This document shows positions 1 through 64,000 of a stretch of DNA of 64,000 nucleotides, piece after piece (the first letter of the stretch is position 1; the number at the start of each line of letters is the position of its first letter). The stretch is from an uncultured Desulfobacterales bacterium (GTDB lineage: Bacteria > Desulfobacterota > Desulfobacteria > Desulfobacterales > CAJINA01). Made by a program: the position numbers and the translations under genes. The notes beneath the pieces are model-generated. The model did no database searches and was not told the origin of the DNA. It saw nothing but the letters and a program-made list of their open reading frames with translations. The stretch is taken from positions 99,373 through 163,372 of the forward strand of contig CAZYGG010000001.1 in NCBI GenBank assembly GCA_964647585.1, written 5' to 3'.

Positions 1-8098: not shown

Positions 8099-9322
8099 CT
8101 ATTTGACTATCCCAATCAGGTCCCACATGGGCAAAAAGATAGCCAGGGCAAAAAAACCGACAACCACCGCCAGCCCGACCGTGAGAAGGGGACCGATGGC
8201 GTCGGAGAGCTTCTTGGTCGCATACTCAACTTCCATATCGTAATGCTCGGATATCTCCATGAGCATTTCGTCAAGTTTTCCCGACTCCTCCCCGATAGAT
8301 ACCATGTTCACCACAATCGGGGTAAAAAAGGCGGCCTTTTCAAGCGGCGCCGCGATGCCCCGGCCCTCTTCTAGCTGTTCACCAATCTGCTGAAACTCCT
8401 TCGAGATGGCCGTATTGCCTACAGTGATCGCCAGAATACGCATGGCTTCGAGCACTGAAACCCCACTCGATTGCAAGATAGAAAAAATACTGGCAAAACG
8501 CGACATGGCCGCTTTGACGAACAGGTCTCCTAATATGGGCAGTCGCAGCAGGGTCTGGTCTCTCACATAGCGGCCTGTCTCTGTCCTTAAATAAAAATAG
8601 AGGCCGGTGCCGGCGACAAAGACAGCGCCTATCAGTAGATGCCAGTAATTGGCCAGAAACTGATAAAGAAAAAGACATATCTTCGTCGGTAGCGGCAGGT
8701 TCAATCCCGCGGACGTAAAAATAGTGACGAACTTGGGAATTACAAAAGTGAGCAGAACAACAAAAGCGATCGCGAGAAACACAACCACGATAATCGGGTA
8801 TTGCAGGGCCGCCTTTATATCCGCCTTGATTTTGTGCTCATGATCGATAATGTATGTCAATCGGTCGAGGACCGTTGGCAGGGCACCGCTCGCCTCGCCG
8901 GCCTGAACCATTCCACAATAGAGTGGCGAAAAAACACCCGGGTGTTTCTTGAAGGCGTCATACAGGCTGCTGCCCCCGCTGATGTCGTCCACCATCGTCC
9001 GCGTAACTCTTTTTATTTTCAGGTTCTCCGCCTGCTTTTCCAGAATCTGCAACATCTTCACCATGGGTACCCCGGCCCTGAGCATGGTTTTGAACTGCTT
9101 GGTAAAGATGATGAGTTCGGGCGCTTTGACCGGGGTGATGATCTCCTTAAACCGATTCAGGCTGAACCCGCCGACATCCCCGCCGCCCTTTTCATTTACC
9201 TGGGTAGGCAGGTAGCCCCGGGCTTCAAGGATAGAGGTAGCCATTTCCCGAGAATCCGCATCAATTTCCCCCGACACGGTGGCGCCGGTTTCATTGATCG
9301 ATTTGTATGCGTAGGTGACCAT
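8099..9322 (-). CDS. pilC: Type IV pilus / T2SS platform protein (PilC/MshG/GspF family)
   Basis: Duplicated T2SSF-type domains and three TM segments. The N-terminus YAYKSINETGATVSGEIDADSREMATSILEARGYLP is typical of PilC. I prefer ATG 9322, because the TTG at 9340 lies inside a repeat arm. Confidence 0.85.
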   Translation of the reverse strand: MVTYAYKSINETGATVSGEIDADSREMATSILEARGYLPTQVNEKGGGDVGGFSLNRFKEIITPVKAPELIIFTKQFKTMLRAGVPMVKMLQILEKQAENLKIKRVTRTMVDDISGGSSLYDAFKKHPGVFSPLYCGMVQAGEASGALPTVLDRLTYIIDHEHKIKADIKAALQYPIIVVVFLAIAFVVLLTFVIPKFVTIFTSAGLNLPLPTKICLFLYQFLANYWHLLIGAVFVAGTGLYFYLRTETGRYVRDQTLLRLPILGDLFVKAAMSRFASIFSILQSSGVSVLEAMRILAITVGNTAISKEFQQIGEQLEEGRGIAAPLEKAAFFTPIVVNMVSIGEESGKLDEMLMEISEHYDMEVEYATKKLSDAIGPLLTVGLAVVVGFFALAIFLPMWDLIGIVK

Positions 9323-9332
9323 AATTAAAAAA

Positions 9333-9459
9333 GGGTTCAAGGATTCGAGGGTTCAAGGGTTCAAGTTTTTTTCTCCAAGCTTTTAATTAGCGCCTTAAGC
9401 ATTTCTTTAAAAGATTCCAGCATTCACTTGAGCCCTCGGCCCCTTGACCCCTTGAATCC
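9333..9459. repeat. Word-repeat hairpin element, family A (GGGTTCAAGG/GGTTCGAGG words), two arms plus a ~60-nt core
   Basis: The left arm GGGTTCAAGGATTCGAGGGTTCAAGGGTTCAAG matches the reverse complement of the right arm CTTGAGCCCTCGGCCCCTTGACCCCTTGAATCC at 25 of 33 positions (hand alignment). It fills the pilB-pilC spacer. Confidence 0.8.
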
Positions 9460-9464
9460 TGCTT

Positions 9465-11168
9465 TTAAATCATTATCGCCGAGGCAGCTTCTTCAAAGGA
9501 AGTTTCGCCCCGATAAATTTTCTTGGCCGCATCTTCCCTCAGGGTTGTCAGCTTGCCCTTTGCAACCATGGCGCGCGTAATCTCCTGGGCCGTCCTTTTT
9601 TCGAGAACCATGTTCTGGACATCTTCATCAATCATCAGAATTTCATAGAGCCCGGTACGCCCCTTATAACCTTTGTCCATGCAGTAGAAACAACCGGTCC
9701 CCATGGAAAAATCCGCGGCGGCGTCATCTTGCAGCTGCCAGAATTCCAGGGCCGCCTCAGGTGGCTTGTGTGGCTTTTTACAATAGGGGCAAACCTTCCT
9801 GACCAGTCGCTGGGCGATGGAGGCCAGCATAACCGAGGAAACCAGGAAGGATTCAATGCCCATGTCCAGGAACCGGGTAATGGCACCGGCCGCGTCATTG
9901 GTATGCACCGTGCTGAGCACCCGGTGTCCGGTCAAGGCCGCCTGGACGCCGATGGTGGCGGTTTCACCGTCACGTATCTCACCGACCATAATGACGTCCG
10001 GGTCCTGCCGCAGCACAGCCCGCAGGCCGCTTGCGAAGGTCATGCCCGCTTTGCGATTAAATTGAATCTGCCTTACCTTCTCCATCCGGTATTCAACCGG
10101 ATCTTCAAAAGTGATGATATTGATATCCGGCTTGTTGATGATCTTCAAAAGCGAATAGATGGTGGTGCTTTTCCCGCTACCGGTTGGTCCGGTGCTCAGC
10201 ACCATCCCATACGGTTTGACGATCACCTCTTCAATTTTCTGCCGGTCCCTGGCGGCCATCCCCAGCTGCTCCAGGGAGTAGACGCCGCTGCTCGTATCCA
10301 GCAGACGGATAACCATGTTTTCACCATAAATGGTCGGCATTGTCGAGGTACGGATATTGATTTCCCGATTGTCCATTTTAATGGTGAATCTGCCGTCCTG
10401 GGGTATCTTGGAAAGCGCAATGTCCATGTTGGACAGGATTTTCAAGCGTGAAATGATCAGCAGGATCATCGATTTGGGCGGCGCCGGCACTTCGTGCAGC
10501 CGGCCGTCCACCCGGAAGCGAACCTGGACGTAATCCTTCTCGGGGCTGATGTGCACGTCACTGGCACCTTCCCGGACCGCCTGGGAGAGAATGGAGTTCA
10601 CCAGCCTGACGACCGGGGCTTCCTGGACCATATCCTGCAGGGAGCCGACTTCAACCTCATCGGAAAAGTCGGTTCTTTCAGGTTCATCATCCTTTTCAAT
10701 CTCCATTTCCTCGATAACACCACCGATACCTGAATAAGTCCCGTAAAGGCTGCCCACAAGGTGGTTAAGCTGTTGATCGGTACAGATCACCGCCTCAATT
10801 TCGGTATTCGTATACACCTCCAGGGCATCCAGGGCGGCTATATCCATGGGATCCACCATGGCAACCGTCAGCAAAAAACGGCTGCGCACCAGGGGGGCCA
10901 CCTGGTATTTTGTGGCCACGTCCACTGGAATTGTTTTGGACAGTTCCATATCAATCGGATACTTATCCGGGCGGTACTTTTCGATATGCAGCTGCACGGA
11001 AACCAGATCCGCGATCTGGTTGCCGCTCACATAGCCTTCCCGGACCAGGTATTGCCCCATTTTAAGCTTGGTTTTTTTATGCCCTTCTATGACTTCTTCA
11101 AGCTGGGCCGCGGTTAACAGGCCGCCCTCAACCAGCATTGCACCAAGTCGTTTTTTATCTCTCGCCAT
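9465..11168 (-). CDS. pilB: Type IV pilus extension ATPase (PilB/MshE/GspE family) with an N-terminal MshEN-type domain
   Basis: Walker A GPTGSGKST and tetracysteine CPYC...CFYC. The N-terminus carries RLGAMLVEGGLLTAAQLEEVIEGH and KMGQYLVREGYVSGNQIADLVSVQ. Confidence 0.9.
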   Translation of the reverse strand: MARDKKRLGAMLVEGGLLTAAQLEEVIEGHKKTKLKMGQYLVREGYVSGNQIADLVSVQLHIEKYRPDKYPIDMELSKTIPVDVATKYQVAPLVRSRFLLTVAMVDPMDIAALDALEVYTNTEIEAVICTDQQLNHLVGSLYGTYSGIGGVIEEMEIEKDDEPERTDFSDEVEVGSLQDMVQEAPVVRLVNSILSQAVREGASDVHISPEKDYVQVRFRVDGRLHEVPAPPKSMILLIISRLKILSNMDIALSKIPQDGRFTIKMDNREINIRTSTMPTIYGENMVIRLLDTSSGVYSLEQLGMAARDRQKIEEVIVKPYGMVLSTGPTGSGKSTTIYSLLKIINKPDINIITFEDPVEYRMEKVRQIQFNRKAGMTFASGLRAVLRQDPDVIMVGEIRDGETATIGVQAALTGHRVLSTVHTNDAAGAITRFLDMGIESFLVSSVMLASIAQRLVRKVCPYCKKPHKPPEAALEFWQLQDDAAADFSMGTGCFYCMDKGYKGRTGLYEILMIDEDVQNMVLEKRTAQEITRAMVAKGKLTTLREDAAKKIYRGETSFEEAASAIMI

Positions 11169-11183
11169 ATATCTGTCCAGTCT

Positions 11184-12887
11184 TCAACTGATACCCGGGC
11201 ACGGGTTAGCGTAAAACACCGCGTCCTTTTCCCATCCCGGAATAATATCACTTTTCAGCCGCACCTCCTCAGGCAGTTTGGCCAGGTACCGGGCGGCTTC
11301 GTCCTTTGACGAAAAGTACGTCCAAAATATGATATCAAAGCGCAACCCCTGAGCCGGATGCCAGTAAGGGATCATCCGCAGGGGCGCCGCCCTGGTCGAA
11401 TGCCGGCGGATCATGTCGAGTGCCTCCGAAACAGTTTCCACGCTGCCAACCCGGATCCATTCAAGATAATCCGGCACGTGCAGCCCTGCATGCGCCTGGG
11501 CCGGGAAGGCTATGGCCTGCCCCTTAAAAATATTGTTCAGGTCTTCCAGACCTGGGTTGCCGGCCACTATCGCCCGGCGTCCCCGGTGCGTGTATTCACC
11601 ATAGACCTTGATCATCACCCAGGAAAGGGTCTCATCAGCCTGCATCCTGATCATTCCCAGGGTTTGCGGCCGGGTCCGGACAGCCATGACCACCGGTTCA
11701 GCCGCTGCGACAACATCTACCGGCGGCAACTCAGCTGCGGGAACTTCCTTATTTACCGGGTCACGGGCGACCGCCGGCTCGCCTTCCGTCAACTTTGCAG
11801 CGGTTTCGATACCCGGCGGCGATCCTTCCGGTTTCTCACCCGGGGCACTGGCCGGGGTCGGTGCAAGGGGCGGCGCATGCGCTGCTACCGGGTAAGGCGC
11901 GGGGTTGTCCCCCACGCTTTTATTTTTTGCCGGCAACACCTCTTTGATTACCGGGTCACGCGTGACCTTTGCTTTCTCCGGCATGAAACCGGTATAGGCG
12001 ATCCCGGCCACACCGGCTACAACCATCAGGGCCCCGAAGGCTTTTTGCCATCCGCCGGACCGCTTGGCAGAGCCCCTGTTGACACATGAACTTACCAGAC
12101 GCCAGCCTGCTCTTTTCCTGTTTTTAACAATCATTGCCAGCATAATCCGGTGGCAAAGATTCACTATTTTACGGGGATATCCCTGCGTCGCCCGATAGAT
12201 GGCTGCCACCGCCGGGAAACTCAGCAGGCTGCCCAGACTGCCTTCCGCCCCCGCTTTTTGAAGGCGGTAATCAATCATAAGCCTGGTATCCCGGAATCCA
12301 AGGGGGCCCAACACGTGGAGCAGGTTTATTCTATCCGCGAAATTCGCGTGCTTTTCAAGGATCTGTTCAAACTCGCGCTGCGCAAAAATAACAATCTGCA
12401 GCAGCTTGAATTCGTTGGTTTCATAGTTGAGCAATTCCCGCAGTATTTCCAGGATCGGGGCCGGAATTTTCTGGCCTTCATCGATAATCAGGACCACAAC
12501 CCGGTTTTCTTCTACCCCCCTTTTATACAGGTACTGCTTGATGAACTCCTTGTAGTCGGCCCAGTCTCCGGTGGGAACTTTCGGCTCGCGCTCGAACATC
12601 CCGGCCACAACCTTTAAAAAAGCCGCCGGATCGGTCATGTGGGGGTCCAGGATCAGGTGGGTCTCAAACTCCTCATCCCGGCTGAATTTCTTGATCATCT
12701 GCCGGCACAACGTTGTCTTACCGGTGCCCACCTCCCCGATGACGACGTTCAGTCCCCGGCGCAGGCGCAAAGACAGTTCAAGTTTCTGCAGGCACTCCTT
12801 GTGCTGCCTTGATTTAAAAAAATAATCAGGATCCGGTGAATTGGAAAACGGTTCCCTTTCTAAGTTCAGAAGTTTGAAGTATTCCAT
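11184..12887 (-). CDS. ExeA/GspA/MshM-like AAA ATPase with a Pro-rich linker and C-terminal LysM-like and SPOR-like regions
   Basis: GEVGTGKTTLCRQM Walker A and VLIIDEGQ Walker B. A TM segment (ALMVVAGVAGIAY) is followed by a PAP-rich linker. Then ETLSWVMIKVYGEY...GNPGLEDLNNIFKGQAIAFP fits the LysM pattern. Confidence 0.75.
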   Translation of the reverse strand: MEYFKLLNLEREPFSNSPDPDYFFKSRQHKECLQKLELSLRLRRGLNVVIGEVGTGKTTLCRQMIKKFSRDEEFETHLILDPHMTDPAAFLKVVAGMFEREPKVPTGDWADYKEFIKQYLYKRGVEENRVVVLIIDEGQKIPAPILEILRELLNYETNEFKLLQIVIFAQREFEQILEKHANFADRINLLHVLGPLGFRDTRLMIDYRLQKAGAEGSLGSLLSFPAVAAIYRATQGYPRKIVNLCHRIMLAMIVKNRKRAGWRLVSSCVNRGSAKRSGGWQKAFGALMVVAGVAGIAYTGFMPEKAKVTRDPVIKEVLPAKNKSVGDNPAPYPVAAHAPPLAPTPASAPGEKPEGSPPGIETAAKLTEGEPAVARDPVNKEVPAAELPPVDVVAAAEPVVMAVRTRPQTLGMIRMQADETLSWVMIKVYGEYTHRGRRAIVAGNPGLEDLNNIFKGQAIAFPAQAHAGLHVPDYLEWIRVGSVETVSEALDMIRRHSTRAAPLRMIPYWHPAQGLRFDIIFWTYFSSKDEAARYLAKLPEEVRLKSDIIPGWEKDAVFYANPCPGIS

Positions 12888-12920
12888 TTCTCTACAAAGC
12901 CCTACCCGCGACGGCTGGGT

Positions 12921-14423
12921 CTACTCACCGGTTTTGGTATCGCTGTTACCTAATCTTTGCTTGAGGATATGCGGTGTGATAAAAATCAGAAGATCTTCCG
13001 CCTCCCGGCTCTTACCTTCTCCCCTGAAGAAAACACCCAATAAGGGGATATCTTGCAAGCCGGGGACGCCGCGATCCAGGCGTTCATCTTCAGATGTATT
13101 CAGTCCCCCGATTACCGTGGTTTGCCCATCAAAGAGGATCACGTTTGTTTCAGCTTCTTTCTTGATAATAGGGGGTTCTCCGCCGCTAATAATGGCTGCG
13201 CCGACTGAATTCTTTTTGACTTTTATATCCATCTTAATGGCTTCACCGTCAATCACGTGGGGGGTCACATTCAGTTCCAGAACAGCCTCTTTGAAACTGG
13301 TATTGGCGGTACCGGTATCAATGGCCGTGTAGGGAACCTCCTGGCCACTTTTGAATATGGCCGGCGTATTATCTGTTGTCGTAATTGAAGGGCTCGACAA
13401 TATCTTAATTTTATTCTCAGTCTGCAAGGCGTAAAGCTGCGCGTTGAGCTGATTTCCGCCGCCTTCTAACAGAAAACCAAGTGCCATACCACCGGCAGCC
13501 GCTATCGGGAAATCAAAGGCCGGGTTGGCACCGCCTGCAGATGTTTCTCCGATCGTAACGGTACTGCCGTCGTTAATCGTGGTCTGGTATTTCCCCCCCC
13601 ATTCAATTCCAAGTTGCCGGGCAGTCGAACTGGTGGCTTCCACAATATGGGCCTCAATAAGGATCTGGGGTGTAGGCTGGTCAAGCTCTTTGATCAGAGG
13701 CAGCATGTTTGTTATATCACTATTCAGGGCCTGTACGATGAGCGAGTTGGTATGGGTGTCAACCATAATGGAGCCGAGTGATTTACCGTCATTTCGCTTC
13801 GTTATAAACGCCTCCAGAGTCTTTTTAAGATCCTCGGCCCGGGTGTAGTCGATCCGGATAATACGGGTTGACAGCGGTTCCAGTTCGCGCATATCTTTTT
13901 TCTGGGCCGCCTTCTGCATCTCCTGCTCCACGTCCGCCGCGGTCATGATCCGGATAATATTGCCTTCCCACCGGTAGGAAAGCCCGTGGGTTTTCAACAC
14001 GCCCAGGAAAACCTGGTCCCAAGGCGCCCGCTGAATGTTGATGTTCGCCCGCCCGCCGACCTTTTCATTGATCATGATGTTCTGCCCGGCCGCCCGGGCC
14101 AGGTACCGCAGCAATACGGCCACGTTGACATCGCTCATGTTTAATGAGACCGGAGAATCAGGCAGTGGTTTTTCTGTTTTTTCCTCAGGGGCTGCCTCCG
14201 GCTCCCCAGCAACCGGGGCTGCGGACTCTCCACCACCCAGATGCCTTACTCTCCGTTTCATACTGGGAGAATATCCCTTGGAATTCTCAGCTTTTACCTT
14301 CCATTTATCGTACGATTCGTCGATTTTGTTTTTGTCGTCGCCGGTACAGCCCGCAACGATCAAAATGGCAAACAGACACGCGGCAAGCACCGAACATTGT
14401 TGAAATAAGGTGTGCTTCTTCAT
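12921..14423 (-). CDS. pilQ: Type IV pilus secretin (PilQ/MshL family), probable lipoprotein
   Basis: The C-terminal secretin signature is GVPGLQDIPLLGVFFRGEGKSREAEDLLIFITPHIL. The internal start MKKHTLFQQCSVLAACLFAILIVAGC gives a lipobox, so 14423 is preferred over 14507. Confidence 0.85.
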   Translation of the reverse strand: MKKHTLFQQCSVLAACLFAILIVAGCTGDDKNKIDESYDKWKVKAENSKGYSPSMKRRVRHLGGGESAAPVAGEPEAAPEEKTEKPLPDSPVSLNMSDVNVAVLLRYLARAAGQNIMINEKVGGRANINIQRAPWDQVFLGVLKTHGLSYRWEGNIIRIMTAADVEQEMQKAAQKKDMRELEPLSTRIIRIDYTRAEDLKKTLEAFITKRNDGKSLGSIMVDTHTNSLIVQALNSDITNMLPLIKELDQPTPQILIEAHIVEATSSTARQLGIEWGGKYQTTINDGSTVTIGETSAGGANPAFDFPIAAAGGMALGFLLEGGGNQLNAQLYALQTENKIKILSSPSITTTDNTPAIFKSGQEVPYTAIDTGTANTSFKEAVLELNVTPHVIDGEAIKMDIKVKKNSVGAAIISGGEPPIIKKEAETNVILFDGQTTVIGGLNTSEDERLDRGVPGLQDIPLLGVFFRGEGKSREAEDLLIFITPHILKQRLGNSDTKTGE

Positions 14424-14540
14424 TTTAATAGATCTCTTTTTCTGAATTGTCTGTAAGATGCAACCCCTCAATTTCCCTGAGAATTCTGAGTGAAATCCCT
14501 TTAGCATGCGCCCTTTTACCTATAGTTCCCAGGCGTTTAG

Positions 14541-14571
14541 GCCCGGCCCTCTTGAACCCTCGAACCCTTCA
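14541..14571. repeat. Family A word-repeat, single arm
   Basis: GCCCGGCCCTCTTGAACCCTCGAACCCTTCA lies in the pilP-like/pilQ spacer and uses the same words as 9427-9459 and 39159-39193. Confidence 0.7.
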
Positions 14572-14577
14572 TGGTCA

Positions 14578-15093
14578 CTACTTGGCCGTTTCATCAATGG
14601 GAACCACGATGACACTCTTATTCGCGTCCACGTAGATGTGGACCTCCCCCGCCGATATCTTCTTCAGGGCTGCTGTGCCTTGAGTGTCAAGCTGGTCCCC
14701 CTCCTGGTATTCCATACCGTTGATAATCGCCAGCTTGCTTTTTCCCATTTCCATATAACCCGAATAGTTAAAAGACCCGGTCAAATCTCCGCGGGCAATA
14801 ATCTCCGGCTCTTTTTCGGTCTCCGCGTCAGCTGCCCCGGATTTCTTGACGACCAGAAATGGGTCTTTCTTCCATTGAGCCGAAGATTTTTCCAGGATTT
14901 CCCTATCTTTCGCTGTGGTGTCAGCCCCCTGAATGCGCTTGATCAAACCGGCCACGAATTCGTTTACCTCAACCGACGGCTTTCCGGAAGACTTATTTTT
15001 ACCGCCCGTAGAGCCTGAAAAAAGAAAAGTGTAGCCCCCGTACAATATGGCCGCAACCATCAGACCGACGATTATTTTTTCCCGATTAGACAT
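14578..15093 (-). CDS. PilP/MshK/GspC-like small pilus assembly protein (N-terminal TM)
   Basis: 171 aa with N-terminal IIVGLMVAAILYGGYTFLF. The C-terminal beta-rich KLAIINGMEYQEGDQL...ISAGEVHIYV resembles the PilP/GspC HR domain. Its position directly upstream of the secretin fits. Confidence 0.55.
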   Translation of the reverse strand: MSNREKIIVGLMVAAILYGGYTFLFSGSTGGKNKSSGKPSVEVNEFVAGLIKRIQGADTTAKDREILEKSSAQWKKDPFLVVKKSGAADAETEKEPEIIARGDLTGSFNYSGYMEMGKSKLAIINGMEYQEGDQLDTQGTAALKKISAGEVHIYVDANKSVIVVPIDETAK

Positions 15094-15097
15094 TTAG

Positions 15098-15142
15098 CCT
15101 TTAACCCTTGAATCCTTGACCCCTCGGCCCCTTGAATCCTTC
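15098..15142. repeat. Family A word-repeat, single arm filling the pilO-like/pilP-like spacer
   Basis: CCTTTAACCCTTGAATCCTTGACCCCTCGGCCCCTTGAATCCTTC. Confidence 0.7.
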
Positions 15143-15665
15143 ATTTTAGTGCCACCCAGACACGCATTCGAAATTCCCGCCCATCCGGTATGGCCATAAT
15201 CCTTACTCTTTCAATGAACTCAACGTGGGGTACCGCAATAAGCTGATTTAAAAACGAACGGTAATCGGCCAGATTGCCCCGCAACACCATATCAACCTGC
15301 ATTAACCGGACTTCATTAACCATGGCATTGAGATCCAGGTTGATACCGGCCATTTGCATCCGGCTTCCGGTCGCGAGATGGGTCAACGCGTCCGCAACGC
15401 CACTGGCATCGTCGCGTGCCAGGGCAGTCCGCACCGTCAGGGCGGCAGTCGACTCGTTCAACTCTCTGCGTTTTTTTACCAACTGCCCAAAAACCGGTGC
15501 GAGCAGACGCTGTGCTTTGACCTGGGTTTCAATTTTCACCCGTCGGGCCTCGGCTTTGCCGATAGCCAAATAGCTGGGTACAACCAGCACCCCGATGACG
15601 ATTAGCAGGACGCTTGTGTAAATCGCGAGATTTCGCAAAGACCTTTTGGGTATGCTGGATATCAT
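15141..15665 (-). CDS. PilO/MshJ/GspM-like pilus assembly protein
   Basis: A single N-terminal TM (LAIYTSVLLIVIGVLVV), then a coiled-coil and a ferredoxin-like C-terminus. Operon position fits. ATG 15665 has AGGAAA upstream and is preferred over 15701. Confidence 0.55.
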   Translation of the reverse strand: MISSIPKRSLRNLAIYTSVLLIVIGVLVVPSYLAIGKAEARRVKIETQVKAQRLLAPVFGQLVKKRRELNESTAALTVRTALARDDASGVADALTHLATGSRMQMAGINLDLNAMVNEVRLMQVDMVLRGNLADYRSFLNQLIAVPHVEFIERVRIMAIPDGREFRMRVWVALK

Positions 15666-15721
15666 AAATACCGTTTCCTGGGTTAAATAGTGTCCATCCA
15701 TGAGTGTATATCATGGATGAA

Positions 15722-15794
15722 GGTGTTAGCTTTTAGCAATTAGGTATTAAAAAATACAGGTTAAATACAGCGCATTGCCTAACTGCTAACCGCC
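15722..15794. repeat. Word-repeat hairpin element, family H (TTAGC words)
   Basis: GGTGTTAGCTTTTAGCAATTAGGTATT faces GCATTGCCTAACTGCTAACCGCC in the pilMN/pilO-like spacer. Confidence 0.55.
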
Positions 15795-15840
15795 TATGGC
15801 CAATAGCTCCATCCTGAAATCTTTGATTTATGGATGGTCA

Positions 15841-17754
15841 CTAAATAATCGACATACTTAAAACAAACCGCAAGGCTTCGCCCTCTTCGGTCTCAAGGAT
15901 TATCTTTTCTTTAACCTTGGGTTGCTTGAAAAGCGAAGATTTCTTTAGTCTGACAAGATACTCCGTAACATTTTTTTCGAAAAAACGACTGTTGCCGGAA
16001 ATCAGGCCCTCCAGGTTCAGCACCTTTCCGGACCTTTCTATTGTCTGCGACGCGACCGATCCCAGGATCGCCTGGATGCGGGTCAGTTTCACATTATCGG
16101 GTGTAACGGCAATGAGCTCGGCAATAAGCGCCGCGGGCATATGATAGCTGGCGGCGGCGGCATAAGCTTTCATTTTCAGAACGGTCTGACCGGTGACACT
16201 CGCCATAAGGTTACGATCCAGTCTCGGACTGTAGGCCTCAAGTTCCATTTCCAGGGGATTTGTTTTGGCCCTGATCGCACTTACCTTTTCAGTTTGATAG
16301 TAAAAAATACCCATAGCCATACAGAGCAGCCCGATAAACACGACATTGGCAACCAGGTTGAATCTTTTGGCAAAAACCTTTCTGGCTTTATGCACGTAAG
16401 TGAAAATGAAGTTGGGGGTGGTCTCATTTTCAGACAGGGCCATACCGGCCGCCGGAACGAAAATGTCTCCGGTCAACGCAGATTCACCGGTTGCATCAAT
16501 GGCGCTTGATTCCGGCAGGTTGGCGAATGGGTCCATGGACTCAACCTGCAGCCCCAATTGTTTGCCGATATAGCTGATAATACTTTTTTTGGAGCTCAAT
16601 TCCCCGGAAATATAGACATTATCGATAGGATTGTCGTCAAAATTAAGGCCAAAATGCTCAAGGGTCATCTCCACTTGCCGGATCACTCGATCCAGGGCCG
16701 GCTTGACCATTCCGAATACCAGTCTCTCTCTTTTCAGGTCAGGCAACGCACCCTCGACGGGCGGCCTTGTTTCAAGAAACGCTGCAAACAGTTTTTCCGC
16801 TCTTTTCAGATTGGGGCTGTTCTCAACCGTTTCCAGCAGAATCTCTGGTTCAGGTACGTCCAGGGTCAGGGTATCCTCGGACGAGTTGCTTTTGTTATCA
16901 AGGGTTTCCAGGATTGCCTGAACCATGCTCCGGGCTCCGGCCTTTATATCCCTCGACAGAATGAGCACATTTTTTGAAAATATGGCGATGCGCGACCAGT
17001 CCCGGCCAATAAAAAGCATGCACACGTTTTTCCCGGCGCTTTCGATCCATCCGGCCCTGAGCAGGTTTTGAATAGCGAACGGAACTATCGAAATCCCCTT
17101 GAGGGGCCAGCCGGCCTTGCTGAAAAGCTCCTCGGCTGCATTGATTTCACTCTTGGGGGCGGTATAGGCGACCACATTCGTCTTCTGCTCGCCGTCCGCA
17201 TAGGCGGTGTCAATTACCTGGAAGTCGAAGATCTGTGAATCGTCAATGGAGGTTTCTTTCTGGTAGGCCCATCTGACCGCATTGGGTATCTGCCTGACCG
17301 GCACTTTGGGTATCTGCAGAAATCTTGTTTCGACATCCGCGGAAGGGATGGTCGCCCACAGGGAGGGGGCCTTATATTTCCCGGTCAGTTCTTTTACCGA
17401 CCTTTTAAGCAGTTTGACAAACTCGACACTGCCCTTTTGCATGCCCGCTTCTAGGCCGATGCGCCTGATCTCAAGAAGTTTCTGTTCTTTTTCAGACAAC
17501 CGGTTCACGACCGCCAGGGTAATGTCGCTTTCGTTGATGTCTACGCCGACTTTTATGACCTTCTTTGAACGGCGCATAGCCGTTGTTTTGGCTTTGCGCT
17601 TGAACAGTTTCTTGCGGGCCGGTTGCCCCCCGTCTTTCCCTTTTGAGCCGGCACCCTTGTTTCTGATCAATTCGAGAAGTTTTTCAGTAGAGGTTATATC
17701 GTCTTTTTTAGCCAATTCTGCTCTCCAGAGGGCTCTGGTGCCGGTTGTTGACAC
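15841..17754 (-). CDS. Fused PilM-PilN type (MshI/GspL-like) pilus assembly protein
   Basis: The actin-like PilM signature IKVGVDINESDITLAVV is followed by TM FNLVANVVFIGLLCMAMGIFYY and a PilN-like periplasmic part. The GTG start at 17754 has no clear SD. An internal start (M60, nt 17577) is possible. Confidence 0.7.
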   Translation of the reverse strand: MSTTGTRALWRAELAKKDDITSTEKLLELIRNKGAGSKGKDGGQPARKKLFKRKAKTTAMRRSKKVIKVGVDINESDITLAVVNRLSEKEQKLLEIRRIGLEAGMQKGSVEFVKLLKRSVKELTGKYKAPSLWATIPSADVETRFLQIPKVPVRQIPNAVRWAYQKETSIDDSQIFDFQVIDTAYADGEQKTNVVAYTAPKSEINAAEELFSKAGWPLKGISIVPFAIQNLLRAGWIESAGKNVCMLFIGRDWSRIAIFSKNVLILSRDIKAGARSMVQAILETLDNKSNSSEDTLTLDVPEPEILLETVENSPNLKRAEKLFAAFLETRPPVEGALPDLKRERLVFGMVKPALDRVIRQVEMTLEHFGLNFDDNPIDNVYISGELSSKKSIISYIGKQLGLQVESMDPFANLPESSAIDATGESALTGDIFVPAAGMALSENETTPNFIFTYVHKARKVFAKRFNLVANVVFIGLLCMAMGIFYYQTEKVSAIRAKTNPLEMELEAYSPRLDRNLMASVTGQTVLKMKAYAAAASYHMPAALIAELIAVTPDNVKLTRIQAILGSVASQTIERSGKVLNLEGLISGNSRFFEKNVTEYLVRLKKSSLFKQPKVKEKIILETEEGEALRFVLSMSII

Positions 17755-17770
17755 CGGATGAGCGAATCCC

Positions 17771-17810
17771 TATAATTTGGTATAATTTTATATAATTTAC
17801 TATATTCACC
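17771..17810. repeat. Four phased 10-bp units (TATAATTTgg TATAATTTta TATAATTTac TATATTcacc)
   Basis: Direct reading of the sequence. It sits in the divergent spacer between pilMN and the histidine kinase gene. Confidence 0.8.
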
Positions 17811-18151
17811 ACAGTAATCAACTTTTGTCAAGGAATATCAACCGTTATACCCCCGGATCCGACTTGTTATGCGGGTTGTAAAACCCCCTGCAATGCAGGT
17901 GCAAAACAGAACTTAAACAATGGTACGGGCGTGCCTCTTTTGGCTTCCCGGCTGTATCGAAATCCCAAAACCACCCTTTTCGCGAGTGGTAGTTTACGCT
18001 TGCATGAGACATTGTTTCAATGTATTATTTAAGGCTATTGCCCGCTGAACTCGAAAACTGAAATCAGCGTTGTGCACAATATAGTGTAAATCCGTTCAAT
18101 TATATACGACTCTATTCACCGGGCAAGTGTTTCCTATAAGGGGGGGCCCTG

Positions 18152-20761
18152 ATGGGTGAGAATAAAAAAGTCCGTGTCTACCTGACCGATCACATGGTCG
18201 TACTCGGTTTCGTACTGACGATTGTCTACTGGGTATTGGACTCGATCCTCTACGTATTCTTAAGTTATGATGTCGATTTTTTCTATCATATCACCGGTTT
18301 GAATTTAAACGAGATTTGGACCCGCGTAATCGTCTGCTGCCTTTTTATAATCTTCGGCTCGCATTCGCAGTACACGATCAACAAACGGAAGGTCATTGAA
18401 AGGCAACTGCAGAAAAGCGAGGAGAAGCACCGGACAATTCTGGAAAATATAGACGACGGCTACTTTGAGATAAACAAAAACGGACGGATCACCTTTTTCA
18501 ACAACGCCCTGTGCAATATCCTGGGATACATTTCCTCTGAAATCCAGGATATTGACCAGGCGGCCATCTTCGATAAAGACAGCGCCGCCCGGGCCTACGA
18601 TAAGATTAACGATGTATGGGCCACCGGCAAGCCCGCCAACATCTTCGATCTGCTGATAACCCGCAAAGACGGGACCCCGGTATACACGGAAGCATCCATT
18701 TCGTTAATCCGTAACCGGGCCAATGAACCGATCGGCTTCAGAGGCGTGCTGCGGGATGTGACCGAAAGAAGAAAAACAGAAGCTCTGGAACAGGAAAAAA
18801 GCGCGGCCGAATACGCCAACAAGGCCAAAAGCGATTTTTTGGCCAACATGAACCACGAAATCCGCACCCCGCTCAACGCCATCATCGGCCTGACTGAACT
18901 GCTCGTCGAGACGGATCTGTCGGACAGACAGAAAGAGGACCTCAATGTTGTCCTGTCAGCCGCCCACTCCCTGCTGAACGTCATTAATGATATCCTTGAT
19001 TTTTCAAAAATCGAAGCCGGCAAACTGGAACTCGAAACAACCAATTTCAACCTCCGCAGCCTGGTGGAGGACTCGATCAAAATTGTGGCAACCAAGGCAC
19101 ATGAAAAAGGACTGGCCCTTGAATCCTGGATCGATCCCGAAGTTCCGGTGATGGTTGCCGGCGATCCGTTTCGCCTACGCCAGATTCTACTCAACCTGGT
19201 TGGCAATGCCATCAAGTTTACCGACAGTGGATCCATCACAACCAGGGTGACCTGCCGGGAGCAAAAAGACCGGTCGGCTGAATTTTTTATCACGGTTGCA
19301 GACACGGGCATCGGTATAGCTGCGGAAAACGTTGATGGCGTTTTCGGTGCATTTGAACAGGCGGATGGCAGCACCACACGAAAATATGGCGGCACCGGTC
19401 TCGGCCTGGCCGTCTCCAAACAACTGGTTGAAATGATGGCGGGAACTATTTCAGTTGAAAGCCAGGTCGGCCAGGGCAGCACCTTTGCTTTCACCGCCGG
19501 TTTCGGACTGGAAGAAGACACAAGGCTGCAAGACACATGGCCGGATAGCGACTTTTCCGACGAAAAACTCATGTTGATCGCTGGCAACGACACCACCCGG
19601 CAAATTCTTTCAGATACCCTTGACGCAATTATCAGCGCCGGGCACTTCACAACCCCCGACCTGACTGCTGCCCAAAAAGAGATCACGGCAGCGATCGGCA
19701 CCGGGGAACCCTACACCCTCGTCCTGGTTGATAATGACTATTCTGAAACCGACCTGCTGGACTTCTACAGTTTTCTGGGAAGCCTTGAGCCGGTGCCCGG
19801 GGTCATCTGTATGTTGCCGCTGGCGGGTAAAAGAATCGTTCCGGACCCTGCGGTGCTGACCGGTTTTACCACTATTGCCAAACCGGTTTTTCCCATAGAA
19901 CTGATTGACACACTGATTGCGGCCACTGACGCTGAAGCCGATGATTTTGACGACACCACGGCACGGACGCAACCGGCGGAACAAATTTTGCCGTCATCCG
20001 AACTGAAAATTCTCGTGGCGGAGGATACCCCCTTTAACCAGAAGTTCGTTGCCCGGCTGTTCGAACGCTGGAATCTGAATTCGGTTATCGTGGAAAACGG
20101 CCGGATAGCGGTCGATAAACTGGCTGAGCAACCGTTTGATATGGTGTTGATGGATGTCCAGATGCCCGAAATGGACGGCTTCGAAGCCACCCGGTTAATA
20201 AGGGAAAAGGAAGCTGAGAACGATCAGCCGCCTATCCCCATTATCGCCATGACCGCCTATGCCATGAAAGGCGACATGGAACGCTGTCTCGAATCCGGAA
20301 TGGACGGCTATGTCTCCAAACCGATATCCGCGGAACTGCTGAAAGAGGAAATTATCAAATTCTCCCCGACCGACCTTGTCCGGGAAGCCGCGGTGGCCCC
20401 TGCCCCGGCTGAGTCCCCTCTGAAGGATTATATCGACAATGAAAAACTCCTGCAGGCATTTGATGATGACATGGAATTTCTCGAAGAAGCGGTCGGTATG
20501 TTTTGCGAAGATTATCCGCCCATGATAGCAGCCATTGACAAGGCACTCTCGGCCGGGGACCATGCTGAACTGGGCCGTACGGCCCATGGACTCAAGGGAA
20601 TGCTCGGCAATTTTCAGGCCGATGAGGCTGTCGGACATGCATTTTCGCTTGAAAACATGGGAAAAAACAAAGAGTGTAACGGCGGCCGGGAGATCTTCAA
20701 AACCCTGGTCCAGGAAGTCAACAACCTTGAAAAGGCCTTGACCCGACTCATACAGGAATAA
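18152..20761 (+). CDS. Hybrid sensor histidine kinase (TM, PAS, HisKA, HATPase, REC-like, REC, HPt)
   Basis: H-box SDFLANMNHEIRTPLNAIIG, G-boxes DTGIGI and GGTGLGLAVS, receiver ILVAEDTPFNQ...MDVQMPEMDG...SKP, and HPt GRTAHGLKGMLGNF. Confidence 0.9.
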   Translation: MGENKKVRVYLTDHMVVLGFVLTIVYWVLDSILYVFLSYDVDFFYHITGLNLNEIWTRVIVCCLFIIFGSHSQYTINKRKVIERQLQKSEEKHRTILENIDDGYFEINKNGRITFFNNALCNILGYISSEIQDIDQAAIFDKDSAARAYDKINDVWATGKPANIFDLLITRKDGTPVYTEASISLIRNRANEPIGFRGVLRDVTERRKTEALEQEKSAAEYANKAKSDFLANMNHEIRTPLNAIIGLTELLVETDLSDRQKEDLNVVLSAAHSLLNVINDILDFSKIEAGKLELETTNFNLRSLVEDSIKIVATKAHEKGLALESWIDPEVPVMVAGDPFRLRQILLNLVGNAIKFTDSGSITTRVTCREQKDRSAEFFITVADTGIGIAAENVDGVFGAFEQADGSTTRKYGGTGLGLAVSKQLVEMMAGTISVESQVGQGSTFAFTAGFGLEEDTRLQDTWPDSDFSDEKLMLIAGNDTTRQILSDTLDAIISAGHFTTPDLTAAQKEITAAIGTGEPYTLVLVDNDYSETDLLDFYSFLGSLEPVPGVICMLPLAGKRIVPDPAVLTGFTTIAKPVFPIELIDTLIAATDAEADDFDDTTARTQPAEQILPSSELKILVAEDTPFNQKFVARLFERWNLNSVIVENGRIAVDKLAEQPFDMVLMDVQMPEMDGFEATRLIREKEAENDQPPIPIIAMTAYAMKGDMERCLESGMDGYVSKPISAELLKEEIIKFSPTDLVREAAVAPAPAESPLKDYIDNEKLLQAFDDDMEFLEEAVGMFCEDYPPMIAAIDKALSAGDHAELGRTAHGLKGMLGNFQADEAVGHAFSLENMGKNKECNGGREIFKTLVQEVNNLEKALTRLIQE

Positions 20762-20767
20762 CAGGGA

Positions 20768-21796
20768 ATGAATGTCCTGGTTGCCGAAGACGATACCATC
20801 ACCCGTAAACGACTGCAGCATTTTATAGAAAAGTGGGGTTACCGGGTTATTACCGCCAAAAACGGCCTGGAGGCCCTCGAGGTGTCCCTCTCCAGCCAAA
20901 CGGACATCCTGGTAACCGACTGGATGATGCCCGAGATGGATGGTATCGAATTGATACGCAACATCCGCAATGGGCCCAAATCCGCCTACATCTATATCAT
21001 CCTGGTAACGTCCAAATCCGACAAGCAGGATATCCTCGAGGGGCTGTCGACCGAAAAGGTCGACGACTATGTCATCAAGCCTTTTGACCCTGATTTACTG
21101 CGGGCCCGCATCAGTATCGGCGCCCGCACGGTGACCCTCGAAAGAACGCTGCGTAAATATAACGAGGGGTTGGAAAAACTGGTCCAGCACCAGACATCCG
21201 TCATCAAGAAGACCAAAGAGGAGACCATCCTCCGCCTGCTTACAGCCTTGGAATCGCGGGATAAAGAGACCGCCGGGCATGTCCGTCGCATAGCGCTTTT
21301 CAGCAGCCTGACGGCTGAAGCCGCCGGCTGGGTCCCTGACAGTGTCGAAGATATCCGCCTGGCAGCCCCCATGCATGATATCGGTAAAATCGGTATCCCC
21401 GACGCTATCCTGGGGAAAAAGGGTGAACTGAGCGAAGAAGAATTTGCTGTCATGAAAAACCACCCCACCATCGGCGCCCAGATTCTGGAGGGGTCGGAAT
21501 ACCCCATGCTGCAGATGGCCCACGGCATTGCCCTGGGGCATCACGAATGGTGGAACGGAAAAGGTTATCCGGACGGACGGACCGGCGAAGAAATCCCGGA
21601 AGCGGCCCGTATTGTGGCTCTGGCCGATGTTTATGACGCCCTCAGCAATGACCGGGTTTATGCCAAGGCGCTCCCCGCCGAAGAGGTCATGGCGTATATG
21701 TCAAAAAAACGAGGAACCCAGTTTGATCCCTACTTTTATGATGTTTTCGTGGACCTTATCCCTGAATTTGTTAAAATATCCGCTGAGAATCCGTAG
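20768..21796 (+). CDS. Response regulator with an HD-GYP domain (c-di-GMP phosphodiesterase type)
   Basis: Receiver VLVAEDD...TDWMMPEMDG...KP, followed by HDIGKIGIPD and HHEWWNGKGYPDG. Confidence 0.9.
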   Translation: MNVLVAEDDTITRKRLQHFIEKWGYRVITAKNGLEALEVSLSSQTDILVTDWMMPEMDGIELIRNIRNGPKSAYIYIILVTSKSDKQDILEGLSTEKVDDYVIKPFDPDLLRARISIGARTVTLERTLRKYNEGLEKLVQHQTSVIKKTKEETILRLLTALESRDKETAGHVRRIALFSSLTAEAAGWVPDSVEDIRLAAPMHDIGKIGIPDAILGKKGELSEEEFAVMKNHPTIGAQILEGSEYPMLQMAHGIALGHHEWWNGKGYPDGRTGEEIPEAARIVALADVYDALSNDRVYAKALPAEEVMAYMSKKRGTQFDPYFYDVFVDLIPEFVKISAENP

Positions 21797-21807
21797 GTGA
21801 GTAATCA

Positions 21808-21990
21808 GGTGTTCAGGTCGAAGGCTGAAGACTGAAGGAAAACCTCACGTGCCCTACCAAGGGCCTGTGAAACTTTTGTAAAAAATCCCGGGCAAGAGGG
21901 TGGCGTAAACCTATGGTACCCCGATTCAAGACGCAAAGCCTTACCGCTTTTAAGCTTTTACTTCAGACTTCAGTCTTCAACCTTAACCCC
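21808..21990. repeat. Word-repeat hairpin element, family C (CTGAAGA/CTGAAGG words)
   Basis: GGTGTTCAGGTCGAAGGCTGAAGACTGAAGG faces CTTCAGACTTCAGTCTTCAACCTTAACCCC with a ~110-nt core between them. Confidence 0.75.
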
Positions 21991-22066
21991 TTGATACGTA
22001 CTTTCAGACATAACTTAATTCCGCTAATATAGCCCTATTCCCAGGGAGATAAAGGAGGACACTTAA

Positions 22067-22519
22067 ATGCCCGACGGATTGGATGTCATAATCGTTGATG
22101 ATGATCCCGATGTCTGTGAAGTTTTAACCGAAATAGTCAAACGGTTTTATACCTGGGGAGAGGTTGTCCCCTTTTCAAATGCGGACAAGGCCATCGAATA
22201 TTGCCTTGCCAGAGAGACCGGGCTGGCAATCTTTATCGTCGATATCTTCATGGCGGGAAAGAGCGGCTTTCTCTTTCTGGATATGATCAGTGAGAAATTT
22301 CCGACAGCCCATGCGGACACGGTCCTCATCACCGGTAATGCCAATGATGATGTTGTCGATATGTGTGTCGCCTCAGAGGTCAACCACCTGCTGGAAAAAC
22401 CGGTTCGTCCCTACGCCCTGCAGCTGGCAGTCCGTTCAATCGCTTCCAAATACCTCAAGTTCGCAAAAAAACTGCTCCAGGACCCCTCTTTCGCGGAAAA
22501 TGTGGCGGGTTTCAAGTAG
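22067..22519 (+). CDS. Single-domain response regulator (CheY-like receiver)
   Basis: VIIVDDDPDV, FIVDIFMAGKSG, VLITGN and LEKPV match the receiver DD/D/T/K positions. AAGGAGG RBS. Confidence 0.8.
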   Translation: MPDGLDVIIVDDDPDVCEVLTEIVKRFYTWGEVVPFSNADKAIEYCLARETGLAIFIVDIFMAGKSGFLFLDMISEKFPTAHADTVLITGNANDDVVDMCVASEVNHLLEKPVRPYALQLAVRSIASKYLKFAKKLLQDPSFAENVAGFK

Positions 22520-22605
22520 GCGTTAGTTTCGAGCTAAACCCCTGCCTTAGGTGGAGGACCTGGCGAGGTTCTCGACCAATCCTGGGAAAAAAGACCAGAA
22601 GATCA

Positions 22606-22732
22606 AATATCCAACAAGGAATGTCCAATGTCCAAGTAAGGAAGCGCTGCGCGCTACTGGTTTTGAACTTTTCAAAACAGCAGGATACCTTACTTGAAAA
22701 TTGGACATTGGGCATTGGAAATTGGATATTCG
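22606..22732. repeat. Word-repeat hairpin element, family B (ATCCAACA/ATGTCCAA words) with nested inner stems
   Basis: AATATCCAACAAGGAATGTCCAATGTCCAAGTAAGG faces CCTTACTTGAAAATTGGACATTGGGCATTGGAAATTGGATATTCG. The core holds GTTTTGAA-ctt-TTCAAAAC. It lies between convergent genes. Confidence 0.8.
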
Positions 22733-22739
22733 CTTTTAA

Positions 22740-23687
22740 CTACGGACCGGTACTCAGCTTCCAGGTGCTTTCATAGAACGCTGCGCCGGATTGAGAGGGC
22801 CCTTTCTCCTCGGCAGCCGTAACAGAGATTCCCCGAGTACGGATACCCAGGGATTCCTGGGTCCCCCCGAAAGCGCCCAGACCGGCCCCCGCCGAATTCA
22901 TGGCCACATTCCCCAACGGCACCTCACTGGCGTATACCACGATCCGGTCTTCCCCGAACGGCGGGGTAACCTTTAAATCAAAACGGTCGCCCTCCCCCGG
23001 TATCTGGTATATGCGGCCCGCTTCGAACCGGTCCTGCTGCCGGTAGTCATTCGGCAGGAGCTGAATGATATCGCCGTTGGACGTAATATCGACAATCCGG
23101 GCGTAAAAATCCCGATTGCCCTGCATGTAAACCACAATGTGCTCGCCCTCACGGTACGCCTTTTGGGTCGTCCAGACCCGCACCGTTAGAGGGGCCCGGG
23201 GATCAAGGTGAGTGGCTGACAATTTATCCGACTGGCTCCCGGTGTCAGGCATATCCGCCGGTTTGATGCCATACTCGACTTCGGCCTTTATCCACACGTG
23301 ATACCGGGTATTGTCCACAACCCCCAGATCCTTCATCTCGAGAACGGTCACAGTCCCATGGCTTGTGCCCTTTATCCGGTCCTGGGTGACTTCGAAATTT
23401 TCAACAGTCGTGTTGGATTCAATATAGGTTTTTGCTCTTTCAACTGCCTGCCGCTTGGCCGTGGCAATGGCCGCGTTCCTGACCTGCTCCAGTGTCATTG
23501 TCTCCGAAAGATACGCGTATCCATCAACTTCATGGATACTGGACCGTTTTTCTTCATCCGGAACAACGGAAACACCGCGAAACTGCTGGGCATGGACATT
23601 GACCGCCAGCACCAGAAACAATATAATGGTTATGGCCAACCAACGTCTTTTTTCCCGTTTCTGTAATACGGACCATTTTTCCTTCAT
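22740..23687 (-). CDS. Secreted protein with a DUF4384-like C-terminal domain
   Basis: Signal-like WLAITIILFLVLAVNVHA. YREGEHIVVYMQGNRDFYARIVDITSNGDIIQLLPN fits the DUF4384 pattern. Confidence 0.6.
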   Translation of the reverse strand: MKEKWSVLQKREKRRWLAITIILFLVLAVNVHAQQFRGVSVVPDEEKRSSIHEVDGYAYLSETMTLEQVRNAAIATAKRQAVERAKTYIESNTTVENFEVTQDRIKGTSHGTVTVLEMKDLGVVDNTRYHVWIKAEVEYGIKPADMPDTGSQSDKLSATHLDPRAPLTVRVWTTQKAYREGEHIVVYMQGNRDFYARIVDITSNGDIIQLLPNDYRQQDRFEAGRIYQIPGEGDRFDLKVTPPFGEDRIVVYASEVPLGNVAMNSAGAGLGAFGGTQESLGIRTRGISVTAAEEKGPSQSGAAFYESTWKLSTGP

Positions 23688-23787
23688 GGTACCCTCCGAT
23701 TAAAAAATTTTAGTCAGCCTTTAAAACCTGGACTTCAAATTCAGTTCAGAGAAAATTGGCTATGACGTGAAAATTGGCGACCAGTGC

Positions 23788-23906
23788 CTAAAGTGAACTA
23801 AAGTTTGAAGTGAACTAAAGTTAAGGAATCCTGCCAGTTTGATTCAATCAGTGGAGCGCAGCGACGCATTAACTTTAGTCACTTTAGATCACTTTAGTCA
23901 CTTCAC
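23788..23906. repeat. Word-repeat hairpin element, family D (CTAAAGTGAA words)
   Basis: CTAAAGTGAACTAAAGTTTGAAGTGAACTAAAGTTAA faces TTAACTTTAGTCACTTTAGATCACTTTAGTCACTTCAC. Confidence 0.8.
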
Positions 23907-23974
23907 TCTCATCGGTTATGAGTTGTAAGCCCTTCCAGGGACAACTCAAAGCCTGGCCCTCTATGCCTGATTCT

Positions 23975-24664
23975 TTACTTCTTTATCAATACCATACTTC
24001 TTTGCTCATTCAAAACCGGCAGCCGGTAGGTCACCATACGGATAGTATCCCTTCCGAAAAAACCGTCACCTTTTTCAGCCAGCCGGCGGCACTCCTGCTC
24101 GGCCCGGGCAACACGCCCCTTAAGCGCCACAACCGTCCCGCCAGCTTTGAGCAGGGGAAACGCCAGTTCAATGATCTGATCAATCCCGGTCAGCGCCCGG
24201 CATATGATCCGATCAAAAAACTCGCCATAACCCGCCTGTTCTTTCAGTTCCTGGGCGCGGATATGCCTGGCAGCCACGTTATTAAGCCCCATCAATCGCA
24301 GGGCATGCTGTAAAAAACTTATCTTTTTGCCGACACTGTCAATCATCAGCATGCTTTTCGGTTGCGCGGCGACCGCGACCGGGACTCCCGGGAATCCTCC
24401 GCCGGTGCCTATATCCAGGATGTCCGCACCGGCGGGCAGGTAAGGTACGCAAGCCAGGGAATCCACATAGTGCTTGATGGCCATCTCAACCGGATCACTT
24501 ATCCGGGTAAGGTTTATCTTTTTATTCCACTTTATAAGCTCGTTCGCATGGGAGGCCAGGTTTTCAAGCTGGGAACCGGTTATTTCAATTCCCAATTCCC
24601 CGGCACCCCTGGCAATCAATTGCCCCCATTGCCCCGCCCCCTGAACGTTATGATGAGCAGCCAC
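23975..24664 (-). CDS. rsmG: 16S rRNA (guanine527-N7)-methyltransferase
   Basis: LIKWNKKINLTRI and ILDIGTGGGFPGVPVAV are typical of GidB/RsmG. Confidence 0.85.
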   Translation of the reverse strand: MAAHHNVQGAGQWGQLIARGAGELGIEITGSQLENLASHANELIKWNKKINLTRISDPVEMAIKHYVDSLACVPYLPAGADILDIGTGGGFPGVPVAVAAQPKSMLMIDSVGKKISFLQHALRLMGLNNVAARHIRAQELKEQAGYGEFFDRIICRALTGIDQIIELAFPLLKAGGTVVALKGRVARAEQECRRLAEKGDGFFGRDTIRMVTYRLPVLNEQRSMVLIKK

Positions 24665-24813
24665 CTATAAAAGCCTTTTTGTCGGGCGTCTTGTCCGGCG
24701 AAGCTTTCGTAGCGAAGACGGAAGCTCAAAAAGCGAAAACTGATCGGCCCGACTGCTGCGTTGGGCGCTCAATCCAAATCCACCAGTGTTGCGTCTCATA
24801 AAGCTCCTTACTC

Positions 24814-24866
24814 ATTTGAATTTTGAATTTGTTTCGAACTTCGTGCTTTGTATTTTGGATTTAGTT
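24814..24866. repeat. Family G repeat copy (TTGAATTT/TTCGAA words)
   Basis: TTTGAATTTTGAATTTGTTTCGAACTTCGTGCTTTGTATTTTGGATTT is near-identical to the reverse complement of 47745-47795. Confidence 0.7.
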
Positions 24867-24927
24867 GTCCCCCTGAACCCCTGATAGAACTTTGAATATT
24901 TGTTTACTTTATTTGCGAGACACGACA

Positions 24928-26838
24928 CTAGGCAGCGCCGGGGTTGTCCTTTCCCGAAGTTTCAGCGGCCATGTCGACGGCATCGTTAAAGTCCATATGG
25001 ATGGTCATGTCGCCGCCGCCGCCAGTGACTGTTTTCGCATGCGGGTAGCGTTTTTTAAAAACCCTGATCATGGCGGCATTCTCACTGAGCACTGTGGCCG
25101 TAAATCCCGTGTAGTCATTTTCCTTGGCAATTTTTTCCAATTTCTGCAGCAGGTATGATCCAATGCGCATCCCCTGGAGGTCTTCCCGCACCACGAAAGC
25201 GACTTCCGCGCGGTGGGTCTCTTCCTCCGCGTAGGTACCTATGGCCACGATCTCCTTGTGCCCCTCTGACTGGATCAACCCGATAATGGACATGTTCTTG
25301 CGGTAATCCACACTGGCCCACTGCTCCTGCACCACGGAATGGGTAAAATTCCGCATCTTGTAGAAAAACCGATAGTAAATGGTCCGCTCCTGTAATGAAT
25401 AAAAGAAGTTGCGGTAGGAAAATTCGTCAGACGGCAACAACGGCCTGAATTCAATGGATTTACCGGTCGGTAGCGCCAGGGTGCTCTTGTATCCTTCAAT
25501 GAAGAGGAGGTCATCCTGGGAGGGGGGCAGTTGATCTGAAAAAATATAATGCTTCTCCCGGGCGACATCGATCAACTCCTCCCGGAATTTCGGGTGGGCG
25601 ATCTGGGCCAGTTCCATCACCCGCTGATAGATTCCCTTGCCCTGGAGTTCGGCAATACCGTATTCGGTGATGACAAAGTTGACATCCCCCCGGGTAGTCG
25701 CCACCCCGGCGCCCTCACTCAGGTGGGGTACAATCCTTGATATCTTTCCGTTCTGCGCCGTCGACGGCATGGCCACAACTGAAAAGCCGCCCTCACTCAT
25801 GGAACTGCCCCTGAGAAAATCCACCTGGTCGCCAATACCGCTGTAAAACAGGTACCCCATGGAGTCGGTGCACACCTGGCCGGTGAGGTCAACTTCCAGC
25901 GCGCTGCTCAGGGAGACAAAATTGTCGTTACGGGCCACCACCACCGGGTCACTCACAAACTCGGAGGATCTGAAATAAAACATCGGGTTGTTATCGACAA
26001 AATCATAGATTTTTGCAGAGCCCATACACAAAGAAGCCACAACCCTGCCCGGAAGCATGGTTTTTCTGCGATTCGTGATGACCCCTTTCTCGATCAGCGG
26101 AATGATTCCATCGGAAATCACCTGGGTGTGAATACCGAGGTCCTTTTTATCATCCAGATGCTGCAAAATGGTATAGGGCAGGTGTCCGAATCCGATCTGC
26201 AGCGTCGCGCCATCCTCAATCAACTGGCTTACATAAAAACTGATCCGTTTAACGACTTCCGGATCTTTTTTGCCCGGCACGGACTCCACCAGGGGTTCAT
26301 CGTAGGGCACCAGGTAGTCCAGGTCGTCAATATGTACAAAGCTGTCTCCCAGCGTCCGGGGCATTTTACGGTTCACCTGCGCGATCACCAGACCGGCATT
26401 TTCTATTCCACTGCGGGTGATATCCACACTGACCCCCAGACTGCAGTATCCAAAACGGTCAGGCGGACTGACCTGGACCAGAGCGACATCGAGTCCGATG
26501 CGGCGGGTGGCGAACAGCCGGGGAATCTGGGAAAGGTAGGTGGGCAGGTAATCAATTTTGCCATCGAAAGCCGCTTGCCGCAAAGAAGCGCTGATGAAAA
26601 AGAGCTTCAGGGAAAACCGCTCCATAAAATCAGGATCATCCACATACTGGGAAAAGGTGGAAGAAAGCATCTGGTAAACCATCAGGTCCTGGATGGAGAC
26701 ATCCTTAACCATGGCGTGGATCAGGTGCTGGGGTTCGCCGCAGCCGGTGCCGATAAAAACCCGACTGCCGCGTGAAATTTTGGTAACTGCCTCCGCTGCG
26801 GATACCACCTTTTGCGGATAGGCAGACTTCAGATCCAT
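24928..26838 (-). CDS. Acetyl-CoA hydrolase/transferase-family domain fused to a C-terminal GNAT acetyltransferase domain
   Basis: The N-terminus VSAAEAVTKISRGSRVFIGTGCGEPQHL is CoA-transferase-like. The C-terminal ~150 aa (VAFVVREDLQGMRIGSYLLQKLEKIA) carry a GNAT motif A. Confidence 0.75.
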   Translation of the reverse strand: MDLKSAYPQKVVSAAEAVTKISRGSRVFIGTGCGEPQHLIHAMVKDVSIQDLMVYQMLSSTFSQYVDDPDFMERFSLKLFFISASLRQAAFDGKIDYLPTYLSQIPRLFATRRIGLDVALVQVSPPDRFGYCSLGVSVDITRSGIENAGLVIAQVNRKMPRTLGDSFVHIDDLDYLVPYDEPLVESVPGKKDPEVVKRISFYVSQLIEDGATLQIGFGHLPYTILQHLDDKKDLGIHTQVISDGIIPLIEKGVITNRRKTMLPGRVVASLCMGSAKIYDFVDNNPMFYFRSSEFVSDPVVVARNDNFVSLSSALEVDLTGQVCTDSMGYLFYSGIGDQVDFLRGSSMSEGGFSVVAMPSTAQNGKISRIVPHLSEGAGVATTRGDVNFVITEYGIAELQGKGIYQRVMELAQIAHPKFREELIDVAREKHYIFSDQLPPSQDDLLFIEGYKSTLALPTGKSIEFRPLLPSDEFSYRNFFYSLQERTIYYRFFYKMRNFTHSVVQEQWASVDYRKNMSIIGLIQSEGHKEIVAIGTYAEEETHRAEVAFVVREDLQGMRIGSYLLQKLEKIAKENDYTGFTATVLSENAAMIRVFKKRYPHAKTVTGGGGDMTIHMDFNDAVDMAAETSGKDNPGAA

Positions 26839-26979
26839 TCAAAACCTCCTGGCTCAAGTTTATGCAATTGTCAGACATTTCACACTAACCCGGCTTATTA
26901 GTCAAGATTAAGATGGGAGCCATAATGACACTTCCCGACATCGATCCACATAAAAAAATGCGCCCTTTGCATTTTTTTA

Positions 26980-27007
26980 TTGACACACAAAATTTTATCT
27001 ATATATT
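26980..27007 (+). promoter_or_regulatory. Candidate sigma-70 promoter upstream of the EF-G gene
   Basis: TTGACA (26980-26985), a 16-nt spacer, then TATATT (27002-27007). This is a motif match only. Confidence 0.3.
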
Positions 27008-27177
27008 TATTTGTTTCTAACATCTGACCTATATGAGCTGATCCCCCATGCGGTTTCACCCAAATGCGGGATTTTTTATTTCTTGCTGATCCCGCAGGTA
27101 TCTCAACGGTTAAGCACACAACTATTTACCAGAACTTTTTTATTATCAGGAATTTGTAGGATATCAGGAAAAGGATT

Positions 27178-29265
27178 ATGAAACAGGAAATCGAAAAAGT
27201 CAGGAACATTGGAATCAGTGCCCATATCGATTCCGGGAAAACCACCCTTACCGAAAGGATCCTTTACTATACAGACCGGATCCATGCCATTCACGATGTC
27301 AAAGGCAAAGACGGTGTCGGCGCCACCATGGATTCCATGGAGCTTGAAAAGGAAAGAGGGATCACCATTGCCTCGGCGGCGACTTTCTGTGAATGGAACA
27401 ACCATGAAATCAATATCATCGACACACCCGGCCATGTCGATTTTACCATCGAGGTTGAACGGTCCCTGCGGGTGCTTGACGGGGCTATTCTGGTGCTCTG
27501 TTCCGTCGGCGGCGTCCAGTCCCAGTCCATTACGGTTGACCAGCAGATGAAAAGATACAAGGTTCCCTGCATCGCCTTCATTAACAAGTGCGACCGCAGC
27601 GGTGCCGATCCTTTCCGAGTCACCCGGCAGCTCAAAGAGAAATTGGGACACAATGCCGTACCCATGCAAATTCCCATTGGACTCGAAGCCGACCTGGAAG
27701 GCGTGGTGGATCTGGTCACCATGCAGGCCATCTATTTCGACGGCGATAATGGTGAAGCCATAAGGGTTGAAAGTATTCCTGCCAACCTGGTCGAACAGGC
27801 CGAACAGCATCGCGAAACCCTGATTGACGCCGCCTCCCTCTTTTCAGATGACCTTACCGAGGCGATCCTGGAAGAGCAGGATATTCCCGAAGAATTGGTT
27901 TATGAAGCCGTTCGCAAGGGTGTTCTCACCCGGGAAATCACCCCGGTATTCCTGGGTTCCGCCTATAAAAACAAAGGGGTTCAGCCGCTTCTGGATGCAG
28001 TCACCCGGCTGCTGCCCTGCCCGGCAGATATCGAAAATGAGGCGCTCGACACGGAACATGACGAAAAATCGGTCGTCCTCAACAGTGACCCGGAAGCGCC
28101 GGTTGTAGCGCTGGCTTTCAAACTGGAGGACGGACAATACGGACAGCTGACCTATATCCGGGTCTACCAGGGCGCCCTGAAAAAAGGTGACACGGTTTAC
28201 AATGTCCGCACCGGCAAGAAAGTAAAAATTGGACGTCTGGTCAGGATGCACTCCGCTGAAATGGAAGATATTGATATAATTCCGGCAGGTTACATAGGCG
28301 CACTCTTTGGAGTCGACTGCTCCTCCGGTGATACCTTTGCCGCTGCCGGCCAGAGCCTCTCCATGACCTCCATGTTCGTGCCGGAACCGGTCATCTCCCT
28401 CTCCATTGTACCGGCGGATAACAAAGCCCAGGTCAACATGTCCAAAGCGCTGAACCGGTTTACCAAAGAAGACCCGACCTTCCGGACATTTGTCAGTGAT
28501 GAAACCGGCGAAACCATCATCGAAGGGATGGGCGAACTGCATCTGGAAGTCTATGTTGAAAGGATGCTGCGCGAATACCAGGCCCAGGTGGAAACCGGCA
28601 AACCCCGGGTCGCTTACCGGGAAACCATCACCCAGCGGGCGGAATTCGACTATATCCACAAAAAACAGACTGGTGGATCGGGCCAGTACGGCCGGATTAC
28701 GGGCTACATGGAACCGGTGGCCGATGAGGAATTTGTTTTTGAAAACAAGATCACCGGCGGCTCCATACCGACCCAGTACATCTCAGCCTGTGAAAAGGGT
28801 TTCAGGGGCTGCCTAGCCAAGGGGCCCAAAATGGAATTCCCGGTAACCGGCGTAAAGGTTGAGATCAATGATGGCGCCTCGCACGCGGTGGACAGTTCCG
28901 AAATGGCCTTTCAGGCCGCTGCCCGGGGTGCCTTCCGCGAGGGCTACGCCAAGGCCAGACCGGTTATCCATGAACCGATCATGAAAGTCGTGGTTGAAAC
29001 CCCCACAGAGTTTCAGGGGGCGGTCATGGGGTTATTGAACCAGCGTCGCGGCATTATCGTCGGGTCACAGGACGAGGGGCCCATGTGCGTTGTGGAATCC
29101 CAGGTCCCCCTGGCCGAAATGTTCGGGTTCTCAACCGTACTCAGGTCTTCGACCCAGGGTAAAGCCCAGTTCACCATGGAGTTTATGACCTACAAACAGG
29201 TCCCGAAATCCGTATCTGAAGAGCTCGTTAAAAAAGCGGCCGATGCCAAAAAGAAAGTTGCCTGA
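27178..29265 (+). CDS. fusA: Elongation factor G (stand-alone paralogue, not in an str operon)
   Basis: [26 protein letters not shown] and the full five-domain length (695 aa). Confidence 0.9.
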
Positions 29266-29575
29266 TACAAATTATCGACAGGCGTCACTTTTGTTGGAAA
29301 AAACCACTTTTTACGTCAGGCCCGTAGTTTTCGAAACTGTTGAGACGATAATTTGTATGAAAGTGGGATAAAGGGAACGGTATCGGCAACCCGACGATAC
29401 CGATTGATTCCAAAAGCCTTTAGCATGACGGGCAAACAAACTATCCTCTCCGGCTAAGCCGGAGATAATTGAATATTGAATGATTCATACGCTAAAGCTA
29501 AAAAACAGGCTTCCTGAAAAGTTCCGTCATGCAGGGCCCGCAAGCATCATCTATTTAAAAGAAAGGAACTTGAAA

Positions 29576-30280
29576 ATGCTGACCAACGACCTGATTCAAC
29601 GCAATCCGCTCAGGCTCATGGGACGGGATGCCGAAGAGATCCTGTCCCCCGGCGAATTCGGGGCCATTTTGGCACGGGCGGGCGTGGGCAAAACAGCCCT
29701 GCTTGTGCAGATAGCCCTCAATACCCTTTTAAGCGGCAAAAATGTGCTGCATGTCAGCCTCAATGATCCCGTCGACAAGGTCACCCTGTGGTACCGGGAG
29801 GTGTTCGGGAACCTGTCCAAAACCTACGATGGCAGACAGATTGAACAACTCTGGGAATCGCTCCTGCCCCATCGCCTGATCATGACTTTCAAGGTCGCGG
29901 GGTTCAGTGTCCCCAAGTTGGAAGAACGGCTTAAAGATCTTTCCGAACAGGGGATTTTCACACCTGACATGGTCATTATTGACGGCCTGCCGTTCGATGA
30001 ATCCATTCCCGAATCCCTGGATGACTTGAAAACATTTTCAAGTGCGCAGGGTATCCAGGCGTGGTTTACCGTCCGCACGCATCGCCATGAAACCTCCGGA
30101 TCCGACGGCATTCCGCCCAACATTGCTCCGGCCCAGGACCTTTTCAGTGTCATCCTGCAGCTGGAACCCACCGGCAAGGAGATTCATGTACGCGCCCTGA
30201 AAGGCGAGAGCGGCGCCGGGCACAAACTCCCGGTAAAACTGGACCCGGCCACCATGCTTTTACAGGATTCGACATCTTGA
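29576..30280 (+). CDS. RecA/KaiC-superfamily P-loop protein of unknown function
   Basis: Walker A ILARAGVGKTALL and Walker B-like MVIIDGLPFD. AAAGGAA RBS before ATG 29576. The longer 29480 start has no support. Confidence 0.5.
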   Translation: MLTNDLIQRNPLRLMGRDAEEILSPGEFGAILARAGVGKTALLVQIALNTLLSGKNVLHVSLNDPVDKVTLWYREVFGNLSKTYDGRQIEQLWESLLPHRLIMTFKVAGFSVPKLEERLKDLSEQGIFTPDMVIIDGLPFDESIPESLDDLKTFSSAQGIQAWFTVRTHRHETSGSDGIPPNIAPAQDLFSVILQLEPTGKEIHVRALKGESGAGHKLPVKLDPATMLLQDSTS

Positions 30281-30396
30281 TGTGAATGCCCGGCGGCCGG
30301 TGTCCGTGGATATACATTGCCCTTGACAGCTTGGCCAGCGATTCATATTATTACATTATTCTCAACTACTTCTGATACTTGTTAATGGAGGCAGCC

Positions 30397-30594
30397 GTGG
30401 GAAAAATAGAAAAGGAAGTCGCCGACAAGGGGGGCCGTCGCCTGGGAATCGACCGTCGCCAGGTGGAGATCGAGGATGCCGTGGAAGAGGATAAGCGTGC
30501 AAACGGGGAACGCCGCCACCGCGGCGACCGGCGCGACGGCTATTCCTATAAACAAGATGAGTCCGAACGCAGGGAATCTTTCCGGATAAAATAA
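30397..30594 (+). CDS. Small (65 aa) Arg/Glu/Asp-rich protein with repeated DRR/ERR motifs
   Basis: GGAGG lies 5 nt before GTG 30397. The ORF is followed by a hairpin terminator. GIDRRQ, GERRHRGDRRDG and ESERRE motifs. No recognised family. Confidence 0.45.
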   Translation: MGKIEKEVADKGGRRLGIDRRQVEIEDAVEEDKRANGERRHRGDRRDGYSYKQDESERRESFRIK

Positions 30595-30626
30595 CAGACG
30601 CAGCACGCGGGAACGATCCATTGGAA

Positions 30627-30667
30627 TAAAAAAAGCCCAGGCTTGAACAGCCCGGGCTTATTTTTTG
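30627..30667. terminator. Bidirectional Rho-independent terminator between the small ORF and tRNA-Leu
   Basis: AAAAAAAGCCCAGGC-ttgaaca-GCCCGGGCTTATTTTTT is a GC-rich stem with A-run and T-run flanks. Confidence 0.65.
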
Positions 30668-30754
30668 TGGTGCCGAAGAGAGGACTCGAACCTCCACCTG
30701 TATACACAGACTAGACCCTGAACCTAGCGCGTCTACCAGTTCCGCCACTTCGGC
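30668..30754 (-). tRNA. tRNA-Leu (anticodon CAG), CCA encoded
   Basis: The reverse complement reads GCCGAAGTGGCGGAACTGGTAGACGCGCTAGGTTCAGGGTCTAGTCTGTGTATACAGGTGGAGGTTCGAGTCCTCTCTTCGGCACCA. It has a 7-bp acceptor stem, a TTCAGGG anticodon loop, a long variable arm and a GGTTCGAGTCC T-arm. Confidence 0.9.
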
Positions 30755-30758
30755 AGGT

Positions 30759-30900
30759 GAGATCTTTTAAAAATCCCCCCTTTTGCCCTGTTTCTGCGTT
30801 GGTCTCAAATTTTAATCCTCGAAATACTCAATGTATTCCTCCGGTTAAAATTTTCGTCCGCCTTGAAATAAAACAAAATTGGGCATTTTTAAAAGATCTC
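30759..30900. repeat. Perfect 16-bp inverted repeat pair (GAGATCTTTTAAAAAT / ATTTTTAAAAGATCTC) 110 bp apart
   Basis: Direct reading at 30759-30774 and 30885-30900. It starts 5 nt upstream of the tRNA 5' end. Confidence 0.85.
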
Positions 30901-30994
30901 TATCTGACTAAAAGCCTTGATTTAGTTCAGAAGATGCTTTAAATATATTTTTTTGTTTGGACTGTCAAGCCAATATTTAAGAAGTTGGGAATAT

Positions 30995-31933
30995 ATGCAG
31001 ATTATTAACGACTTGAACGCGATCGCAAAACCTTTTAAAAATGCCGTGGTGACCACCGGCAACTTTGACGGGGTGCATATCGGGCACCAGGCCCTTTTTC
31101 ACGAGGTCATCGAACAGGCCGATGCCATCAAAGGGACCTCGGTGGCGATCACCTTTGATCCGCACCCCATCCGGGTCCTGAAACAAAACGGCCATCCGCC
31201 GCTGATCACCCTGCTGAACCAGAAAACCGAACTCATTGAAAGCACCGGTGTGGATGTGCTGATTGTCATCCCCTTTTCCACTGAATTCGCTGCCCTCTCC
31301 GCCCGTGAATTCGTCGCAGACATACTGGTTCGGAAAATCGGAATGCAAACCATAGTGGTTGGTTCCGACTACTCCTTCGGCCGCAACCGCGAGGGCAACC
31401 TGGACCTGCTCAAGGAAATGGCCCGGGAAATCGGTTTTAAGGTTATTTTAACGGATTGGATCCAGGGCCCCAATGCCAACACTCGCCGCATCAGCAGCAC
31501 ACGGGTTCGCGAACTGGTCATGGCCGGTGACATGGACCGCACCCGGAAACATCTGGGCCGATACTACCAGATCCGGGGCAAAGTCGCCACCGGTCGCAAT
31601 CGGGGGGGGCGGCTGCTGGGCTTTCCCACCGCCAACATCAATCTCCACGACGAACTCAGTCCCAAATCCGGGGTATATGCGGTCATGGTTGAGTGCGAGG
31701 GAAAACAATTCAAAGGCGTTGCCAACATCGGCTATAGCCCTACATTCGATGACCACATCTTTACCGTTGAAGTTCACATACTCGATTTTGAAAAAGACAT
31801 CTACGGAGAGGATATCCGGGTAAACTTCATCCAGCGCTTGCGGGCTGAAGAAAAGTTCTCGGGGATCGACGCGCTTTCCGAACAGATCAACAAAGATATC
31901 CTGCACGCCCGAAAAATATTGAATAATATTTGA
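30995..31933 (+). CDS. ribF: Bifunctional riboflavin kinase / FMN adenylyltransferase
   Basis: VVTTGNFDGVHIGHQ and the C-terminal kinase PTANI...GVY motifs. ATG 30995 (MQIIND) is preferred over the TTG at 30953. Confidence 0.85.
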   Translation: MQIINDLNAIAKPFKNAVVTTGNFDGVHIGHQALFHEVIEQADAIKGTSVAITFDPHPIRVLKQNGHPPLITLLNQKTELIESTGVDVLIVIPFSTEFAALSAREFVADILVRKIGMQTIVVGSDYSFGRNREGNLDLLKEMAREIGFKVILTDWIQGPNANTRRISSTRVRELVMAGDMDRTRKHLGRYYQIRGKVATGRNRGGRLLGFPTANINLHDELSPKSGVYAVMVECEGKQFKGVANIGYSPTFDDHIFTVEVHILDFEKDIYGEDIRVNFIQRLRAEEKFSGIDALSEQINKDILHARKILNNI

Positions 31934-31985
31934 AGTGCCGAAAGTGGTTGAAGCCATCTCAAAACGGATTTTGACTCAAGGTCAA

Positions 31986-32013
31986 TTTCACTTCAAACTT
32001 TAATTCACTTTAG
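31986..32013. repeat. Family D word-repeat, single arm
   Basis: TTTCACTTCAAACTTTAATTCACTTTAG matches the reverse complement of 23788-23824 at 26 of 28 positions (hand alignment). Confidence 0.7.
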
Positions 32014-32081
32014 ATTATAATTTCAGGCCTTTTCGGTATAGCCAAGATTCACAGACCTATCATACAAGTAGGCCGTAAAGT

Positions 32082-33176
32082 TTGAATATGAATAGAAAAA
32101 CAACTGCATCCCTGGTGCTGAGCGTGGTGATATCCGCCCTGGCGCTCTACCTGGCCTTTCGCAACGTGCCCATTGGCGAACTGGTGACTTACCTGGCTTC
32201 CATCCATACCCTCTGGATGGTACCAGCGGTTCTGGTGGTATTGATCAGTTTCGCCCTGCGCGCCCTGCGCTGGAAGATCATCCTCGCCTCCACGCAGAAA
32301 ATAGCCTTCTGGCCCACCTATCACCCCATGATGATCGGTTTTATGATCAACTGTATCCTGCCCGGCCGGATCGGTGAAATTGCCCGCCCGGTCATATTGA
32401 AAAAAAAGGAAGGGGTTCCTTTTACCGCGGGGCTGGCAACGGTGGCCACCGAAAGGGTATTTGACGCAGGGCTCTTAATCGCCTTTTTTGCCGTTGTGCT
32501 GGCATTTGTCGACATCGATCCGCAGGTCAGCATCCCCTTTGGCCAGTATACCCTCAACCGCGAAACCCTCATGGCAATCGGTACCGGCCTGTTTCGTTTA
32601 TGCCTGGTGGGCATCGCCGGCATTATCGTCATCTCCGTTGACGCAAGCCGCAACCTGCTGATTCGTTTTATCGAACATTTTCCAACGTTCCTGGTTTTTC
32701 TGAAACAGAAACACCGCGACCTGATCGCGGATAAACTCTGCCGATTTATCGTTAGAATTATCAATAACTTTGCGGATGGTTTTTCCATGGTCAAGTCGCC
32801 TTTCAAACTGGCGGCCTGCACCGGGCTTTCCCTGATTATCTGGATTCTGGGTGCTGTTTCTTACTACCTCATGGCCCTGGGCTGCCCGGGACTATACATT
32901 TCCTTTATTGAACTGTCGGCAGTCATGATTATTGTATGTTTTTTCATTGCCCTTCCCTCTGTGCCCGGTTTCTGGGGCATCTGGGAAGCCGGCGGTGTGT
33001 TTGCCATGGCGCTTTTCGGTGTACCGGCCAGGGAAGCGGCCGGGTTTACCCTGGCGAACCATGCGGTCCAGATGTTTCCCATCATTATCGCCGGTCTCTA
33101 TTCGGCTGTTCTCACGGGGGTAAAGATCAGGCAGTTTGCCGGCACAAAGACGGAGATAACCAATGACGCTACTTGA
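32082..33176 (+). CDS. Lysylphosphatidylglycerol-synthase-TM-region-like (UPF0104, flippase-like) membrane protein
   Basis: About 8 TM segments. The conserved LRALRWKIIL and ILPGRIGEIARP motifs are typical of that family. Confidence 0.7.
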   Translation: MNMNRKTTASLVLSVVISALALYLAFRNVPIGELVTYLASIHTLWMVPAVLVVLISFALRALRWKIILASTQKIAFWPTYHPMMIGFMINCILPGRIGEIARPVILKKKEGVPFTAGLATVATERVFDAGLLIAFFAVVLAFVDIDPQVSIPFGQYTLNRETLMAIGTGLFRLCLVGIAGIIVISVDASRNLLIRFIEHFPTFLVFLKQKHRDLIADKLCRFIVRIINNFADGFSMVKSPFKLAACTGLSLIIWILGAVSYYLMALGCPGLYISFIELSAVMIIVCFFIALPSVPGFWGIWEAGGVFAMALFGVPAREAAGFTLANHAVQMFPIIIAGLYSAVLTGVKIRQFAGTKTEITNDAT

Positions 33177-33675
33177 TATCCTCACCTATCCCGACAAGCG
33201 GCTGCGCAACAAAGCGGCACCGGTTGAAATCGTCGATGACGACATTCAAAACATCATTGCCGACATGGCTGAGACCATGTACGCCGCGCCCGGTATGGGC
33301 CTGGCTGCCACTCAGGTAGGCATAGATAAAAGAATAATTATTTTCGATGTTTCCGGACCGGAAGATCAACCTGCACTTGAAGTTTTATTGAACCCGTTTA
33401 TCGTGGAATCCGAAGGGACCCAGCTCTCGGAAGGCGAAGGCTGCCTCAGCGTGCCGGATTTCAGAAGTGACGTCAAAAGATTCGAACGGGTCAAGGTGGA
33501 TGCCCTTGACAGAAACGGCCAACCGGTTCACATAGAAACAGACGGACTCTACGCGATTGTCCTGCAGCATGAAATCGACCATCTGGACGGGGTTCTTTTC
33601 ATTGACAAAATCAGCGCGCTGAAACGGGAGATGTATAAGCGTAAGGTGAAAAAACAGATGAAGAATAAAGGATAA
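33163..33675 (+). CDS. def: Peptide deformylase
   Basis: GMGLAATQVG, EGCLSVP and QHEIDHLDG motifs. Confidence 0.92.
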   Translation: MTLLDILTYPDKRLRNKAAPVEIVDDDIQNIIADMAETMYAAPGMGLAATQVGIDKRIIIFDVSGPEDQPALEVLLNPFIVESEGTQLSEGEGCLSVPDFRSDVKRFERVKVDALDRNGQPVHIETDGLYAIVLQHEIDHLDGVLFIDKISALKREMYKRKVKKQMKNKG

Positions 33676-33720
33676 TTAGGACTCGTAAATATCAATAATT
33701 ATAGTTACACTGCCTCATTA

Positions 33721-33905
33721 GGATTCAAGGGTTCAAGGGTTCGAGGGTTCGAGGGGCCAAGTGAAATGCTGAAAGGCTTTTAAAAGCATATCTCAAAGGG
33801 ATGCGCATGGCCGACAATAAAACCTAATAATAATTAAAGCTTGTCCCCTTGACTACCCAGCATGGCCTCTGGCGAAAACAAGACCCTTCGAATTCTGGAA
33901 CCCTT
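33721..33905. repeat. Family A element with the same core as 9333-9459 and a degenerate right arm
   Basis: Left arm GGATTCAAGGGTTCAAGGGTTCGAGGGTTCGAGGGGC. The core AATGCTGAAAGGCTTTTAAAAGCA...TAATTAAAGCTTG parallels the reverse complement of 9366-9424. Confidence 0.7.
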
Positions 33906-33923
33906 TCCTTTTGAAAGGCAAAA

Positions 33924-34865
33924 ATGAATACCCCCCTTAAAGTCATCTTCATGGGAACACCGGACTTTGCCGTTCCCACCCTGCAGGCCCTGCACCGGGC
34001 CGGACATGCGATTCCCATGGTGGTCACCCAGCCGGACCGCCCCAAAGGTCGGGGCCGTAAGACCACACCGACACCGGTGAAAGCAGCCGCCCTCAACCTG
34101 GAACTGACCGTTGAACAGCCGATCACCGTTCGTTCGGCAGACTTCGTCACAAAGCTGAAAAGACTGGAACCGGATCTTTTCGTGGTTGTGGCCATGGGGC
34201 AGATATTAAGCCAGGAACTCCTGGACATTCCCCGGATGGGCGCCATCAACGTACACGCGTCCCTGCTGCCGAAATATCGCGGGGCTGCCCCGATCCAGTG
34301 GGCCCTGATCAACGGCGAACAGGAGACCGGGATTACCACGATGCTCATGGACGCCGGCCTTGACACTGGGAACATGCTCCTGTCCGCACGCACGGACATC
34401 ACATCTGAGGACACGGCCCAAACGCTGCATGACCGGTTGCGCACCCTGGGGGCCGACCTGCTTATTGAAACCCTTAACGGTATGATTTCAAATACAATTA
34501 CACCTGTTCAGCAGGATCACGAGCGGGCTTCCCAGGCACCGCTGTTAAAAAAGGGAGATGGGCGCATCGATTGGCAAAAACCGGCTGTGGCCATTGACAC
34601 TTTTATCCGGGGTATGACCCCCTGGCCCGGCGCTTTCAGCTTTATGGGCGATAAACGCCTCAAGATCTTCGCCGCCAGACCGGTGCCCCTGACATCACCC
34701 GCCCCTCCGGGCACCGTTATACGGGGATTTGCCGATGAACTGCGGGTGGCCACCGGCAACCAGGCCCTGACCATCCTTGAACTCCAGGCTGCCTCCGGCA
34801 AACGTCTGCCTGTCCGGGACTACCTGATCGGCAATCCCGTGGCAGAAGGCACTGTACTAAGCTGA
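33924..34865 (+). CDS. fmt: Methionyl-tRNA formyltransferase
   Basis: VIFMGTPDFAVPTL, NVHASLLPKYRGAAPIQWA. Confidence 0.92.
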   Translation: MNTPLKVIFMGTPDFAVPTLQALHRAGHAIPMVVTQPDRPKGRGRKTTPTPVKAAALNLELTVEQPITVRSADFVTKLKRLEPDLFVVVAMGQILSQELLDIPRMGAINVHASLLPKYRGAAPIQWALINGEQETGITTMLMDAGLDTGNMLLSARTDITSEDTAQTLHDRLRTLGADLLIETLNGMISNTITPVQQDHERASQAPLLKKGDGRIDWQKPAVAIDTFIRGMTPWPGAFSFMGDKRLKIFAARPVPLTSPAPPGTVIRGFADELRVATGNQALTILELQAASGKRLPVRDYLIGNPVAEGTVLS

Positions 34866-36226
34866 TGGCCTCTGACGTCAGAAAAGAGGCCCTGGCCATT
34901 CTTTCTGAGCTGGAAAAAGAGCGCCCTCTCACCCTTGACCGCATGCTGGATACCTATCGCACTGCCGACCCGGGTCAGCTCCGCCGTGACAAAGCCTTTC
35001 TGCAGGCCCTCGTCTTCGGCATACTGCGCACGCGCAATCGCCTCGATTGGACTATCCGCCATTTTTCTAAAACCCCTTTCCGAAAAATATCTCCCGATGT
35101 GAAAAACATCCTGCGCCTGGGGGTTTACCAGATTCTGTACATGGATCGGGTACCGGATTCTGCGGCGGTCAACACCGCGGTCGAACTGGCCAAAAAGGTG
35201 GCCGCACCCTGGACGGTTAAATTTGTAAATGGCCTCCTGCGCAACATTGCCCGCCACCCGGACGCCGTGACGTTCCCGGATATGGCCAAAAACGTAGTCC
35301 ACGCGCTCTCCGTACGCAAATCCCTGCCGGAGTGGCTCGTGCAGCGGTGGCTGACCAGATTCGGCCAGGACCAGTGTGTACAATTGTGCGACGCGGTGAA
35401 CACGATCCCGCCGCTCAGCCTGCGCACGAACACCCTGAAAACCTCCCGCACGTCGCTGGTGAACACCCTTGACAATGTTGTGGACGCAACCGTCCGGACT
35501 TCCCACACCCCGGAGGGAATTTTACTGTATGGTCTGCATACCGACCTGCAAGCTCTCCCGGGATATGCAGAGGGAAAATTCCAGGTCCAGGACGAGGCCG
35601 CCCAGTTGGTCGCCCACATCCTGGCACCCCGTCCCGGCCTGCGGGTCCTGGATGCCTGTGCCGGTCTGGGCGGCAAAACAGGCCATATCGCCCAACTCCT
35701 TGATAATAAGGGTGAAATTTTTGCCCTGGAGTCGGTTGAGAGTAAACTTGCGGCCCTGGAAAAGGAGATGCGCCGGCTGGGCATTTCCATTGTCACGCCC
35801 GCCCGGCATGATCTGACAAAACCACCGGATCCCGCGGTGTTCGGCACCTTTGACCGGATCCTCCTGGACGCGCCCTGCTCCGGGTTGGGGGTCTTGCGCC
35901 GCAACCCGGATACAAGATGGCACCGCACTACGGCCGACCTTGCGCGTTATGCCGGACGGCAGCAGACGTTCCTGAATCACCTGGCCCCCCTTGTGAAACC
36001 GGGCGGTATTCTGGTATATGCAGTCTGCAGTATGGAACCAGAGGAGAATGAAGCGGTCATACAATCGTTTCTCGCCCGGAATCGATTGTTTGAACCGATC
36101 GCGGTTCCAACGGACTCTATCAGTGACCCGACATCGGTGGTGGCATCTGACAATTGTTTACGGACCCTGCCGCACCGACACAACATGGACGGCTTTTTCG
36201 CGGTGTGCCTCAGGCGTCGGAAGTAA
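34865..36226 (+). CDS. rsmB: 16S rRNA (cytosine967-C5)-methyltransferase
   Basis: NusB-like N-terminus, DACAGLGGKT, DAPCSGLGVLRRNPD, YAVCS. TGATG overlap with the fmt stop. Confidence 0.9.
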   Translation: MASDVRKEALAILSELEKERPLTLDRMLDTYRTADPGQLRRDKAFLQALVFGILRTRNRLDWTIRHFSKTPFRKISPDVKNILRLGVYQILYMDRVPDSAAVNTAVELAKKVAAPWTVKFVNGLLRNIARHPDAVTFPDMAKNVVHALSVRKSLPEWLVQRWLTRFGQDQCVQLCDAVNTIPPLSLRTNTLKTSRTSLVNTLDNVVDATVRTSHTPEGILLYGLHTDLQALPGYAEGKFQVQDEAAQLVAHILAPRPGLRVLDACAGLGGKTGHIAQLLDNKGEIFALESVESKLAALEKEMRRLGISIVTPARHDLTKPPDPAVFGTFDRILLDAPCSGLGVLRRNPDTRWHRTTADLARYAGRQQTFLNHLAPLVKPGGILVYAVCSMEPEENEAVIQSFLARNRLFEPIAVPTDSISDPTSVVASDNCLRTLPHRHNMDGFFAVCLRRRK

Positions 36227-36311
36227 AGATCCTGGCATAGAGGGCCAGGCTTTGGGTTGCCCCTGGAAGGGGCTTGGTTCTTACACCAGCAAGTTGAAAG
36301 TGCCAAAAAAA

Positions 36312-36491
36312 ACGAACATCCAACATTCAACATCGAACGTCCAACATCGAAAAAGGACTGAAGCTTTGCTTCGCTGATTTATAGACCCTACAGGGCTTTA
36401 TAACCACTTGAGACGATTCGTGTTTAACTGGTCGCCGAAGGCGTACCTCAATTCAATGTTCAATGTTGAGTGTTCGATGATGAATGTTCAG
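36312..36491. repeat. Word-repeat hairpin element, family B-like (CATCCAACAT/CATCGAAC words)
   Basis: ACGAACATCCAACATTCAACATCGAACGTCCAACATCGAA faces AATTCAATGTTCAATGTTGAGTGTTCGATGATGAATGTTCAG. Confidence 0.8.
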
Positions 36492-36578
36492 CTTTTTAAA
36501 ACTTTTACCTGCTTATCGGAACAGCCTAATATCTCTGACCTGCCCGTAAAAACCGGGGTTTTTGTGCATCAATACATT

Positions 36579-37574
36579 ATGATTTATAAGATACTGAAAA
36601 TATTGTTTCTTGTATCAATATTCATCGTCGGCGCCGGCGCCAGCGCCTACCTGACACTCACCCTGATCATCAAGGGTGAAGAGACCGTTGTGGTACCTGC
36701 GCTGCAAGAAAAAGAGGTGGTCTACGCCCTTCAGATCCTCAGTGACCTGGGCTTGAACACCCGGATAAAAGCCTCCCGGTACAGTGCCACCGTCCCTGCC
36801 AATCACATCATCGCGCAAGAGCCTGGTCCCGGCGCGGAAATAAAAAAGGGCCGGAATATCAAGCTGGTGATCTCAAAGGGCCAGCTGTCCGTACCCACCC
36901 CGCAAGTGACCGGCCTGTCGCTCAGCCAGGCCCTGATCATCCTTGAGGAAAGCGGGATTTGTCCGGGAACCCGTTCCCATTCAACCCATGTCGATCTGCC
37001 GGCAGGCGCCATCATTGCCCAGTCACCGCCACCCGGCGTGGTCATCAATCGGCAAAACTGCGTGGACCTGTTGATAAGTTCCGGGCCTTACCAGGAAGCG
37101 TTCGCCATGAACGACCTGACCACCCTGCCAGTGGACGACGCCATCCTTAAAATTGAATCCGGGAATCTGAAACTGGGCAATATATCCACGTCTGCAACCC
37201 GGGACGTTCCCCTGAACACGGTCGTTGGCCAGACACCGCCGGCTGGATACCGGGTCGTCCCCGGCCAGGCAGTGCACCTGGATGTCAACCGGGCCCGTCC
37301 AACCAGCGGTCAGTCCGCAGAAGCCGCCCGGCGCAAGGTCTGGTTCTATCGCTACCGAACCGGTACGGGTTTTCTTAACACGCATATAAAAGTCCGGATT
37401 AACAGCAAATTGTTTTCATATACGCTTTTTGATGATTTCATGCCGCCGGATACAGATCTAATTTTTTTAATACCGCGCTTTGAAAATATCACCGTTATGC
37501 TATATGAAGACGGAGCGTTGATAAAAACAATCTTTCCCGGCAGCCACCTGACGGACATTCAAGCATTCAGGTAG
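36579..37574 (+). CDS. Membrane-anchored protein with three PASTA domains (no kinase or PBP domain)
   Basis: MIYKILKILFLVSIFIVGAGASAYLTL TM, then three ~65-aa PASTA-like repeats ending in KLVISKG, DLLISSG and HLDVNR. The 36408 start would translate the repeat arm. Confidence 0.75.
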   Translation: MIYKILKILFLVSIFIVGAGASAYLTLTLIIKGEETVVVPALQEKEVVYALQILSDLGLNTRIKASRYSATVPANHIIAQEPGPGAEIKKGRNIKLVISKGQLSVPTPQVTGLSLSQALIILEESGICPGTRSHSTHVDLPAGAIIAQSPPPGVVINRQNCVDLLISSGPYQEAFAMNDLTTLPVDDAILKIESGNLKLGNISTSATRDVPLNTVVGQTPPAGYRVVPGQAVHLDVNRARPTSGQSAEAARRKVWFYRYRTGTGFLNTHIKVRINSKLFSYTLFDDFMPPDTDLIFLIPRFENITVMLYEDGALIKTIFPGSHLTDIQAFR

Positions 37575-37577
37575 ATA

Positions 37578-37658
37578 GACTGTAGGCATTTAGGCTATAG
37601 GGAAAAACATACCGCCGTTGACTGTGAAACCTAATAGTCTTCAGCCTACAGCCTAAAC
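37578..37658. repeat. Word-repeat hairpin element, family E (CTGTAGGC/TTTAGGC words)
   Basis: GACTGTAGGCATTTAGGCTATAGGG faces CCTAATAGTCTTCAGCCTACAGCCTAAAC. Confidence 0.75.
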
Positions 37659-37684
37659 AACCTGAATATTACAGGAGAAGGTTT

Positions 37685-38341
37685 ATGAAAAAAATTGCCC
37701 CCTCTATTCTTTCAGCTGACTTTGCAAAACTGGGCGACGAAATCCGTGCGGTGGCCGCCGCCGGGGCAGACTGGATTCATGTGGATGTGATGGATGGGCA
37801 CTTTGTGCCCAACATTACCATCGGTCCGCTGGTAGTTGAGGGCATCCGGCCGGTAACAGACCTGCCCCTGGATGTGCACCTGATGATTGAAAACGCGGAT
37901 CGCTATATCCCGGATTTTGCAGCTGCCGGGGCAGACATTATTGCCGTGCAGACCGAGGCCTGTGTCCACTTGCACCGCACCCTGCAGCTCATCCGGCAGC
38001 ACGACTGCAAAGCGGGGGTGGTTTTGAACCCTTCCACACCGATCGATGGCCTGGAGTGGATCCTGCCGGATATCGACCTGGTGGTATTGATGAGCGTCAA
38101 CCCCGGTTTCGGCGGCCAGAAATTCATTCCGGCAACCCTCGAAAAAATCAGCCGGCTGCGTAAAATGATCGATGACCGGGGACTGGCCATCGACATCGAG
38201 GTGGACGGCGGCGTGAACAGTAAAACCATTGCATCCGTAGCCGGTGCCGGGGCCAATGTTTTCGTGGCCGGCTCGGCCATCTTCGGTAGTGAAGATTACG
38301 CAGCTACTATTGCCGAATTCAGGCGTCTGATGGGAGAATAG
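37685..38341 (+). CDS. rpe: Ribulose-phosphate 3-epimerase
   Basis: [41 protein letters not shown]. Confidence 0.92.
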
Positions 38342-38362
38342 GTTATCACGAACTTAATACCT

Positions 38363-38482
38363 GTCATTCTGAGGAGTGAAACCAGGCTTCGCTGGAAGCT
38401 ACGCCCGACGGGGAACGAAGAATCCCTTATTATAAATCATGGCCGCGGCATGCGGGATACTCTTCGCTACGCTCAGAGTGAC
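38363..38482. repeat. Inverted pair of GTCAyTCTGAG...CGAAGAnTcCC units
   Basis: GTCATTCTGAGGAGTGAA...CGAAGAATCCC faces GGGATACTCTTCGCTACGCTCAGAGTGAC. Confidence 0.7.
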
Positions 38483-38544
38483 GAGATATAAAAACATATT
38501 AACTGATTTCACAAAAGGTCACACAATACGGGAGCCTGAAACCT

Positions 38545-38982
38545 ATGCAAAAAATACTCGTGATCCACGGACCAAATCTGAATATGCTGGGGACCAGGGA
38601 ACCGGAAGTCTACGGCAGTGAGGGGCTTGACCAGATAAACGCCCGGCTGGAAAAAAAGGCTGCCTCTCTGAATGTTGAACTGGATGTTTTCCAGTCCAAC
38701 CACGAAGGCCAGATTGTGGAAAAAATACAGGCTGCTCCCGGGGAGTGCGCCGCGGTAATTATCAATCCGGCCGCCTTTACCCACACCAGTGTGGCCATCC
38801 GCGACGCCCTGCTGCTGCTCGAGGTGCCAATTATCGAAATCCACCTCTCCAACATCTACAAGCGTGAACCCTTCCGCCATAAATCGCTTGTCACCGACAT
38901 TGCCACCGGACAGATCTGCGGCCTGGGCACCCAGGGATATATTCTGGCTCTGGAGGCGGCGGCCAATCTATTGAAAAGCTGA
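38545..38982 (+). CDS. aroQ: Type II 3-dehydroquinate dehydratase
   Basis: ILVIHGPNLNMLGTREPEVYG, NPAAFTHTSVAIRDA, IEIHLSNI. Confidence 0.92.
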   Translation: MQKILVIHGPNLNMLGTREPEVYGSEGLDQINARLEKKAASLNVELDVFQSNHEGQIVEKIQAAPGECAAVIINPAAFTHTSVAIRDALLLLEVPIIEIHLSNIYKREPFRHKSLVTDIATGQICGLGTQGYILALEAAANLLKS

Positions 38983-39222
38983 ATATCCAACAAGGAATGT
39001 CCAAATGAAACCAGGATCCAAGGGGTCAAGGGGCCGAGGGTTCTAGTGAGCCCCTGCGGGGCTGAAACCTAAGACCACTGGATGCCGGATCAAAGTCCGG
39101 CATGACGGTCTCTTTATTCCAAATAACAGAATAACTCACTTGGATTGGGATTGATTTTCCCTCGAACCCTCGAACCCTTGACCCCTTGAACCCTTGCTTT
39201 GTTGGATATTGGATATTCGATC
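38983..39222. repeat. Composite nested element: family B outer arms, family A inner arms and a conserved GTCATGCCGGA hairpin in the core
   Basis: Outer arms at 38983-39007 and 39197-39222. Inner arms at 39014-39043 and 39159-39193. Core hairpin CTGGATGCCGGATCAAAGTCCGGCATGAC at 39078-39106. Confidence 0.8.
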
Positions 39223-39224
39223 TT

Positions 39225-40571
39225 CTAAAAGAACAAACTCACCCGGCCATACACACTGTCCACCGGCACATGCCAGATGCCGTACTGCGGCACGTAAAAT
39301 CCTCCGTATTCAGTCCCCTCCCCACCATAATGAGTGGTACCGCTGAGGACGACCTGGACGTTCTGCGCCGCGCTCCATTCCATCCGGGGCTGAACCGTGC
39401 CCGATGGGTCGGCCAGGTTATTGATAACTGCCAGGGAGAGGATCACCAGGGGATGAATCTCGTATTGCAGCTGACCTGCCAGATAGTTCCGCCCCAGGGT
39501 AAACAGCTCCCCCCGGGCCAGCCTGTCCAGCATATCCGGGTCTGAAAAAGCCGCTGCATAGTCACTTTTGCCGAGGCCGTTGTGGTAATATTCCAACAGG
39601 CCGTAAACATTTTTACCACCCCACGTCCAGGCGTAATCAAGGTTGGTCACGCATGTCAGAAAATCACTGTCAGCCTCCCGGTCGTCCAAACGGGTCCAGG
39701 TAAGGTCAAATCGCCAAACCGCCCCACCCACGGTCCGAGTGGCGCCAAAACCGGCCACCGTATCAGCGTAGTGCTGCCCGGCCATCAGGTCGATCTCGAA
39801 TAAATTAAAAGCGTGGTGCAGTTTCCCCGCCAAGGAAGCGTATTCACCGCTGACCGCATCGGTTTGCGGATCCCGGCGGGGTACGTAAACCATTTGAATA
39901 TCATCTATTTTCATACCCTGAACCTGCAGTAGAGCCATGTCCGCACCTATTTTATAATCCCGTTCCATATCGGTGGGACGAAACGGATTAAACAGGTCCA
40001 TCGGGTTGAAGACGAGGCCGTTGCCCCAGGTGAGCGCCTGCCGGCCAACCGCCGCCGTGCCCCAGGCCGGCTGGGCGGCGAGGACCAGCCGGTCAAGCCG
40101 GTGATAGGCAATATAATCATCCCCTTCGTCGATGACGCCGGAAAGATTGAAGAAGCTGGTTTGGTCGGAAATGAAGGCCGGGGCAATCAATGCATTGCCC
40201 GCACTGCTGCCTCCGGCTGCTTTAAGAGCGTTATTCTTTTCCAGGGTATCGCCGCCCCGTAAAACCGCTTCGTAGTGCCATTCAAATGAATAGATCTCTC
40301 CGGCCCAGGTCTTGTTTTTCAGCCTGAAATCCGTTTCCCCGTCCAGGTAAGTGCCGGCACCCACCGAACCGTAAATAGACCGGTCATCGACGGACGCAGC
40401 CATCCCGCCCGCGCGCAGGTGGCCGCCCCATTCGGTTGAAATCGTATCTTTTAATTTTTCAGAAGCTTGCGCCACACCGGGAACAAAAGTAACAGATATA
40501 AACAGGCAAAGAAAGATGGCGGCAGACAGGGATGTGGTCGGCTTTTCCAGATTGTATGCGAGATTGGCCAT
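39225..40571 (-). CDS. Outer-membrane beta-barrel protein (family not recognised)
   Basis: Signal peptide (LSAAIFLCLFISVTFVPGVAQA), alternating beta-strand pattern, and C-terminal YGRVSLFF beta-signal ending in Phe. Confidence 0.6.
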   Translation of the reverse strand: MANLAYNLEKPTTSLSAAIFLCLFISVTFVPGVAQASEKLKDTISTEWGGHLRAGGMAASVDDRSIYGSVGAGTYLDGETDFRLKNKTWAGEIYSFEWHYEAVLRGGDTLEKNNALKAAGGSSAGNALIAPAFISDQTSFFNLSGVIDEGDDYIAYHRLDRLVLAAQPAWGTAAVGRQALTWGNGLVFNPMDLFNPFRPTDMERDYKIGADMALLQVQGMKIDDIQMVYVPRRDPQTDAVSGEYASLAGKLHHAFNLFEIDLMAGQHYADTVAGFGATRTVGGAVWRFDLTWTRLDDREADSDFLTCVTNLDYAWTWGGKNVYGLLEYYHNGLGKSDYAAAFSDPDMLDRLARGELFTLGRNYLAGQLQYEIHPLVILSLAVINNLADPSGTVQPRMEWSAAQNVQVVLSGTTHYGGEGTEYGGFYVPQYGIWHVPVDSVYGRVSLFF

Positions 40572-40734
40572 ATCAATTCAGTAAAATACCTTAACCCTGG
40601 CCCAGACCGATTACCCATACTGTTGGCGATAAAGCAAGGCGTGGAATAATTTGCCTGCTATCCCCGCAAATATTACATTCGCGCCAGGGCGGGCTTTAGA
40701 TCAATTCTAACTTTAGGTGACTGCAATCACAAAT

Positions 40735-41418
40735 CTATTTTTTCTCATCACCGGCCACACGCCCATCCCGTATATGGATCAAGCGACGGGCGTATTCCAT
40801 TACCATCTGGTCATGGGTTGAAAATACGAAGGTTACCCCTTTGCGGGTATTCATGGCCAGCATCAGCTCCAGGAGTCCCTGGCCGGTCTTGGAATCCAGG
40901 TTGGCCGTGGGTTCATCGGCCAGGACAATGGAGGGATTCGATACAATTGCCCGCGCCACGGCCACCCGTTGCTGCTGTCCGCCGGAAAGTTCCGCCGGCC
41001 GCCGGTCATATTTGTCTTCCAGACCAACGTCGTCCAGGATCGTCCTGGCCCGGTCACCCCTCTCTTTTGGAGAAACCCCCTGCAGCAGCATGACATATTC
41101 CACATTTTCCACCGCCGAAAGGACCGGGATCAGGTTGTAAGCCTGGAAAACAAACCCGATCTTGTGCAGGCGCAGGTGGGCCAGTTCTGACGCGCTCATA
41201 CGGCTGTAGTCATTCCCGTCAACGGATATGGTGCCGGTGTCCGCCCGATCCAGACTTCCGATGAGGTTCAAGACAGTTGTCTTGCCTGACCCGGAGGGGC
41301 CGGCCAGGGCCACGAACCCCCCCTTATCGATGGAAAGGCTGACTCCCCGCAGGGCCTTGACCGTCACCTCGCCCTGCTGGTAGGTTTTTACAAGGTTTTC
41401 GCAATTTACAATGGCCAT
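40735..41418 (-). CDS. ABC transporter ATP-binding protein (LolD/MacB-type)
   Basis: GPSGSGKTT, LSGGQQQRVAVARA, VLADEPT. Confidence 0.9.
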   Translation of the reverse strand: MAIVNCENLVKTYQQGEVTVKALRGVSLSIDKGGFVALAGPSGSGKTTVLNLIGSLDRADTGTISVDGNDYSRMSASELAHLRLHKIGFVFQAYNLIPVLSAVENVEYVMLLQGVSPKERGDRARTILDDVGLEDKYDRRPAELSGGQQQRVAVARAIVSNPSIVLADEPTANLDSKTGQGLLELMLAMNTRKGVTFVFSTHDQMVMEYARRLIHIRDGRVAGDEKK

Positions 41419-41451
41419 CCCAATAATCTCCGGTATGTATATACTCCAACA

Positions 41452-41546
41452 GTTTTAAGTTTTAGGTGTTAGGTGTTAGGTGTTAAGAAAAACATAAAAT
41501 ATCGTTAGAACAACCACTTAAAACTTAACACCCAACACTTAAAACA
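41452..41546. repeat. Word-repeat hairpin element, family F (GGTGTTA x3 / AGTTTTA words)
   Basis: GTTTTAAGTTTTAGGTGTTAGGTGTTAGGTGTTAAG faces CTTAAAACTTAACACCCAACACTTAAAACAC. Confidence 0.8.
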
Positions 41547-41548
41547 CT

Positions 41549-42775
41549 CTATACGTGCGTCATCGCCTCCACCGGTGTAAAGCGGGCGGCCCGGATAGCC
41601 GGATAGAGGCTGATCAGCATACCCAGCAGGAACACCATCAGGTTGGCGATCACCAGGTCCCTGAAGTTCAGGGCGGGATAGATGATTTTGGCGATCCCGG
41701 CATATTCGGCCCCCGCGGCAAACGCGGACAAGTCGATCCCCGTCCGGCTGAAGATCCACACGGTGACGAAAGCGACCCCGTTACCGATCAGTATCCCGCC
41801 CAGCAGCAGGAAAAATGATTCGGCCAGCACGTCCTTGACGATCCATCCCGGCTGCATACCCAGGGCCTTCAGGACACCGAACTCACGCATGCGTTCATAG
41901 ACGGCCATGAGCATGGTATTGACGATGCCGAATCCCATGGCGATAAACACCACAAGGTACCAGATCCAGCCCCAGCCCTGGATCAGCTCGACGTAGGTTT
42001 TGACCATGGGCAGGATCTCGGGCCAGCCCTCCACGCGAACGTCGCCGTCGATTTCGGCCTGGAGCTTGTCTCTTACCGCATCCAGGTTCGGGGGATCCTC
42101 TTCGGGCAGCACGATGGAATATTCCGATACCCCGGTACCGAGCTTGAGCATTCTGCGGGCGGCGGACTTGGTAACAAAGACAAACTGCTTTTCCGTAGCC
42201 TCCATTTCAGCCCGATAGAGGCCGATAATGCGAAAGGCCAGAGAACCGATCTCCCGCTGGGTGGTCTGGCTCATCAGGACCACCTTGCGTCCCAGTTTTG
42301 TGGCGAATTTGTCTGCCAGGGCCTTGCCGATCAGGATGCCATGGCGGTCGTCTGCCTTTAGATAGCGTCCTTCCCGCACCGCACCGGCAATAAACGAGAC
42401 AGCGGTTTCCCGGTCCGGATCGATGCCGATAACCGTCACACCAGCCGAATGGCGGGCATTGGCCGCCACGGCGGTCACCCGAATCCGGGAACTCCAGTTG
42501 GCGCCATCCGGCAGGTGTTTGGCAAGGACCTTGTCGACCCGGTCCGGATCGAAGATGCTGTTTTCAACCACCGGATCGTTTCGGTAGTCCCGCTGATGGA
42601 TCTGCAGATGACCGGTCAGGTTGGCAACCCCGTTTTTAATCATCTGGTTCACCATGCCCTGCCAGAGCGCACCCAGCACGACCATGCTCCAGACTCCGAT
42701 GGAAACCGCAATGAGAATAATGGTCGTCCTTCGCGGATTTCTCCAGATATTTCGCCAGGATAGTTGGAAGTGCAT
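41549..42775 (-). CDS. ABC transporter permease (FtsX/LolC-E/MacB type)
   Basis: 408 aa. N-terminal TM, a ~220-aa periplasmic domain, and a C-terminal 3-TM FtsX-like module. Confidence 0.85.
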   Translation of the reverse strand: MHFQLSWRNIWRNPRRTTIILIAVSIGVWSMVVLGALWQGMVNQMIKNGVANLTGHLQIHQRDYRNDPVVENSIFDPDRVDKVLAKHLPDGANWSSRIRVTAVAANARHSAGVTVIGIDPDRETAVSFIAGAVREGRYLKADDRHGILIGKALADKFATKLGRKVVLMSQTTQREIGSLAFRIIGLYRAEMEATEKQFVFVTKSAARRMLKLGTGVSEYSIVLPEEDPPNLDAVRDKLQAEIDGDVRVEGWPEILPMVKTYVELIQGWGWIWYLVVFIAMGFGIVNTMLMAVYERMREFGVLKALGMQPGWIVKDVLAESFFLLLGGILIGNGVAFVTVWIFSRTGIDLSAFAAGAEYAGIAKIIYPALNFRDLVIANLMVFLLGMLISLYPAIRAARFTPVEAMTHV

Positions 42776-42786
42776 GGGTAAAGCCT

Positions 42787-43013
42787 GTTTTAAGTTTTAT
42801 GTGTTAAGTGTTAAGAGAACAAAAATCCGAAATCCGAATATCGAATTCCTAAACAAATTATAAATCCAAATGCCTCAATGACCTAAACAAACCCCTTACC
42901 GACAAACCAAAATAACAGATTGTTTGTCCCTTTTGAATTTCTGCCATTCGATATTGTTTGCGGCGTTTGCCTTGAGAACATTCCGAATTTCAAAATTCGG
43001 GCTTCGGATTTTC
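42787..43013. repeat. Compound repeat: family F half-arm plus family G arms
   Basis: GTTTTAAGTTTTATGTGTTAAGTGTTAAG comes first. Then AAAATCCGAAATCCGAATATCGAATTCC faces CATTCCGAATTTCAAAATTCGGGCTTCGGATTTTCC. Confidence 0.75.
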
Positions 43014-43083
43014 CTTACGTCTAAACTCTATCGTAGCAACGGTACCAATAAAGAAATCAATAGTGGATCATCCGCAGTCACCC

Positions 43084-44316
43084 TCAGGTATACGTCAGCG
43101 CATCCACCGGTTTTAATTTTTTGATTTTCAGGGCCGGGTAAAGGGCCGCGCACACGGTGATCATAAACACCAGCGCCGGTCCCGTTACAATCGAAAACCA
43201 GGTCAGCCGCGGATACAGAGCGCCGGATATCCCGTATTGCTTCAGCATTTCCGAACTGCCGGCCAGGACAATCCCGTGGACCTGGAAATACCAGGTCAGG
43301 ATAATGCCCAGCCCGATGCCGGTGAAAATCCCCACCAGGGTCATCAGCATCGACTCCAGCATGACCATTTTCACCAGTTTGCCGGGTGTCGTGCCCAGGG
43401 CCATCATCACCCCGAACTCCCGGGTCCTCTCCAGGATGGCCATGAGAAAGGTGTTCAGGATGCTGAAAGCCACAACGAGAATCAGAATCACGTAAATGAT
43501 CAGGCCGCTCACCAGGTCCATGGCGATTCCCTGGGCCAGGCCGGGGAGCAGATCCATCCAGTCCAGGACCACCAGGTCGTCCGCCAGGTTTTCGTCCGCA
43601 ATCTCCTTCTCGAGCGCCTGCTTGACACCGTGGACATCGGCCAGGGACTGAACGGTGACCACGATCTCATGGACATTACCTTCCAGGGTAAAGACATCCT
43701 GGAAATAACCCAGCGGCACGTGGATCGCACTCCGGTCAAAATCGTCCATGCCGGAACTGTAGACCCCTTTTACCGTAAAAACGGCCGCTGCCACGGATCC
43801 GTCGCTTCCCTGCCCCAGGACAGTGAGTTCGTCGCCGATATCCACCTGCAGGTTCTTCGCCAGCAGCTGTCCGATGAGGGCCACGTCGGTGTCCGCCGCT
43901 TCCAGGTAGCGCCCTTTCCGGATCAGCTTGCGCAGGGTGGAGGTCGCCGCCTCTCGCCGCGGGTCAATTCCGATAACCAGGGCTCCGTAGGTTCTTTCCG
44001 CCGACGACACAAGTGAGAAGGCGTTGCCCCGTTCCGTTCGGGCGGTCACGGCGGGCAGTTCCCGGATGGCCGCCAGCATCTTTTCAGGGTGGTGCACCAT
44101 CTGCCGGATCTGTCGTTTTTCGTGATACCCTTTGGCCTGGATCTGCAGGTGCCCGGTGTGGATTCCCACGGAGGCATTGATCATCGTGTCGTAAGTGCCG
44201 ATCTGGAAGCTCAGCATGAACACCAGCAGGATGCAGGCGAAAGCAATCGCGGCGATGGTCAGCAGCGTGCGCCTTCTGTTGCGCCAGATGTTGCGCCAGC
44301 CCATTTTGAGGTTCAT
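43084..44316 (-). CDS. ABC transporter permease (FtsX/LolC-E/MacB type), paralogue of 41549-42775
   Basis: 410 aa with the same architecture. N-terminus MNLKMGWRNIWRNRRRT compares with MHFQLSWRNIWRNPRRT. Confidence 0.85.
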   Translation of the reverse strand: MNLKMGWRNIWRNRRRTLLTIAAIAFACILLVFMLSFQIGTYDTMINASVGIHTGHLQIQAKGYHEKRQIRQMVHHPEKMLAAIRELPAVTARTERGNAFSLVSSAERTYGALVIGIDPRREAATSTLRKLIRKGRYLEAADTDVALIGQLLAKNLQVDIGDELTVLGQGSDGSVAAAVFTVKGVYSSGMDDFDRSAIHVPLGYFQDVFTLEGNVHEIVVTVQSLADVHGVKQALEKEIADENLADDLVVLDWMDLLPGLAQGIAMDLVSGLIIYVILILVVAFSILNTFLMAILERTREFGVMMALGTTPGKLVKMVMLESMLMTLVGIFTGIGLGIILTWYFQVHGIVLAGSSEMLKQYGISGALYPRLTWFSIVTGPALVFMITVCAALYPALKIKKLKPVDALTYT

Positions 44317-44377
44317 GGTCGCTTCCTTTTATCTCTTCACCCTGCTCTTAAACTTAGCCCGATTCTTGGTTTTTACC

Positions 44378-44533
44378 GTCCTGCCGGACCCCGATCCGGC
44401 ATCCAGCCTTATTGAGATTGCTATCGGGATCCGTATTCGATTTCTATCCTGACTCTATGACTGGGGAAAGGCCCGGCACACTATTACTACAGTAAAACAA
44501 GCCCCTGGATCCCGGCCTACGCCGGGATGACAA
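44378..44533. repeat. Inverted pair of GTCnTGCCGGA...TCCGGCATCCAG-type hairpin units
   Basis: GTCCTGCCGGACCCCGATCCGGCATCCAGCC (44378-44408) faces CCCCTGGATCCCGGCCTACGCCGGGATGACAA (44502-44533). Confidence 0.7.
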
Positions 44534-44544
44534 CCTCTACCTCC

Positions 44545-45312
44545 CTACCTTCCCGGGTTCTTCAAGGCCGCCAGGGTAAACCGACGATCTTTCAGGACAA
44601 CGTCAAACGAAAGGGATACATATTCAACCAGCGTATACTCCTCCGGGCTTTCCGCCTTGTACATCTTCATCACCCGCGGCAGCAGCCGGTTCCCCAGCAT
44701 TTCCACCTGGCTGAATTCCAGGATCTTCACCGGTGCGAGGTCCTCGTCGTAGAAAATTTCTTCTACGGGAACCAGGTCCTCCCGGATCTTAAACGTCAGC
44801 ATCCCCCAGATGACCGCCGCCTCCGGTTTGGGTATGGATTTGATCAGGTAAACGGTCTGTCCCGCCTGGATCTCCTTGCCGGTGAGCGTGTGGTCATAGT
44901 CATCGATCACACTGTCGGATTTGGCCAGGTCGTTATTGGAAAAGTCGGACCCCATCCAGGCCCGGGCCATCATGGAGGGCGGCAGCTGGATCACCCGGTT
45001 GACCTTGGGGTTGAACGTCCACATGTTTTTGTCGAGTTTCAAGGTGCCGTTGCCCTTGTCCTTGGGGGGCGCCATGAGGGTAAAAAGGCTGTCCTTCTCC
45101 CCCCGGGTCCAGACTTTGATCCGGCTCACCCGCTGCCATTCCGGCCGGTGCACGGTCATCTCCACAGTCGACACAGATGTTTTTCCGCGCATATAGTTGA
45201 GATTGCCACGAATCAGTTGACTGGCTGTCGGTTCTCCGGCCATTGAGTGACCGGTTGGCAACAGTCCTATGGTCAACAGTGCGATGCTAAAAAAGAACCG
45301 ATAAGATCTCAT
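44545..45312 (-). CDS. LolA-like outer-membrane lipoprotein-sorting-protein-family periplasmic protein
   Basis: Signal peptide (FFFSIALLTIGLLPTGHSMA). The family pattern RGKTSVSTVEMTVHRPEWQR...LFTLMAPPKDKGNGTLKLDKNMW fits. GGAG RBS before ATG 45312. Confidence 0.65.
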   Translation of the reverse strand: MRSYRFFFSIALLTIGLLPTGHSMAGEPTASQLIRGNLNYMRGKTSVSTVEMTVHRPEWQRVSRIKVWTRGEKDSLFTLMAPPKDKGNGTLKLDKNMWTFNPKVNRVIQLPPSMMARAWMGSDFSNNDLAKSDSVIDDYDHTLTGKEIQAGQTVYLIKSIPKPEAAVIWGMLTFKIREDLVPVEEIFYDEDLAPVKILEFSQVEMLGNRLLPRVMKMYKAESPEEYTLVEYVSLSFDVVLKDRRFTLAALKNPGR

Positions 45313-45461
45313 GTCTCGTCTCCTTTGAATGCAGCCGGACTCTGTCAACGGGTGTATGAGGCATTTAACACTATAACCTGATTATTCGTCAAGTGACCGG
45401 GCAATGCATTTGTTTATCATTATGAAGTTGACTTATTCATTTTTCTATGTAAATTGAAGTT

Positions 45462-46622
45462 ATGTATCGCAGACTGATTAAAAAACCAATTGCTCAAAAC
45501 AGGAGTTTCTTCCTGTTCGGGCCAAGGGGTACGGGTAAGACTACCTGGATTAAAAGTGTCTTCCCAGAGGCTCTCTATCTAGATCTGCTGGAATTTGACC
45601 TGTATAATGATTTACTGGCACGTCCGGGACGGTTGGAAAGTTTAATTCCCCCCGGTTTTCACGACTGGATTATTCTCGACGAGATCCAACGCATACCGGA
45701 TTTACTCAATGAAGTCCATCGCTTAATAGAAAACCTGAATCTCAAATTTGTTTTGACAGGTTCCAGTGCCAGGACACTCCGGAAAAAGGGAGTCAACCTG
45801 CTCGCCGGGCGTGCTTTGACGTACCGAATGTATCCTCTCACCGCCATTGAGCTGGGTAACGATTTCAAGTTGGAAAATTCGTTAAAATGGGGCCATCTGC
45901 CATCAATTTCTTCCGAAAATGAACCAGGTTTGTATTTAAAAGCGTACGTGCAAACCTATCTGCGTGAAGAAGTCCTCCAGGAGGGTTTGACAAGGAACCT
46001 GGGCAGTTTTTCACGTTTTCTCGAAACAGCTTCATTCTCCCAGGGAGCCGTACTGAACATTTCTGAAATAGCCAGAGAAGCCGGTATTGAAAGAATGCGG
46101 ATTACCAGTTATTTTTCGATACTTGAGGACTTGCTTCTCGCGTCCAGGCTGCCGGTCTTTACAAAAAGGGCAAAGCGTAGAGTAACCGTGCATCCCAAAT
46201 TTTACTATTTTGATGTGGGTGTTTTCCGATCGCTGCGCCCCATGGGACCTCTGGATTCTCCGGCAGAAGCCGAAGGTCCCGGTCTTGAAACTCTATGCTA
46301 TCAAGAACTATCGGCCATCAACGACTATTACAAATATGGATACAACCTTTATTACTGGCGAACCGGTAACGGTGTTGAGGTCGATTTCATACTTTATGGC
46401 TCCAGAGGTCTGCTCGCTTTTGAAATTAAACGATCCAACCGTTTTTCAACTAAAGACTTAAGAGGTTTAAAACTGTTTTCAAGTGATTACCCGGAGGCAA
46501 AATTATATTTTCTATATGGCGGCTCAAGGGAACAATACGAAAACAATGTTACCATAATACCGATTGAAAAGGCTCTAAAAATGCTGCCGGAAATTCTGGA
46601 AAATAACGCTTCCGCCCCCTGA
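45462..46622 (+). CDS. AAA+ ATPase (AAA_14 / DUF4143-type)
   Basis: FLFGPRGTGKTT Walker A and WIILDEIQ Walker B. The C-terminal EVDFIL...FEIK pattern is typical of DUF4143. Confidence 0.75.
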   Translation: MYRRLIKKPIAQNRSFFLFGPRGTGKTTWIKSVFPEALYLDLLEFDLYNDLLARPGRLESLIPPGFHDWIILDEIQRIPDLLNEVHRLIENLNLKFVLTGSSARTLRKKGVNLLAGRALTYRMYPLTAIELGNDFKLENSLKWGHLPSISSENEPGLYLKAYVQTYLREEVLQEGLTRNLGSFSRFLETASFSQGAVLNISEIAREAGIERMRITSYFSILEDLLLASRLPVFTKRAKRRVTVHPKFYYFDVGVFRSLRPMGPLDSPAEAEGPGLETLCYQELSAINDYYKYGYNLYYWRTGNGVEVDFILYGSRGLLAFEIKRSNRFSTKDLRGLKLFSSDYPEAKLYFLYGGSREQYENNVTIIPIEKALKMLPEILENNASAP

Positions 46623-46774
46623 TTTAATAAAAGGAAAACAAAATTATACCGGCTCCCATTCAAACCTGGAACATTGCCTCCAGACAAAAACTTATCATCG
46701 CGGGCCCCTGCAGCGCCGAATCGGCAGCACAGGTTCTGAACACCGCCCGGGAACTGGCCCGCTGTAAAATCGAT

Positions 46775-47722
46775 GTGCTGCGCGCCGGTATCTGGAAACC
46801 GCGGACCATGCCAGGCACATTCGAAGGGGTCGGTGAAACCGGTCTGGCCTGGCTGGCACAGGCCAAAAAGGAGACCGCCCTGCCGGTCACCGTGGAGGTG
46901 GCGACCCCCTCACATGTTGAAGCGTGCCTGCGCCATGGAATCGACTTGCTCTGGATCGGTGCCCGCACGACCGTAAATCCCTTTTCAGTACAGGCCATAG
47001 CGGATGCCCTGCGGGGGGTGGACATTCCGGTTATGGTGAAGAACCCCATCAATCCGGACCTCGATCTGTGGCTTGGCGCGGTTGAACGCCTGTCCCGGGC
47101 CGGTATCAAAAAGATTGCGGCCATTCACCGGGGCTTCTCATCAGCCACGGAAACCCTCTATCGCAACCGGCCGCACTGGACGATTCCCATCGAAATGAAG
47201 CTCCGGCATCCGGAAATCCCCCTTATCTGTGATCCCAGTCACATCAGCGGAGACGGCGAGCTGGTCTTTGATGTGGCGCAAAAGGCTATGGATCTGCTTT
47301 TTGACGGCCTGATGATCGAAGCTCATATCGCCCCCGAATCCGCCCTGAGCGATGCCCGCCAGCAGCTCTCCCCGGCCCGGCTGGACCGGCTGCTGAAGAA
47401 AATAGAATTCAAGCGCGCCCATTCCGACAACATCGCTTTTGCCAGCACTCTTGAACAGCTTAGGGAAAAAATTGATGCGGCGGATGAAGCCGTCATCACG
47501 GCCCTGGCCAGACGGATGGAGATCGTCGATGAAATCGGGCGGTATAAGCAGAGCAACAATGTTTCAATTTTGCAACCGGAGCGCTGGAATGAAATCCTGG
47601 TGAGCCGCATCGCGGCCGGGGTGCGGCGCAACCTGTCCGAACGGTTTATGCGGGAGCTGTATCGCTGCATCCATGCGGAATCCATTGAGCACCAGGAAGC
47701 GCAGATTAAAAAAGGAGATTGA
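46775..47722 (+). CDS. 3-deoxy-7-phosphoheptulonate (DAHP) synthase type I-beta fused to chorismate mutase. The N-terminus lies in another frame (see finding).
   Basis: LRAGIWKPRT, WIGARTTVNPF, VKNPINPDLDLW, DPSH, and a C-terminal CM_2-like LREKIDAADEAVITALARRMEIVDEIGRYK. The conserved IIAGPCSAES strand is encoded upstream at 46695-46724 in a different frame. Confidence 0.8.
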   Translation: MLRAGIWKPRTMPGTFEGVGETGLAWLAQAKKETALPVTVEVATPSHVEACLRHGIDLLWIGARTTVNPFSVQAIADALRGVDIPVMVKNPINPDLDLWLGAVERLSRAGIKKIAAIHRGFSSATETLYRNRPHWTIPIEMKLRHPEIPLICDPSHISGDGELVFDVAQKAMDLLFDGLMIEAHIAPESALSDARQQLSPARLDRLLKKIEFKRAHSDNIAFASTLEQLREKIDAADEAVITALARRMEIVDEIGRYKQSNNVSILQPERWNEILVSRIAAGVRRNLSERFMRELYRCIHAESIEHQEAQIKKGD

Positions 47723-47726
47723 TGAA

Positions 47727-47800
47727 TTTGCAAGAATCTGACACCGAATAAAAAATTCGAATATCGAAGCACGAATATCGAAACAAATTCGAAATCTTGC
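47727..47800. repeat. Family G repeat copy (TTCGAATAT words)
   Basis: CCGAATAAAAAATTCGAATATCGAAGCACGAATATCGAAACAAATTCGAAATC. Its reverse complement parallels 24814-24866. Confidence 0.7.
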
Positions 47801-47823
47801 CGTGAAAGACATTGAGGTATAAT

Positions 47824-48549
47824 ATGACAACAGATAAAGACTCCGCCGGTCAGAATATCACTGCAGGCGAAGCCGACTGGACCTTTGGCGGCCAGACCCC
47901 GGCAGCCTTTACCGCGCATATTCAACAGTCCGTGCCGTTTTATGATACCGGTCATGAACTGGTGTGCAAACTCAGCGATTATTTTGTCAAGGATCAGTCG
48001 GTCTGCTACGACCTGGGCACCTCCACCGGCGTACTGGCCGGCAAACTGGCCCGCCGGCATACCCGGCGCCCAGGCGCGCAATGGATCGGCATCGATATCG
48101 AACCGGCTATGGTCCAGCAGGCCCGGATGGAGAACGGGGACCTCGATACTGTTGAATTTGTAGTAGATGATATCACCCTCTATCCCTTTCTGGCGTCCGA
48201 TCTGATCACCTCGTATTACACCATCCAGTTTGTGCCGCCCGCCGTCCGGCAGGATCTTTTCAACCGGGTGTTCCAGGCCCTGAACTGGGGCGGCGCGTTT
48301 ATATTTTTTGAAAAGGTGCGGGCCTGTGATGCCCGTTTCCAGGATATTATCCAGACCCTCTACACGGATTACAAGCTGGACCAGGGCTATACCCCGACCG
48401 AAATCATCAATAAAACCAAAAGCCTCAAAGGCATCCTGGAACCATTTTCAACCCAGGGAAACCTGGACCTTCTGAAAAGGGCAGGTTTTGTGGACATTAT
48501 CACCGTATTCAAGTATCTGTGTTTTGAAGGTTTTTTAGCTATCAAATAA
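47824..48549 (+). CDS. cmoA: CmoA-family SAM-dependent methyltransferase (carboxy-SAM synthase-like)
   Basis: The spacing of DWTF...IQQSVPFYD...YDLGTSTG...IGIDIEPAM...TIQFV...GGAFIFFEK...AGF parallels E. coli CmoA. GAGG RBS before ATG 47824. Confidence 0.65.
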   Translation: MTTDKDSAGQNITAGEADWTFGGQTPAAFTAHIQQSVPFYDTGHELVCKLSDYFVKDQSVCYDLGTSTGVLAGKLARRHTRRPGAQWIGIDIEPAMVQQARMENGDLDTVEFVVDDITLYPFLASDLITSYYTIQFVPPAVRQDLFNRVFQALNWGGAFIFFEKVRACDARFQDIIQTLYTDYKLDQGYTPTEIINKTKSLKGILEPFSTQGNLDLLKRAGFVDIITVFKYLCFEGFLAIK

Positions 48550-48766
48550 GCGCCCTGCCACCTGAGGCCTCTCTCTTTTTTCCGCATTTTCCCAGTGCCC
48601 TCATCATATTTATTTCTGCCTGTCAAAGATGTCTGTCACACAAGCGTCTGATAACAGGTACCCCACCGACATGACCATACCGGCCCAGCAGAAATAAATT
48701 ACTTGACAATTTTCCTGACATATTATTGAGTAGTTTTATTACTCATAAAGTATTTGGCGGTGAAAC

Positions 48767-49309
48767 ATGGAAAACCTGTTTACAGGTCTGATTGCCTCTA
48801 AAACCAGAATCAAGCTGCTTACCCGATTTTTCTTCAATCCCCTGACCCGGTCCTATCTGCGTGAACTGGCCAAGGAATTCAGCCTGTCTACCAACTCGGT
48901 CAGGGAAGAACTCAACCAATTGACCAAAACCAAATTGCTTGTTTCCAAAAGAAACGGCCGTCAAGTCCTTTACGGAGCTAACACTGCACATCCCCTGTTT
49001 CCAGAACTTAAATCCATGGTTGGCAAAGTCATGGGCATCGACCAGGTGATCGACTCCATTGTCACCCGCCTTGGAGACTTGGAAAGAGCCTACCTGATAG
49101 ATGATTACGCGGAAGGCAAAGACACAGGTATTATTGACCTGCTCCTGGTGGGGGAAATCGACGAATACCATCTTAATGATTTGAGCAGAAAAACAGAACG
49201 GTATATTAAAAGAAAGATAAGATCACTCGTACTGACCCGGGAGGAGCATAAACAGATGAAGCTTGAAGGCCGGCCGCGCCTGATGATATGGGAAGCGGAT
49301 AAGAGATAA
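48767..49309 (+). CDS. Winged-helix (ArsR-like) transcriptional regulator
   Basis: KTRIKLLTRFFFNPLTRSYLRELAKEFSLSTNSVREELNQLTKTKLLV is an HTH pattern. Confidence 0.6.
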   Translation: MENLFTGLIASKTRIKLLTRFFFNPLTRSYLRELAKEFSLSTNSVREELNQLTKTKLLVSKRNGRQVLYGANTAHPLFPELKSMVGKVMGIDQVIDSIVTRLGDLERAYLIDDYAEGKDTGIIDLLLVGEIDEYHLNDLSRKTERYIKRKIRSLVLTREEHKQMKLEGRPRLMIWEADKR

Positions 49310-49506
49310 ACCCTTTCCGAACATTGTATATTTAAATAGTATTTACAGATTGTTACGCCCCATCCCGAATGCAATCGGAGGGGCGGAGCTGTATTCTGCA
49401 TGTGAAATCAGATTGATAGGGCTACCCAACAAACCGTGCCGGACAACCAGAAAACCAGCGTGCTGAAAAGATCCCGTCTACTAAAATCTACCACTGAAAA
49501 GATCAC

Positions 49507-50214
49507 ATGAAAGCAATTATTCTATCAGCCGGCGAAGGTATAAGATTACGTCCGTTAACGAAAAACATCCCTAAGCCCTTACTGCCGATAAATGGCAAAC
49601 CGCTATTGGACCATTGGTTAGAATGCTTCGAAAAGAATGGTTTTTCCGAGGTTCTGATCAATGCCCACTACCTGCATGAATTGGTAAAAGAATTCATTTA
49701 TGACGCCCAAAAAAGATATAACCTGAAAATTAATTACGTATACGAAAAAAAGTTACTAGGCACCGGTGGTACGGTAAAAAGCAACTATCAATTTATTAAA
49801 GATGAGGATTTCTTTGTTTTATGTCATGGTGATAATTACACCGACATTGATCTTGCAGATATGATCGCTTTTCATAAGCATCAAGAAACAGATTTATCAC
49901 TGGCCCTTTTTGAAACCCCAAGCCCCAAACAGTGTGGAATTATCGACGCCCTTGATGATTCCGGTCGCATACTGAAATTCTCTGAAAAACCAAAAGTACC
50001 GCGAACCAATCTCGCCAGCGCTGCAATCTTTATTTTAGCGCCACGCGTTGTCGAATGCATACCCGCGGATACGGTTATTGATTTTAGTAATCATATTTTA
50101 CCCCGCTATCAAGGAAGAATGTTTGGTTACCCGATTAAAGGCTTCAATATCGATATCGGCACGATAGAAAACTACAACTACGCTAACAAAATCGCTGCGA
50201 ACAAGGCAAGATAG
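49507..50214 (+). CDS. Sugar-phosphate (or phospho-alcohol) nucleotidyltransferase
   Basis: MKAIILSAGEGIRLRPLTKNIPKPLLPINGKPLL is the NTP_transferase signature. Confidence 0.8.
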   Translation: MKAIILSAGEGIRLRPLTKNIPKPLLPINGKPLLDHWLECFEKNGFSEVLINAHYLHELVKEFIYDAQKRYNLKINYVYEKKLLGTGGTVKSNYQFIKDEDFFVLCHGDNYTDIDLADMIAFHKHQETDLSLALFETPSPKQCGIIDALDDSGRILKFSEKPKVPRTNLASAAIFILAPRVVECIPADTVIDFSNHILPRYQGRMFGYPIKGFNIDIGTIENYNYANKIAANKAR

Positions 50215-50245
50215 GGCCCTAATATATTTCAATAAAGAGGTTTCG

Positions 50246-51232
50246 ATGTCCGAGAGGGTAGTAGTTATAGGCAGTAATTCTTTCTCCGGGGCGCATTTTG
50301 TTCACCGCGTGCTGGAAGCCAATATGGATGTAATCAGTATGAGCCGCTCTCCTGAACCAGATCAGGTTTTTCTACCCTATGAAAAATCTTGTTCAGGCTA
50401 TCGCTTTTATCAGCTGGATTTGAATTTTGATCTGGATGATATTATAGATACCATCAAGCATTTTGAACCCCAATATATAGTAAATTTTGCATCTCAGAGC
50501 ATGGTTGCCGAAAGCTGGCAGAACCCTGATCACTGGTTTCAAACCAATGTGGTTGCTACCATTAAACTTCATGAGCGTTTGCGAAATTTCAGCTTTTTAA
50601 AAAAATACGTCCACATATCGACACCGGAAGTATATGGATCATGTGAGGGACTGGTTCCTGAGAGCTATGATTACAATCCGAGTACGCCCTATGCCGTTTC
50701 CCGGGCGGCCGCTGATATGAGCCTCATGACCTACTTCAAGACTTACCATTTCCCGGTTGTCATAACGCGGGCGGCAAATGTCTTCGGCCCGTGTCAACAG
50801 CTTTACCGCATTATTCCCAGGGCGATCTTGTTCTTTCTGATCGGCAACAAGCTGCAATTGCATGGCGGAGGTCATTCAGTACGATCATTTATCGATATCC
50901 GCGATGTTGCCGAGGGCACCCTGCGTGTGATGCGTAACGCACCGCCGGGAGAAATCTATCATTTTTCCACCATGGAAAATATTTCCATCCGTTCACTTGT
51001 GAAGATGGTGGCCGAGATAATGGGCATCGACTTTGAAAAGAATGTAGTGACCGTAGGGGAGCGCCTTGGAAAGGATGCCGCCTATCTCCTGGACAGTTCC
51101 AAGGCCCGGGAAGAACTCGGCTGGAAAGACCGTTTTACCCTCAAGTCAGGCATTGAAGACACGTTTGCCTGGATAAAAAACAGCCTCGACACCCTTAAAC
51201 TTCAGTCCTTTGATTATATTCATAAGCCGTAG
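50246..51232 (+). CDS. Extended SDR (NAD-dependent epimerase/dehydratase family) with atypical active-site residues
   Basis: VVVIGSNSFSGAHFV Rossmann motif. HISTPEVYG and PYAVSRAAAD align to the STDEVYG and YSASKAA motifs of RmlB-type enzymes. Confidence 0.7.
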   Translation: MSERVVVIGSNSFSGAHFVHRVLEANMDVISMSRSPEPDQVFLPYEKSCSGYRFYQLDLNFDLDDIIDTIKHFEPQYIVNFASQSMVAESWQNPDHWFQTNVVATIKLHERLRNFSFLKKYVHISTPEVYGSCEGLVPESYDYNPSTPYAVSRAAADMSLMTYFKTYHFPVVITRAANVFGPCQQLYRIIPRAILFFLIGNKLQLHGGGHSVRSFIDIRDVAEGTLRVMRNAPPGEIYHFSTMENISIRSLVKMVAEIMGIDFEKNVVTVGERLGKDAAYLLDSSKAREELGWKDRFTLKSGIEDTFAWIKNSLDTLKLQSFDYIHKP

Positions 51233-51243
51233 AGGAGATACGT

Positions 51244-52197
51244 ATGCATGTCTTGGTAACCGGTGGATGCGGATATGTCGGATCAATATTGGCACCCAAG
51301 CTGCTTGACCGCGGTATACGGGTAACGGTTGTGGATATCATGTGGTTTGGAAATTATCTAAAACCCCATGACAACCTAACCGTTATCCAGGGTGATATTC
51401 GTGACATTGACAGTATACCCATGGATACTGTCGATGCGGTCATTCATTTAGCCAATATCGCCAATGACCCCTGCGGGGATTTAGATGCCAAGCTTTCCTG
51501 GGAAGTCAATGCCCTGGCAACCATGCAGCTGGTTGAAAAGGCAATTGCACGCCATGTCAAAACCTTCATTTATGCCAGTTCCGGAAGCGTATACGGCATA
51601 AAGGATGAACCGCAGGTTACCGAAGATCTACCGCTGGTTCCCATCACCGACTACAACAAGACCAAGATGATCAGTGAGCGAGTCCTCTTGAGCTATCAAG
51701 AAAAGATCAACGTTTTTTGCATTCGCCCTGCCACGGTATGCGGATTTTCGCCGCGGATGCGGTTGGATGTTTCTGTGAATATGCTGACCATGCAGGCCCT
51801 GACAAATGGTAAAATTACAGTATTCGGCGGAAAGCAGACCCGGCCCAATATTCATATCCAGGACCTCACCGATTGTTTTCTCTATCTTTTGGAGAACAAG
51901 ACGATTGCACCCGGGGTGTATAATGCCGGCTTCGAGAACATCTCAATCATGGACATAGCCCGGAAGGTAACTCAACACGTACCGGCCGAAATTGTCGTAA
52001 CCGAATCAAACGACCCCCGTTCCTACCGGTTGAATTCGGATAAACTATTGTCTACCGGATTTAAGCCCGGATACGGTGTTGTCGCCGCAATACAAGAGAT
52101 TATCGCTGCCTTTGAAGACGGGGTATTGAAAGATACCGAAAATTCATACAATATTAAAACTATGAAAAAAAATATCTATGAACCACTGTCAGCATAG
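51244..52197 (+). CDS. NAD-dependent epimerase/dehydratase family protein (extended SDR)
   Basis: VLVTGGCGYVGS, ASSGSVYG, YNKTKM (YxxxK). GAGGAG RBS. Confidence 0.8.
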   Translation: MHVLVTGGCGYVGSILAPKLLDRGIRVTVVDIMWFGNYLKPHDNLTVIQGDIRDIDSIPMDTVDAVIHLANIANDPCGDLDAKLSWEVNALATMQLVEKAIARHVKTFIYASSGSVYGIKDEPQVTEDLPLVPITDYNKTKMISERVLLSYQEKINVFCIRPATVCGFSPRMRLDVSVNMLTMQALTNGKITVFGGKQTRPNIHIQDLTDCFLYLLENKTIAPGVYNAGFENISIMDIARKVTQHVPAEIVVTESNDPRSYRLNSDKLLSTGFKPGYGVVAAIQEIIAAFEDGVLKDTENSYNIKTMKKNIYEPLSA

Positions 52198-53005
52198 TAT
52201 CGCCGAATTAGAGACCATCGCTCGCCGGATTCGCGGAGCCATAGTGGAGTTGTCCCATCGTTCGAAGACAGCCCACCTCGGTTCGGCTTTATCATGCGTT
52301 GATATTTTAGTGGCGGCCTATTGGACTGCATTGAAAATCGATCCGCAGCACCCAGCGGACCCTGAAAGGGACCGGTTTATTCTAAGTAAGGGTCATGCCG
52401 CGGCCGCCCTGTTCACAATACTGGGGGAAAAGGGGTTTTTCAAAAAGGAACGCCTCCATAGCTTTGGGAAAGCCGGCAACTGTCTTGAAGAGCATCCCGG
52501 ACCTGGATGTGTGCCCGGGGTAGAGGCGGCAACCGGTTCCCTCGGGCACGGCCTTTCGCTGGCTCTGGGCATAAGTCTGGCAAGTCGCATTCAAGGAAGA
52601 TCATACCGGGCAGTGACGTTATTGAGTGATGGCGAGTGCAATGAAGGTTCCGTTTGGGAGGCGGCCATGTTTGCCGCCTCTCAACGCCTTGCAAATGTCA
52701 TCGCCATCGTGGACTTTAACAAGTGGCAAGCCACCGGCAGGAGTTGCGAAGTCATGGCCCTCGAACCCCTGGTTGACAAATGGAATGCATTCGGGTGGTC
52801 AGCGCGCGAAATTGACGGACACGATATGCGGACCCTTGTGGATGCTTTCAACATCCCAGATGGATCAGGTAAACCGACGGCAATTATTGCCCATACCGTC
52901 AAGGGCAAGGGGGTGTCGTTTATGGAAGACGATAACAACTGGCATTATCGCATTCCGACGGCAGAAGAAATGATTCAGGCAAAAAAGGAACTGGGGCTGC
53001 TATGA
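52178..53005 (+). CDS. Transketolase, N-terminal (ThDP pyrophosphate-binding) subunit
   Basis: HLGSALSCVDIL, SKGHAAAALF, GSLGHGLSLA, LSDGECNEGSVWEA. Confidence 0.85.
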   Translation: MNHCQHSIAELETIARRIRGAIVELSHRSKTAHLGSALSCVDILVAAYWTALKIDPQHPADPERDRFILSKGHAAAALFTILGEKGFFKKERLHSFGKAGNCLEEHPGPGCVPGVEAATGSLGHGLSLALGISLASRIQGRSYRAVTLLSDGECNEGSVWEAAMFAASQRLANVIAIVDFNKWQATGRSCEVMALEPLVDKWNAFGWSAREIDGHDMRTLVDAFNIPDGSGKPTAIIAHTVKGKGVSFMEDDNNWHYRIPTAEEMIQAKKELGLL

Positions 53006-53925
53006 GAAACGCGTTTGCATCTGAAATTAAGGCCCTGGCCGCAAAAGATGAAAAGGTTGTGTTGTTGTCGGGTGACATTGGGAACCGCCTGTTTAACCCC
53101 TATAAAGAAGCATTCCCGAACCGCTTTTATAATTGTGGGGTTGCCGAGGCCAATATGACCAGCATGGCGGCAGGGATGGCCATGTGTGGCCTGAAACCTG
53201 TCACGTATACTATTGCACCATTCAACACCACGCGATGCCTGGAACAGATCCGCGTGGATCTTTGTTATCATAACCTGCCTGTGATCGTTATTGGCGTCGG
53301 GGCAGGACTGGCATATGCCAATCTTGGGGCAACCCATCACGCCTGCGAAGATATCGCTTTACTCAGATCACTCCCGAACATGTGTGTGGTTTGTCCCGGG
53401 GATGCGGTTGAGGTCAAGCTTGCATTAAGGGCGGCTTTGCATCACGCTGGTCCTGTTTACATCCGACTGGGCAAAAAAAACGAGCCGGTTATCCATCTGC
53501 AAGATCCGGATTTCAAAATCGGCAGGGGCATCATTGTAGAGGAAGGCAGCGCAGTCTGCCTGTTGAGTACCGGAAACATGCTGCCGGTTGCCATAGAAGC
53601 CGGCAAACTGCTGCGCAATCGGGGAATTACGGCCCGGGTGGTTAGTATGCATACGGTTAAGCCCCTGGATGCTGAACTACTGCAACAGACCTTCTCTAAT
53701 TTCAAACTGGTTGCCACAGTGGAAGAACATAGTCTTATAGGCGGATTGGGCGGCAGTATTGCAGAATGGCTGATTGATCAACCACTCCCCAGTACCAGAT
53801 TGTTACGCTTTGGCTCCGAGGATAATTTTCTACACTATAGTGGAAATCAGGAAAATGCCCGACAAATTCTCGGCCTGACCGCTCAAAACATCTGTGAAAG
53901 CGTTATAAATGAAAATCGGGATTGA
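53002..53925 (+). CDS. Transketolase, C-terminal (pyrimidine-binding) subunit
   Basis: LSGDIGN, CGVAEANMTSMAAGMA, ATHHACEDIALLRSLPNM. ATGA overlap with the previous gene. Confidence 0.85.
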   Translation: MRNAFASEIKALAAKDEKVVLLSGDIGNRLFNPYKEAFPNRFYNCGVAEANMTSMAAGMAMCGLKPVTYTIAPFNTTRCLEQIRVDLCYHNLPVIVIGVGAGLAYANLGATHHACEDIALLRSLPNMCVVCPGDAVEVKLALRAALHHAGPVYIRLGKKNEPVIHLQDPDFKIGRGIIVEEGSAVCLLSTGNMLPVAIEAGKLLRNRGITARVVSMHTVKPLDAELLQQTFSNFKLVATVEEHSLIGGLGGSIAEWLIDQPLPSTRLLRFGSEDNFLHYSGNQENARQILGLTAQNICESVINENRD

Positions 53926-54541
53926 TTTTGATAACACCATCATTTGTTACGATGACATTTTTCACAAGGTGGCCTGCGAAAAGAAATTGATACCGCCTGA
54001 GCTTACCAGAACCAAAGAGGCGGTGAAAAAATATCTTCTGGCCCGGGAACGGGAGGATATCTGGACCGAACTGCAGGGATATGTCTACGGAACAAGGTTG
54101 ATAGAAGCCGCGCCGTTTCCAGGATTACCAAAATTTTTCAGTTTTTGCCGGGAGAATGATATCCAGACCTGTATCATAAGCCATAAGACCCGCTACCCCT
54201 ACAAGGGAAGAAAATATGACTTGCATGCGGCGGCCCACACCTGGCTTGAAAGCCAGGGATGGTTACACTCGGACAAGGTGGTATTTAAAAGAAAAAATGT
54301 TTTTTTTGAACCCACAAAAGCCGAAAAAATATACCGTATAAAAGAAACCCAATGCACTCATTTCATAGATGATCTGCCTGATTTGCTATCTGATCCGATT
54401 TTTCCTGAAGGCGTAAACCGGCTATTGTTTGATCCCAATCAGAATCACATTAAGATCCATGACTTTAAGCGTGTTTCCAACTGGGATGAAATTACGGGTT
54501 TCTTCCGTGACAAACATGAACCCCGCCCCAACCAGCCATGA
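53909..54541 (+). CDS. HAD-superfamily-like protein (possible phosphatase)
   Basis: The N-terminal IGIDFDNTI fits the DxDxT motif. There is little else to go on. Confidence 0.45.
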   Translation: MKIGIDFDNTIICYDDIFHKVACEKKLIPPELTRTKEAVKKYLLAREREDIWTELQGYVYGTRLIEAAPFPGLPKFFSFCRENDIQTCIISHKTRYPYKGRKYDLHAAAHTWLESQGWLHSDKVVFKRKNVFFEPTKAEKIYRIKETQCTHFIDDLPDLLSDPIFPEGVNRLLFDPNQNHIKIHDFKRVSNWDEITGFFRDKHEPRPNQP

Positions 54542-54544
54542 ATT

Positions 54545-55561
54545 ATGGACCGTAACATTCTAAATATCGCTGAAAACCTGCTTCATACCGCTGGCTTTCA
54601 GGAAATATCAGGGGTGACGCCGCTCGAATGCGGCGGGAACAACCGGGTTTATAGAATTGACGGCCCGACGGGACCCTTCCTCCTAAAATCATATTTTCAC
54701 CACCCTTCCGACCGACGAAATCGTATGAGAAGCGAGTTTGCTTTCCTGTCCTTCTGCTGGGACCTGGGCATCCAAGTTATCCCGAGACCTTTGGCCTGCG
54801 ATAATCATAACCGTGTCGCCCTTTATGAGTTTATTCAGGGGGAAAAAATCAAAGCCGATGAAATCTCTGAGAGCCATATACTTCAGTTTCTCGGTTTTTA
54901 TTCTAAAATAAATCGTTTGAAAGTATCGCAAAGAGCCTACCAACTGCCGGATGCTTCTGAAGCCTGCTTCAGCATAAATGACCATCTTGCCTGCATCGAT
55001 AACCGCATCGAGCGTTTAAAAAAAATCCCCGCTACAAATCCTATTGACACCGAAGCCATAGAATTCATACAGGCAAGCTTGCTGCCACTTTGGTTACACA
55101 CCAAAAATAACGCCCATCGTTATATAAGTACCCATAACATCAACCCGTCAGAAACCATTGACCCCGTTGACCGCTGCCTGTCACCATCGGATTTCGGTTT
55201 TCACAATGCTTTAAAACAAGGCGAGATGTTACGCTTTATTGATTTTGAGTATGCCGGTTGGGATGATTCTGCAAAAATGATATGCGATTTTTTTTGTCAA
55301 CCGGAAATTCCGGTGCCCGTGCGTTATGTCGATATGTTCCTTGAGTCTGTCGCCAGCGGTCTTTCCAAGCCCTCAGACCTACATCGCCGCGTGCGGGTTT
55401 TATTTCCGGCATACAGGATAAAATGGGTCTGTATTATGCTAAATGTATTTCATCCTGTTGATCATTTACGGTTTAATTTTGCACTTCAGGGAATGGATCT
55501 GGGGAAGAAAAAGCGACTCCAGTTGGAAAAAGCCTGCCGGGCTATTAAATGCTGCCAATAG
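54545..55561 (+). CDS. Phosphotransferase of the APH / choline-ethanolamine kinase family
   Basis: SPSDFGFHNAL and FIDFEYAGWDD (Brenner and DFE motifs). Confidence 0.7.
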   Translation: MDRNILNIAENLLHTAGFQEISGVTPLECGGNNRVYRIDGPTGPFLLKSYFHHPSDRRNRMRSEFAFLSFCWDLGIQVIPRPLACDNHNRVALYEFIQGEKIKADEISESHILQFLGFYSKINRLKVSQRAYQLPDASEACFSINDHLACIDNRIERLKKIPATNPIDTEAIEFIQASLLPLWLHTKNNAHRYISTHNINPSETIDPVDRCLSPSDFGFHNALKQGEMLRFIDFEYAGWDDSAKMICDFFCQPEIPVPVRYVDMFLESVASGLSKPSDLHRRVRVLFPAYRIKWVCIMLNVFHPVDHLRFNFALQGMDLGKKKRLQLEKACRAIKCCQ

Positions 55562-55601
55562 CACACATCTATACGGAAACATCACCAGGAGGAAAAACCT
55601 G

Positions 55602-56276
55602 ATGGGACAGTATATTGACTTTATGTCCGTTGTCCACAAAAGCACAAAACGCGATTATCTTGCCAGGGTAAACGAGCCTGAATACCCCAAGGCCAAAGCC
55701 GCCGAACTTGCCAAGCAATGGGATTTCGATTACTGGGATGGCGATCGCCGCATCAACTATGGTGGCTATCGCTATATAGAAGGACGCTGGGAAAAAGTCG
55801 CCCGGGCCATGGCTGAGCATTATGGGCTCCGGGCTGGCGATAAAATTCTTGATGTCGGCTGTGGGAAAGGGTTTTTGTTGTTTGATTTTACCAAAGTTGT
55901 TCCCGGTATAGAGGTTACCGGCATTGATATCTCTGACTATGCCATCCGCAACAGCAAGACTGAGGTAAGCAAGCATCTACAGGTCTGCAATGCCACATCA
56001 TTGCCGTTTCAAGACAATTCATTCGACTTTATCTATTCCCTGAACACTCTGCATAACCTATATTGTTACGAACTTGCAGACGCCCTTCAGGAGATGGAAA
56101 GAGTCGGAAAGCATCATAAGTATGTCTGCGTCGAGTCGTACCGCAATGAAGAAGAAAAGGCAAACCTGCTGTATTGGCAGGTGACTTGTGAATCATTCTG
56201 TACCCCAGCGGAATGGAAATGGTGGTTCAAAAAAACAGGCTATACCGGAGACCATTCATTCATTTTTTTTGAATAG
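55602..56276 (+). CDS. Class I SAM-dependent methyltransferase
   Basis: ILDVGCGKGFLL motif I. AGGAGG RBS before ATG 55602. The 55443 start overlaps the previous gene. Confidence 0.75.
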   Translation: MGQYIDFMSVVHKSTKRDYLARVNEPEYPKAKAAELAKQWDFDYWDGDRRINYGGYRYIEGRWEKVARAMAEHYGLRAGDKILDVGCGKGFLLFDFTKVVPGIEVTGIDISDYAIRNSKTEVSKHLQVCNATSLPFQDNSFDFIYSLNTLHNLYCYELADALQEMERVGKHHKYVCVESYRNEEEKANLLYWQVTCESFCTPAEWKWWFKKTGYTGDHSFIFFE

Positions 56277-56305
56277 CAGGTTGAAAAGATAAAGACAGGT
56301 AAATT

Positions 56306-57346
56306 ATGAAAAGTCTGGCTGCAATTTTGGTAGAACAGAACAAACCGCTGGCGCTTGAGGAAGTTGAAATCCCGAGACTAACCTTTGGTCAGGTTCTGGT
56401 GAAGCTGCTATACAGCGGCATTTGCGGATCCCAGTTAGGTGAAATTGATGGTGTAAAGGGTAAAGACCGCTACCTGCCCCATCTACTGGGCCATGAAGGC
56501 ACCGGTGAGGTTCTCGAATGTGGTGAAGGTGTGACAACCGTGAAAGCAGGCCAACGGGTTGTCCTGCATTGGAGAAAAGGATCGGGGATAGAAGCCCCCA
56601 CACCAAGGTATGACTCCTCAAAATTTGGCAAGATCAATGGGGGTTGGGTAACCACTTTCAACCAGTATGCCGTGGTCTCAGAGGATCGTATGACGGTAAT
56701 CCCTCACGATTTAGATCCTGGAATCGGGGCCTTGATGGGATGCGCGGTTACCACGGGACTCGGCGTGATCAACAACAATGCCAGAGTTAAAATTGGTGAG
56801 TCCCTGGTGGTTTGGGGAGCTGGTGGGATCGGCCTGAACATTGTACAGGGAGCCGCACTGGTAGCTGCCCATCCGATAATCGCCATCGACCTTTTTGATA
56901 AAAAACTGGCTCTGTCAAAAAAAATGGGCGCCACGCATACCCTGAATGGCAGCACGGCTAATATAGAAGAAGAGATCTTTAATATTTGTGGGAAAAATGG
57001 AGCAGATGTTGTTATTGATAATACCGGGAATCCGAAAATTATTGAAAGCGCTTATAAAATTACGAGTTCCACAGGACGCACAGTTCTGGTAGGCGTCCCC
57101 CCGGAAGGAAGGCAAACCAAGATTTTTACACTCCCCTTGCATTTTGAAAAAAGCATCACCGGTTCCCATGGTGGTGAATCCCGGCCGTCACTCGACATTC
57201 CAAAATACATAAAACTTTACCAGGCTGGAAAACTTCAACTAGATGCCCTCATTACAGATCGCTTTGGGCTGACTGATATAAATACCGCCATCACCAAAAT
57301 GCGGGACGGGGCGATAGCCGGCCGGTGCCTTTTGAAAATGTGGTAA
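56306..57346 (+). CDS. Zinc-dependent medium-chain alcohol dehydrogenase family protein
   Basis: GICGSQLGEIDG, GHEGTGEVLE, VWGAGGIGL. Confidence 0.8.
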   Translation: MKSLAAILVEQNKPLALEEVEIPRLTFGQVLVKLLYSGICGSQLGEIDGVKGKDRYLPHLLGHEGTGEVLECGEGVTTVKAGQRVVLHWRKGSGIEAPTPRYDSSKFGKINGGWVTTFNQYAVVSEDRMTVIPHDLDPGIGALMGCAVTTGLGVINNNARVKIGESLVVWGAGGIGLNIVQGAALVAAHPIIAIDLFDKKLALSKKMGATHTLNGSTANIEEEIFNICGKNGADVVIDNTGNPKIIESAYKITSSTGRTVLVGVPPEGRQTKIFTLPLHFEKSITGSHGGESRPSLDIPKYIKLYQAGKLQLDALITDRFGLTDINTAITKMRDGAIAGRCLLKMW

Positions 57347-57432
57347 CAACCAATCGATTTTTACATAAATGTTCGACCGGCGCCAACGTATGTCGCGGTT
57401 TAACTATCGAAAAAAATTGAAATAGTATACCT

Positions 57433-58896
57433 ATGAATCTATACACAAAAATACAAAACCTTGCCAAAAATCGCCGCATTGTTTTCCTGTCTGGTAATTT
57501 CAATATTTTACATCCAGGGCACTTCAGACTCATTCGATTTGCCAAGGAAAGTGGTGATTTTCTTGTGGTCGGGGTGTTAAATGATTCATCCATAGGCGCC
57601 TTTATCGATGAAAAATTACGGCTTGAAAGTATACAGTCGATCCATTGGATTGATTATTCCTTTATTCTTCAAGAACCGCCTGAAGTTTTTATTAAAAATT
57701 TAAAGCCCGCCATTGTTGTAAAAGGAAGTGAACATGAGTTTGCCTACAATCATGAAACAGACATTGTGGCTGAATATGGCGGCAAACTGCTGTTCAGTTC
57801 CGGTGACCCTTCTTTTTCCTCATTAGATCTGCTCCGCAGTGAATGGCGTGATTTAAATTATCTGCCTATAAAAAAACCCCACAATTATCTCTCACGTCAC
57901 GATTTGGATGCTAATAAGTTATTGGGAATATTGGAGCGGATGAAACGTCTTAAAGTTTGTGTTATCGGAGACCTTATCGTTGACGAATATATTACCTGCG
58001 ACACCCTGGGCGTGTCTCAAGAAGATCCGACGATTGTAGTTACCCCTGTCATGCAAAAGCAGTTTATAGGGGGGGCCGGGATTGTAGCCGCCCACGCTAA
58101 GGGGCTCGGCGGTACGGTTAATTATTTCTCTATTTCAGGGTGTGATGCGACGGCCGCTTTCGCACGGCCCCTGTTTGAAGAATATGGCGTTGCCGCTCAT
58201 CTTTATGAGGACGACAGCCGGCCAACCACCCTCAAGCAGCGTTATCGAGCCGCCGACAAAACCCTTTTGCGGGTAAATCACCTGCGCCACCACGATATCA
58301 ACGCTGAATTGCGACAAACCATAATGGCCAATATCCTTGAAACCCTTGAAGAAACAGATTTATTGGTTTTTGCGGATTTTAATTATGGGTGTTTGCCGCA
58401 ACTTTTAGTTTCGGAAATTATTGAAGTGTGTCGAAAACGCAAAATCATGATGGCCGCCGACAGTCAGTCTTCATCTCAGGTAGGCGATGTTTCCCGCTTT
58501 TGCCATACGGCCCTCATGACTCCAACTGAACGTGAAGTTCGCCTGGCATTGCAGGATTTTAATTCAGGCTTAGTCGTTTTAGCGGAAAAGTTGAGAACGG
58601 AAACAAATGCCGAAAACGTCATTGTCACGCTGGGCGCGGAAGGCCTGCTTATACAAACGGGTATCACTAAAAACAACCAGTGGCCAACAGACCGACTGCC
58701 AGCATTAAATTCAGCCCCTAAAGATATCGCCGGCGCCGGTGACTCTCTGCTTACTTGTGCTGCCATGGCGCTGGCCGCCGGGGCCGACGTCTGGCAGGCG
58801 GCCTACCTGGGATCGCTCGCGGCAGCCTGCCAGGTTGGACGCATTGGCAACATCCCGCTCACCTGCAATGAGATAGAGTCCGAAATACTCAAATAG
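57433..58896 (+). CDS. Bifunctional cytidylyl/adenylyltransferase-like (N-terminal) plus PfkB sugar kinase (C-terminal). HldE-like with reversed domain order.
   Basis: N-terminus FLSGNFNILHPGHFRLIRFAKESGDFLVVGV (HxGH). C-terminus VCVIGDLIVDEYITCDTLGVSQEDPTIVV...GGAGIVA...DIAGAGDS (PfkB). Confidence 0.75.
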   Translation: MNLYTKIQNLAKNRRIVFLSGNFNILHPGHFRLIRFAKESGDFLVVGVLNDSSIGAFIDEKLRLESIQSIHWIDYSFILQEPPEVFIKNLKPAIVVKGSEHEFAYNHETDIVAEYGGKLLFSSGDPSFSSLDLLRSEWRDLNYLPIKKPHNYLSRHDLDANKLLGILERMKRLKVCVIGDLIVDEYITCDTLGVSQEDPTIVVTPVMQKQFIGGAGIVAAHAKGLGGTVNYFSISGCDATAAFARPLFEEYGVAAHLYEDDSRPTTLKQRYRAADKTLLRVNHLRHHDINAELRQTIMANILETLEETDLLVFADFNYGCLPQLLVSEIIEVCRKRKIMMAADSQSSSQVGDVSRFCHTALMTPTEREVRLALQDFNSGLVVLAEKLRTETNAENVIVTLGAEGLLIQTGITKNNQWPTDRLPALNSAPKDIAGAGDSLLTCAAMALAAGADVWQAAYLGSLAAACQVGRIGNIPLTCNEIESEILK

Positions 58897-58982
58897 GCCT
58901 TGTCACGATTAAAACCTCTCATGTTCCCCATAACACTTTTTAAATTTTTAAATACTGAACGGGACTTTGAACGCGTGTAAAT

Positions 58983-60191
58983 ATGATATGCCGGCTTTGT
59001 GAAAAAAATGATGTAAGACAGATTATCGATTTTGGAAGACAACCCATCGTCCACAATCTTTTACGCAACCCGGATGATTCTTATAAACTTTACCCATTCC
59101 GGTTGGGAAAATGTGAAACGTGTGGCTTTCTGCAATTAATGGACTGTATCCCTCCAGAAATATTGTACCAGGATTATTTTACCCTTAGCGGTTGGAAACA
59201 GCAACCCCACATCCCCAAACTGTTAAGGCTTGTCGAAACAATTTTCAAAACTGACAAACAATCGGCTATTATTGAAATCGGCTGCAATGACGGCTCCTTT
59301 CTGGAGCATCTGCGCAACAGGGGTCTTACCAGTTTATTAGGTATCGAGCCTACCGGCGATAGCTACCAGGTAGCGCAATCAAAAGGCTTTGATGTTATTA
59401 ATGACTTCTTCAGTTATGAAAAGGCGATTGACTTGGTAAGTTTTGGAGATAAATTTGACCTGGTAATTGCAAGGCAAGTTTTGGAACATATCGCGGATTT
59501 AGACAACTTCCTGAAAGGGATCCGGAAAGTCCTGAAAAACAATGGCAATGTCTTACTGGAAATACCGGACGCGAGCATCCACGTTGACTACCTGGATTAT
59601 TCTTTCTGGGAAGAACACGTAAACTATTTCACCTTGAATACGGTAACCCATCTTTTGGCTAAACACGGATTTAGGATATTGCACAGTGAAAGTGTAAAAT
59701 TCTCCGGTTTGGCATTGATTGTACTGGCGGAAAAATCATCATTACCCCTAAAACCATCCGATCCAGCCCTGAATAAAGCCGAAATTGAGCGGATGTTGCC
59801 GTTAGAAAATAACTGGCCCGCATTTAAACATAACTACCAGGAAAACCTCAGCCGCTTAAAAGAGAAGGACAAAGAAATCGCAGTCTTTGGCTGTGGATGC
59901 CGGTCTTCAACCATTGTAAACTTTCTTTCGATCGGGGCCCATTTGTCCGGTTACATTGACGATCGCAAAGAGAAACAAAACCATTATGTTCCGGGCAATT
60001 TATTACCGGTTTATTCCAGAGAAAGCCTGCAGACTCAAAAAATCAATCATGTCATCCTGGGGGTTAATGCCGAAAATGAGGAAAAAGTGATTCAATCAAA
60101 TCAATTCAATGAGAATCGAATCTCGTTTGAGTCTGTACTGCCGCCGAGTATGAACCTTCCAGATTTCTGGCAAGAGGTGATTTCTAAATGA
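58983..60191 (+). CDS. SAM-dependent C-methyltransferase (NDP-hexose C-methyltransferase type) with an N-terminal Zn ribbon
   Basis: CRLCEKN...CETCGF, IIEIGCNDGSFL, and a C-terminal Methyltransf_14-like region. Confidence 0.7.
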   Translation: MICRLCEKNDVRQIIDFGRQPIVHNLLRNPDDSYKLYPFRLGKCETCGFLQLMDCIPPEILYQDYFTLSGWKQQPHIPKLLRLVETIFKTDKQSAIIEIGCNDGSFLEHLRNRGLTSLLGIEPTGDSYQVAQSKGFDVINDFFSYEKAIDLVSFGDKFDLVIARQVLEHIADLDNFLKGIRKVLKNNGNVLLEIPDASIHVDYLDYSFWEEHVNYFTLNTVTHLLAKHGFRILHSESVKFSGLALIVLAEKSSLPLKPSDPALNKAEIERMLPLENNWPAFKHNYQENLSRLKEKDKEIAVFGCGCRSSTIVNFLSIGAHLSGYIDDRKEKQNHYVPGNLLPVYSRESLQTQKINHVILGVNAENEEKVIQSNQFNENRISFESVLPPSMNLPDFWQEVISK

Positions 60192-60733
60192 CGATCAACC
60201 TGCTCACAGAGTCCATGGTTATAAGTGATGAGGTGTTGGTAGCTAAAAACCCAACTATTACAGTCAGCCATAAAACAATCGCAGACTTACTGGCGTTGTC
60301 AAATAATAACACCCGCAAAAGAATGCGCCTTTGTGCGCATAAGTATCCGGACGATCCTGTCCACGAGATGTTTATAGTACTCCAGAGGGGCAATTATATT
60401 CGCCCGCATAAACACCTCGATAAAGCCGAGTCGCTTCTTCTTTTATCTGGAAAAGCCGACCTTATAACCTTTGACGACCAGGGGCGCGCTACCGGGAGAA
60501 TGGCCCTGGGACCTTTTGGGTCCGGGTCCGGGGGATTTTATCATAAAATGGGAAAAGCCGTCTACCACACCTTGATCATCAAATCTGAATATATCGCTTT
60601 TCTTGAAATCGCCAAGGGTCCATTTAAACCAGAAAAGACAGTGTTTGCGCGCTGGGCCCCCCGGGAAGGAGAAGCGAAAAAAATCAGATTATTCTATGAA
60701 CAAATTGACACCACGGGATACTGCCATGAGTGA
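60188..60733 (+). CDS. WbuC-family cupin protein
   Basis: NNTRKRMRLCAHKYPDDPVHEMFIVLQRGNYIRPHKH...ESLLLLSGKADLITFDDQG fits the WbuC pattern. Confidence 0.65.
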   Translation: MTINLLTESMVISDEVLVAKNPTITVSHKTIADLLALSNNNTRKRMRLCAHKYPDDPVHEMFIVLQRGNYIRPHKHLDKAESLLLLSGKADLITFDDQGRATGRMALGPFGSGSGGFYHKMGKAVYHTLIIKSEYIAFLEIAKGPFKPEKTVFARWAPREGEAKKIRLFYEQIDTTGYCHE

Positions 60734-61943
60734 TCTTTACTATTTTCGAAAAGACTGCCGACTATGTAACCGCACCAATATGGAACTTGTGCTGCCTCTG
60801 ACTCCGACTGCTCTCTGTGACGCCTATTTAAAAGAACCGCAGGACCAGGCAGTTTTCCCCCTGGATCTATATTTATGCAAAGATTGCGGTCACATCCAGA
60901 TTGACTGTGTCATTGATCCTGAATACATCTACCGGGACTATCTTTACGTGACCACCAGTTCTTCCGGATTGGATAATCATTTCCATGAGTATGCCGGGGA
61001 TGTCGTAAACCTGTTCAAGCTGAAGCAAGGGAGCCTTGTTGTTGATATCGGCAGTAACGAAGGCGCCCTGCTGAAGCATTTTCAAACAATCGATATGCGG
61101 GTCGTCGGCGTTGAACCAGCAGCCGACATTGCCGAAGCTGCTACCTTATCCGGGATACCAACCTATCCCAGTTTTTTTAATGCCGCGATGGCGGAAACGA
61201 TTGTGAATGAACACGGCCGGGCGGATATGGTAACGATCAACAATTTGTTTGCGAACATTGATGATCTGGGCACCTTTGCACAGGCCCTGACAGGTCTGCT
61301 CGCGCCAGAAGGAATCCTGGTGATCGAGGCTGCCTACCTGCCGGATATGTTAAACAACATGGTCTTTGATTTCATTTATCATGAGCATCTTTCCTGCTTT
61401 TCAATTGCTCCCTTGAAAAAGTTTTTTAATGCTTATGGATTAAAATTGATTAACCTCCAGCACATCGAGAATAAAGGCGGATCCATGCGATATTATTTTG
61501 CGCGAAGATCCTCCGGGCATATAGAAAGTCCCGCGATCGACACCTTTCTCAAAAAAGAACAGGACGATCAAGTTCATCAGAAAAATGCTTTTGAAAAGTT
61601 TGCGGCCCGGATTGATAACTGCAGGCAAACCCTTCGGGATTGTTTGAGTAAAAAAAGCAACGCCACCATTGTAGGGTATGGTGCTTCAGCCACTTCAACG
61701 ACGTTAATTTATCACTTCGGCTTGCAAGATTACCTGACCTTCTTGGTAGATGACAATCCCGCTAAGATTGGAACCTACAGTCCGGGACTGCATATTCCGG
61801 TTAAGGATGCAAGTGAACTAAATACCCTAAAACCTGATTACATTGTAGTGCTGGCCTGGAGATTCGCAGATCAGATCATAAAAAAGCACCCGCATTTTAA
61901 AGGGCGCTTCATTATCCCATTACCCGAACTAAAAAGCAGATAA
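60726..61943 (+). CDS. Second SAM-dependent C-methyltransferase, paralogue of 58983-60191
   Basis: CRLCNRT...CKDCGH, VVDIGSNEGALL. ATG 60726 overlaps the WbuC stop by 8 nt. Confidence 0.7.
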   Translation: MSDLYYFRKDCRLCNRTNMELVLPLTPTALCDAYLKEPQDQAVFPLDLYLCKDCGHIQIDCVIDPEYIYRDYLYVTTSSSGLDNHFHEYAGDVVNLFKLKQGSLVVDIGSNEGALLKHFQTIDMRVVGVEPAADIAEAATLSGIPTYPSFFNAAMAETIVNEHGRADMVTINNLFANIDDLGTFAQALTGLLAPEGILVIEAAYLPDMLNNMVFDFIYHEHLSCFSIAPLKKFFNAYGLKLINLQHIENKGGSMRYYFARRSSGHIESPAIDTFLKKEQDDQVHQKNAFEKFAARIDNCRQTLRDCLSKKSNATIVGYGASATSTTLIYHFGLQDYLTFLVDDNPAKIGTYSPGLHIPVKDASELNTLKPDYIVVLAWRFADQIIKKHPHFKGRFIIPLPELKSR

Positions 61944-61947
61944 TACA

Positions 61948-62691
61948 ATGATGCAAAAAACAAGTGTCGTCGTTGGGGGTTCAAAAGGTATCGGTTCGGT
62001 TATCAGCGAGATTCTAAACAAAAGAGGTGATCGGACATTTAGTTTATCAAGGAAAAATGACAATGCTTTTCCGCGGCACATTCCGATAGACTTAACGGTT
62101 GAAAAAGCGGTTATTCAAGCTCTGCAATTACTATCTGAAAAAGTAGCGAAGGTAGATTACCTGGTTTTTTCCCAAAAATTCCGGGGCCCAAATTACAACT
62201 GGAAAAGTGAACTTGATTTGACGCTCCATGCTACAAACCAGATTATAAATCTTATCAGAAACAAACTGTCAACCAGTGCTTCAATTGTCGTTATCGGTTC
62301 ACCGGCAGGAAAATTTGTAATCAATGAACAGCCTGTTGAGTATCATGTAAGCAAAGCTGCCATTGAACAACTGACCCGGTATTACGCAGTGAAGCTCGGT
62401 TCAATAGGTGTTCGGGTAAATTGCCTGCTGCCGGGAACAATCATTAAACCCGCTAATAAAAAATATTATTCCGGTAACTCGGCGAATAGAGACCTGCTGG
62501 AAAAAATTATTCCCCTGCAGAAAATGGGCAATGCCGAAGATGTTGCCGAACTGACAAGTTTTCTGTGTAGCGACAAAGCGTCTTATATAACCGGTCAATC
62601 GATTTTCGTTGATGGCGGTCTATCCATAGTGGGGCAGGAAACCATCGCAAAGATCGTAAGTGATTCTGCCAATAGCAACCCGGAAAAGTAG
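61948..62691 (+). CDS. Short-chain dehydrogenase/reductase (classical SDR)
   Basis: VVVGGSKGIGSVI, YHVSKAAIEQL, PGTI. Confidence 0.8.
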   Translation: MMQKTSVVVGGSKGIGSVISEILNKRGDRTFSLSRKNDNAFPRHIPIDLTVEKAVIQALQLLSEKVAKVDYLVFSQKFRGPNYNWKSELDLTLHATNQIINLIRNKLSTSASIVVIGSPAGKFVINEQPVEYHVSKAAIEQLTRYYAVKLGSIGVRVNCLLPGTIIKPANKKYYSGNSANRDLLEKIIPLQKMGNAEDVAELTSFLCSDKASYITGQSIFVDGGLSIVGQETIAKIVSDSANSNPEK

Positions 62692-62710
62692 TACCTACCA
62701 AACTTCCCGC

Positions 62711-64000
62711 ATGGCCCGAAAACATACAAACGTCGCTTCATTGACGACCATATATGCATTTGGAGGTGTCCTCGCACAACTCCTTCCCTTTGCCCTGCTG
62801 CCTGTTTATACAGCCTATCTTTTGCCAATGGACTACGGCGCATTAGCGCTGCTTGCATTGACAGTAAGGTTGATAACACGGGTTGCTTCATCGCCAATAA
62901 ACCAGGGCCTTAATCGTTTTTACTATAAACCCGATTACGCAAAGAAGCGGGAGGAATTATTTTCAGCATTACTTGTAATTTTAGTTCTTAAAACACTTAT
63001 ACTGGCGTTACTTTACTGGCTTTTATCAAATTGGTTATGCACTCTATTGCTGGGCGAGTCTTCTTGGGTACCCATTGTCAGGCTATATGGATTTACAATT
63101 ATACTTATTCCTATTGAAGATTACATCATTACATTTTTGCGGCTTCGCAAAATGGCCTCTTATTGCGTATTTCTTAATTTTCTAAAAGCCATTGTTTATG
63201 CAGCTATTTCTGTTGGATTACTTGTCCGGTTTAACCTCGGTGTCATGGCGGTAGCATGGGGAGCAATCGCAGGAAGTCTTACATTGATCATTGTGGCGTT
63301 ACCGGCCATTTTGCGACACATGACCTGGATCTTCCGACCGGGAATTGCGGCATCCCCTTTAAAATATGGTTATCCATTGATCATTACTGGATACGCCGGA
63401 TTACTAATGCAGTCCGGCGACCGTTATATACTGAGAATGTTAGGCAGTTTGAGTGATGTGGGCATATATTCTTTTGGTTATCAGTTCTCGGGAGCTTTCA
63501 ACAATGTGTATGTCATGCCTGTCCATAATGCCGCTTCCCCAAAGGCTTTCCAACTAGAAAGCGAACCCGTTAAACAGAGGCAATATCTGCGTTCTGCGGC
63601 CACGCTGTATTATGCACTGGGATTAATGCTCGTCCTTTTTGCATCACTTTTCGCCAAAGATTTAATAAAAGTTCTTGTTCAGAATTCGGCCTTCTGGCCG
63701 GCCTGGGTAATTGTTCCAATTATCACCTTGTCATACCTGCAGGAAGGCCTGGGTAACTTTTTTGTCTGGGGTATGCGGATGGATCAACAAACATTCAATA
63801 TCAGTAAAATTGCCGTTTATTGTGGCTTGTTGAACATCTTTGTAAACATTCTGCTTATCCCTTTCTGGGGAATATTAGGAGCGGCAATTGCCACCCTTGT
63901 GGCCTATGTCGTTTCAAATATGTTGCAGCTCTACAAGTCATCCAAGGCATACTCTTTACATTTTGATATAAAACGAATTCTGACTTTATTATCTTTTGCG
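62711..64000 (+). CDS. Wzx-like polysaccharide flippase (PST/MOP family), 3' end beyond the window
   Basis: ATG at 62711. I translated 62711-62960 and 63242-64000 by hand and both stretches are open and multi-TM-rich (LAQLLPFALLPVYTAYLLPMDYG..., GYPLIITGYAGLLMQSGDRYIL...). The ORF is absent from the track because no stop is reached. Confidence 0.7.
   Translation, partial: MARKHTNVASLTTIYAFGGVLAQLLPFALLPVYTAYLLPMDYGALALLALTVRLITRVASSPINQGLNRFYYKPDYAKKREELFSALLVILVLKTLILALLYWLLSNWLCTLLLGESSWVPIVRLYGFTIILIPIEDYIITFLRLRKMASYCVFLNFLKAIVYAAISVGLLVRFNLGVMAVAWGAIAGSLTLIIVALPAILRHMTWIFRPGIAASPLKYGYPLIITGYAGLLMQSGDRYILRMLGSLSDVGIYSFGYQFSGAFNNVYVMPVHNAASPKAFQLESEPVKQRQYLRSAATLYYALGLMLVLFASLFAKDLIKVLVQNSAFWPAWVIVPIITLSYLQEGLGNFFVWGMRMDQQTFNISKIAVYCGLLNIFVNILLIPFWGILGAAIATLVAYVVSNMLQLYKSSKAYSLHFDIKRILTLLSFA

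Follow-up and report, generated by a model that had tools for sequence, protein, structure and literature searches.

Repeat inserts in a Desulfobacterales type IV pilus operon look like decayed, tolerated hairpin elements

Introduction

The type IV pilus operon of an uncultured Desulfobacterales bacterium carries short repeat debris in four of its six intergenic gaps, which raises the question of whether these repeats serve the operon or merely live in it. A preliminary description of the 64,000-nucleotide stretch of DNA analysed here (the window) had favored the former, holding that structured repeats were positioned to set subunit stoichiometry much as REP/BIME elements do in enterobacterial operons. 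We instead find that the spacers probably hold decayed selfish, non-autonomous hairpin elements that colonised intercistronic DNA genome-wide. Given relatives that lack the inserts or carry others elsewhere, the inserts look like tolerated parasites and not like built-in dosage control.

Repeats in the spacers of the pilus operon

The repeats lie where the preliminary description had placed them (Table 1), are far more frequent than chance would produce and do not differ between four assemblies. Searching the window with the family A pattern TCRAGGGKYCRAGGGKYCRAGG at up to 2 mismatches recovered 17 overlapping matches forming 7 arms at 5 loci, where 100 shuffles of the window gave an expectation of none; the underlying octamer is RAGGGKYC, present in about 4 units per arm. 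The four Logan assemblies are independent and their spacers are 100% identical and free of polymorphism, showing that the repeats are not an assembly artefact, and all four sampled populations are fixed for the inserts.

The near-complete filling of the pilO-like/pilP-like spacer by the octamer array and the short repeat-free gaps on either side of the exeA-like gene were both correctly described. The occupied junctions had also been called four consecutive ones, whereas three lie in a row and are followed by two clean gaps and then by pilB/pilC, as that description's own text states. At all four junctions the insert starts 0-8 nt past the upstream stop codon.

Table 1. Genes, spacers and repeat features of the pilus operon, in window coordinates and in the order of transcription.
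Feature	Position	Strand	Remarks
PilM + weak PilN fusion	15841-17754	-	
pilM-like/pilO-like spacer	15702-15840		139 nt; 175 nt with the later start of the Logan gene call
Family H composite	15688..15842	.	~150 nt; ends GTGTCCATCC...GGATGGTCAC, TA flanks
Family H terminal hairpins (two, small)	15693-15719 and 15808-15838		
Family H central hairpin	15722-15794		heptamer-like arms
pilO-like gene	15141-15701	-	186/174 aa
pilO-like/pilP-like spacer	15094-15140		47 nt, octamer array almost throughout
Solo family A arm, pilO-like/pilP-like	15098..15142	-	5.5 units, sense strand G-rich, fills spacer; overlaps TGA stop (15143-15141)
pilP-like gene	14578-15093	-	171 aa
pilP-like/pilQ spacer	14508-14577		70 nt; three octamer units at 14541-14571
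Solo family A arm, pilP-like/pilQ	14541..14571	-	3 units, sense strand G-rich, starts 6 nt after stop
Secretin (pilQ)	12921-14507	-	
pilQ/exeA-like spacer	12888-12920		33 nt, repeat-free
AAA_22/ExeA-like gene	11184-12887	-	
exeA-like/pilB spacer	11169-11183		15 nt, repeat-free
PilB	9465-11168	-	
pilB/pilC spacer	9323-9464		142 nt; arms at 9331-9365 and 9427-9460
5' (G-rich) arm of pilB/pilC hairpin	9427..9460	-	~4 units RAGGGKYC; starts 4 nt past pilB stop TAA (9467-9465)
Loop mini-ORF MLESFKEMLKALIKSLEKKT (then stop)	9361..9423	-	putative in-frame internal-deletion remnant of 23S_rRNA_IVP/four-helix-bundle (S23p) gene
3' (C-rich) arm of pilB/pilC hairpin	9331..9365	-	4.4 octamer units
Tail UUUUUUAA	9323..9330	-	between 3' arm and pilC AUG (9322)
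PilC	8099-9322	-	

The pilB/pilC hairpin and its gene-carrying relatives

An intact family A-type element carries a 23S_rRNA_IVP/four-helix-bundle gene ("S23p", PF05635, ~120 aa) between its arms, with the S23p ribosome-binding site falling within the final 5'-arm unit and the stop codon within the 3' arm. This gene is otherwise known in rRNA intervening sequences and as an unexplained "guest" in cas operons. The loop of the pilB/pilC hairpin encodes MLESFKE joined to MLKALIKSLEKKT and a stop, corresponding to both ends of S23p, and this mini-ORF likewise ends inside the 3' arm, with its stop codon in that arm's first unit. The S23p HMM ranked the mini-ORF first among 2305 window ORFs (E=0.013, modest on its own) and the loop of another family A element (33765-33824) second, while Pfam returned no match for the 20-aa loop peptides. 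Its C-terminus, MLKALIKSLE, equals that of the intact S23p of L144 at 10/10 residues, the DNA match of the mini-ORF end to intact S23p was reached by 0 of 2000 shuffles, and the DNA of the element aligns with both ends of intact S23p elements with the gene part missing. By its sequence, the pilB/pilC hairpin appears to be an internally deleted copy of an S23p-carrying element.

Family A arms flank PF05635 genes in L153 (E=6e-39), L049 (E=1e-33) and L043 (E=3e-23), and further S23p matches adjoin such arms in L144, L096, L053, L016 and L018; in the 64-kb window itself, no intact S23p copy lies between family A arms. Tandem 7-8-nt inverted arms also accompany S23p genes on cyanobacterial and Bacteroidota plasmids: of 12 four-helix-bundle genes annotated on plasmids of cyanobacteria and Riemerella, 8 are bracketed by inverted tandem arrays of 7-8-nt units, and we found no description of this pairing in the literature searched. 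Strict co-orientation of S23p with its neighbouring genes was considered as a further property and dropped, as it held in 11/11 metagenome cases but in only 10/12 plasmid cases. Weak PF22296 matches suggest that S23p is a distant relative of the nucleic-acid-binding Avd. The S23p HMM found no match on 27 viral contigs bearing the family A pattern, nor did Pfam match the 69-aa ORF, a candidate remnant, in the L012 insert.

Measured against intervening sequences, the pilB/pilC hairpin has two inverted arms of ~33 nt able to form a long stem, which neither solo arm possesses; its location differs from theirs, as the elements sit in mRNA intercistronic spacers and not inside a 23S rRNA helix, and Rfam identified no rRNA in the window. 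No target-site duplication was consistent across family A copies, and a transposition mechanism was likewise not definable. Downstream of the hairpin, pilC has no upstream Shine-Dalgarno sequence. The T-run 3' of the 3' arm is also found in S23p-bearing copies elsewhere, so that the UUUUUUAA tail is part of the element or of its target.

Folding, single arms and RNA features

The repeats had been described as structured throughout, and folding of the spacers bears this out only for the two-armed elements: the pilB/pilC hairpin reaches -48.5 kcal/mol (z -3.6) and the three hairpins of family H reach -46 kcal/mol (z -4.9), while the two solo arms fold no better than shuffles (pilO/pilP z -1.34, pilP/pilQ z +0.27). 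Sense and antisense RNA fold about equally well, giving no sign of stems tuned for mRNA. Pairing between the two arms of one family A element is no better than pairing with arms taken from other elements (39 two-armed elements, median rank 19/39), and compensatory evolution has left no sign.

We infer that the single 5'-type arms at pilO/pilP and pilP/pilQ are remnants of the two-armed element; 127 of 204 arrays in sampled loci are unpaired, so solo arrays could also be a form of their own. These solo arms most likely have no effect or, at most, a weak Shine-Dalgarno-like character.

Searches for known RNA features returned little. Rfam at its gathering score identified one tRNA and nothing else in the whole window, and at E<=1 it matched nothing in 9200-15900. 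A terminator and promoter scan called no terminator at any of the four spacers, with fewer terminator-like sites in the window than in shuffles. As a candidate intrinsic terminator, the pilB/pilC hairpin has a U6 tract, but its loop of 61 nt and stem of ~33 bp do not fit and none was called there.

The element between the pilM-like and pilO-like genes

Family H is another kind of element than family A. It has terminal inverted repeats, as MITEs do (GTGTCCATCC / GGATGGTCAC, at 15690 and 15828-15841), and the pilM-like stop TAG (15843-15841) lies inside one of its ends. A copy 82% identical to it occurs at L005:5722-5880, inverted and at a different junction, and both there and in the window TA stands on either side of the element (two copies, and a repeat of only 2 nt). 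The same end motif is present in L030, making 2-3 copies in all, of which one is in the window and one in L005. Family H appears to be a separate MITE-like element of ~150 nt.

Spread across the window and among relatives

Such elements occupy about 16 of the 50 spacers in the window, and against this background the pilus operon is not significantly enriched (4/6 versus 12/44 spacers, Fisher p=0.074). Short-period arrays fall almost exclusively (16 of 17) in the non-coding 13% of the window, assembly contigs break at repeats, and one and the same combination of arm, loop start and loop end turns up at loci that are unlinked and in metagenomes that are unrelated.

We compared the same junctions in 25 syntenic orthologous operons, as the preliminary description had proposed, and found that they range from 0 nt or overlap to 517 nt. 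The outcome went against its regulatory claim. In the closest genome (L006, PilB 94%), pilM/O, pilO/P and pilP/Q are repeat-free and pilB/pilC carries another unit family. At least 7 unit families occupy the pilB/pilC junction among different genomes, and L016 has an intact S23p, bounded by heptamer arms, at that junction, as well as family A arms and an S23p fragment at exeA/pilB. The operon inserts are recent, lineage-specific insertions.

Discussion

We propose that family A arms represent the stem of an intervening-sequence-type element, two inverted arms each of ~4 tandem RAGGGKYC units, of which the pilB/pilC copy would have lost ~320 nt of the S23p gene and retained both arms. All four inserts are predicted to be co-transcribed with the operon, and the mRNA of the two two-armed elements would fold into stems of ~33 bp. 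As with rRNA intervening sequences, RNase III could plausibly cut such stems, or 3' exonucleases could stall at them. On that analogy, incidental effects on mRNA processing or stability are plausible. Any effect on PilB:PilC or PilM:PilO ratios would presumably be a tolerated by-product and not a conserved regulatory design, and it is possible that stoichiometry is really affected, even to the point of being under selection in this lineage today.

A designed role in subunit stoichiometry, for which the repeats had been said to be positioned, is not supported, because they are not conserved in relatives and the operon is not significantly enriched. The decayed state of a gene-carrying element, the lack of structure in single arms and the absence of a sense-strand folding preference speak against that positioning as well. 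The broader adaptive reading, that the repeats are kept since their folds in the mRNA govern segmental stability, attenuation or translation, and through these the pilus subunit ratios, seems unlikely to us. It can draw on two very stable intercistronic stems, on inserts fixed in four samples, and on a pilB/pilC stem followed by U6 directly upstream of a pilC start that has no Shine-Dalgarno sequence; the base of this stem also brings the pilB stop near the pilC start, and the 0-36 nt that separate the two in insert-free relatives suggest translational coupling. Comparable repeats in Xanthomonas, moreover, are sites where transcripts start or stop more often than at controls (PMC4692102). Yet the junctions do not conserve their inserts even in a relative with 94% PilB identity, the same junction has been struck by different families in different genomes, enrichment falls short (p=0.07), two of the four inserts are unstructured, neither strand asymmetry of folding nor arm covariation is seen, and the T-run belongs to the element family and is not specific to the operon.

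The remaining readings concern the arrays themselves. That the tandem 7-8-nt units are iterated DNA sites bound by S23p itself, or by some nucleoid-associated or global regulator, would suit their regular periodicity (~4 units per arm over many unrelated unit sequences), the distant kinship of S23p with nucleic-acid-binding Avd suggested by weak PF22296 matches, and a precedent in Geobacter metallireducens, where IHF/HU was the hypothesis and IS elements insert at a fixed distance (PMC2700814). We nevertheless consider it improbable, for there is no known binding protein, unit sequences vary between families in one genome so that many regulators would be needed, and sites right behind stop codons within operons are odd for transcription factors. 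A role in translation, with solo G-rich arms serving as Shine-Dalgarno-like arrays (AAGGGG, GAGGG) or as G-quadruplexes that tune downstream initiation, strikes us as very improbable. In both solo arms the sense strand is indeed G-rich, the pilO/pilP arm ends 4 nt upstream of the pilP-like AUG (15093), the sense RNA of the pilP/pilQ arm (GGGUUCGAGGGUUCAAGAGGGCCGGG) fits the motif G3N1-7 x4, the last 5'-arm unit of intact elements is the S23p ribosome-binding site, and precedents exist in TAACTGA repeats (PMC4679880) and GGGAATC/GGGGAYT repeats (PMC4692102). However, two of two arms in the same orientation is not significant, G3+ tracts number only three in the pilO/pilP arm, relatives manage without arrays, and the Xanthomonas repeats have no strand preference (PMC4692102). 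Hardly credible at all is an origin as local microsatellites born in situ by replication slippage, with no mobile or genic source: short tandem units and copy numbers that differ between arms are what slippage might leave, but copy number stays tightly at ~4 with no polymorphism among four samples, S23p gene remnants lie within loops, and the arm, loop start and loop end that unlinked loci and unrelated metagenomes have in common include non-repetitive loop sequence, which largely refutes it.

Decayed selfish elements remain our preferred reading, and with it long, structured-looking spacers need not mean regulatory design; annotation and operon models should treat the pilus inserts as insertions. 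Short tandem 7-8-nt intergenic repeats have repeatedly been reported, with no origin given, in Nostoc, Xanthomonas, Geobacter and Beggiatoaceae, and our data tie one such repeat family directly to a gene-carrying element (23S_rRNA_IVP/four-helix-bundle). If this tie is borne out, these repeats would have a testable origin and the presence of four-helix-bundle genes in unrelated operons an explanation, and RNase III cleavage of operon mRNAs at the stems would be predicted.

Comparison with known systems

Family H recalls MITEs with TA target duplication, such as the Neisseria Correia/NEMIS elements, in its ~150-nt length, terminal inverted repeats, TA flanks, site between co-transcribed genes and ability to fold into a long hairpin, whereas it has no sequence similarity to them and only 2-3 copies were seen. 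Correia elements are processed by RNase III. REP elements are imperfect palindromes of 20-40 bp whose head, GTAG or CGTC, is conserved, and they depend on RAYT (Y1) transposases for their mobility. The likeness to REP/BIME that had been drawn for the pilus repeats stands insofar as both are multi-copy extragenic palindromes within co-directional operons, of a kind that can protect upstream mRNA (PMC3733652), and does not extend to a positioning that sets stoichiometry. Loops here measure 60-400 nt and carry gene remnants, and identity with REP/BIME was rejected, since the arms consist of octamers in tandem over 31-35 nt, ending AGG...CCT, and are not GTAG/CGTC-headed palindromes.

Closer matches are found among G-rich tandem repeats. 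The GGGAATC repeats of Xanthomonas and GGGGAYT repeats of Nostoc/Anabaena prefer ~4 tandem units, are ~90% intergenic and mostly between co-directional ORFs (e.g., pecE/pecF), adjoin or overlap the upstream stop codon, form 70-75 convergent (inverted) pairs per Xanthomonas genome, and were treated as G4-forming simple repeats of unexplained origin (Rehm et al. 2015, PMC4692102). The pilus arms resemble them in their ~4 G-rich units (3-5.5 per arm), their intergenic, stop-abutting position and their paired and solo forms, and differ in a unit of 8 nt, loops that carry S23p genes or remnants, and a G4 motif that only some arms fit. In Geobacter metallireducens, paired hepta-, octa- and nonanucleotide sites (classes 1-3) comprise 3-5 tandem units of 7-9 nt, the two sites of a pair lying on opposite strands and a variable distance apart. 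They occur in dozens of intergenic copies, even inside an operon (proB/proA), and were read as IHF/HU or global-regulator sites, with no reported tie to a four-helix-bundle gene (Aklujkar et al. 2009, PMC2700814). Short tandem units in opposed pairs are common to both, with differing unit sequences. In Beggiatoaceae, cyanobacteria and Bacteroidetes, TAACTGA heptamers form solo, mostly unpaired direct-repeat arrays of 2-6 units in intergenic DNA a few nt upstream of starts, for which a translational regulator was proposed and no S23p link reported (MacGregor 2015, PMC4679880); like these and the cyanobacterial STRR, the solo arm before the pilP-like gene stands alone, with a different unit.

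The 23S rRNA intervening sequence of Coxiella burnetii has tandem heptamers in its 5' stem with an RNase III site at the first repeat, and such sequences lie in 23S rRNA helix 45, are excised by RNase III, carry an S23p ORF in the loop and have been called selfish (Warrier et al. 2016, PMC4990558). The pilus elements share with them a long stem formed from the element ends and transcription within a host RNA, and differ in residing in mRNA intercistronic spacers with the ORF deleted. It is conceivable, if still doubtful, that S23p/Avd-like genes with inverted arrays of ~4 x 7-8 nt form a cross-phylum selfish class that invades 23S rRNA helices and, far more often, operon sites just after stop codons, with the cyanobacterial STRR/heptamer, Xanthomonas GGGAATC, Geobacter paired sites and the pilus repeats as its ORF-less derivatives. 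Were this so, S23p might bind its own repeat arms, and RNase III would cut the stems and fragment polycistronic mRNAs there, as it does in rRNA.

Repeats in the spacers of the pil operon

The pil operon lies on the minus strand with a sigma-54 activator downstream, and neither its pilO-like nor its pilP-like gene has a significant Pfam match. Repeats sit in the pilM/pilO, pilO/pilP, pilP/pilQ and pilB/pilC spacers and the other two junctions are clean, as the preliminary description had it, except that the filled junctions are not four consecutive ones: three are in succession and pilB/pilC lies apart. Each insert begins 0-8 nt past the upstream stop codon. The octamer arrays (family A, arms of about four tandem RAGGGKYC units) have an 8-nt period and 3.6-5.5 copies (Tandem Repeats Finder), and a search of the window with the degenerate family A pattern yields 7 arms, at 5 loci, versus 0 in 100 shuffles. 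These spacers are 100% identical in 4 independent public assemblies, whose contigs terminate within the repeats; the sequence is thus real, and the genome has multiple copies of the repeats. Taken from its longest-ORF start (ATG 15701), the pilO-like gene would begin within the family H terminal repeat (15690-15701), and ATG 15665 (174 aa, public gene call) is more likely correct. Three family A arms (14541-14571, 15098-15142, 9427-9460) share one orientation and, as direct repeats, bracket the pilP-like gene and the pilQ-exeA-pilB block, either of which could be lost by recombinational deletion.

Genes and spacers of the pil operon, and other repeats in the window
Feature	Position or length	Strand	Remark
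PilM+PilN-like fusion	15841-17754	-	
pilM/pilO spacer	139 nt		family H
pilO-like gene, small	15141-15701	-	named by position
pilO/pilP spacer	47 nt		octamer array throughout
pilP-like gene, small	14578-15093	-	named by position
pilP/pilQ spacer	70 nt		three octamer units
Secretin (pilQ)	12921-14507	-	
pilQ/exeA spacer	33 nt		clean
AAA_22/ExeA-like gene	11184-12887	-	
exeA/pilB spacer	15 nt		clean
PilB	9465-11168	-	
pilB/pilC spacer	142 nt		two octamer arms
PilC	8099-9322	-	ATG at 9322
Other intergenic tandem-unit (7-9 nt) hairpins/arrays	21808-21988, 22598-22731, 23788-23906, 36315-36490, 37578-37658, 41451-41545, 42786-43012, 47754-47795		
Other solo arms	24815-24862, 31987-32013		
Nested set, outer heptamer hairpin	38983-39004 / 39202-39221		
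Nested set, middle, family A hairpin	39008-39049 / 39158-39199		
Nested set, innermost, GCCGGAT-type palindrome	39078-39109		inverted second copy 44375-44406

Hairpins with arms of roughly 3-5 tandem 7-8-nt units, the unit differing per family, occupy roughly 16 of the 50 window spacers, and 16 of 17 short-period arrays fall within the non-coding 13% of the window; enrichment in the pil operon (4/6 junctions vs 12/44 elsewhere) is not significant (p=0.074). Such arrays are absent from 1-9 kb and 48-64 kb of the window (lower GC, densely packed gene cluster), and the units of the others include, one each, CTGAAGA, AATGTCC, ACTTTAGTC, AACATCC, AGTGTTA and AAATCCG. Three palindromes lie one inside another between convergent genes (38983-39224), a nesting that suggests insertion of new elements in the loops of older hairpins. 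A 52-nt sequence is a further dispersed repeat family, with inverse copies (23930-23981 and 36220-36271; 90% complementary, 12 kb apart), each at a gene 3' end.

Orthologous operons

The PilB sequence shares 94% identity with its counterpart in the Olavius algarvensis Delta 4 endosymbiont MAG and 65-87% with those of other Desulfobacterales. The order pilM-O-P-Q-exeA-pilB-pilC-sigma54 activator is kept in 25 loci, across which the length of each junction varies between overlap or 0 nt at one extreme and hundreds of nucleotides at the other. Comparison with these operons, proposed as a check on a regulatory role, went against it: the inserts are not conserved, and in L006, the nearest relative, the pilM/O, pilO/P and pilP/Q spacers are short and free of repeats, and pilB/pilC has a hairpin of another unit family (CTTCAGT). 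The pilB/pilC distance is 0 nt in L005, another comparison locus; elsewhere this junction is an insertion hot spot, with hairpins of seven unit families, each 1-5 nt past the pilB stop, in seven loci (the window, L006, L013, L015, L016, L018, L028). Two junctions are filled in the syntenic operon L016: pilB/pilC (11711-12227) by an intact four-helix-bundle gene (11752-12129; TIGR02436, E=7e-26) with (GAACATC)n arms, and exeA/pilB (9679-9994) by an S23p C-terminal fragment with family A arms. At the sequence level, we conclude that the inserts are non-conserved and mobile. The pilO/pilP spacer of L012 (5771-6124) holds a 354-nt insert with GGGTTC-type arms and a 69-aa ORF (MRIARFENIEAWQL...) that by eye resembles a deleted four-helix-bundle gene and has no Pfam/NCBIfam match.

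Origin of the inserts

The family A pattern matched at least 120 metagenome contigs, with a complementary arm 6-390 nt downstream in many among the matches listed. Long-loop copies carry between their arms a ~120-aa ORF that is 23S_rRNA_IVP (S23p, PF05635; L153 E=6e-39, L049 E=1e-33, L043 E=3e-23); S23p also occurs in L144, L096 and L053, and as fragments in L016 and L018. In alignments, the pilB/pilC element of the window covers the two ends of these S23p-bearing copies, minus ~320 nt of ORF, and its loop encodes MLESFKE/MLKALIKSLEKKT and a stop. Of the 2305 ORFs in the window with 15 aa or more, this peptide is the top S23p-HMM match (E=0.013), the second-best lying in the loop of another family A element (33720), and its MLKALIKSLE is exactly the C-terminus of intact S23p copies (DNA match equalled by 0/2000 shuffles). 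From these alignments, we identify the hairpin between pilB and pilC as an S23p element with an internal deletion. A metagenome contig (L137, ~12298-12757, reverse strand) has family A-like C-rich and G-rich octamer arrays around a ~380-nt stretch that is tRNA-gene-like on the opposite strand.

Family H is a separate ~150-nt composite with ends GTGTCCATCC...GGATGGTCAC flanked on both sides by TA, comprising a small hairpin at each terminus and, in the centre, a third with heptamer-like arms; it recurs in reverse orientation in the pilO/pilP spacer of L005 (82% identity), and in both known copies the stop codon of the gene upstream falls at the end of the element. With 2-3 copies as support, it looks like a MITE. 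The pilC/sigma54-activator spacer of L030 (12921-13253) contains a tandemly duplicated, ~166-nt G-rich element whose ends (TGTCCGTCCAT...ATGGATGGGCA) are similar to the family H terminal repeat.

Folding and possible effects on expression

The inserts had been described as structured, which holds for pilB/pilC (sense strand: ~33-bp stem, 61-nt loop, -48.5 kcal/mol, z -3.6) and family H (sense strand: three hairpins, -46 kcal/mol, z -4.9), but not for the solo arms at pilO/pilP and pilP/pilQ, whose folds do not surpass those of shuffles (z -1.3 and +0.3, compared with z +0.4 for the repeat-free pilQ/exeA spacer), so that stable folding is limited to the two-armed elements. Sense and antisense strands fold equally well, no spacer has a called intrinsic terminator, and no Rfam family matched even at E<=1. 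Reading the T-run after the pilB/pilC 3' arm as an operon-specific terminator was rejected because S23p-bearing copies elsewhere share it. An element's own arms pair no better than arms of different elements, and thus their complementarity is family consensus rather than selection on each copy.

The pilC gene lacks a Shine-Dalgarno sequence (5' of its start, 9323-9330, it reads UUUUUUAAUU-AUG), and relatives without the insert have 0-36 nt between the stop codon of pilB and the start codon of pilC, often likewise without a Shine-Dalgarno sequence, which suggests that pilB-pilC translational coupling is ancestral and now broken by the 142-nt hairpin. For the same reasons, pilC may still rely on the stem to juxtapose stop and start codons, or on an AU-rich leader.

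The elements are presumably co-transcribed with the pil operon, and the solo arms are putative remnants. RNase III is the enzyme that removes intervening sequences from rRNA, and it cuts dsRNA of about two helical turns; for this reason the ~33-bp stems would be candidate RNase III substrates or exonuclease barriers. The initial observation is confirmed and its interpretation partly supported: the REP/BIME analogy is fair on position and possible side effects, but a role designed to set subunit stoichiometry is unsupported.

Relation to known repeats

The flanks of 12 genes annotated as four-helix-bundle/'S23 ribosomal protein' were inspected: 8 genes lie between clear inverted tandem arrays of 7-8-nt units, 2 have partial or direct arrays and 2 have none; S23p tblastn against plasmids matched chiefly Nostocales, plus Riemerella. 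A Dialister sp. MAG (L034, Negativicutes) has 23 tandem heptamer/nonamer arrays within 22 kb (~4.6 copies each; AGTGAGG, CACTCCT, GAGAAACCT and others), and therefore the tandem-array phenomenon reaches Firmicutes-type genomes.

Published repeats include Xanthomonas GGGAATC and Nostoc GGGGAYT (~4 units adjoining the stop codon, frequent convergent pairs, G4 structures formed, transcript starts/stops commoner than at controls; PMC4692102), paired tandem 7-9-mers of Geobacter metallireducens, proposed as a guess to be global-regulator sites (PMC2700814), and TAACTGA repeats 5' of start codons in Beggiatoaceae (PMC4679880); these accounts give the repeats and not the gene. None of the papers in the literature searched joins tandem intergenic repeats, S23p intervening sequences and cas-operon 23S_rRNA_IVP genes. 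The S23p-repeat link could account for intergenic repeats of a widespread, so far unexplained class. Plasmids of Pseudanabaena (L187) and Anabaena sp. 90 (L190) carry a four-helix-bundle gene between cas6 and cas4, flanked in L187 by long, direct rather than inverted AAAAGCT / AAAAGCC arrays, a placement that fits the published puzzle of 23S_rRNA_IVP genes within cas operons (PMC3936711). The Coxiella 23S intervening sequence combines S23p with tandem heptamers, the first repeat being the RNase III site (PMC4990558); the pil inserts are variants of an intervening-sequence/S23p element and of a putative MITE, both lying in spacers of an mRNA.

Follow-up and report, generated by a model that had tools for sequence, protein, structure and literature searches.

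Intergenic hairpins with tandem-word arms in a Desulfobacterales genome as probable miniatures of a PF05635 gene cassette

Results

Tandem-word hairpins lie between protein-coding genes

The window (the whole 64,000-nt stretch of DNA analyzed here, from an uncultured Desulfobacterales bacterium) contains odd intergenic hairpins whose arms are arrays of short words. All copies lie between protein-coding genes, and no rRNA was found in the window by Rfam. We distinguish seven word families: F1 (GGGTTCAAGG), F2 (CTGAAGG/CTGTAGGC) and five others, F3-F7 (ATCCAACA, CTAAAGTGA, AACATCC, GTGTTAG and AAATCCGAA). Arms measure 22-44 nt with 77-92% complementarity and hold 3-5.6 copies of the word, and the loops between them measure 32-143 nt. 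The initial annotation had counted sixteen hairpin loci; about 10 of these are paired hairpins, while 6 are solo arms. Both the single arms and the nested combinations that it described are thus present.

The F1 family is represented by two free-standing elements, a nested one and two solo arms. E1 (9328-9464, minus strand; arms 9331-9365 and 9427-9460; z-scores of folding energy, as for all elements below, -6.4/-3.5) lies between the T2SS-E and T2SS-F genes, and E5 (33718-33908, plus strand; z -3.8) lies between def and fmt, with a left arm at 33720-33757 and a decayed right arm at 33841-33905. Two solo arms are found on the minus strand, one at 14547-14570, G-rich in the sense of the minus-strand operon, and one at 15098-15140 (5.5 copies, period 8) that immediately precedes the start codon at 15093. 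E8 (38983-39224; z -8.9) is a triple nest, in which outer arms of the ATCCAACA family (38983-39007 and 39197-39221) enclose an inner GGGTTCAAGG hairpin (arms 39013-39049 and 39158-39199), which in turn encloses a small GCCGGA hairpin repeat (39078-39109). The F2 family comprises E2 (21803-21995, plus strand; z -6.2), with its left terminus at 21803-21838 and its right terminus at 21961-21995, and E7 (37566-37667, plus strand; z -3.4), which lies between the PASTA gene and rpe and has the termini TTCAGGTAGATAGACTGTAGGC and CTTCAGCCTACAGCCTAAACAACCTGAAT. The stop codon of the PASTA gene, TAG, falls within the left terminus of E7.

The other elements, like E8, carry no strand assignment. E3 (22598-22737; arms 22598-22641 and 22688-22731; z -7.2/-8.5), of the ATCCAACA/ATGTCCAA family, lies between convergent genes. 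E4 (23783-23907; arms 23788-23822 and 23871-23907; z -8.1) belongs to the CTAAAGTGA family, which is also present in the metagenomic locus L043 and in viral contigs, and a solo arm of this family at 31983-32013 is 96% identical to 23788-23814 in reverse orientation. E6 (36311-36490; arms 36311-36351 and 36452-36488; z -4.1), of the AACATCC family, lies between rsmB and the PASTA gene; a similar array, of CAACATT words, is found downstream of rsmB in L002. E9 (41452-41546; arms 41452-41487 and 41517-41545; z -5.3), of the GTGTTAG family, separates the ABC ATPase and FtsX permease genes, and a solo arm of the GTGTTAAG family at 42787-42815 is 93% identical to 41452-41478. E10b (42822-43012; arms 42822-42847 and 42981-43012; z -3.7/-5.3) represents the AAATCCGAA/TTCGAAT family, which also occurs in L003 and in viral contigs. 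The remaining solo arms are those of the TTCGAAT/AAGCACGAA family at 24812-24862 and the TTCGAATAT/AAGCACGAA family at 47756-47795. Two elements give rise to false N-terminal ORF extensions, as had been annotated: the true start of T2SS-F is ATG 9322, not TTG 9340, and that of the PASTA gene is ATG 36579, not TTG 36408, the right arm of E6 lying within the extension that starts at 36408.

The hairpins form a genuine class with family structure

With an inverted-repeat finder (ungapped, score ≥14, loop ≤250), 8 strong inverted repeats were found in the window, versus 0.1 ± 0.3 (maximum 1) in 30 dinucleotide shuffles. All 8 are intergenic, as stated in the initial annotation, and intergenic DNA makes up 12.9% of the window. 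Their arms have an internal period of 7, 8 or 10 in 7 of the 8 cases, with tandem words mostly of 7-8 nt and in some instances of 9-10 nt; the remaining one is a non-periodic palindrome at 30759-30900. TRF reported 15 arrays of period 7-8 with at least 2.9 copies (words GGGTTCAA, CTGAAGG, ATTGGAC, CTAAAGTGA, AACATCC, GTGTTAG and AAATCCG), all intergenic or within the false ORF extensions, and an independent ranking of the longest inverted repeats returned the same arms, for instance those of the inner E8 hairpin (39008-39049/39158-39199; 42 nt, 81%) and of E3 (44 nt, 77%). All-versus-all BLASTN of the intergenic regions confirmed dispersed families rather than isolated low-complexity stretches. 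The earlier view that the elements make up one real class, alike in design and with words particular to each family, is borne out.

The ten paired elements also fold better than dinucleotide shuffles, with RNA minimum free energy (MFE) z-scores of -3.4 to -8.9 on the better-folding strand. A further candidate hairpin at 15720-15820 was dropped because it folds no better than shuffles (z -0.03/-0.8). Sense and antisense MFE did not differ in 24 oriented hairpins (13 versus 11, p 0.38), and no strand asymmetry was seen among the window elements either; selection on RNA structure therefore has no support here.

Close relatives differ in elements and in word number

The gene order ribF-mprF-def-fmt-rsmB-PASTA-rpe-aroQ-hyp-ABC-FtsX-FtsX is kept in four close relatives (L050, L053, L060 and L061; Rpe 88-98% identical to that of the window). 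Their genes overlap or are separated by 5-41 nt at junctions where an element takes up 110-374 nt in the window. As these close syntenic relatives are without elements at the same junctions, the window elements are lineage-specific insertions. An ortholog of E7 is present in L056 and absent from L060 and L061, and the empty junctions of the latter two differ in their boundaries, which points to independent deletions.

The words themselves also vary. The def-fmt junction holds GGGTTCAAGG words in the window and CTTAATC words in L056 and L061, with about 3 copies in the former and about 8 in the latter, and the number of words per arm ranges from 2-3 in L184 to more than 8 in L043. Such variation in copy number between close relatives fits what is expected from replication slippage. 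No target-site duplication was found at the ends of more than 50 F1 copies or in the comparison of filled and empty E7 sites. With neither a target-site duplication nor a transposase, the mobility that the initial annotation had raised is argued from distribution and presence/absence polymorphism.

Full-length relatives of two families carry a PF05635 gene

The families recur in many genomes, and a metagenome scan for GGGTTCRAGGGTTCRAG returned at least 120 stretches. Among the matches listed, a partner array lies at most 300 nt away, forming a hairpin, in 36 instances and 378-594 nt away in another 7, and in all 7 of these the intervening DNA holds a gene of Pfam family PF05635. The loop genes of F1 relatives match PF05635 with E-values of 1e-25 to 1e-41, as well as NCBIfam TIGR02436, and the protein of one copy (L072) matches PDB 2GSC (E 2.7e-25). 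Among the matches listed, 43 have the G-rich arm on the 5' side and 2 have it on the 3' side. In the F1 copies L072, L140, L179 and L077, the last word runs right up to the start codon, and the first C-rich word provides the stop codon, TGA. Decay intermediates were found as well (L170, L171b and a second mini copy in L140).

No intact PF05635 gene is present in the window. The cores of its elements had been described as unrelated; this does not hold for E1 and E5, whose cores are homologous over 65 nt (75%) and look like remnants of the PF05635 gene. In E1, the putative remnant at 9369-9402, sense on the minus strand, matches the 3' end of the gene at 27 of 34 positions (9402-9369); its peptide scored best of 668 intergenic peptides against the C-terminus of the HMM (E 0.027), and the short nhmmer match has an E-value of 0.2 over the whole window. 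The E5 loop (33760-33817) resembles the gene start (33760-33777) and the region encoding NIAEGYGR (33788-33817) in one global alignment, likewise a short match. Gene remnants kept in gene-less copies argue for descent from gene-bearing to gene-less forms.

For F2, a PF05635 gene sits between termini of the E2/E7 type in L043, L184 and L190, and E2 and E7 each share both termini with gene-bearing copies. Two F2 proteins of 118 aa come from separate genomic contexts, with cassette flanks that are nearly identical. The earlier statement that the elements encode no protein is therefore correct for the copies in the window and not for the full-length relatives of these two families. Gene-bearing copies are also known for four other word families elsewhere. 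They were not found for five of the seven window families, namely F3-F7, and viral-contig loci with three of those five, about 2 Mb in total, yielded no PF05635 gene; the hairpins of these five families could be an independent, convergent class. With respect to orientation, about 11 of 13 gene-bearing or decayed copies run in the same direction as the gene upstream, based on crude ORF calls, as do 4 of 4 window elements that could be oriented by loop or terminus asymmetry.

Discussion

Relation to known elements

Several known classes of repeats resemble the window elements in part. REP, BIME and REPIN sequences are short intergenic palindromes that are often located in operons, are targets of nested insertion and are thought to stabilize mRNA 3' ends. 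The window elements differ from these in having no GTAG/CGTC tag, with termini of AAGGGTTC...GAACCCTT and TCAGGT...ACCTGA instead, and in having longer, internally repetitive arms; moreover, their full-length relative encodes PF05635 and not a RAYT transposase. They resemble MITEs as gene-less derivatives that keep both termini, have terminal inverted repeats, are dispersed, nest and break short-read assemblies, but they show no target-site duplication, and the parent element has no recognizable transposase. They are not CRISPRs, in agreement with the initial annotation: their units are contiguous and of 7-10 nt, whereas a CRISPR consists of repeats of 23-47 nt with unique spacers.

A close counterpart of the gene-bearing form is the intervening sequence (IVS) of 23S rRNA genes. 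The Coxiella IVS is a selfish element of 428 nt with an S23p ORF in the loop and a 28-bp stem of terminal inverted repeats that is cut by RNase III; such IVSs occur in Coxiella burnetii and Leptospira, are transcribed within the host transcript and also exist in short versions without the ORF (PMC4990558). The full-length F1 and F2 relatives share this layout exactly, with a PF05635 ORF in the loop of a long stem, and in the window elements, too, terminal inverted repeats pair into a long stem. The window elements differ from IVSs in being located in spacers between protein-coding genes rather than in 23S rRNA helices, in having no intact ORF, probably by loss, and perhaps in arms that are tandem arrays of 7-8-nt words. 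PF05635 genes have also been reported within cas operons (PMC3936711).

The paired arrays also have published counterparts. In Xanthomonas, GGGAATC heptamers form 70-75 convergent inverted pairs per genome, which are described as intergenic, on opposite strands, able to form stem-loops and length-polymorphic between species (Rehm et al. 2015, PMC4692102). The window shares the convergent intergenic arrays of short words on opposite strands, but its words are not GGGNATC, and G3 tracts are found in F1 only and in none of the other six families. In X. campestris, an XCC0516-like PF05635 gene lies between accB and accC, with GGGAATC arrays upstream and their complement downstream, which places it in the same element class as those of the window. 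In the text of the Rehm paper, the repeats are read as G-quadruplex elements, no association with mobile elements is reported, and the PF05635 gene is not mentioned ("four helix", "intervening" and "S23" being absent; PMC4692102). In Geobacter metallireducens, "putative global regulator binding sites" of classes 1-3 are described as pairs of 3-5 tandem hepta-, octa- or nonanucleotides (GTTGCTYN, TCTCCGTS[Y], MTYCTGA) on opposite strands at variable distance, with tens of copies per genome, confined to one species of the genus and proposed to bind IHF/HU (Aklujkar et al. 2009, PMC2700814). The window pairs, with arms of 3-5.6 copies at variable spacing, fit this architecture, and none of the Geobacter consensus words is among the window words reported by TRF. 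Cyanobacterial STRR heptamers and the TAACTGA repeats of Beggiatoaceae are intergenic, tandem and present in many copies, mainly as direct arrays; one indirect repeat set occurs in "Maribeggiatoa", with no report of hairpin pairing or of a link to PF05635 (PMC4679880).

The suggestion that the elements belong to no described family is thus to be narrowed, since the architecture has been published for the Xanthomonas (PMC4692102) and Geobacter (PMC2700814) pairs and the gene-bearing form matches the 23S rRNA IVS/S23p design (PMC4990558). The link between tandem-word hairpins and PF05635 cassettes is not made in the parts of those papers that we read.

Miniatures of an invasive cassette

We consider it probable, at roughly 0.6, that the tandem-word hairpins of the window are miniature, gene-less derivatives of an invasive stem-loop cassette of the IVS type that resides in operon spacers. 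At least two window families, F1 and F2, would be stripped-down copies of the widespread PF05635 cassette; membership of F3-F7 in the same class is suggested by their shared design. The full-length cassette consists of a 5' purine/G-rich array of 7-8-nt words, a gene and a complementary 3' array, the gene encoding a four-helix bundle of about 120 aa (PF05635/TIGR02436; "23S rRNA intervening-sequence protein", S23p, Avd-like). Its design is that of the S23p-encoding 23S rRNA IVS, here placed between protein-coding genes. The element would be transcribed within the host operon and, by analogy with rRNA IVSs, RNase III would cut the imperfect stem of 25-45 bp. The polycistronic mRNA would thereby be severed between cistrons, with short remains of the stem on the ends so formed, which we propose is why the insertion is tolerated. 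Complementarity of the arms would be maintained by templating at the DNA level (quasi-palindrome correction) rather than by selection on one RNA strand, and the PF05635 pentamer would spread or maintain the elements by acting on the arrays in trans.

Alternative explanations

Alternatively, the hairpins could be RNA elements that serve the host as processing sites, 3'-end stabilizers, terminators or insulators between cistrons, having evolved in place by slippage and selection for a long stem, with PF05635 genes as occasional passengers in the loops. All copies do lie between the stop codon and the intact RBS of co-transcribed genes, insertion into loops is common (E8, L056), gene-less copies are dense between phage genes (for example, 6 in 11 kb in L365/L379), and no PF05635 gene is found near copies of F4, F6 or F7. 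We nevertheless regard this explanation as unlikely: close relatives manage without elements at the same junctions, a single junction (def-fmt) holds different word families depending on the lineage, the sense strand folds no better and terminator-like sites are not enriched, in the F1 copies read the start codon adjoins a word and the stop codon is part of one, and gene-less copies keep remnants of the gene.

By analogy with Geobacter, the arrays might instead be paired sites of 3-5 words for a nucleoid-associated or global regulatory protein acting on DNA. Their architecture agrees with classes 1-3 of Aklujkar et al., the arms are symmetrically complementary as DNA, the XCC0516 homolog forms a pentameric toroid, and nucleic-acid binding is known for Avd homologs. 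We give this little credence, as a large set of specific proteins would be required for the seven or more unrelated words present in 40 kb, close relatives that share the operons have no elements, and word number spans 2 to more than 8. Equally doubtful is descent from an insertion sequence, in which classical MITEs, as deletion derivatives, would be mobilized in trans by a transposase, of the DDE or another type, whose gene lies elsewhere in the genome, and the words would be subterminal transposase-binding sites. The conserved outermost bases of the terminal inverted repeats, the dispersal and nesting of the families and their presence/absence polymorphism would suit such an origin, but neither the F1 ends nor the filled and empty E7 sites show a target-site duplication, the full-length forms found encode PF05635 only, and a Pfam scan of 30 window ORFs (8.1-47.7 kb) turned up no transposase gene. 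Finally, a regulatory role through G-quadruplexes or i-motifs, which has been suggested for the GGGNATC heptamers of Xanthomonas and Nostoc, is very improbable, for although F1 arms hold (G3N5)n tracts (for example, AAGGGTTCAAGGGTTCGAGGGTTCGAGGGG at 33727-33757) and G-quadruplex formation in vitro is reported for the Xanthomonas arrays, which are of the same element class (PMC4692102), the ATCCAACA, CTAAAGTGA, AACATCC, GTGTTAG, AAATCCGAA and CTGAAGG families have the same design without G-tracts.

A wider proposal, which we hold to be improbable as a whole, is that PF05635 cassettes are a new kind of mobile element without a transposase. Here, a pentameric four-helix-bundle protein, homologous to the accessory protein Avd of diversity-generating retroelements, would recognize the tandem words, possibly with each word bound by a single subunit, in which case the usual number of 3-5 copies would be accounted for. 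A polymerase or reverse transcriptase of the host, recruited by the protein, would then copy the hairpin cassette into new transcribed spacers and rRNA helices. The rRNA IVSs, Xanthomonas GGGAATC pairs, Geobacter "regulator sites" and the window hairpins would then be one superfamily with its miniatures, possibly joined by the cyanobacterial STRRs.

Implications

The window hairpins have practical consequences. They inflate operon spacers, supply stop codons (as for the PASTA gene), create false start calls (9340 and 36408) and interrupt short-read assemblies, as seen in the Logan contigs L001 and L057-L059, which end within or beside repeat elements; they could also pass for regulatory sites or for genes associated with CRISPR. 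PF05635/TIGR02436 is an orphan family of very large size: in one search, 7,097 of 7,195 scored candidates matched at E ≤1e-10, most of them on contigs shorter than 3 kb. To our knowledge, its only defined role so far is that of Avd in diversity-generating retroelements, and the rRNA IVSs, the heptamer arrays of Xanthomonas and cyanobacteria and the Geobacter "regulator sites" have each, as far as we know, gone unexplained for 10-30 years. Our analysis suggests a single invasive cassette, with its miniatures, behind all of them. A common cassette would merge several separate puzzles into one testable system, for which Xanthomonas campestris, with a solved protein structure and a cassette in accB-accC, offers a tractable model.

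Reality and family structure of the hairpins

The tandem-word hairpins are a real, non-random feature of the window, as the initial annotation had proposed. A whole-window BLASTN self-search missed most arms owing to E-value scaling, and we therefore used our own seed-and-extend finder, which at a score of at least 14 returned 8 inverted repeats, compared to 0.1 ± 0.3 in 30 dinucleotide shuffles. All 8 lie within the intergenic 12.9% of the window and 7 have periodic arms; the longest inverted repeats of the window are tandem-word arrays and their complements. Fold z-scores of the ten paired elements ranged from −3.4 to −8.9 against shuffles (taking the better-folding strand), while solo arms occur at six loci. 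TRF detected 15 arrays with a period of 7–8 and at least 2.9 copies, every one of them intergenic or in a false ORF extension. Both N-terminal extensions suspected of being false were confirmed as such, the true starts being ATG 9322 and ATG 36579. Raw TRF density at periods 6–10 could not tell the window apart from other loci, so that paired periodic inverted repeats are required, and terminator-like sites were not enriched (23 versus 22.9 expected). A candidate hairpin at 15720–15820 was discarded because its folding did not exceed that of shuffles.

All-versus-all BLASTN of the window's intergenic regions bore out a dispersed family structure, from which we distinguish seven word families: F1 (GGGTTCAAGG; 9331, 9427, 14547, 15098, 33720, 39013 and 39159), F2 (CTGAAGG/CTGTAGGC; 21803 and 37566), F3 (ATCCAACA; 22607 and 38983, with 22 identical bases in common), F4 (CTAAAGTGA; 23788 and 31987), F5 (AACATCC; a single occurrence at 36311), F6 (GTGTTAG; 41452 and 42787) and F7 (AAATCCGAA/TTCGAAT; 24813, 42823 and 47767). 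The initial description was largely right, except that the cores are not all unrelated: the loops of elements E1 (9328–9464) and E5 (33718–33908) are homologous, with 75% identity over 65 nt by BLASTN. Elements can also be nested, E8 (38983–39224) being a triple nest of a small GCCGGA hairpin repeat inside an F1 hairpin inside F3 arms.

Two other dispersed repeats were observed. One, CTGGATGCCGGATCAAAGTCCGGCATGACGG, forms a small hairpin (32 nt, 87.5%) and occurs at 39078–39109 and 44375–44406 and, adjoining GTCATCCCGGCGAAGGCCGGGATCCAG, at 10730–10800 of the related locus L056; it resembles a short palindromic repeat that is widespread in many proteobacterial genomes. The other, consisting of GGCCAGGCTTTGGGTTGCCCCTGGAAGGGGC and a small GC hairpin (38 nt, 95% identical), is present in inverted orientation at 23930–23967 and 36234–36271, each copy adjoining a tandem-word hairpin, and again in L056 at about 9630–9670, within the swollen loop of an element orthologous to E7.

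Insertion and turnover among syntenic relatives

The window (GC about 0.50) comes from the chromosome of an uncultured Desulfobacterales bacterium and carries a T2SS/T4P-like operon, a two-component system, gidB, EF-G and the run ribF-mprF-def-fmt-rsmB-PASTA-rpe-aroQ, followed by a MacB/FtsX ABC system and DAHP synthase. Its RsmB is only 53% identical to that of the closest GTDB genome, and metagenome assemblies contain relatives with Rpe 83–100% identical. Rfam searches at the gathering threshold and at E ≤ 1 gave only tRNA-Leu and chance matches.

Gene order is kept in five of these relatives, L050 (Rpe 88%), L053 (89%), L056 and L061 (both 94%) and L060 (98%). Most junctions occupied by elements in the window (110–374 nt) are overlapping or 5–41 nt long in L050 and L053; in L053 the spacers at def-fmt and after aroQ keep 95 and 119 nt, respectively, and contain no tandem-word hairpins. 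At def-fmt, the window has an F1 element, and L056 and L061 have arrays of a CTTAATC word that differ in copy number (about 3 units versus about 8). E7 (37566–37667), between the PASTA gene and rpe, has an ortholog in L056 whose loop is enlarged to about 300 nt by additional nested repeats. This ortholog is absent from L060 and L061, and since the two junctions are unlike each other (cccggca|caggag versus ccagg|agaac), it was probably deleted independently in each; an F2 copy in L060 sits after rpe rather than before it. The elements are lineage-specific insertions that turn over rapidly. No target-site duplications were found at F1 ends or at the E7 site.

Logan short-read contigs identical to the window stop at repeat elements, L001 ending within E8 and L057 beginning just past the left arm of E6 (36311–36490), which fits multi-copy repeats. 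The rpe-aroQ spacer (203 nt in the window, 5–14 nt in L050 and L053) holds a separate hairpin at 38369–38491 (GTCATTCTGAGGAGTGAAAC ... CGCTCAGAGTGACGAG); L057–L059 end inside it, suggesting that this hairpin too is multi-copy.

Across about 0.8 Mb of loci in all, those of other Desulfobacterales included, only 4 comparable periodic hairpins turned up, one of them in an Acidobacteriaceae MAG. The tandem-word hairpin design is widespread but strongly amplified in the lineage of the window. In the MAG, which belongs to a different phylum, the period-7 hairpin CAGGTCTTAGGTGTCAGGTCTTAGGTCTC / GAGTCCTGAGACCTGACACCTGAGACCTG lies at L034 8638–8930 with a loop of about 235 nt. Directly 3' of rsmB, the junction occupied by E6 in the window, the Desulfococcaceae locus L007 (5535–5772 and 5627–6023) has nested perfect inverted repeats of 28 nt and 44 nt and a 169-nt tandem duplication.

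Several features of other design were noted. A 142-nt quasi-palindrome at 30759–30900 (arms GAGATCTTTTAAAAATCCCCCCTTTTGCCC / GGGCATTTTTAAAAGATCTC, not tandem words; z about −10 to −12) adjoins tRNA-Leu(CAG) at 30668–30754; compared with L050, L053, L056 and L061, with 20–50 nt at that place, it represents an insertion. Another, of 126 nt, at 7967–8092 upstream of the T2SS-F gene region, is 67% self-complementary (z −5.9, + strand) and likewise not built of tandem words. Upstream of tRNA-Leu lies a conserved, very basic/acidic small ORF of 65–71 aa (MGKIEKEVADKGGRRLGIDRRQV...RRESF; window about 30397–30594, L053 3485–3700, L056 1699–1896), which our 100-aa ORF cut-off had excluded, followed by a terminator-like hairpin at 30633–30659. 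In L056, tRNA-Leu carries an insertion of about 1.4 kb (1960–3440) that contains two small reverse-strand ORFs and has, on its far side, 12 nt that partially duplicate the 3' end of the tRNA (TGGTGCCGAAGA); the insertion resembles a small integrated element with tRNA-Leu as its attachment site.

Gene-bearing relatives of family F1

A metagenome scan with GGGTTCRAGGGTTCRAG returned at least 120 stretches. Among the matches listed, a complementary array lay at most 300 nt away in 36 of 124 array instances, and at 378–594 nt in 7 instances, all 7 of which enclose an ORF of about 120–130 aa. These ORFs match PF05635, the "23S rRNA-intervening sequence protein" (E 1e-25 to 1e-41), as well as TIGR02436, "four helix bundle protein", and PDB 2GSC, X. 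campestris XCC0516 (E 2.7e-25); similarity to Avd is weak. The layout of F1 cassettes is constant: the G-rich array ends in ...CAAGTGAAATG, whose ATG is the start codon, and the gene ends in ...MLKALIKSL...; in copies L072, L140, L179 and L077, the C-rich array contributes the TGA stop codon through its first CCTTGA word. Decay intermediates were also found, one truncated (L170), one interrupted (L171b) and one a second, miniature copy in L140 in which the start and the last ~12 codons are fused. Other words surround the homologous genes elsewhere, namely GGCTGAAGG (L043), GGATACAGAAGAC (L171), GGTTCAGG (L131) and GTTYAAGR (L166).

The G-rich arm was 5' in 43 and 3' in 2 of the matches listed. 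We rejected this as a measure of orientation to transcription, because the arm order reads the same from either strand; it describes the chirality of the element itself, and orientation was therefore taken from loop or terminus asymmetry.

The window copies E1 and E5 themselves resemble gene remnants. The E1 loop encodes MLESFKEMLKALIKSLEKKT* on the − strand, the best of 668 intergenic peptides against the PF05635 HMM (C-terminus aligned, E 0.027) and the sole find in an HMM search of translated loops; between 9402 and 9369, 27 of 34 positions agree with the profile of the gene's 3' end. E5 aligns in one global alignment with the gene start (AGTGAAATGCTGA) and the conserved NIAEGYGR region. 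With a gene-only DNA profile, nhmmer gave a weak match to E1 (E 0.2) and none to E5. The matches are short, and gain weight because place, strand and order are as expected.

Family F2 and published arrays

The L043 protein is a member of a very large and highly conserved family, for which a search at E ≤ 1e-10 gave 7,097 hits, most of them on contigs shorter than 3 kb. Two of its members, both of 118 aa, occur in different contexts: P0150 between AIRS and HIT genes (L182–L189), and P0239 between spermine synthase and GNAT genes (L190–L192). They have in common a left flank, ...CAGGTG.ATA.ACTGAAGGT..., and a right flank, ...CTTCAGCCTTC.GTCTTCAACCTAAATACCTGAGT, and both cassette termini align with E7, with E2 (21803–21995) and with related elements of L056 and L060. 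The E7 terminus contains the stop codon of the PASTA gene.

With most of XCC0516 rebuilt from the PDB alignment as query for Xanthomonas homologs, we found an XCC0516-like gene between accB and accC in one X. campestris assembly, an independent lineage, flanked by GGGAATCGGGAGTGGAGAATCGGGAATCGG upstream and ATTCCCCATTCTCGACTCCCTATTCCC downstream. These arrays are the GGGAATC heptamers of Rehm et al. (PMC4692102), who described about 186 arrays, among them 70–75 convergent pairs, and read them as G-quadruplex elements unconnected to mobile DNA. In G. metallireducens, Aklujkar et al. (PMC2700814) described paired sites, annotated as putative IHF/HU sites, that consist of 3–5 tandem hepta-, octa- or nonanucleotides. 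In Coxiella, 23S helix 45 houses a selfish IVS of 428 nt with an S23p ORF in its loop and a 28-bp terminal inverted-repeat stem that RNase III cuts; the Xanthomonas S23p is a pentameric toroid (PMC4990558). PF05635 genes have also been found inside cas operons (Zhang et al., PMC3936711). In the open-access literature searched, no paper connects PF05635 genes to tandem-word arms, and text searches of PMC4692102 and PMC4990558 gave no such link.

Families without a gene, and interpretation

We consider the window hairpins best explained as miniature IVS-type PF05635 cassettes. The comparisons establish invasion of operon spacers, dispersal of families, gene-bearing parents for two window families, changes in array length, and co-orientation with host genes, the last of these in about 11 of 13 copies that are either gene-bearing or decayed, and in 4 of 4 orientable window elements. 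For F3–F7 no gene-bearing copy was found, and we infer their membership of the cassette class from design. Viral-contig scans for F4, F6 and F7 gave many hairpins and no PF05635 gene: these families are common there as gene-less hairpins between phage genes, at densities such as 6 in 11 kb, so phage genomes too are colonised by, or use, tandem-word hairpins. An F4 hairpin had no match in the annotated phage collection. For F3–F7, a convergent origin is possible, as is a passenger role of the gene. Among the viral contigs, CTAAAGTGA-word hairpins lie very densely between genes in the IMG/VR contigs L365 / L379 (the 6 in 11 kb given above), long GGTGTTAGG arrays in L293, L300 and L345, and a AAATCCGAA hairpin in L211.

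As IVS-type cassettes, the elements would be transcribed by read-through, and RNase III would cut the stem, by analogy with IVSs and with the intercistronic sites of phage T7. The tandem words of both arms may have arisen by slippage and quasi-palindrome templating. No transposase was found for the elements. Neither the window elements nor 24 oriented metagenome copies showed a sense-strand folding advantage, measured as G:U strand asymmetry; this suggests that the complementarity of the arms stems from DNA templating and not from selection acting on a single RNA strand. Similar arrays have been published twice before without the link to PF05635 genes that is drawn here.

Follow-up and report, generated by a model that had tools for sequence, protein, structure and literature searches.

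What does a PASTA protein do when it lacks a kinase and is encoded at the locus where Firmicutes encode the PASTA kinase PrkC? PASTA kinases are central to cell-wall growth, division, exit from dormancy and beta-lactam tolerance in Gram-positive bacteria, and it is still debated what the ligands of their ectodomains are and which of their effects require the kinase. The question arose from a first-pass annotation of 64,000 nt of genomic DNA from an uncultured Desulfobacterales bacterium (this whole stretch is called the window below), in which the gene between rsmB and rpe was read as a PrkC ectodomain without the kinase.

Results

The gene and its surroundings

Pfam assignments gave the gene order ribF, LPG_synthase_TM, def, fmt, rsmB, PASTA, rpe, aroQ (Table 1), so that the order def-fmt-rsmB-X-rpe proposed from the letters alone is borne out. 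The LPG_synthase_TM gene overlaps def by 14 nt and keeps its position in most related loci. The housekeeping neighbours of the PASTA gene offer no functional clue. The window also encodes a secretin, T2SS/T4P components, a BamB-like propeller and MacB/Lol-type permeases; the host is thus a diderm, in agreement with the initial description of the genome as Gram-negative-type.

Alignment of the PASTA gene with its three closest relatives (loci L088, L089 and L001) placed the start of homology precisely at ATG 36579, and homologues with lengths of 323-331 aa span 96-100% of the 331-aa product; the start codon and the coordinates originally assigned to the gene (36579-37574) are therefore right. 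A longer ORF, from TTG 36408 to 37574, was rejected because its N-terminal extension lies within a lineage-specific insert. The full-length frame is intact, with dN/dS values of 0.19, 0.17 and 0.20 against relatives at 89, 80 and 67% identity, respectively, and the family is under purifying selection.

The insert, 356 nt long, splits the rsmB/PASTA junction and makes the window an outlier among the loci: it disrupts an ancestral 4-nt ATGA overlap between the two genes and gives rsmB a new TAA stop. It bears terminator-like hairpins and long inverted arms, and its 5' ~50 nt constitute a small dispersed repeat, copies of which occur at 23930-23967 and in loci L001 and L057. Rfam returned no match within 33.0-39.2 kb of the window, and the insert was not accepted as a structured RNA, its 352-nt fold being barely more stable than those of shuffled sequences (z -2.3). 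Since the insert ends the coupling to rsmB, and neither a sigma-70-like promoter nor a Shine-Dalgarno sequence is evident ahead of ATG 36579, expression of the PASTA gene in this particular genome is uncertain.

Table 1 Features of the PASTA locus, in window coordinates
Feature	Position	Strand	Basis
ribF	30953-31933		Pfam
LPG_synthase_TM (PF03706; MprF-like, flippase-type) membrane protein	32082..33176	+	Pfam, 162 bits
def, upstream cluster member	33163-33675	+	Pfam, synteny
fmt, upstream cluster member	33924-34865	+	Pfam, synteny
rsmB, 16S rRNA m5C methyltransferase, upstream neighbour	34865..36226	+	Pfam NusB + RsmF-B_ferredox + Methyltr_RsmB-F
Lineage-specific insertion of 356 nt, rsmB/PASTA junction	36223..36578	.	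Alignment with L088, L089 and L001, all without the insert
PASTA gene, 331 aa, stop included	36579..37574	+	ORF, Pfam PASTA, homologues, dN/dS
Cytoplasmic tail, aa 1-7 (MIYKILK), net charge about +2	36579..36599	+	Family span statistics
Hydrophobic helix, aa 8-31, probable N-in signal anchor	36600..36671	+	AF2 helix, 24-residue span, NF033483 TM
PASTA repeat 1, aa 37-100, membrane-proximal	36687..36878	+	Best Pfam stretch; conservation 0.72
PASTA repeat 2, aa 104-169, cysteine pair C128/C161	36888..37085	+	AF2 secondary structure
PASTA repeat 3, aa 174-238	37098..37292	+	Three Pfam stretches; AF2; profile aligns to 3py9 and 2kui repeats
Variable low-confidence linker, aa 239-254	37293..37340	+	pLDDT, conservation 0.23
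C-terminal six-stranded beta-sandwich, Ig-like, aa 255-320	37341..37538	+	Domain model, 3PY9 match
rpe, ribulose-phosphate 3-epimerase, downstream neighbour	37685..38341	+	Pfam Ribul_P_3_epim, 293 bits
aroQ	38545-38982		Pfam

Domain architecture and type of the repeats

A Pfam search, one of the checks suggested at the outset, was positive: PASTA (PF03793) was detected as the sole Pfam domain of the protein, in three stretches, with an E value of 2e-34 and 117.8 bits (gathering cutoff 23.2). The top NCBIfam model was the PASTA-kinase equivalog NF033483 (PknB_PASTA_kin), whose score of 110 bits lies below the cutoff of 450 and which matched only over model positions 336-562 (TM + PASTA), that is, residues 8-236 of the protein. 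The AF2 model, computed with 20 family members (mean pLDDT 83.5), comprises a helix (residues 2-32), three alpha+beta units (36-99, 104-167 and 174-237), each with a helix and 3-4 strands at a pLDDT of about 90, a linker with pLDDT <50 at 242-252 and, at 255-318, a beta domain of six strands, which reached a pLDDT of 83.6 and a pTM of 0.70 when the C-terminal domain was modelled alone. Foldseek matched the model to the single PASTA domains 3ouv (TM 0.90) and 5nod (TM 0.76). Pfam, NCBIfam and AF2 together thus confirm the TM helix, three PASTA repeats and beta-rich C-terminal domain that had been recognised in the translation.

PASTA repeats occur in kinases and in class B penicillin-binding proteins (PBPs). 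A family profile compared with PDB sequences matched kinase ectodomains only, namely S. aureus Stk1/PrkC (3py9, 3m9g) at E 7e-28 and, over three repeats, M. tuberculosis PknB (2kui) at E 3e-21, and it retrieved no PBP at E < 0.01. The spoVD_pbp model stayed at 13 bits (cutoff 688), and the transpeptidase (PF00905) and pedestal of a PBP are absent, Pfam showing PF03793 alone. Judged by these comparisons, the repeats are of the kinase type and not of the PBP type. The full structural model likewise retrieved 3PY9, which covers the whole extracellular region of S. aureus PrkC, first in Foldseek (E 5e-19, 293 columns), followed by PknB and then by PBP PASTA domains. The register of the repeats relative to PrkC is not one-to-one, PASTA2-3 of the family being best aligned with PASTA1-2 of Stk1.

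For the C-terminal domain alone, 3PY9 was the best of 350,000 chains (TM 0.60, rmsd 3.9 A, 75 columns), although at an E value of only 0.033 and with generic Ig-like sandwiches ranking close behind. A profile of 24 C-terminal domains returned nothing above noise from the PDB sequences (E about 1) and one fragment from 5.8 billion proteins, a search that was probably limited by its word index; hhalign against the C-terminus of B. subtilis PrkC gave a probability of 0.3%. The modelled likeness to the Ig-like domain of PrkC is weak and would be one of fold alone. The PrkC domain has been described as an incomplete Ig fold with one strand missing, with which the six strands predicted here are consistent (PMC3601408).

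Search for a kinase and a phosphatase

Could the catalytic partner be encoded elsewhere in the neighbourhood? Pfam found no Pkinase, PP2C or FHA domain in the ORFs of at least 200 aa across the 64-kb window, so the absence of kinase and phosphatase genes asserted in the first-pass annotation holds at this scope. The lone 'kinase-like' match in the window is a weak one to the APH family (54545-55561), within a sugar-modification cluster. As supporting evidence, tblastn queried with the kinase domains of PknB from M. tuberculosis and PrkC from B. subtilis returned no kinase at E <= 1e-5 in the window or in ~6 kb around 84 related loci, and no PP2C was present among the called genes of nine loci (L001-L004 and L085-L089). 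A kinase overlooked directly upstream, for which 36227-36578 had been singled out as the place to look, was rejected, since rsmB runs up to 36226, the ATGA overlap is present in relatives, and the stretch is the repeat-bearing insert. As regards membership in the kinase family, only 7 residues precede the TM segment, and rsmB abuts the gene in relatives. A 3.6-kb gap in locus L007 holds two secreted proteins and no kinase.

Distribution and synteny

A word-indexed search of 5.8 billion proteins yielded 573 relatives. The best 120 of these are 263-352 aa long with PASTA as their sole Pfam domain, and their named sources are Desulfobacterales or Thermodesulfobacteriota MAGs, in which the entry reads 'PASTA domain-containing protein'; the IMG label among the same 120 is often 'serine/threonine-protein kinase', which is a misannotation. 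Public annotation already lists the family, under a generic name. An exhaustive phmmer search of 1.84 billion 50%-identity representatives revealed dozens of distinct ~320-aa clusters that align over their whole length (1-317) at identities as low as 31%. When one genome per GTDB species was scanned, a relative was present in 224 species genomes, a survey biased to Desulfobacterales because it used family-specific peptide patterns (alignment A1); the diverse alignment A2 contained no conserved stretch of 7-10 columns. The 80 of these 224 genomes that were listed are all Desulfobacterales-type, including Desulfosarcina, Desulfatibia and Desulfonema, and the closest among them is the Olavius algarvensis Delta 4 symbiont (68% identity).

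The conserved synteny that had been surmised is upheld by the 84 fetched loci: in these as in the window, the gene is preceded by rsmB and followed by rpe wherever the contig is long enough. The order rsmB-PASTA-rpe is retained in members at 33-35% identity; in the 31%-identity member PASTA-rpe is retained and the upstream gene is different, and the three PASTA repeats are present in all members down to that level. At 59 of 65 loci the rsmB stop codon and the PASTA start codon share a 4-nt ATGA, which points to translational coupling of the two genes within one operon in the relatives.

All nine proteins checked among the top 150 representative matches were kinase-less multi-PASTA proteins. 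The stand-alone PASTA protein stressed in the first-pass annotation is indeed kinase-less here, but it is less exotic than supposed, since such proteins are not rare in metagenomes. Kinase-less PASTA proteins are in fact abundant there, and the stand-alone architecture by itself is not new.

Topology and conserved parts

In 155 of 186 family members the tail ahead of the hydrophobic span is exactly 7 residues long, and in 160 of them the uncharged span is exactly 24 residues; over the 186 members the net charge averages +2.0 ahead of the span and -1.1 beyond it. The N-terminus is probably a classical N-in, C-out signal anchor, and in a diderm host such a helix would place all domains beyond it in the periplasm. 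One additional indication of this location comes from the cysteines C128 and C161 of PASTA2, which are both present in 124 members and both missing in 50, with C161 alone in 17 and C128 alone in 0, in a set of sequences that lack phylogenetic independence; the co-variation fits a structural disulfide, as would form outside the cytoplasm.

An ASA motif at 21-23, part of a conserved x-S-A / Y pattern (residues 21-24), could be cut by signal peptidase to give a soluble protein, in which case the argument from membrane proximity made below would fall away. The fixed hydrophobic length beyond the putative cleavage site favours an uncleaved anchor. Anchored or cleaved, the functional part of the protein is predicted to be periplasmic and to have no cytoplasmic output domain.

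Conservation is distributed unevenly along the protein. The index is highest in PASTA1 (0.72), followed by the juxtamembrane segment (0.67), the TM segment (0.59), the C-terminal domain (0.58; G264, P290 and P299 invariant), PASTA2 (0.56), PASTA3 (0.53) and the linker (0.23), and the outer half of the helix is strongly conserved, with G20, S22, A23 and Y24 at 0.74-0.92. The constrained surface is thus membrane-proximal. In the PASTA kinases PknB, StkP and PrkC, by contrast, the ligand or partner site is usually placed in the distal repeat.

Discussion

Relationship to PrkC and other PASTA proteins

In S. aureus, def1-fmt-rsmB-rlmN-stp1-stk1 forms a single operon (PMC10788911); in B. subtilis, prpC-prkC-cpgA is flanked by rpe and thiN (PMC6449344), and rpe belongs to the pknB operon region of S. 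aureus, B. subtilis and Listeria (PMC8537086). These reports substantiate the proposed match to the Bacillus def-fmt-rsmB...rpe neighbourhood. The Firmicute kinases PrkC, Stk1 and StkP share with the present family a single TM segment, three kinase-type PASTA repeats, a gene position downstream of def-fmt-rsmB and upstream of rpe and, possibly, a C-terminal Ig-like beta-sandwich. Unlike them, the family has no Hanks kinase and no cytoplasmic juxtamembrane region, its cytoplasmic part being just 7 residues; no PP2C, rlmN or rsgA gene is adjacent, the host is a diderm with the module in the periplasm, and the C-terminal domain has no detectable sequence similarity to theirs. The description of the protein as a PrkC ectodomain without its kinase, at the PrkC position, is thus supported for architecture and locus, with 3PY9 as the top match. 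The resemblance is best explained if this locus and the Firmicute cluster def-fmt-rsmB-rlmN-prpC-prkC-rsgA-rpe descend from a common ancestor, be it through vertical inheritance or through transfer.

PknB of M. tuberculosis has four repeats, no Ig-like domain and an attached kinase, and its locus is fhaA-pstP-rodA-pbpA-pknA-pknB, whereas here we find three repeats, a putative Ig-like domain, no kinase and a different locus; what the two share is a linear PASTA array (PDB 2KUI, 5E12 for the PknB ectodomain). The class B PBPs (PBP2x, S. aureus PBP1, SpoVD) share the PASTA fold, with weak Foldseek E values of 4e-6 to 1e-3, but the transpeptidase and pedestal domains are lacking here and sequence similarity is negligible. 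Kinase-less PASTA repeats, in many cases preceded by a TM segment, are also found in the multi-PASTA proteins of metagenomes and in the TM-PASTA effector modules known from iSTAND conflict systems of Gram-negative bacteria (PMC7159879). The former are giants of 500-5200 aa with 7-24 repeats and Laminin_G/Big domains, and the latter are parts of NTPase conflict systems; the present family, in contrast, is compact, has a fixed architecture and resides in a housekeeping operon.

Proposed function and its alternatives

We favour, with moderate confidence, the view that the protein is a non-catalytic, PrkC-ectodomain-like envelope protein that works as a cell-wall scaffold, localiser or regulator. 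By analogy with PrkC, PknB and StkP, its repeats would bind peptidoglycan stem peptides and/or lipid II. Since conservation peaks in PASTA1, the juxtamembrane segment and the outer part of the helix, we propose a site of action within the envelope, on the periplasmic side of the inner membrane, and a mode of action other than phosphorylation: the protein would scaffold, localise or regulate membrane-embedded proteins of cell-wall synthesis or division, which it would contact through the conserved helix, the juxtamembrane segment and a face of PASTA1. The LPG_synthase_TM protein, whose gene is the other envelope gene in the conserved cluster, is a speculative candidate for such a partner. The fixed position between rsmB and rpe and the coupling to rsmB suggest that the protein would be produced constitutively together with growth and translation genes. 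With just ~7 cytoplasmic residues, no signal relay via a cytoplasmic domain is to be expected, and the protein may be no transmembrane signaller at all. Its role would then be a kinase-independent function of a PASTA ectodomain. Kinase-independent effects are reported in mycobacteria upon overproduction of the free PknB PASTA ectodomain (PMC4632501).

These data raise another question: does the short tail really preclude signalling? The protein could be the sensor half of a split PASTA kinase that, by helix-helix contact in the membrane, activates a separately encoded transducer, be it a membrane Hanks kinase or one of another type, for instance a histidine kinase. The TM segment is as conserved as the PASTA repeats, the small-residue motifs A19/G20, S22, A23 and Y24 would suit helix packing, and separately encoded receptor/kinase pairs exist in Proteobacteria (bioRxiv 10.64898/2026.05.25.727664). 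However, conservation of the TM segment would equally fit homodimerisation or any other membrane partner, the conserved neighbours include no signalling protein, and neither the 64 kb of the window nor the ~6 kb around the 84 loci contain a kinase, PP2C or FHA; we consider this arrangement unlikely. Certain PASTA domains fail to bind muropeptides, and the protein could also be a soluble or anchored structural protein of the periplasm whose repeats do not bind the cell wall at all, serving as a spacer or in an adhesin-like manner, in which case its function would lie in the Ig-like end or in binding some other periplasmic ligand. Such a role would agree with the distal PASTA3 being the least conserved repeat (0.53) next to a C-terminal domain at 0.58 with its three invariant residues, with the AxA-like motif that permits cleavage, and with the adhesive role proposed for the incomplete Ig fold of PrkC (PMC3601408). 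It accounts poorly for the three repeats, which score strongly in Pfam and persist in members as divergent as 31% identity, and for a 24-residue hydrophobic span that is fixed even past the putative cleavage site, and we regard it as rather improbable.

The same position as prkC also invites the reading that the gene is a decaying remnant of prkC, a pseudogene or neutral relic left once the kinase was lost, and in the window the insert does disrupt the coupling to rsmB and leaves no obvious ribosome-binding site. Against this stand the intact full-length frame with dN/dS of 0.17-0.20, the occurrence of the family in 224 species genomes and many 50%-identity clusters, and the conserved start, length and domain order. 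Such decay is highly improbable, and for the family as a whole it is effectively refuted. The ectodomain role that we favour may, moreover, be ancient, kinase-independent and original to the rsmB-rpe locus, the protein being either a form of PrkC that predates fusion to the kinase or a survivor of kinase loss, and acting directly, by way of its conserved helix, juxtamembrane segment and PASTA1 surface, on the peptidoglycan synthesis or division machinery of the inner membrane in a diderm. We put this forward as a doubtful extension of the scaffold or regulator role.

Significance

We found no literature on a compact three-PASTA, Ig-like family that is fixed throughout a diderm order at the prkC position and translationally coupled to rsmB, nor on the selected, kinase-independent ectodomain function that such a family implies. 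The present data correct a widespread misannotation as Ser/Thr kinase in IMG and imply that the arrangement def-fmt-rsmB ... PASTA ... rpe predates, or spans, the split between the monoderm and diderm lineages concerned. They describe a diderm order that has kept the ectodomain alone, at the same locus, coupled to rsmB and under purifying selection, a natural experiment in which the PASTA/Ig module is valuable without phosphorylation. Cultured Desulfobacterales are tractable organisms in which to study it. If the ancestral or retained ectodomain role is true, the family would provide a clean natural system in which PASTA sensing and scaffolding are separated from phosphorylation.

Disruption of the rsmB-PASTA junction

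The kinase-less PASTA gene (36579-37574) is separated from rsmB by a 356-nt insertion (see the table), which alignment showed to be missing in relatives with 89, 80 and 67% identity. Two GC hairpins and long inverted arms lie inside the insertion, and its 5' ~ 50 nt belong to a small dispersed repeat, with one copy elsewhere in the window (23930-23967, minus strand) and others in related loci from other genomes (L001, 5317-5368; L057, 10123-10160). The insertion looks like a REP/MITE-type element, and the ancestral translational coupling of rsmB and the PASTA gene appears to have been broken by it. The same junction is disrupted a second time, independently of the 356-nt element, in a Desulfobacteraceae MAG (locus L007), where the insert encodes two secreted repeat proteins of 205 and 712 aa.

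Downstream, the spacer between the PASTA gene and rpe contains an imperfect hairpin. The closest relative, L088 (2987-3072), shares ~ 85 nt of this spacer with 83% conservation. The hairpin may represent a terminator/attenuator or else another small repeat.

Features of the rsmB-PASTA junction and its surroundings (window positions unless a locus is named)
Feature	Position	Strand	Remark
MprF-like LPG_synthase_TM (flippase-type) membrane protein	32082-33176		14-nt overlap with def
356-nt insertion	36223-36578		exactly at rsmB-stop/PASTA-start junction
Two GC hairpins in insertion	36231-36249, 36259-36273		
Long inverted arms in insertion	36313-36351 / 36452-36488		made of CAACAT-like 7-mers
3.6-kb insert between rsmB and PASTA gene	L007 904-4534		one MAG
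PASTA-rpe spacer	37575-37684		carries imperfect hairpin (ctgtaggc ... gcctacag)
Segment between aroQ and DAHP-synthase/chorismate-mutase gene	38983-46654		
448-aa ORF without Pfam match	39225-40571	-	
ABC ATPase	40735-41418	-	
Two MacB/FtsX-type permeases	41549-42775, 43084-44316	-	
Second ORF without match	44527-45246		
AAA_14/DUF4143 ATPase	45462-46622		
DAHP_synth_1 + CM_2 gene	46631-47722		

Neighboring genes

The LPG_synthase_TM gene is conserved as part of the ribF ... rpe cluster across most related loci. Besides the PASTA gene, it is a second envelope gene that lies among translation genes.

The distance between aroQ and the DAHP-synthase/chorismate-mutase gene is ~ 350 nt in the relative L001 but ~ 7.7 kb in the window, and the intervening segment, with the ORFs, ATPases and permeases listed in the table, probably represents a Lol/MacB-like transporter island that was inserted here. 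The DAHP_synth_1 + CM_2 product is homologous to the L001 protein from 46655 (residue 10) onward; the reading frame is already open at 46631, and from there no ATG, GTG or TTG occurs in it until the GTG at 46775. The canonical start seems to have been lost where the inserted segment meets this gene, which may either use a non-canonical ATT/ATA start behind an AAGGAA motif or be truncated by ~ 50 residues.

Other kinase-less PASTA proteins and family annotation

Searches with the window's PASTA protein as a query scored giant kinase-less PASTA proteins from metagenomes (P0121-P0135 and others; 1000-5200 aa, up to 24 or more PASTA repeats) above ordinary PASTA kinases. Some of the giants carry Big_7 and Laminin_G_3 domains at the end, and their biology is apparently undescribed.

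Many of the ~ 320-aa family members (P0010, P0032, P0036, P0046 and others) bear the IMG/JGI name 'serine/threonine-protein kinase' or 'eukaryotic-like serine/threonine-protein kinase', with PASTA as their sole domain. Judged by domain content, this naming is a systematic misannotation, derived from similarity to the PASTA-kinase ectodomain.

Follow-up and report, generated by a model that had tools for sequence, protein, structure and literature searches.

A predicted sugar-building cassette with a variant transketolase in a Wzx-type polysaccharide locus of an uncultured Desulfobacterales bacterium

Gene content and composition of the block

We analysed a stretch of 64,000 nucleotides (the window) from an uncultured Desulfobacterales bacterium related to sulfate reducers, in which fifteen + strand genes run from position 49507 to the window end with intergenic gaps of -20 to +86 bp. 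Pfam and NCBIfam confirmed each enzyme type that an initial annotation of these closely packed genes had named for g1-g15, including two extended SDRs and one classical SDR. The exception was the HAD-like g6, which matched no Pfam or NCBIfam family and was confirmed by its motifs and an AlphaFold model. The starts of g8 (55602-56276) and g13 (60726-61943) were corrected from the gene calls.

48400..48600, no strand: compositional breakpoint between housekeeping flank and polysaccharide locus (200-bp-bin scan and GC3 of ORFs)
48767..49309, +: g0, 180 aa, weak winged-helix match, possible local regulator (GntR E = 3e-4, ArsR/SmtB E = 2e-6, both sub-cut-off)
49507..50214, +: g1, sugar-1-phosphate nucleotidylyltransferase (NTP_transferase 121 bits)
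50246..51232, +: g2 (SDRa), NDP-sugar 4,6-dehydratase-like extended SDR (TIGR01181 196 bits, cut-off 365; PDB RmlB 6bi4 158 bits)
51244..52197, +: g3 (SDRb), extended SDR, candidate NDP-heptose C4 dehydrogenase (best PDB match 6vo6/6vo8, 133 bits)
52178..53005, +: g4, transketolase N-terminal (ThDP-binding) subunit (Transketolase_N; 229 bits to 6yak)
53002..53925, +: g5, transketolase pyrimidine-binding and C-terminal subunit, remodelled pocket (Transket_pyr and Transketolase_C; 205 bits to 6yaj)
53909..54541, +: g6, 210-aa HAD-superfamily phosphatase-like protein, undescribed family (invariant HAD motifs, AlphaFold model, Foldseek)
54545..55561, +: g7, APH/choline-kinase-fold small-molecule kinase, cassette marker gene (APH 30 bits)
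55602..56276, +: g8, class I SAM methyltransferase, 224 aa (Methyltransf_31/11/25)
56306..57346, +: g9, Zn-dependent alcohol dehydrogenase (ADH), primary-alcohol/aldehyde type (ADH_N and ADH_zinc_N)
57433..58896, +: g10, cytidylyltransferase-like (N) and PfkB sugar kinase (C) fusion, CT-PfkB (CTP_transf_like and PfkB)
58983..60191, +: g11, sugar C-methyltransferase with zinc-binding N, SAM and C-terminal domains (Methyltransf_13, _23, _14)
60188..60733, +: g12, WbuC-family cupin (TIGR04366 124.5 bits, cut-off 42)
60726..61943, +: g13, NDP-4-keto-sugar 3-C-methyltransferase-like enzyme (242 bits to 4rv9)
61948..62691, +: g14, classical SDR, candidate ketoreductase (adh_short_C2 121 bits)
62711..64000, +: g15, Wzx-type flippase, cut by the window end (Polysacc_synt 58 bits)

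The GC content is 0.519 at positions 1-48600 compared to 0.456 at 48601-64000 (51.9% to 45.6%; Mann-Whitney p = 2e-6 for 1-kb bins, flank versus block), and the best single breakpoint in a scan of 200-bp bins fell at 48.4 kb. For long ORFs, GC3 was 0.625 ± 0.068 in the flank (35 ORFs) and 0.483 ± 0.043 in the cluster (12 ORFs). The block is thus AT-richer, as had been noticed at first sight, and the impression of fewer shadow ORFs goes in the same direction, with the density of ORFs of at least 80 aa falling from 2.76 to 1.93 per kb. Elsewhere in the window, GC is low only at 5-7 kb. In L001, the same contig in another assembly, which is readable for 8.7 kb downstream of the window, low GC (0.37-0.49) persists for at least those 8.7 kb. 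The flank beside the block holds housekeeping genes, and EF-G is 81-82% identical to that of Desulfococcus, Desulfonema and Desulfosarcina. Surface-polysaccharide loci are usually low in GC, and the block boundary has no tRNA, integrase or repeat; thus the term island, used in the initial annotation, holds for composition, while its use for a recent mobile insertion is unsupported. A search for terminator signals gave none above chance.

In L001, g15 is complete (505 aa) and is followed by one GT2 and two GT4 glycosyltransferases, which marks the block as a Wzx-type polysaccharide locus. The glycosyltransferases had been expected downstream together with a polymerase; the 8.7 kb readable there contain neither a Wzy-type polymerase nor an initiating transferase. 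The GT2 has homologues (37-51% identity) in 15 related loci and is a candidate for the dedicated transferase of the cassette sugar.

Related loci and the cassette transketolase

Relatives of the g7 kinase (about 4900 in the protein database) were found at 582 places or more in one-genome-per-species collections, in Planctomycetota, Verrucomicrobiota, Cyanobacteria, Acidobacteriota, Desulfobacterota, Burkholderiales and methanogens. Of 42 related loci whose flanks are complete, 35-39 hold each of the following: the split transketolase, the HAD-like protein, the kinase, the methyltransferase, the two extended SDRs, the ADH and the CT-PfkB fusion. The gene order is syntenic: CT-PfkB, GmhA, SDRb, SDRa, TKN, TKC, ADH, HADl, APH, MT. 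Homologues of g2, g3 and g9 are each present in 37 of the 42, those of g3 mostly adjoining CT-PfkB or GmhA, and g8 homologues in 38 (60-75% identity in most, 43-48% in a few). For the remaining enzymes the counts are 12 (g11), 18 (g12) and 17 (g13), g14 accompanies the C-methyltransferases in 11, and a GmhA-like gene is found in 13. In L074, L038 and L048 the g1 homologue comes immediately after the CT-PfkB fusion; in L042 and L063 it follows a GmhB-like gene. Twenty loci hold the complete g2-g10 set, and L049, L068 and L074 (Herbaspirillum rhizosphaerae UMS-37) the complete g2-g14 set. Some Gemmataceae loci have ADH-HADl-APH-SDRa with no transketolase or CT-PfkB within 10 kb, which shows that the modules of the cassette are separable. 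Recurrent neighbour families of the related loci are methyltransferases, glycosyltransferases, dioxygenases and aminotransferases. None of the 42 loci has a homologue of g0 next to the cassette, and 197 bp separate g0 from g1; g0 therefore lies outside the conserved cassette and is a possible local regulator, and of the winged-helix gene first reported upstream only the sub-threshold similarity stands. Taken together, these comparisons indicate that g1-g14 are not peculiar to this genome but are the local copy of a widespread, strongly syntenic and biochemically uncharacterised cassette that crosses phyla.

The transketolase is among the best-conserved cassette proteins (55-68% identity in most loci), and its position is constant, between the SDRs and ADH/HADl. 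The 6yak protein matched by g4 is the split transketolase of C. hydrogenoformans, and g4 retains the Mg/ThDP motif (SDGE...N) and four catalytic His. In g5, 'VGAG...ANLG' stands in place of 'THAG...GEDG', and 'GNRL' holds an extra Arg. Across 61 aligned cassette loci from many phyla, two substrate-pocket residues that are kept in ordinary transketolases are lost: the phosphate-contacting His is replaced by Gly, and the Asp that reads the acceptor C2-hydroxyl by Leu or Asn, in the most common forms. Both phosphate-binding Arg are retained and one Arg is gained. The cassette transketolases thus form a subfamily with intact catalytic residues and an altered substrate pocket. Since the phosphate-binding arginines are kept, the enzyme would act on a sugar phosphate, most likely one whose C2 configuration or chain length is rejected by ordinary transketolases.

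A predicted route from a heptose-type sugar

The fusion protein g10, in which the HxGH and GAGD motifs were read directly, shares two domain families with HldE (RfaE) of the ADP-L-glycero-D-manno-heptose pathway, a PfkB heptose-7-P kinase and a cytidylyltransferase-like domain. Unlike in HldE, the domain order is reversed and both domains score well under the equivalog cut-offs (rfaE_dom_I 197 bits, cut-off 345; rfaE_dom_II 69.5 bits, cut-off 181.5). Its match to the PDB heptose-7-P kinase 4e84 is 92.5 bits. The best solved relative of g3, 6vo6/6vo8, is presumably Cj1427 of C. jejuni. Cj1427 is a GDP-heptose C4-dehydrogenase (PMC10680097). In related loci, GmhA-like and GmhB-like genes adjoin the HldE-like fusion, which together with the g3 match points to a pathway start from a sugar of the sedoheptulose-7-phosphate type, in agreement with the start proposed in the initial annotation. 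The heptose start rests on the related loci, since no GmhA, GmhB or RmlD-like gene was found in the window and the 8.7 kb beyond. Because g10 and the GmhA-like proteins of related loci score far below the HldE and GmhA cut-offs, they may use a different sugar phosphate.

We consider it reasonably probable that the block is the 5' half of a chromosomal, Wzx-dependent surface-polysaccharide locus of the O-antigen, capsule or EPS type, in which g1-g14 make a nucleotide-activated special sugar through the widespread cassette. The likely product is a deoxy sugar, nucleotide-activated and bearing C- and O-methyl groups, with a heptose or a longer chain as its origin; the downstream glycosyltransferases would use it. 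A ketose phosphate of the sedoheptulose-7-P type would be isomerised, phosphorylated at C1, dephosphorylated at the far end and then nucleotidylated; g10, alone or together with g1, and GmhA/GmhB from elsewhere in the genome would serve here. Next, g3 and g2 would oxidise C4 and remove the 6-hydroxyl to give a 4-keto intermediate, beside whose ketone g13 and g11 would C-methylate. WbuC (g12) could then epimerise or isomerise the sugar, g14 could reduce the ketone, and g8 probably carries out O-methylation. The variant transketolase and the aldehyde-type ADH g9, whose nearest PDB relatives are class I/III ADHs (~130 bits), would alter the carbon skeleton by two-carbon transfer. The g6-g7 pair may provide a phosphorylation/dephosphorylation step, the place of which in the pathway we do not assign with confidence. 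Against this reading, no copy of the cassette has a known product, so that each chemical step is deduced from family membership. The absence of GmhA, GmhB and RmlD-like genes and the low scores noted above, the separable modules and the lack of a Wzy polymerase or initiating transferase in the readable stretch also count against it. In addition, g2 is RmlB-like and known heptose 4,6-dehydratases are Gmd-like, and two kinases, two nucleotidyltransferases and a phosphatase exceed the needs of a single linear activation route.

No characterised pathway that matches the enzyme mix was found among curated families or in the literature, and WbuC is the only protein of the block above a curated NCBIfam cut-off; the initial annotation had likewise been unable to name a pathway. 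Among the closest known systems is GDP-heptose modification in the C. jejuni capsule, which uses GmhA, HddA, GmhB and HddC, Cj1427, a 4,6-dehydratase, cupin epimerases and C4-reductases (PMC10680097). As in the route predicted here, an isomerase, a 1-kinase, a 7-phosphatase, a nucleotidyltransferase and a 4-keto-forming SDR are followed by an epimerase, a reductase and O-methylation, and g1 has sub-cut-off matches to HddC as well as to mannose-1-P guanylyltransferase and MurU. In contrast, a transketolase, a Zn-ADH, a HAD-APH pair and a C-methyltransferase are all absent from the C. jejuni pathways (PMC10680097), which use the GHMP kinase HddA, whereas the kinase here is of the PfkB type, fused to a cytidylyltransferase-like domain, g2 is not Gmd-like, and the window has no GmhA or GmhB. 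The NDP-4-keto-sugar 3-C-methyltransferases of actinomycete deoxysugar pathways (TcaB9, KijD1, the D-mycarose enzyme 4rv9, TylC3) have the same three-domain build as g13, which scores 242 bits against 4rv9 and 170-181 bits against KijD1 and TcaB9, and g11 has the same Pfam domains; here, unlike there, two paralogues lie in one operon of a Gram-negative polysaccharide locus, where they probably serve a heptose-type sugar and not a 2,6-dideoxyhexose.

Higher-carbon sugars are made by chain extension in the lincosamide GDP-octose pathway (LmbR transaldolase, LmbN, LmbP, LmbK, LmbO) and in that of the apramycin octose. In these routes, as in the one predicted here, a pentose-phosphate-type enzyme that forms a C-C bond acts ahead of an isomerase, a 1-kinase, a phosphatase and a nucleotidyltransferase; the present locus has a two-carbon transketolase instead of the transaldolase and a polysaccharide rather than an antibiotic setting, and chain extension by the cassette is only hypothetical. 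The rifamycin AHBA branch (RifL, RifK, the HAD phosphatase RifM, the kinase RifN and the split transketolase Rif15A/B) also combines a split transketolase, a HAD phosphatase, a kinase and an NDP-sugar oxidoreductase, but the cassette has no aminoDAHP/AHBA machinery, a different kinase family and a glycan-assembly context. In Microcoleus and other loci, TIGR04323 (LIC12192 family), TIGR04324 (2OG-Fe(II) oxygenase) and TIGR04372, families with no assigned biochemical function, sit within or beside the cassette (288, 149 and 215 bits, all above cut-off). The first two are the 'sporadic carbohydrate cluster' families of NCBIfam, so this type of cluster had already been noticed by curators; our literature search found no paper on them, and none of the three families occurs in this window or L001.

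Alternative products

An unlikely alternative is that the block makes two products, a di-C-methyl-6-deoxyhexose (SDRa, the two C-methyltransferases, WbuC, SDRc) and a CDP-activated small alcohol or alditol phosphate that is attached as a phosphodiester substituent (transketolase, ADH, HAD, APH kinase, methyltransferase, cytidylyltransferase domain), on the model of LicA/LicC phosphocholine or TarI/TarJ CDP-ribitol. The g7 model (pLDDT 93) gave only a generic fold in Foldseek, with choline kinases, ethanolamine kinases and LicA among its fold neighbours. Its catalytic 'SDFGFHN' and its 'IDFEY' stretches are invariant in 24 relatives; we take the latter to be a choline/ethanolamine-kinase motif, and weak Choline_kinase matches agree with this. 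The N domain of g10 weakly matches ethanolamine-phosphate and glycerol-3-phosphate cytidylyltransferases, g1 shares a Pfam family with LicC, and a second arm would accommodate the surplus of kinases and nucleotidyltransferases; in addition, some loci keep the SDRa, C-methyltransferase, WbuC and SDRc block apart from the TK and CT-PfkB block. However, no gene of the LicD, TagF or CDP-alcohol phosphotransferase type was found in the window, L001 or the recurrent neighbour families, and CT-PfkB adjoins GmhA-/GmhB-like genes, which fits sugar-1-phosphate activation. The g6 protein has a HAD fold (model pLDDT 87, and Foldseek) with invariant DxDxT, S/T, K and DD motifs, and in other genomes such a protein is fused N-terminal to a g7-type kinase; a kinase-fused phosphatase is hard to square with the synthesis of a phospho-alcohol for activation.

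It is still less probable that the sugar is an ordinary 6-deoxy or O-methyl heptose like those of Campylobacter, Burkholderia or Yersinia, with C-methyl groups in addition, the transketolase merely boosting sedoheptulose-7-P. Precursor-supply genes are common in polysaccharide loci, the related loci hold heptose-pathway genes, g4/g5 retain an intact catalytic machinery, and their closest solved relative was deposited as a split transketolase. Nevertheless, drift of a redundant housekeeping copy is not expected to yield the pocket change that recurs in the 61 loci, nor do the high conservation and constant position of the transketolase favour such a role; characterised heptose pathways have no transketolase (PMC10680097).

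Least probable is a sugar for a glycosylated protein (flagellin, pilin, S-layer), a small glycolipid or a natural product with Wzx and the glycosyltransferases as unrelated neighbours: a distant cassette relative on the Solidesulfovibrio carbinolicus plasmid pDCAR1 lies among pseB, pseC, pseF and a TIGR04372 glycosyltransferase, a pseudaminic-acid gene combination that recalls flagellin glycosylation islands, in the Microcoleus loci the partners of the cassette are tandem TIGR04372 glycosyltransferases and TPR proteins instead of Wzx, and methanogens also carry it, but here the cassette runs unbroken, on the same strand and at the same low GC, into Wzx (19-bp gap) and then the glycosyltransferases, the downstream GT2 co-occurs with it in 15 other loci, and the block has no PKS, NRPS, flagellin or pilin gene.

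The reading we favour thus remains a special sugar made for a Wzx-dependent polysaccharide. No published product was found for the cassette, which spans many phyla and includes an unusual transketolase.

Composition and gene content of the locus

The window falls into two parts of different base composition. GC was 0.519 in positions 1-48600 and 0.456 in positions 48601-64000 (Mann-Whitney p = 2e-6 for the 1-kb bins of the two parts), and a single-breakpoint scan in 200-bp bins placed the change at 48.4 kb. GC3 of long ORFs was 0.625 ± 0.068 in the flank (n = 35) compared to 0.483 ± 0.043 in the cluster (n = 12), and the density of ORFs of at least 80 aa fell from 2.76 per kb in the flank to 1.93 per kb in the cluster part. 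The shift in all three measures bears out the initial annotation, which had described this end as a compositionally distinct block. The upstream 48 kb contains housekeeping genes (EF-G, RsmB, two LolCE-type permeases, a LolA-like protein, DAHP synthase/chorismate mutase and CmoA). The EF-G shares 81-82% identity with its Desulfococcus, Desulfonema and Desulfosarcina counterparts, which identifies the host as an uncultured member of the Desulfobacterales. Logan metagenome assemblies and one 182-kb NCBI contig also contain the window sequence. At the GC boundary there is no tRNA, integrase or repeat; the sole tRNA of the window lies at 30.7 kb, 18 kb from the boundary, and no integrase was found among the flank genes scanned, the far border of the low-GC block being outside the data. 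With no such marks of mobility found in the part covered, we do not favour the reading of the block as a recent mobile island.

Features of the window (coordinates, strand, description)
5742-6206, - strand, ORF in the low-GC stretch at 5000-7000
6476-7822, - strand, ORF in the same stretch
45462-46622, + strand, AAA_14/DUF4143 ATPase gene
48767-49309, weak HTH gene (g0)
49507 to the window end, + strand, run of 15 genes (g1-g15)
55602-56276, + strand, methyltransferase g8, corrected start
60726-61943, + strand, C-methyltransferase g13, corrected start

The stretch at 5000-7000 is the only other one of low GC in the window (0.43-0.44); it encodes a protein of 154 aa that bears the N-terminal methylation motif of type IV pilins and adjoins a sigma-54 activator. 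The AAA_14/DUF4143 gene, which lies shortly before the polysaccharide locus, has a GC3 of 0.45 compared to 0.63-0.78 in its neighbours and may be a separate acquisition. In the related loci compared, the weak HTH gene has no counterpart beside the homologous genes.

The 15 genes are separated by intergenic gaps of -20 to +86 bp, the starts of g8 and g13 having been corrected from gene calls on identical contigs, and promoter-like and terminator-like sites within the operon were not above the shuffled expectation. Pfam and NCBIfam scans confirmed every enzyme type that had been listed from the sequence alone: a nucleotidyltransferase (g1), three SDR enzymes (g2, SDRa; g3, SDRb; g14, classical), a split transketolase (g4, TKN; g5, TKC), a HAD-like protein (g6), an APH-type kinase (g7), a methyltransferase (g8), a Zn-ADH (g9), a cytidylyltransferase-PfkB fusion (g10, CT-PfkB), two C-methyltransferases (g11, g13), WbuC (g12) and a Wzx flippase (g15). 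Among these proteins only WbuC exceeded a curated NCBIfam cut-off, and thus the remaining names are family-level only.

The Wzx-type flippase g15 matches Polysacc_synt (58 bits) and Polysacc_synt_3 (42 bits), and the complete protein, of 505 aa, is found in L001, a 48.8-kb contig of the same sequence that begins at window position 51948 and adds 8.7 kb past the window, with a GC of 0.37-0.49 in the added stretch.

Genes after Wzx in L001, in order, all on the strand of Wzx (L001 coordinates where noted)
12278-13756, P-loop protein, 492 aa
13770-14561, P-loop protein, 263 aa
GT2 glycosyltransferase
methyltransferase
16618-18552, asparagine-synthase-like amidotransferase, 644 aa
GT4 glycosyltransferase
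GT4 glycosyltransferase

The GT2 gene and both GT4 genes are found 2.4-7 kb past Wzx, and hence the initial annotation was correct in its forecast that glycosyltransferases would follow beyond the window. Proteins 37-51% identical to the GT2 are encoded in 15 related loci, and the GT2 is the best candidate transferase for the special sugar. No Wzy polymerase, initiating phosphoglycosyltransferase or chain-length regulator was seen in the window or the next 8.7 kb, and the contig extends about 16 kb further. The two P-loop genes directly follow Wzx (window-equivalent ~64225-66508), their family match is limited to a faint thymidylate-kinase-like Walker A region, and the 80 related loci contain no homologue of either. 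The amidotransferase gene sits among the glycosyltransferase genes; a homologue adjoining the related genes was seen in one locus only (L055, 36% identity).

A recurrent and syntenic cassette

Relatives of the kinase g7 number about 4900 in the protein database, with a typical identity of 45%, and a scan of one genome per species confirmed at least 582 matches. Carriers among the matches listed include Planctomycetota, Verrucomicrobiota, Cyanobacteria (Microcoleus), Acidobacteriota, Elusimicrobia, Desulfobacterota and Burkholderiales, as well as the methanogens Methanoregula and Methanocalculus. Synteny was examined by BLASTP of the window proteins against the six-frame ORFs of 80 loci, and presence was counted in the 42 loci with full flanks. 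A gene set of the g2-g10 type (the cassette) recurs in near-constant order: CT-PfkB, (GmhA), SDRb, (SDRa), TKN, TKC, (ADH), HAD-like, APH, (SDRa), methyltransferase.

Presence of window gene types in the 42 full-flank loci
Transketolase, 39
HAD-like protein, 38
g8-type methyltransferase, 38
SDRa, 37
SDRb, 37
ADH, 37
CT-PfkB fusion, 35
Any C-methyltransferase, 20
All of g2-g10, 20
All of g2-g14, 3 (L049, L068, L074)

One of the three loci with all of g2-g14, L074 from Herbaspirillum rhizosphaerae UMS-37, carries a homologue of g1 besides. Both C-methyltransferases, WbuC and the classical SDR g14 travel as a sub-module in related loci, and some Gemmataceae loci keep an ADH-HAD-like-APH-SDRa core without transketolase. 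The closest copies among the loci compared are in Syntrophales MAGs (identity 65-66% for g2, 70-71% for g3 and 51-54% for g10). PLSDB held only one relative of the cassette, a distant one at 31% identity. This relative (L091) is on plasmid pDCAR1 of Solidesulfovibrio carbinolicus (NZ_CP026539, 84575-115498), where a hypothetical protein adjoins the kinase that is 31% identical to g7, two split transketolases, methyltransferases and a PfkB kinase are also present, and interspersed among these genes are pseB, pseC, pseF, a NeuB-like synthase, radical-SAM enzymes and a TIGR04372 glycosyltransferase. In another locus (L022, CAWGGC010000003.1), labelled 'uncultured Alphaproteobacteria', several cassette genes are in pieces and the kinase shares 60-69% identity with proteins of Gemmataceae and Urbifossiella; the Gemmataceae-like kinase together with the fragmented genes suggests that the contig is mis-binned or error-rich.

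Some cassette neighbours belong to families that already carry NCBIfam names. In Microcoleus-type loci, accessory proteins match TIGR04323 ('LIC12192 family sporadic carbohydrate cluster protein') and TIGR04324 ('sporadic carbohydrate cluster 2OG-Fe(II) oxygenase'), and a TIGR04372 glycosyltransferase is a recurrent neighbour, which indicates that this type of cluster had been noticed by curators with no function attached. All three families are absent from the window and L001 by tblastn (best E = 0.005, in an unrelated region). Our literature search found no published account of the TIGRFAM 'sporadic carbohydrate cluster', nor did searches that paired transketolase with O-antigen, heptose, C-methyltransferase or Leptospira rfb turn up a description of a gene cluster of this kind. 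In seven loci of Microcoleus and Oscillatoriales (L007, L011-L016), the TIGR04324 oxygenase and the TIGR04323 protein lie between the transketolase and the HAD-like gene, and 2-4 tandem TIGR04372 glycosyltransferase genes then follow in place of Wzx.

Enzymes of the run and the variant transketolase

We consider it rather probable that this is a Wzx-type locus in which the first 14 genes make one nucleotide-activated, 6-deoxy, C- and O-methylated sugar from a heptose or a longer chain, by a transketolase-dependent change of the carbon skeleton. Among the predicted tailoring enzymes, g13 scored 242 bits to the D-mycarose 3-C-methyltransferase 4rv9 and 170-181 bits to KijD1 and TcaB9, and both g11 and g13 match Methyltransf_13, _23 and _14; the Zn-binding N-terminal, SAM and C-terminal domains of TcaB9/TylC3-type NDP-sugar C-methyltransferases are likewise predicted in both. 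The Zn-ADH g9 resembles primary-alcohol/aldehyde ADHs (~130 bits), is without the structural-zinc loop, and is a natural partner of an enzyme that uses or releases aldehydes. The HAD motifs I-IV of g6 (DxDxT, S/T, K, DD) were invariant in 8 sequences, and the model (pLDDT 87) matched HAD hydrolases in Foldseek, so that g6 is, as predicted by motifs and fold, a HAD phosphatase; as to its subfamily, Foldseek showed just a weak likeness to 5'(3')-deoxyribonucleotidases. In other metagenomes the phosphatase is fused N-terminally, through a variable linker, to the kinase in HAD-APH proteins of 543-574 aa (P0023, P0028, P0036, P0054, P0102, P0103 and P0117).

The run contains two kinases and two nucleotidyltransferases, and a second product, a CDP-activated phospho-alcohol, is an alternative that we consider unlikely. 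The kinase g7 carries the catalytic motifs of the APH/choline-kinase fold, and its model (pLDDT 93) matched choline kinases, antibiotic kinases, NahK and MtnK at similar scores in Foldseek, a structure comparison that does not discriminate among substrates. Unlike choline/ethanolamine kinases of the LicA type, g7 is below the PF01633 gathering threshold (20.5 compared to 29 bits), and against the choline kinases in the PDB it gave E = 0.04-0.1, the common feature being the general APH fold only. The alternative is weakened by the absence of a LicD/TagF-type transferase from the window, L001 and the recurrent neighbours.

A single sugar product, as we prefer, would start from a heptose-type precursor, and the cassette pathway is probably rooted in sedoheptulose-7-phosphate. 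The PfkB kinase and cytidylyltransferase-like parts of g10 both match HldE domains below cut-off (197 compared to 345, and 69.5 compared to 181.5, respectively), and g10 differs from the HldE equivalog also in the reversed order of transferase followed by kinase; the best solved relative of its kinase is the heptose-7-phosphate kinase 4e84. When the unassigned ORFs of the related loci were clustered, a SIS-domain GmhA-like family was recovered from 16 loci and a GmhB-like HAD family from 9, both usually adjoining CT-PfkB; among full-flank loci, GmhA is present in 13/42 and GmhB in 7/42, and neither is found in the window or in L001. The GmhA-like and HldE-like proteins are sufficiently divergent that they may act on a different ketose or aldose phosphate. 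In comparison with the PDB, g2 is RmlB-like, and the best solved relative of g3 is 6vo6/6vo8 (133 bits), which we take to be Cj1427.

For g4 and g5, the two halves of the transketolase, the nearest relative is the split enzyme of Carboxydothermus hydrogenoformans (229 and 205 bits). In g4 the ThDP/Mg motif 'SDGE...N' is kept, and the His residues equivalent to human H37, H77, H110 and H258 align, as in canonical transketolase (EC 2.2.1.1). In contrast, g5 departs from the canonical substrate channel: both phosphate-binding Arg residues are kept, while the His (human H416) is replaced by Gly, the Asp (human D424, E. coli D469) by Leu, and a Ser position by Arg. In the yeast, E. coli and human enzymes, the two Arg, the Ser and the His hold the phosphate and the Asp hydrogen-bonds the C2-hydroxyl of the acceptor. 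The variants 'G[VT]G[AS]GL..YA..[LN]G..THH' and 'GN[RK]L' dominate the 61 aligned cassette loci. By these residues, the cassette transketolase is a distinct subfamily with a predicted rebuilt substrate pocket and intact catalytic machinery. The retained Arg pair favours a phosphorylated substrate, and the loss of the Asp would fit an acceptor of the opposite (manno-type) C2 configuration or one without a C2-hydroxyl. Three loci (L042, L047, L058) have a second transketolase gene or pair, far less like g4/g5, at a distance of a few kb from the pair in the cassette; of these second copies, the pocket was read in that of L047, which has yet another version, 'GDGAGLVYSTLGVSHQ'.

These pocket changes bear on an alternative in which the product is an ordinary heptose and the transketolase supplies its precursor. 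Transketolase is absent from characterised heptose pathways (PMC10680097). A rebuilt pocket with intact catalytic residues, conserved across cassette transketolases, argues against a mere precursor-supply copy, which leaves this alternative with little probability. An acceptor other than a polysaccharide, next to a Wzx-type flippase gene and downstream glycosyltransferase genes, is the least probable alternative and in our view very improbable.

Possible products of the cassette

Within the favoured reading of one modified sugar with a changed skeleton, a specific route can be proposed, which we regard as quite unlikely. The variant transketolase would add a two-carbon ketol to a heptose-type aldehyde to give a C9 sugar, which could then be C-methylated to C10/C11, a product of the bradyrhizose/caryose/caryophyllose class. 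The acceptor would be D-glycero-D-manno-heptose-7-P or an NDP-heptose with its terminal alcohol oxidised by g9. Ordinary transketolases reject the C2 configuration of D-glycero-D-manno-heptose-7-P. We know of no described biosynthesis of bradyrhizose, caryose or caryophyllose. For bradyrhizose, Busset et al. 2016 (PMC4743980) present the genes as then unknown and propose an 11-gene operon, which surrounds a dTDP-glucose-4,6-dehydratase-like gene required for the bradyrhizose O-antigen in photosynthetic Bradyrhizobium. A link of the cassette to that operon is speculation; a protein search with the kinase of the 'alphaproteobacterial' MAG brought up relatives from Gemmataceae and Urbifossiella alone and was uninformative on it.

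Taken together, these results support the overall interpretation of the initial annotation, a glycan locus for which no matching characterised pathway was found in the literature. What is new here is a widespread syntenic cassette, its probable root in sedoheptulose-7-phosphate, and a transketolase subfamily with a remodelled pocket. Few parts of bacterial metabolism are charted as well as nucleotide-sugar pathways, and to our knowledge none of these uses a transketolase. In the cassette, such an enzyme stands in conserved synteny with heptose-activation genes, two SDRs that would act at C4, an aldehyde-type ADH and a phosphatase-kinase pair that is fused in some genomes. Since the g7 marker occurs at no fewer than 582 places in one genome per species, from cyanobacteria and planctomycetes to methanogens, the cassette probably provides environmental microbes with a surface sugar, or a decoration of one, that is common among them. 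Solving the cassette would name a new sugar, add a new type of reaction to glycan biosynthesis, and supersede, in thousands of genomes, the annotations 'aminoglycoside phosphotransferase family protein' and 'transketolase'. If the chain extension is true, it would be the first enzymatic entry to sugars of the bradyrhizose/caryose/caryophyllose class, opening higher-carbon sugar biosynthesis to experiment, and many environmental species would have the pathway.
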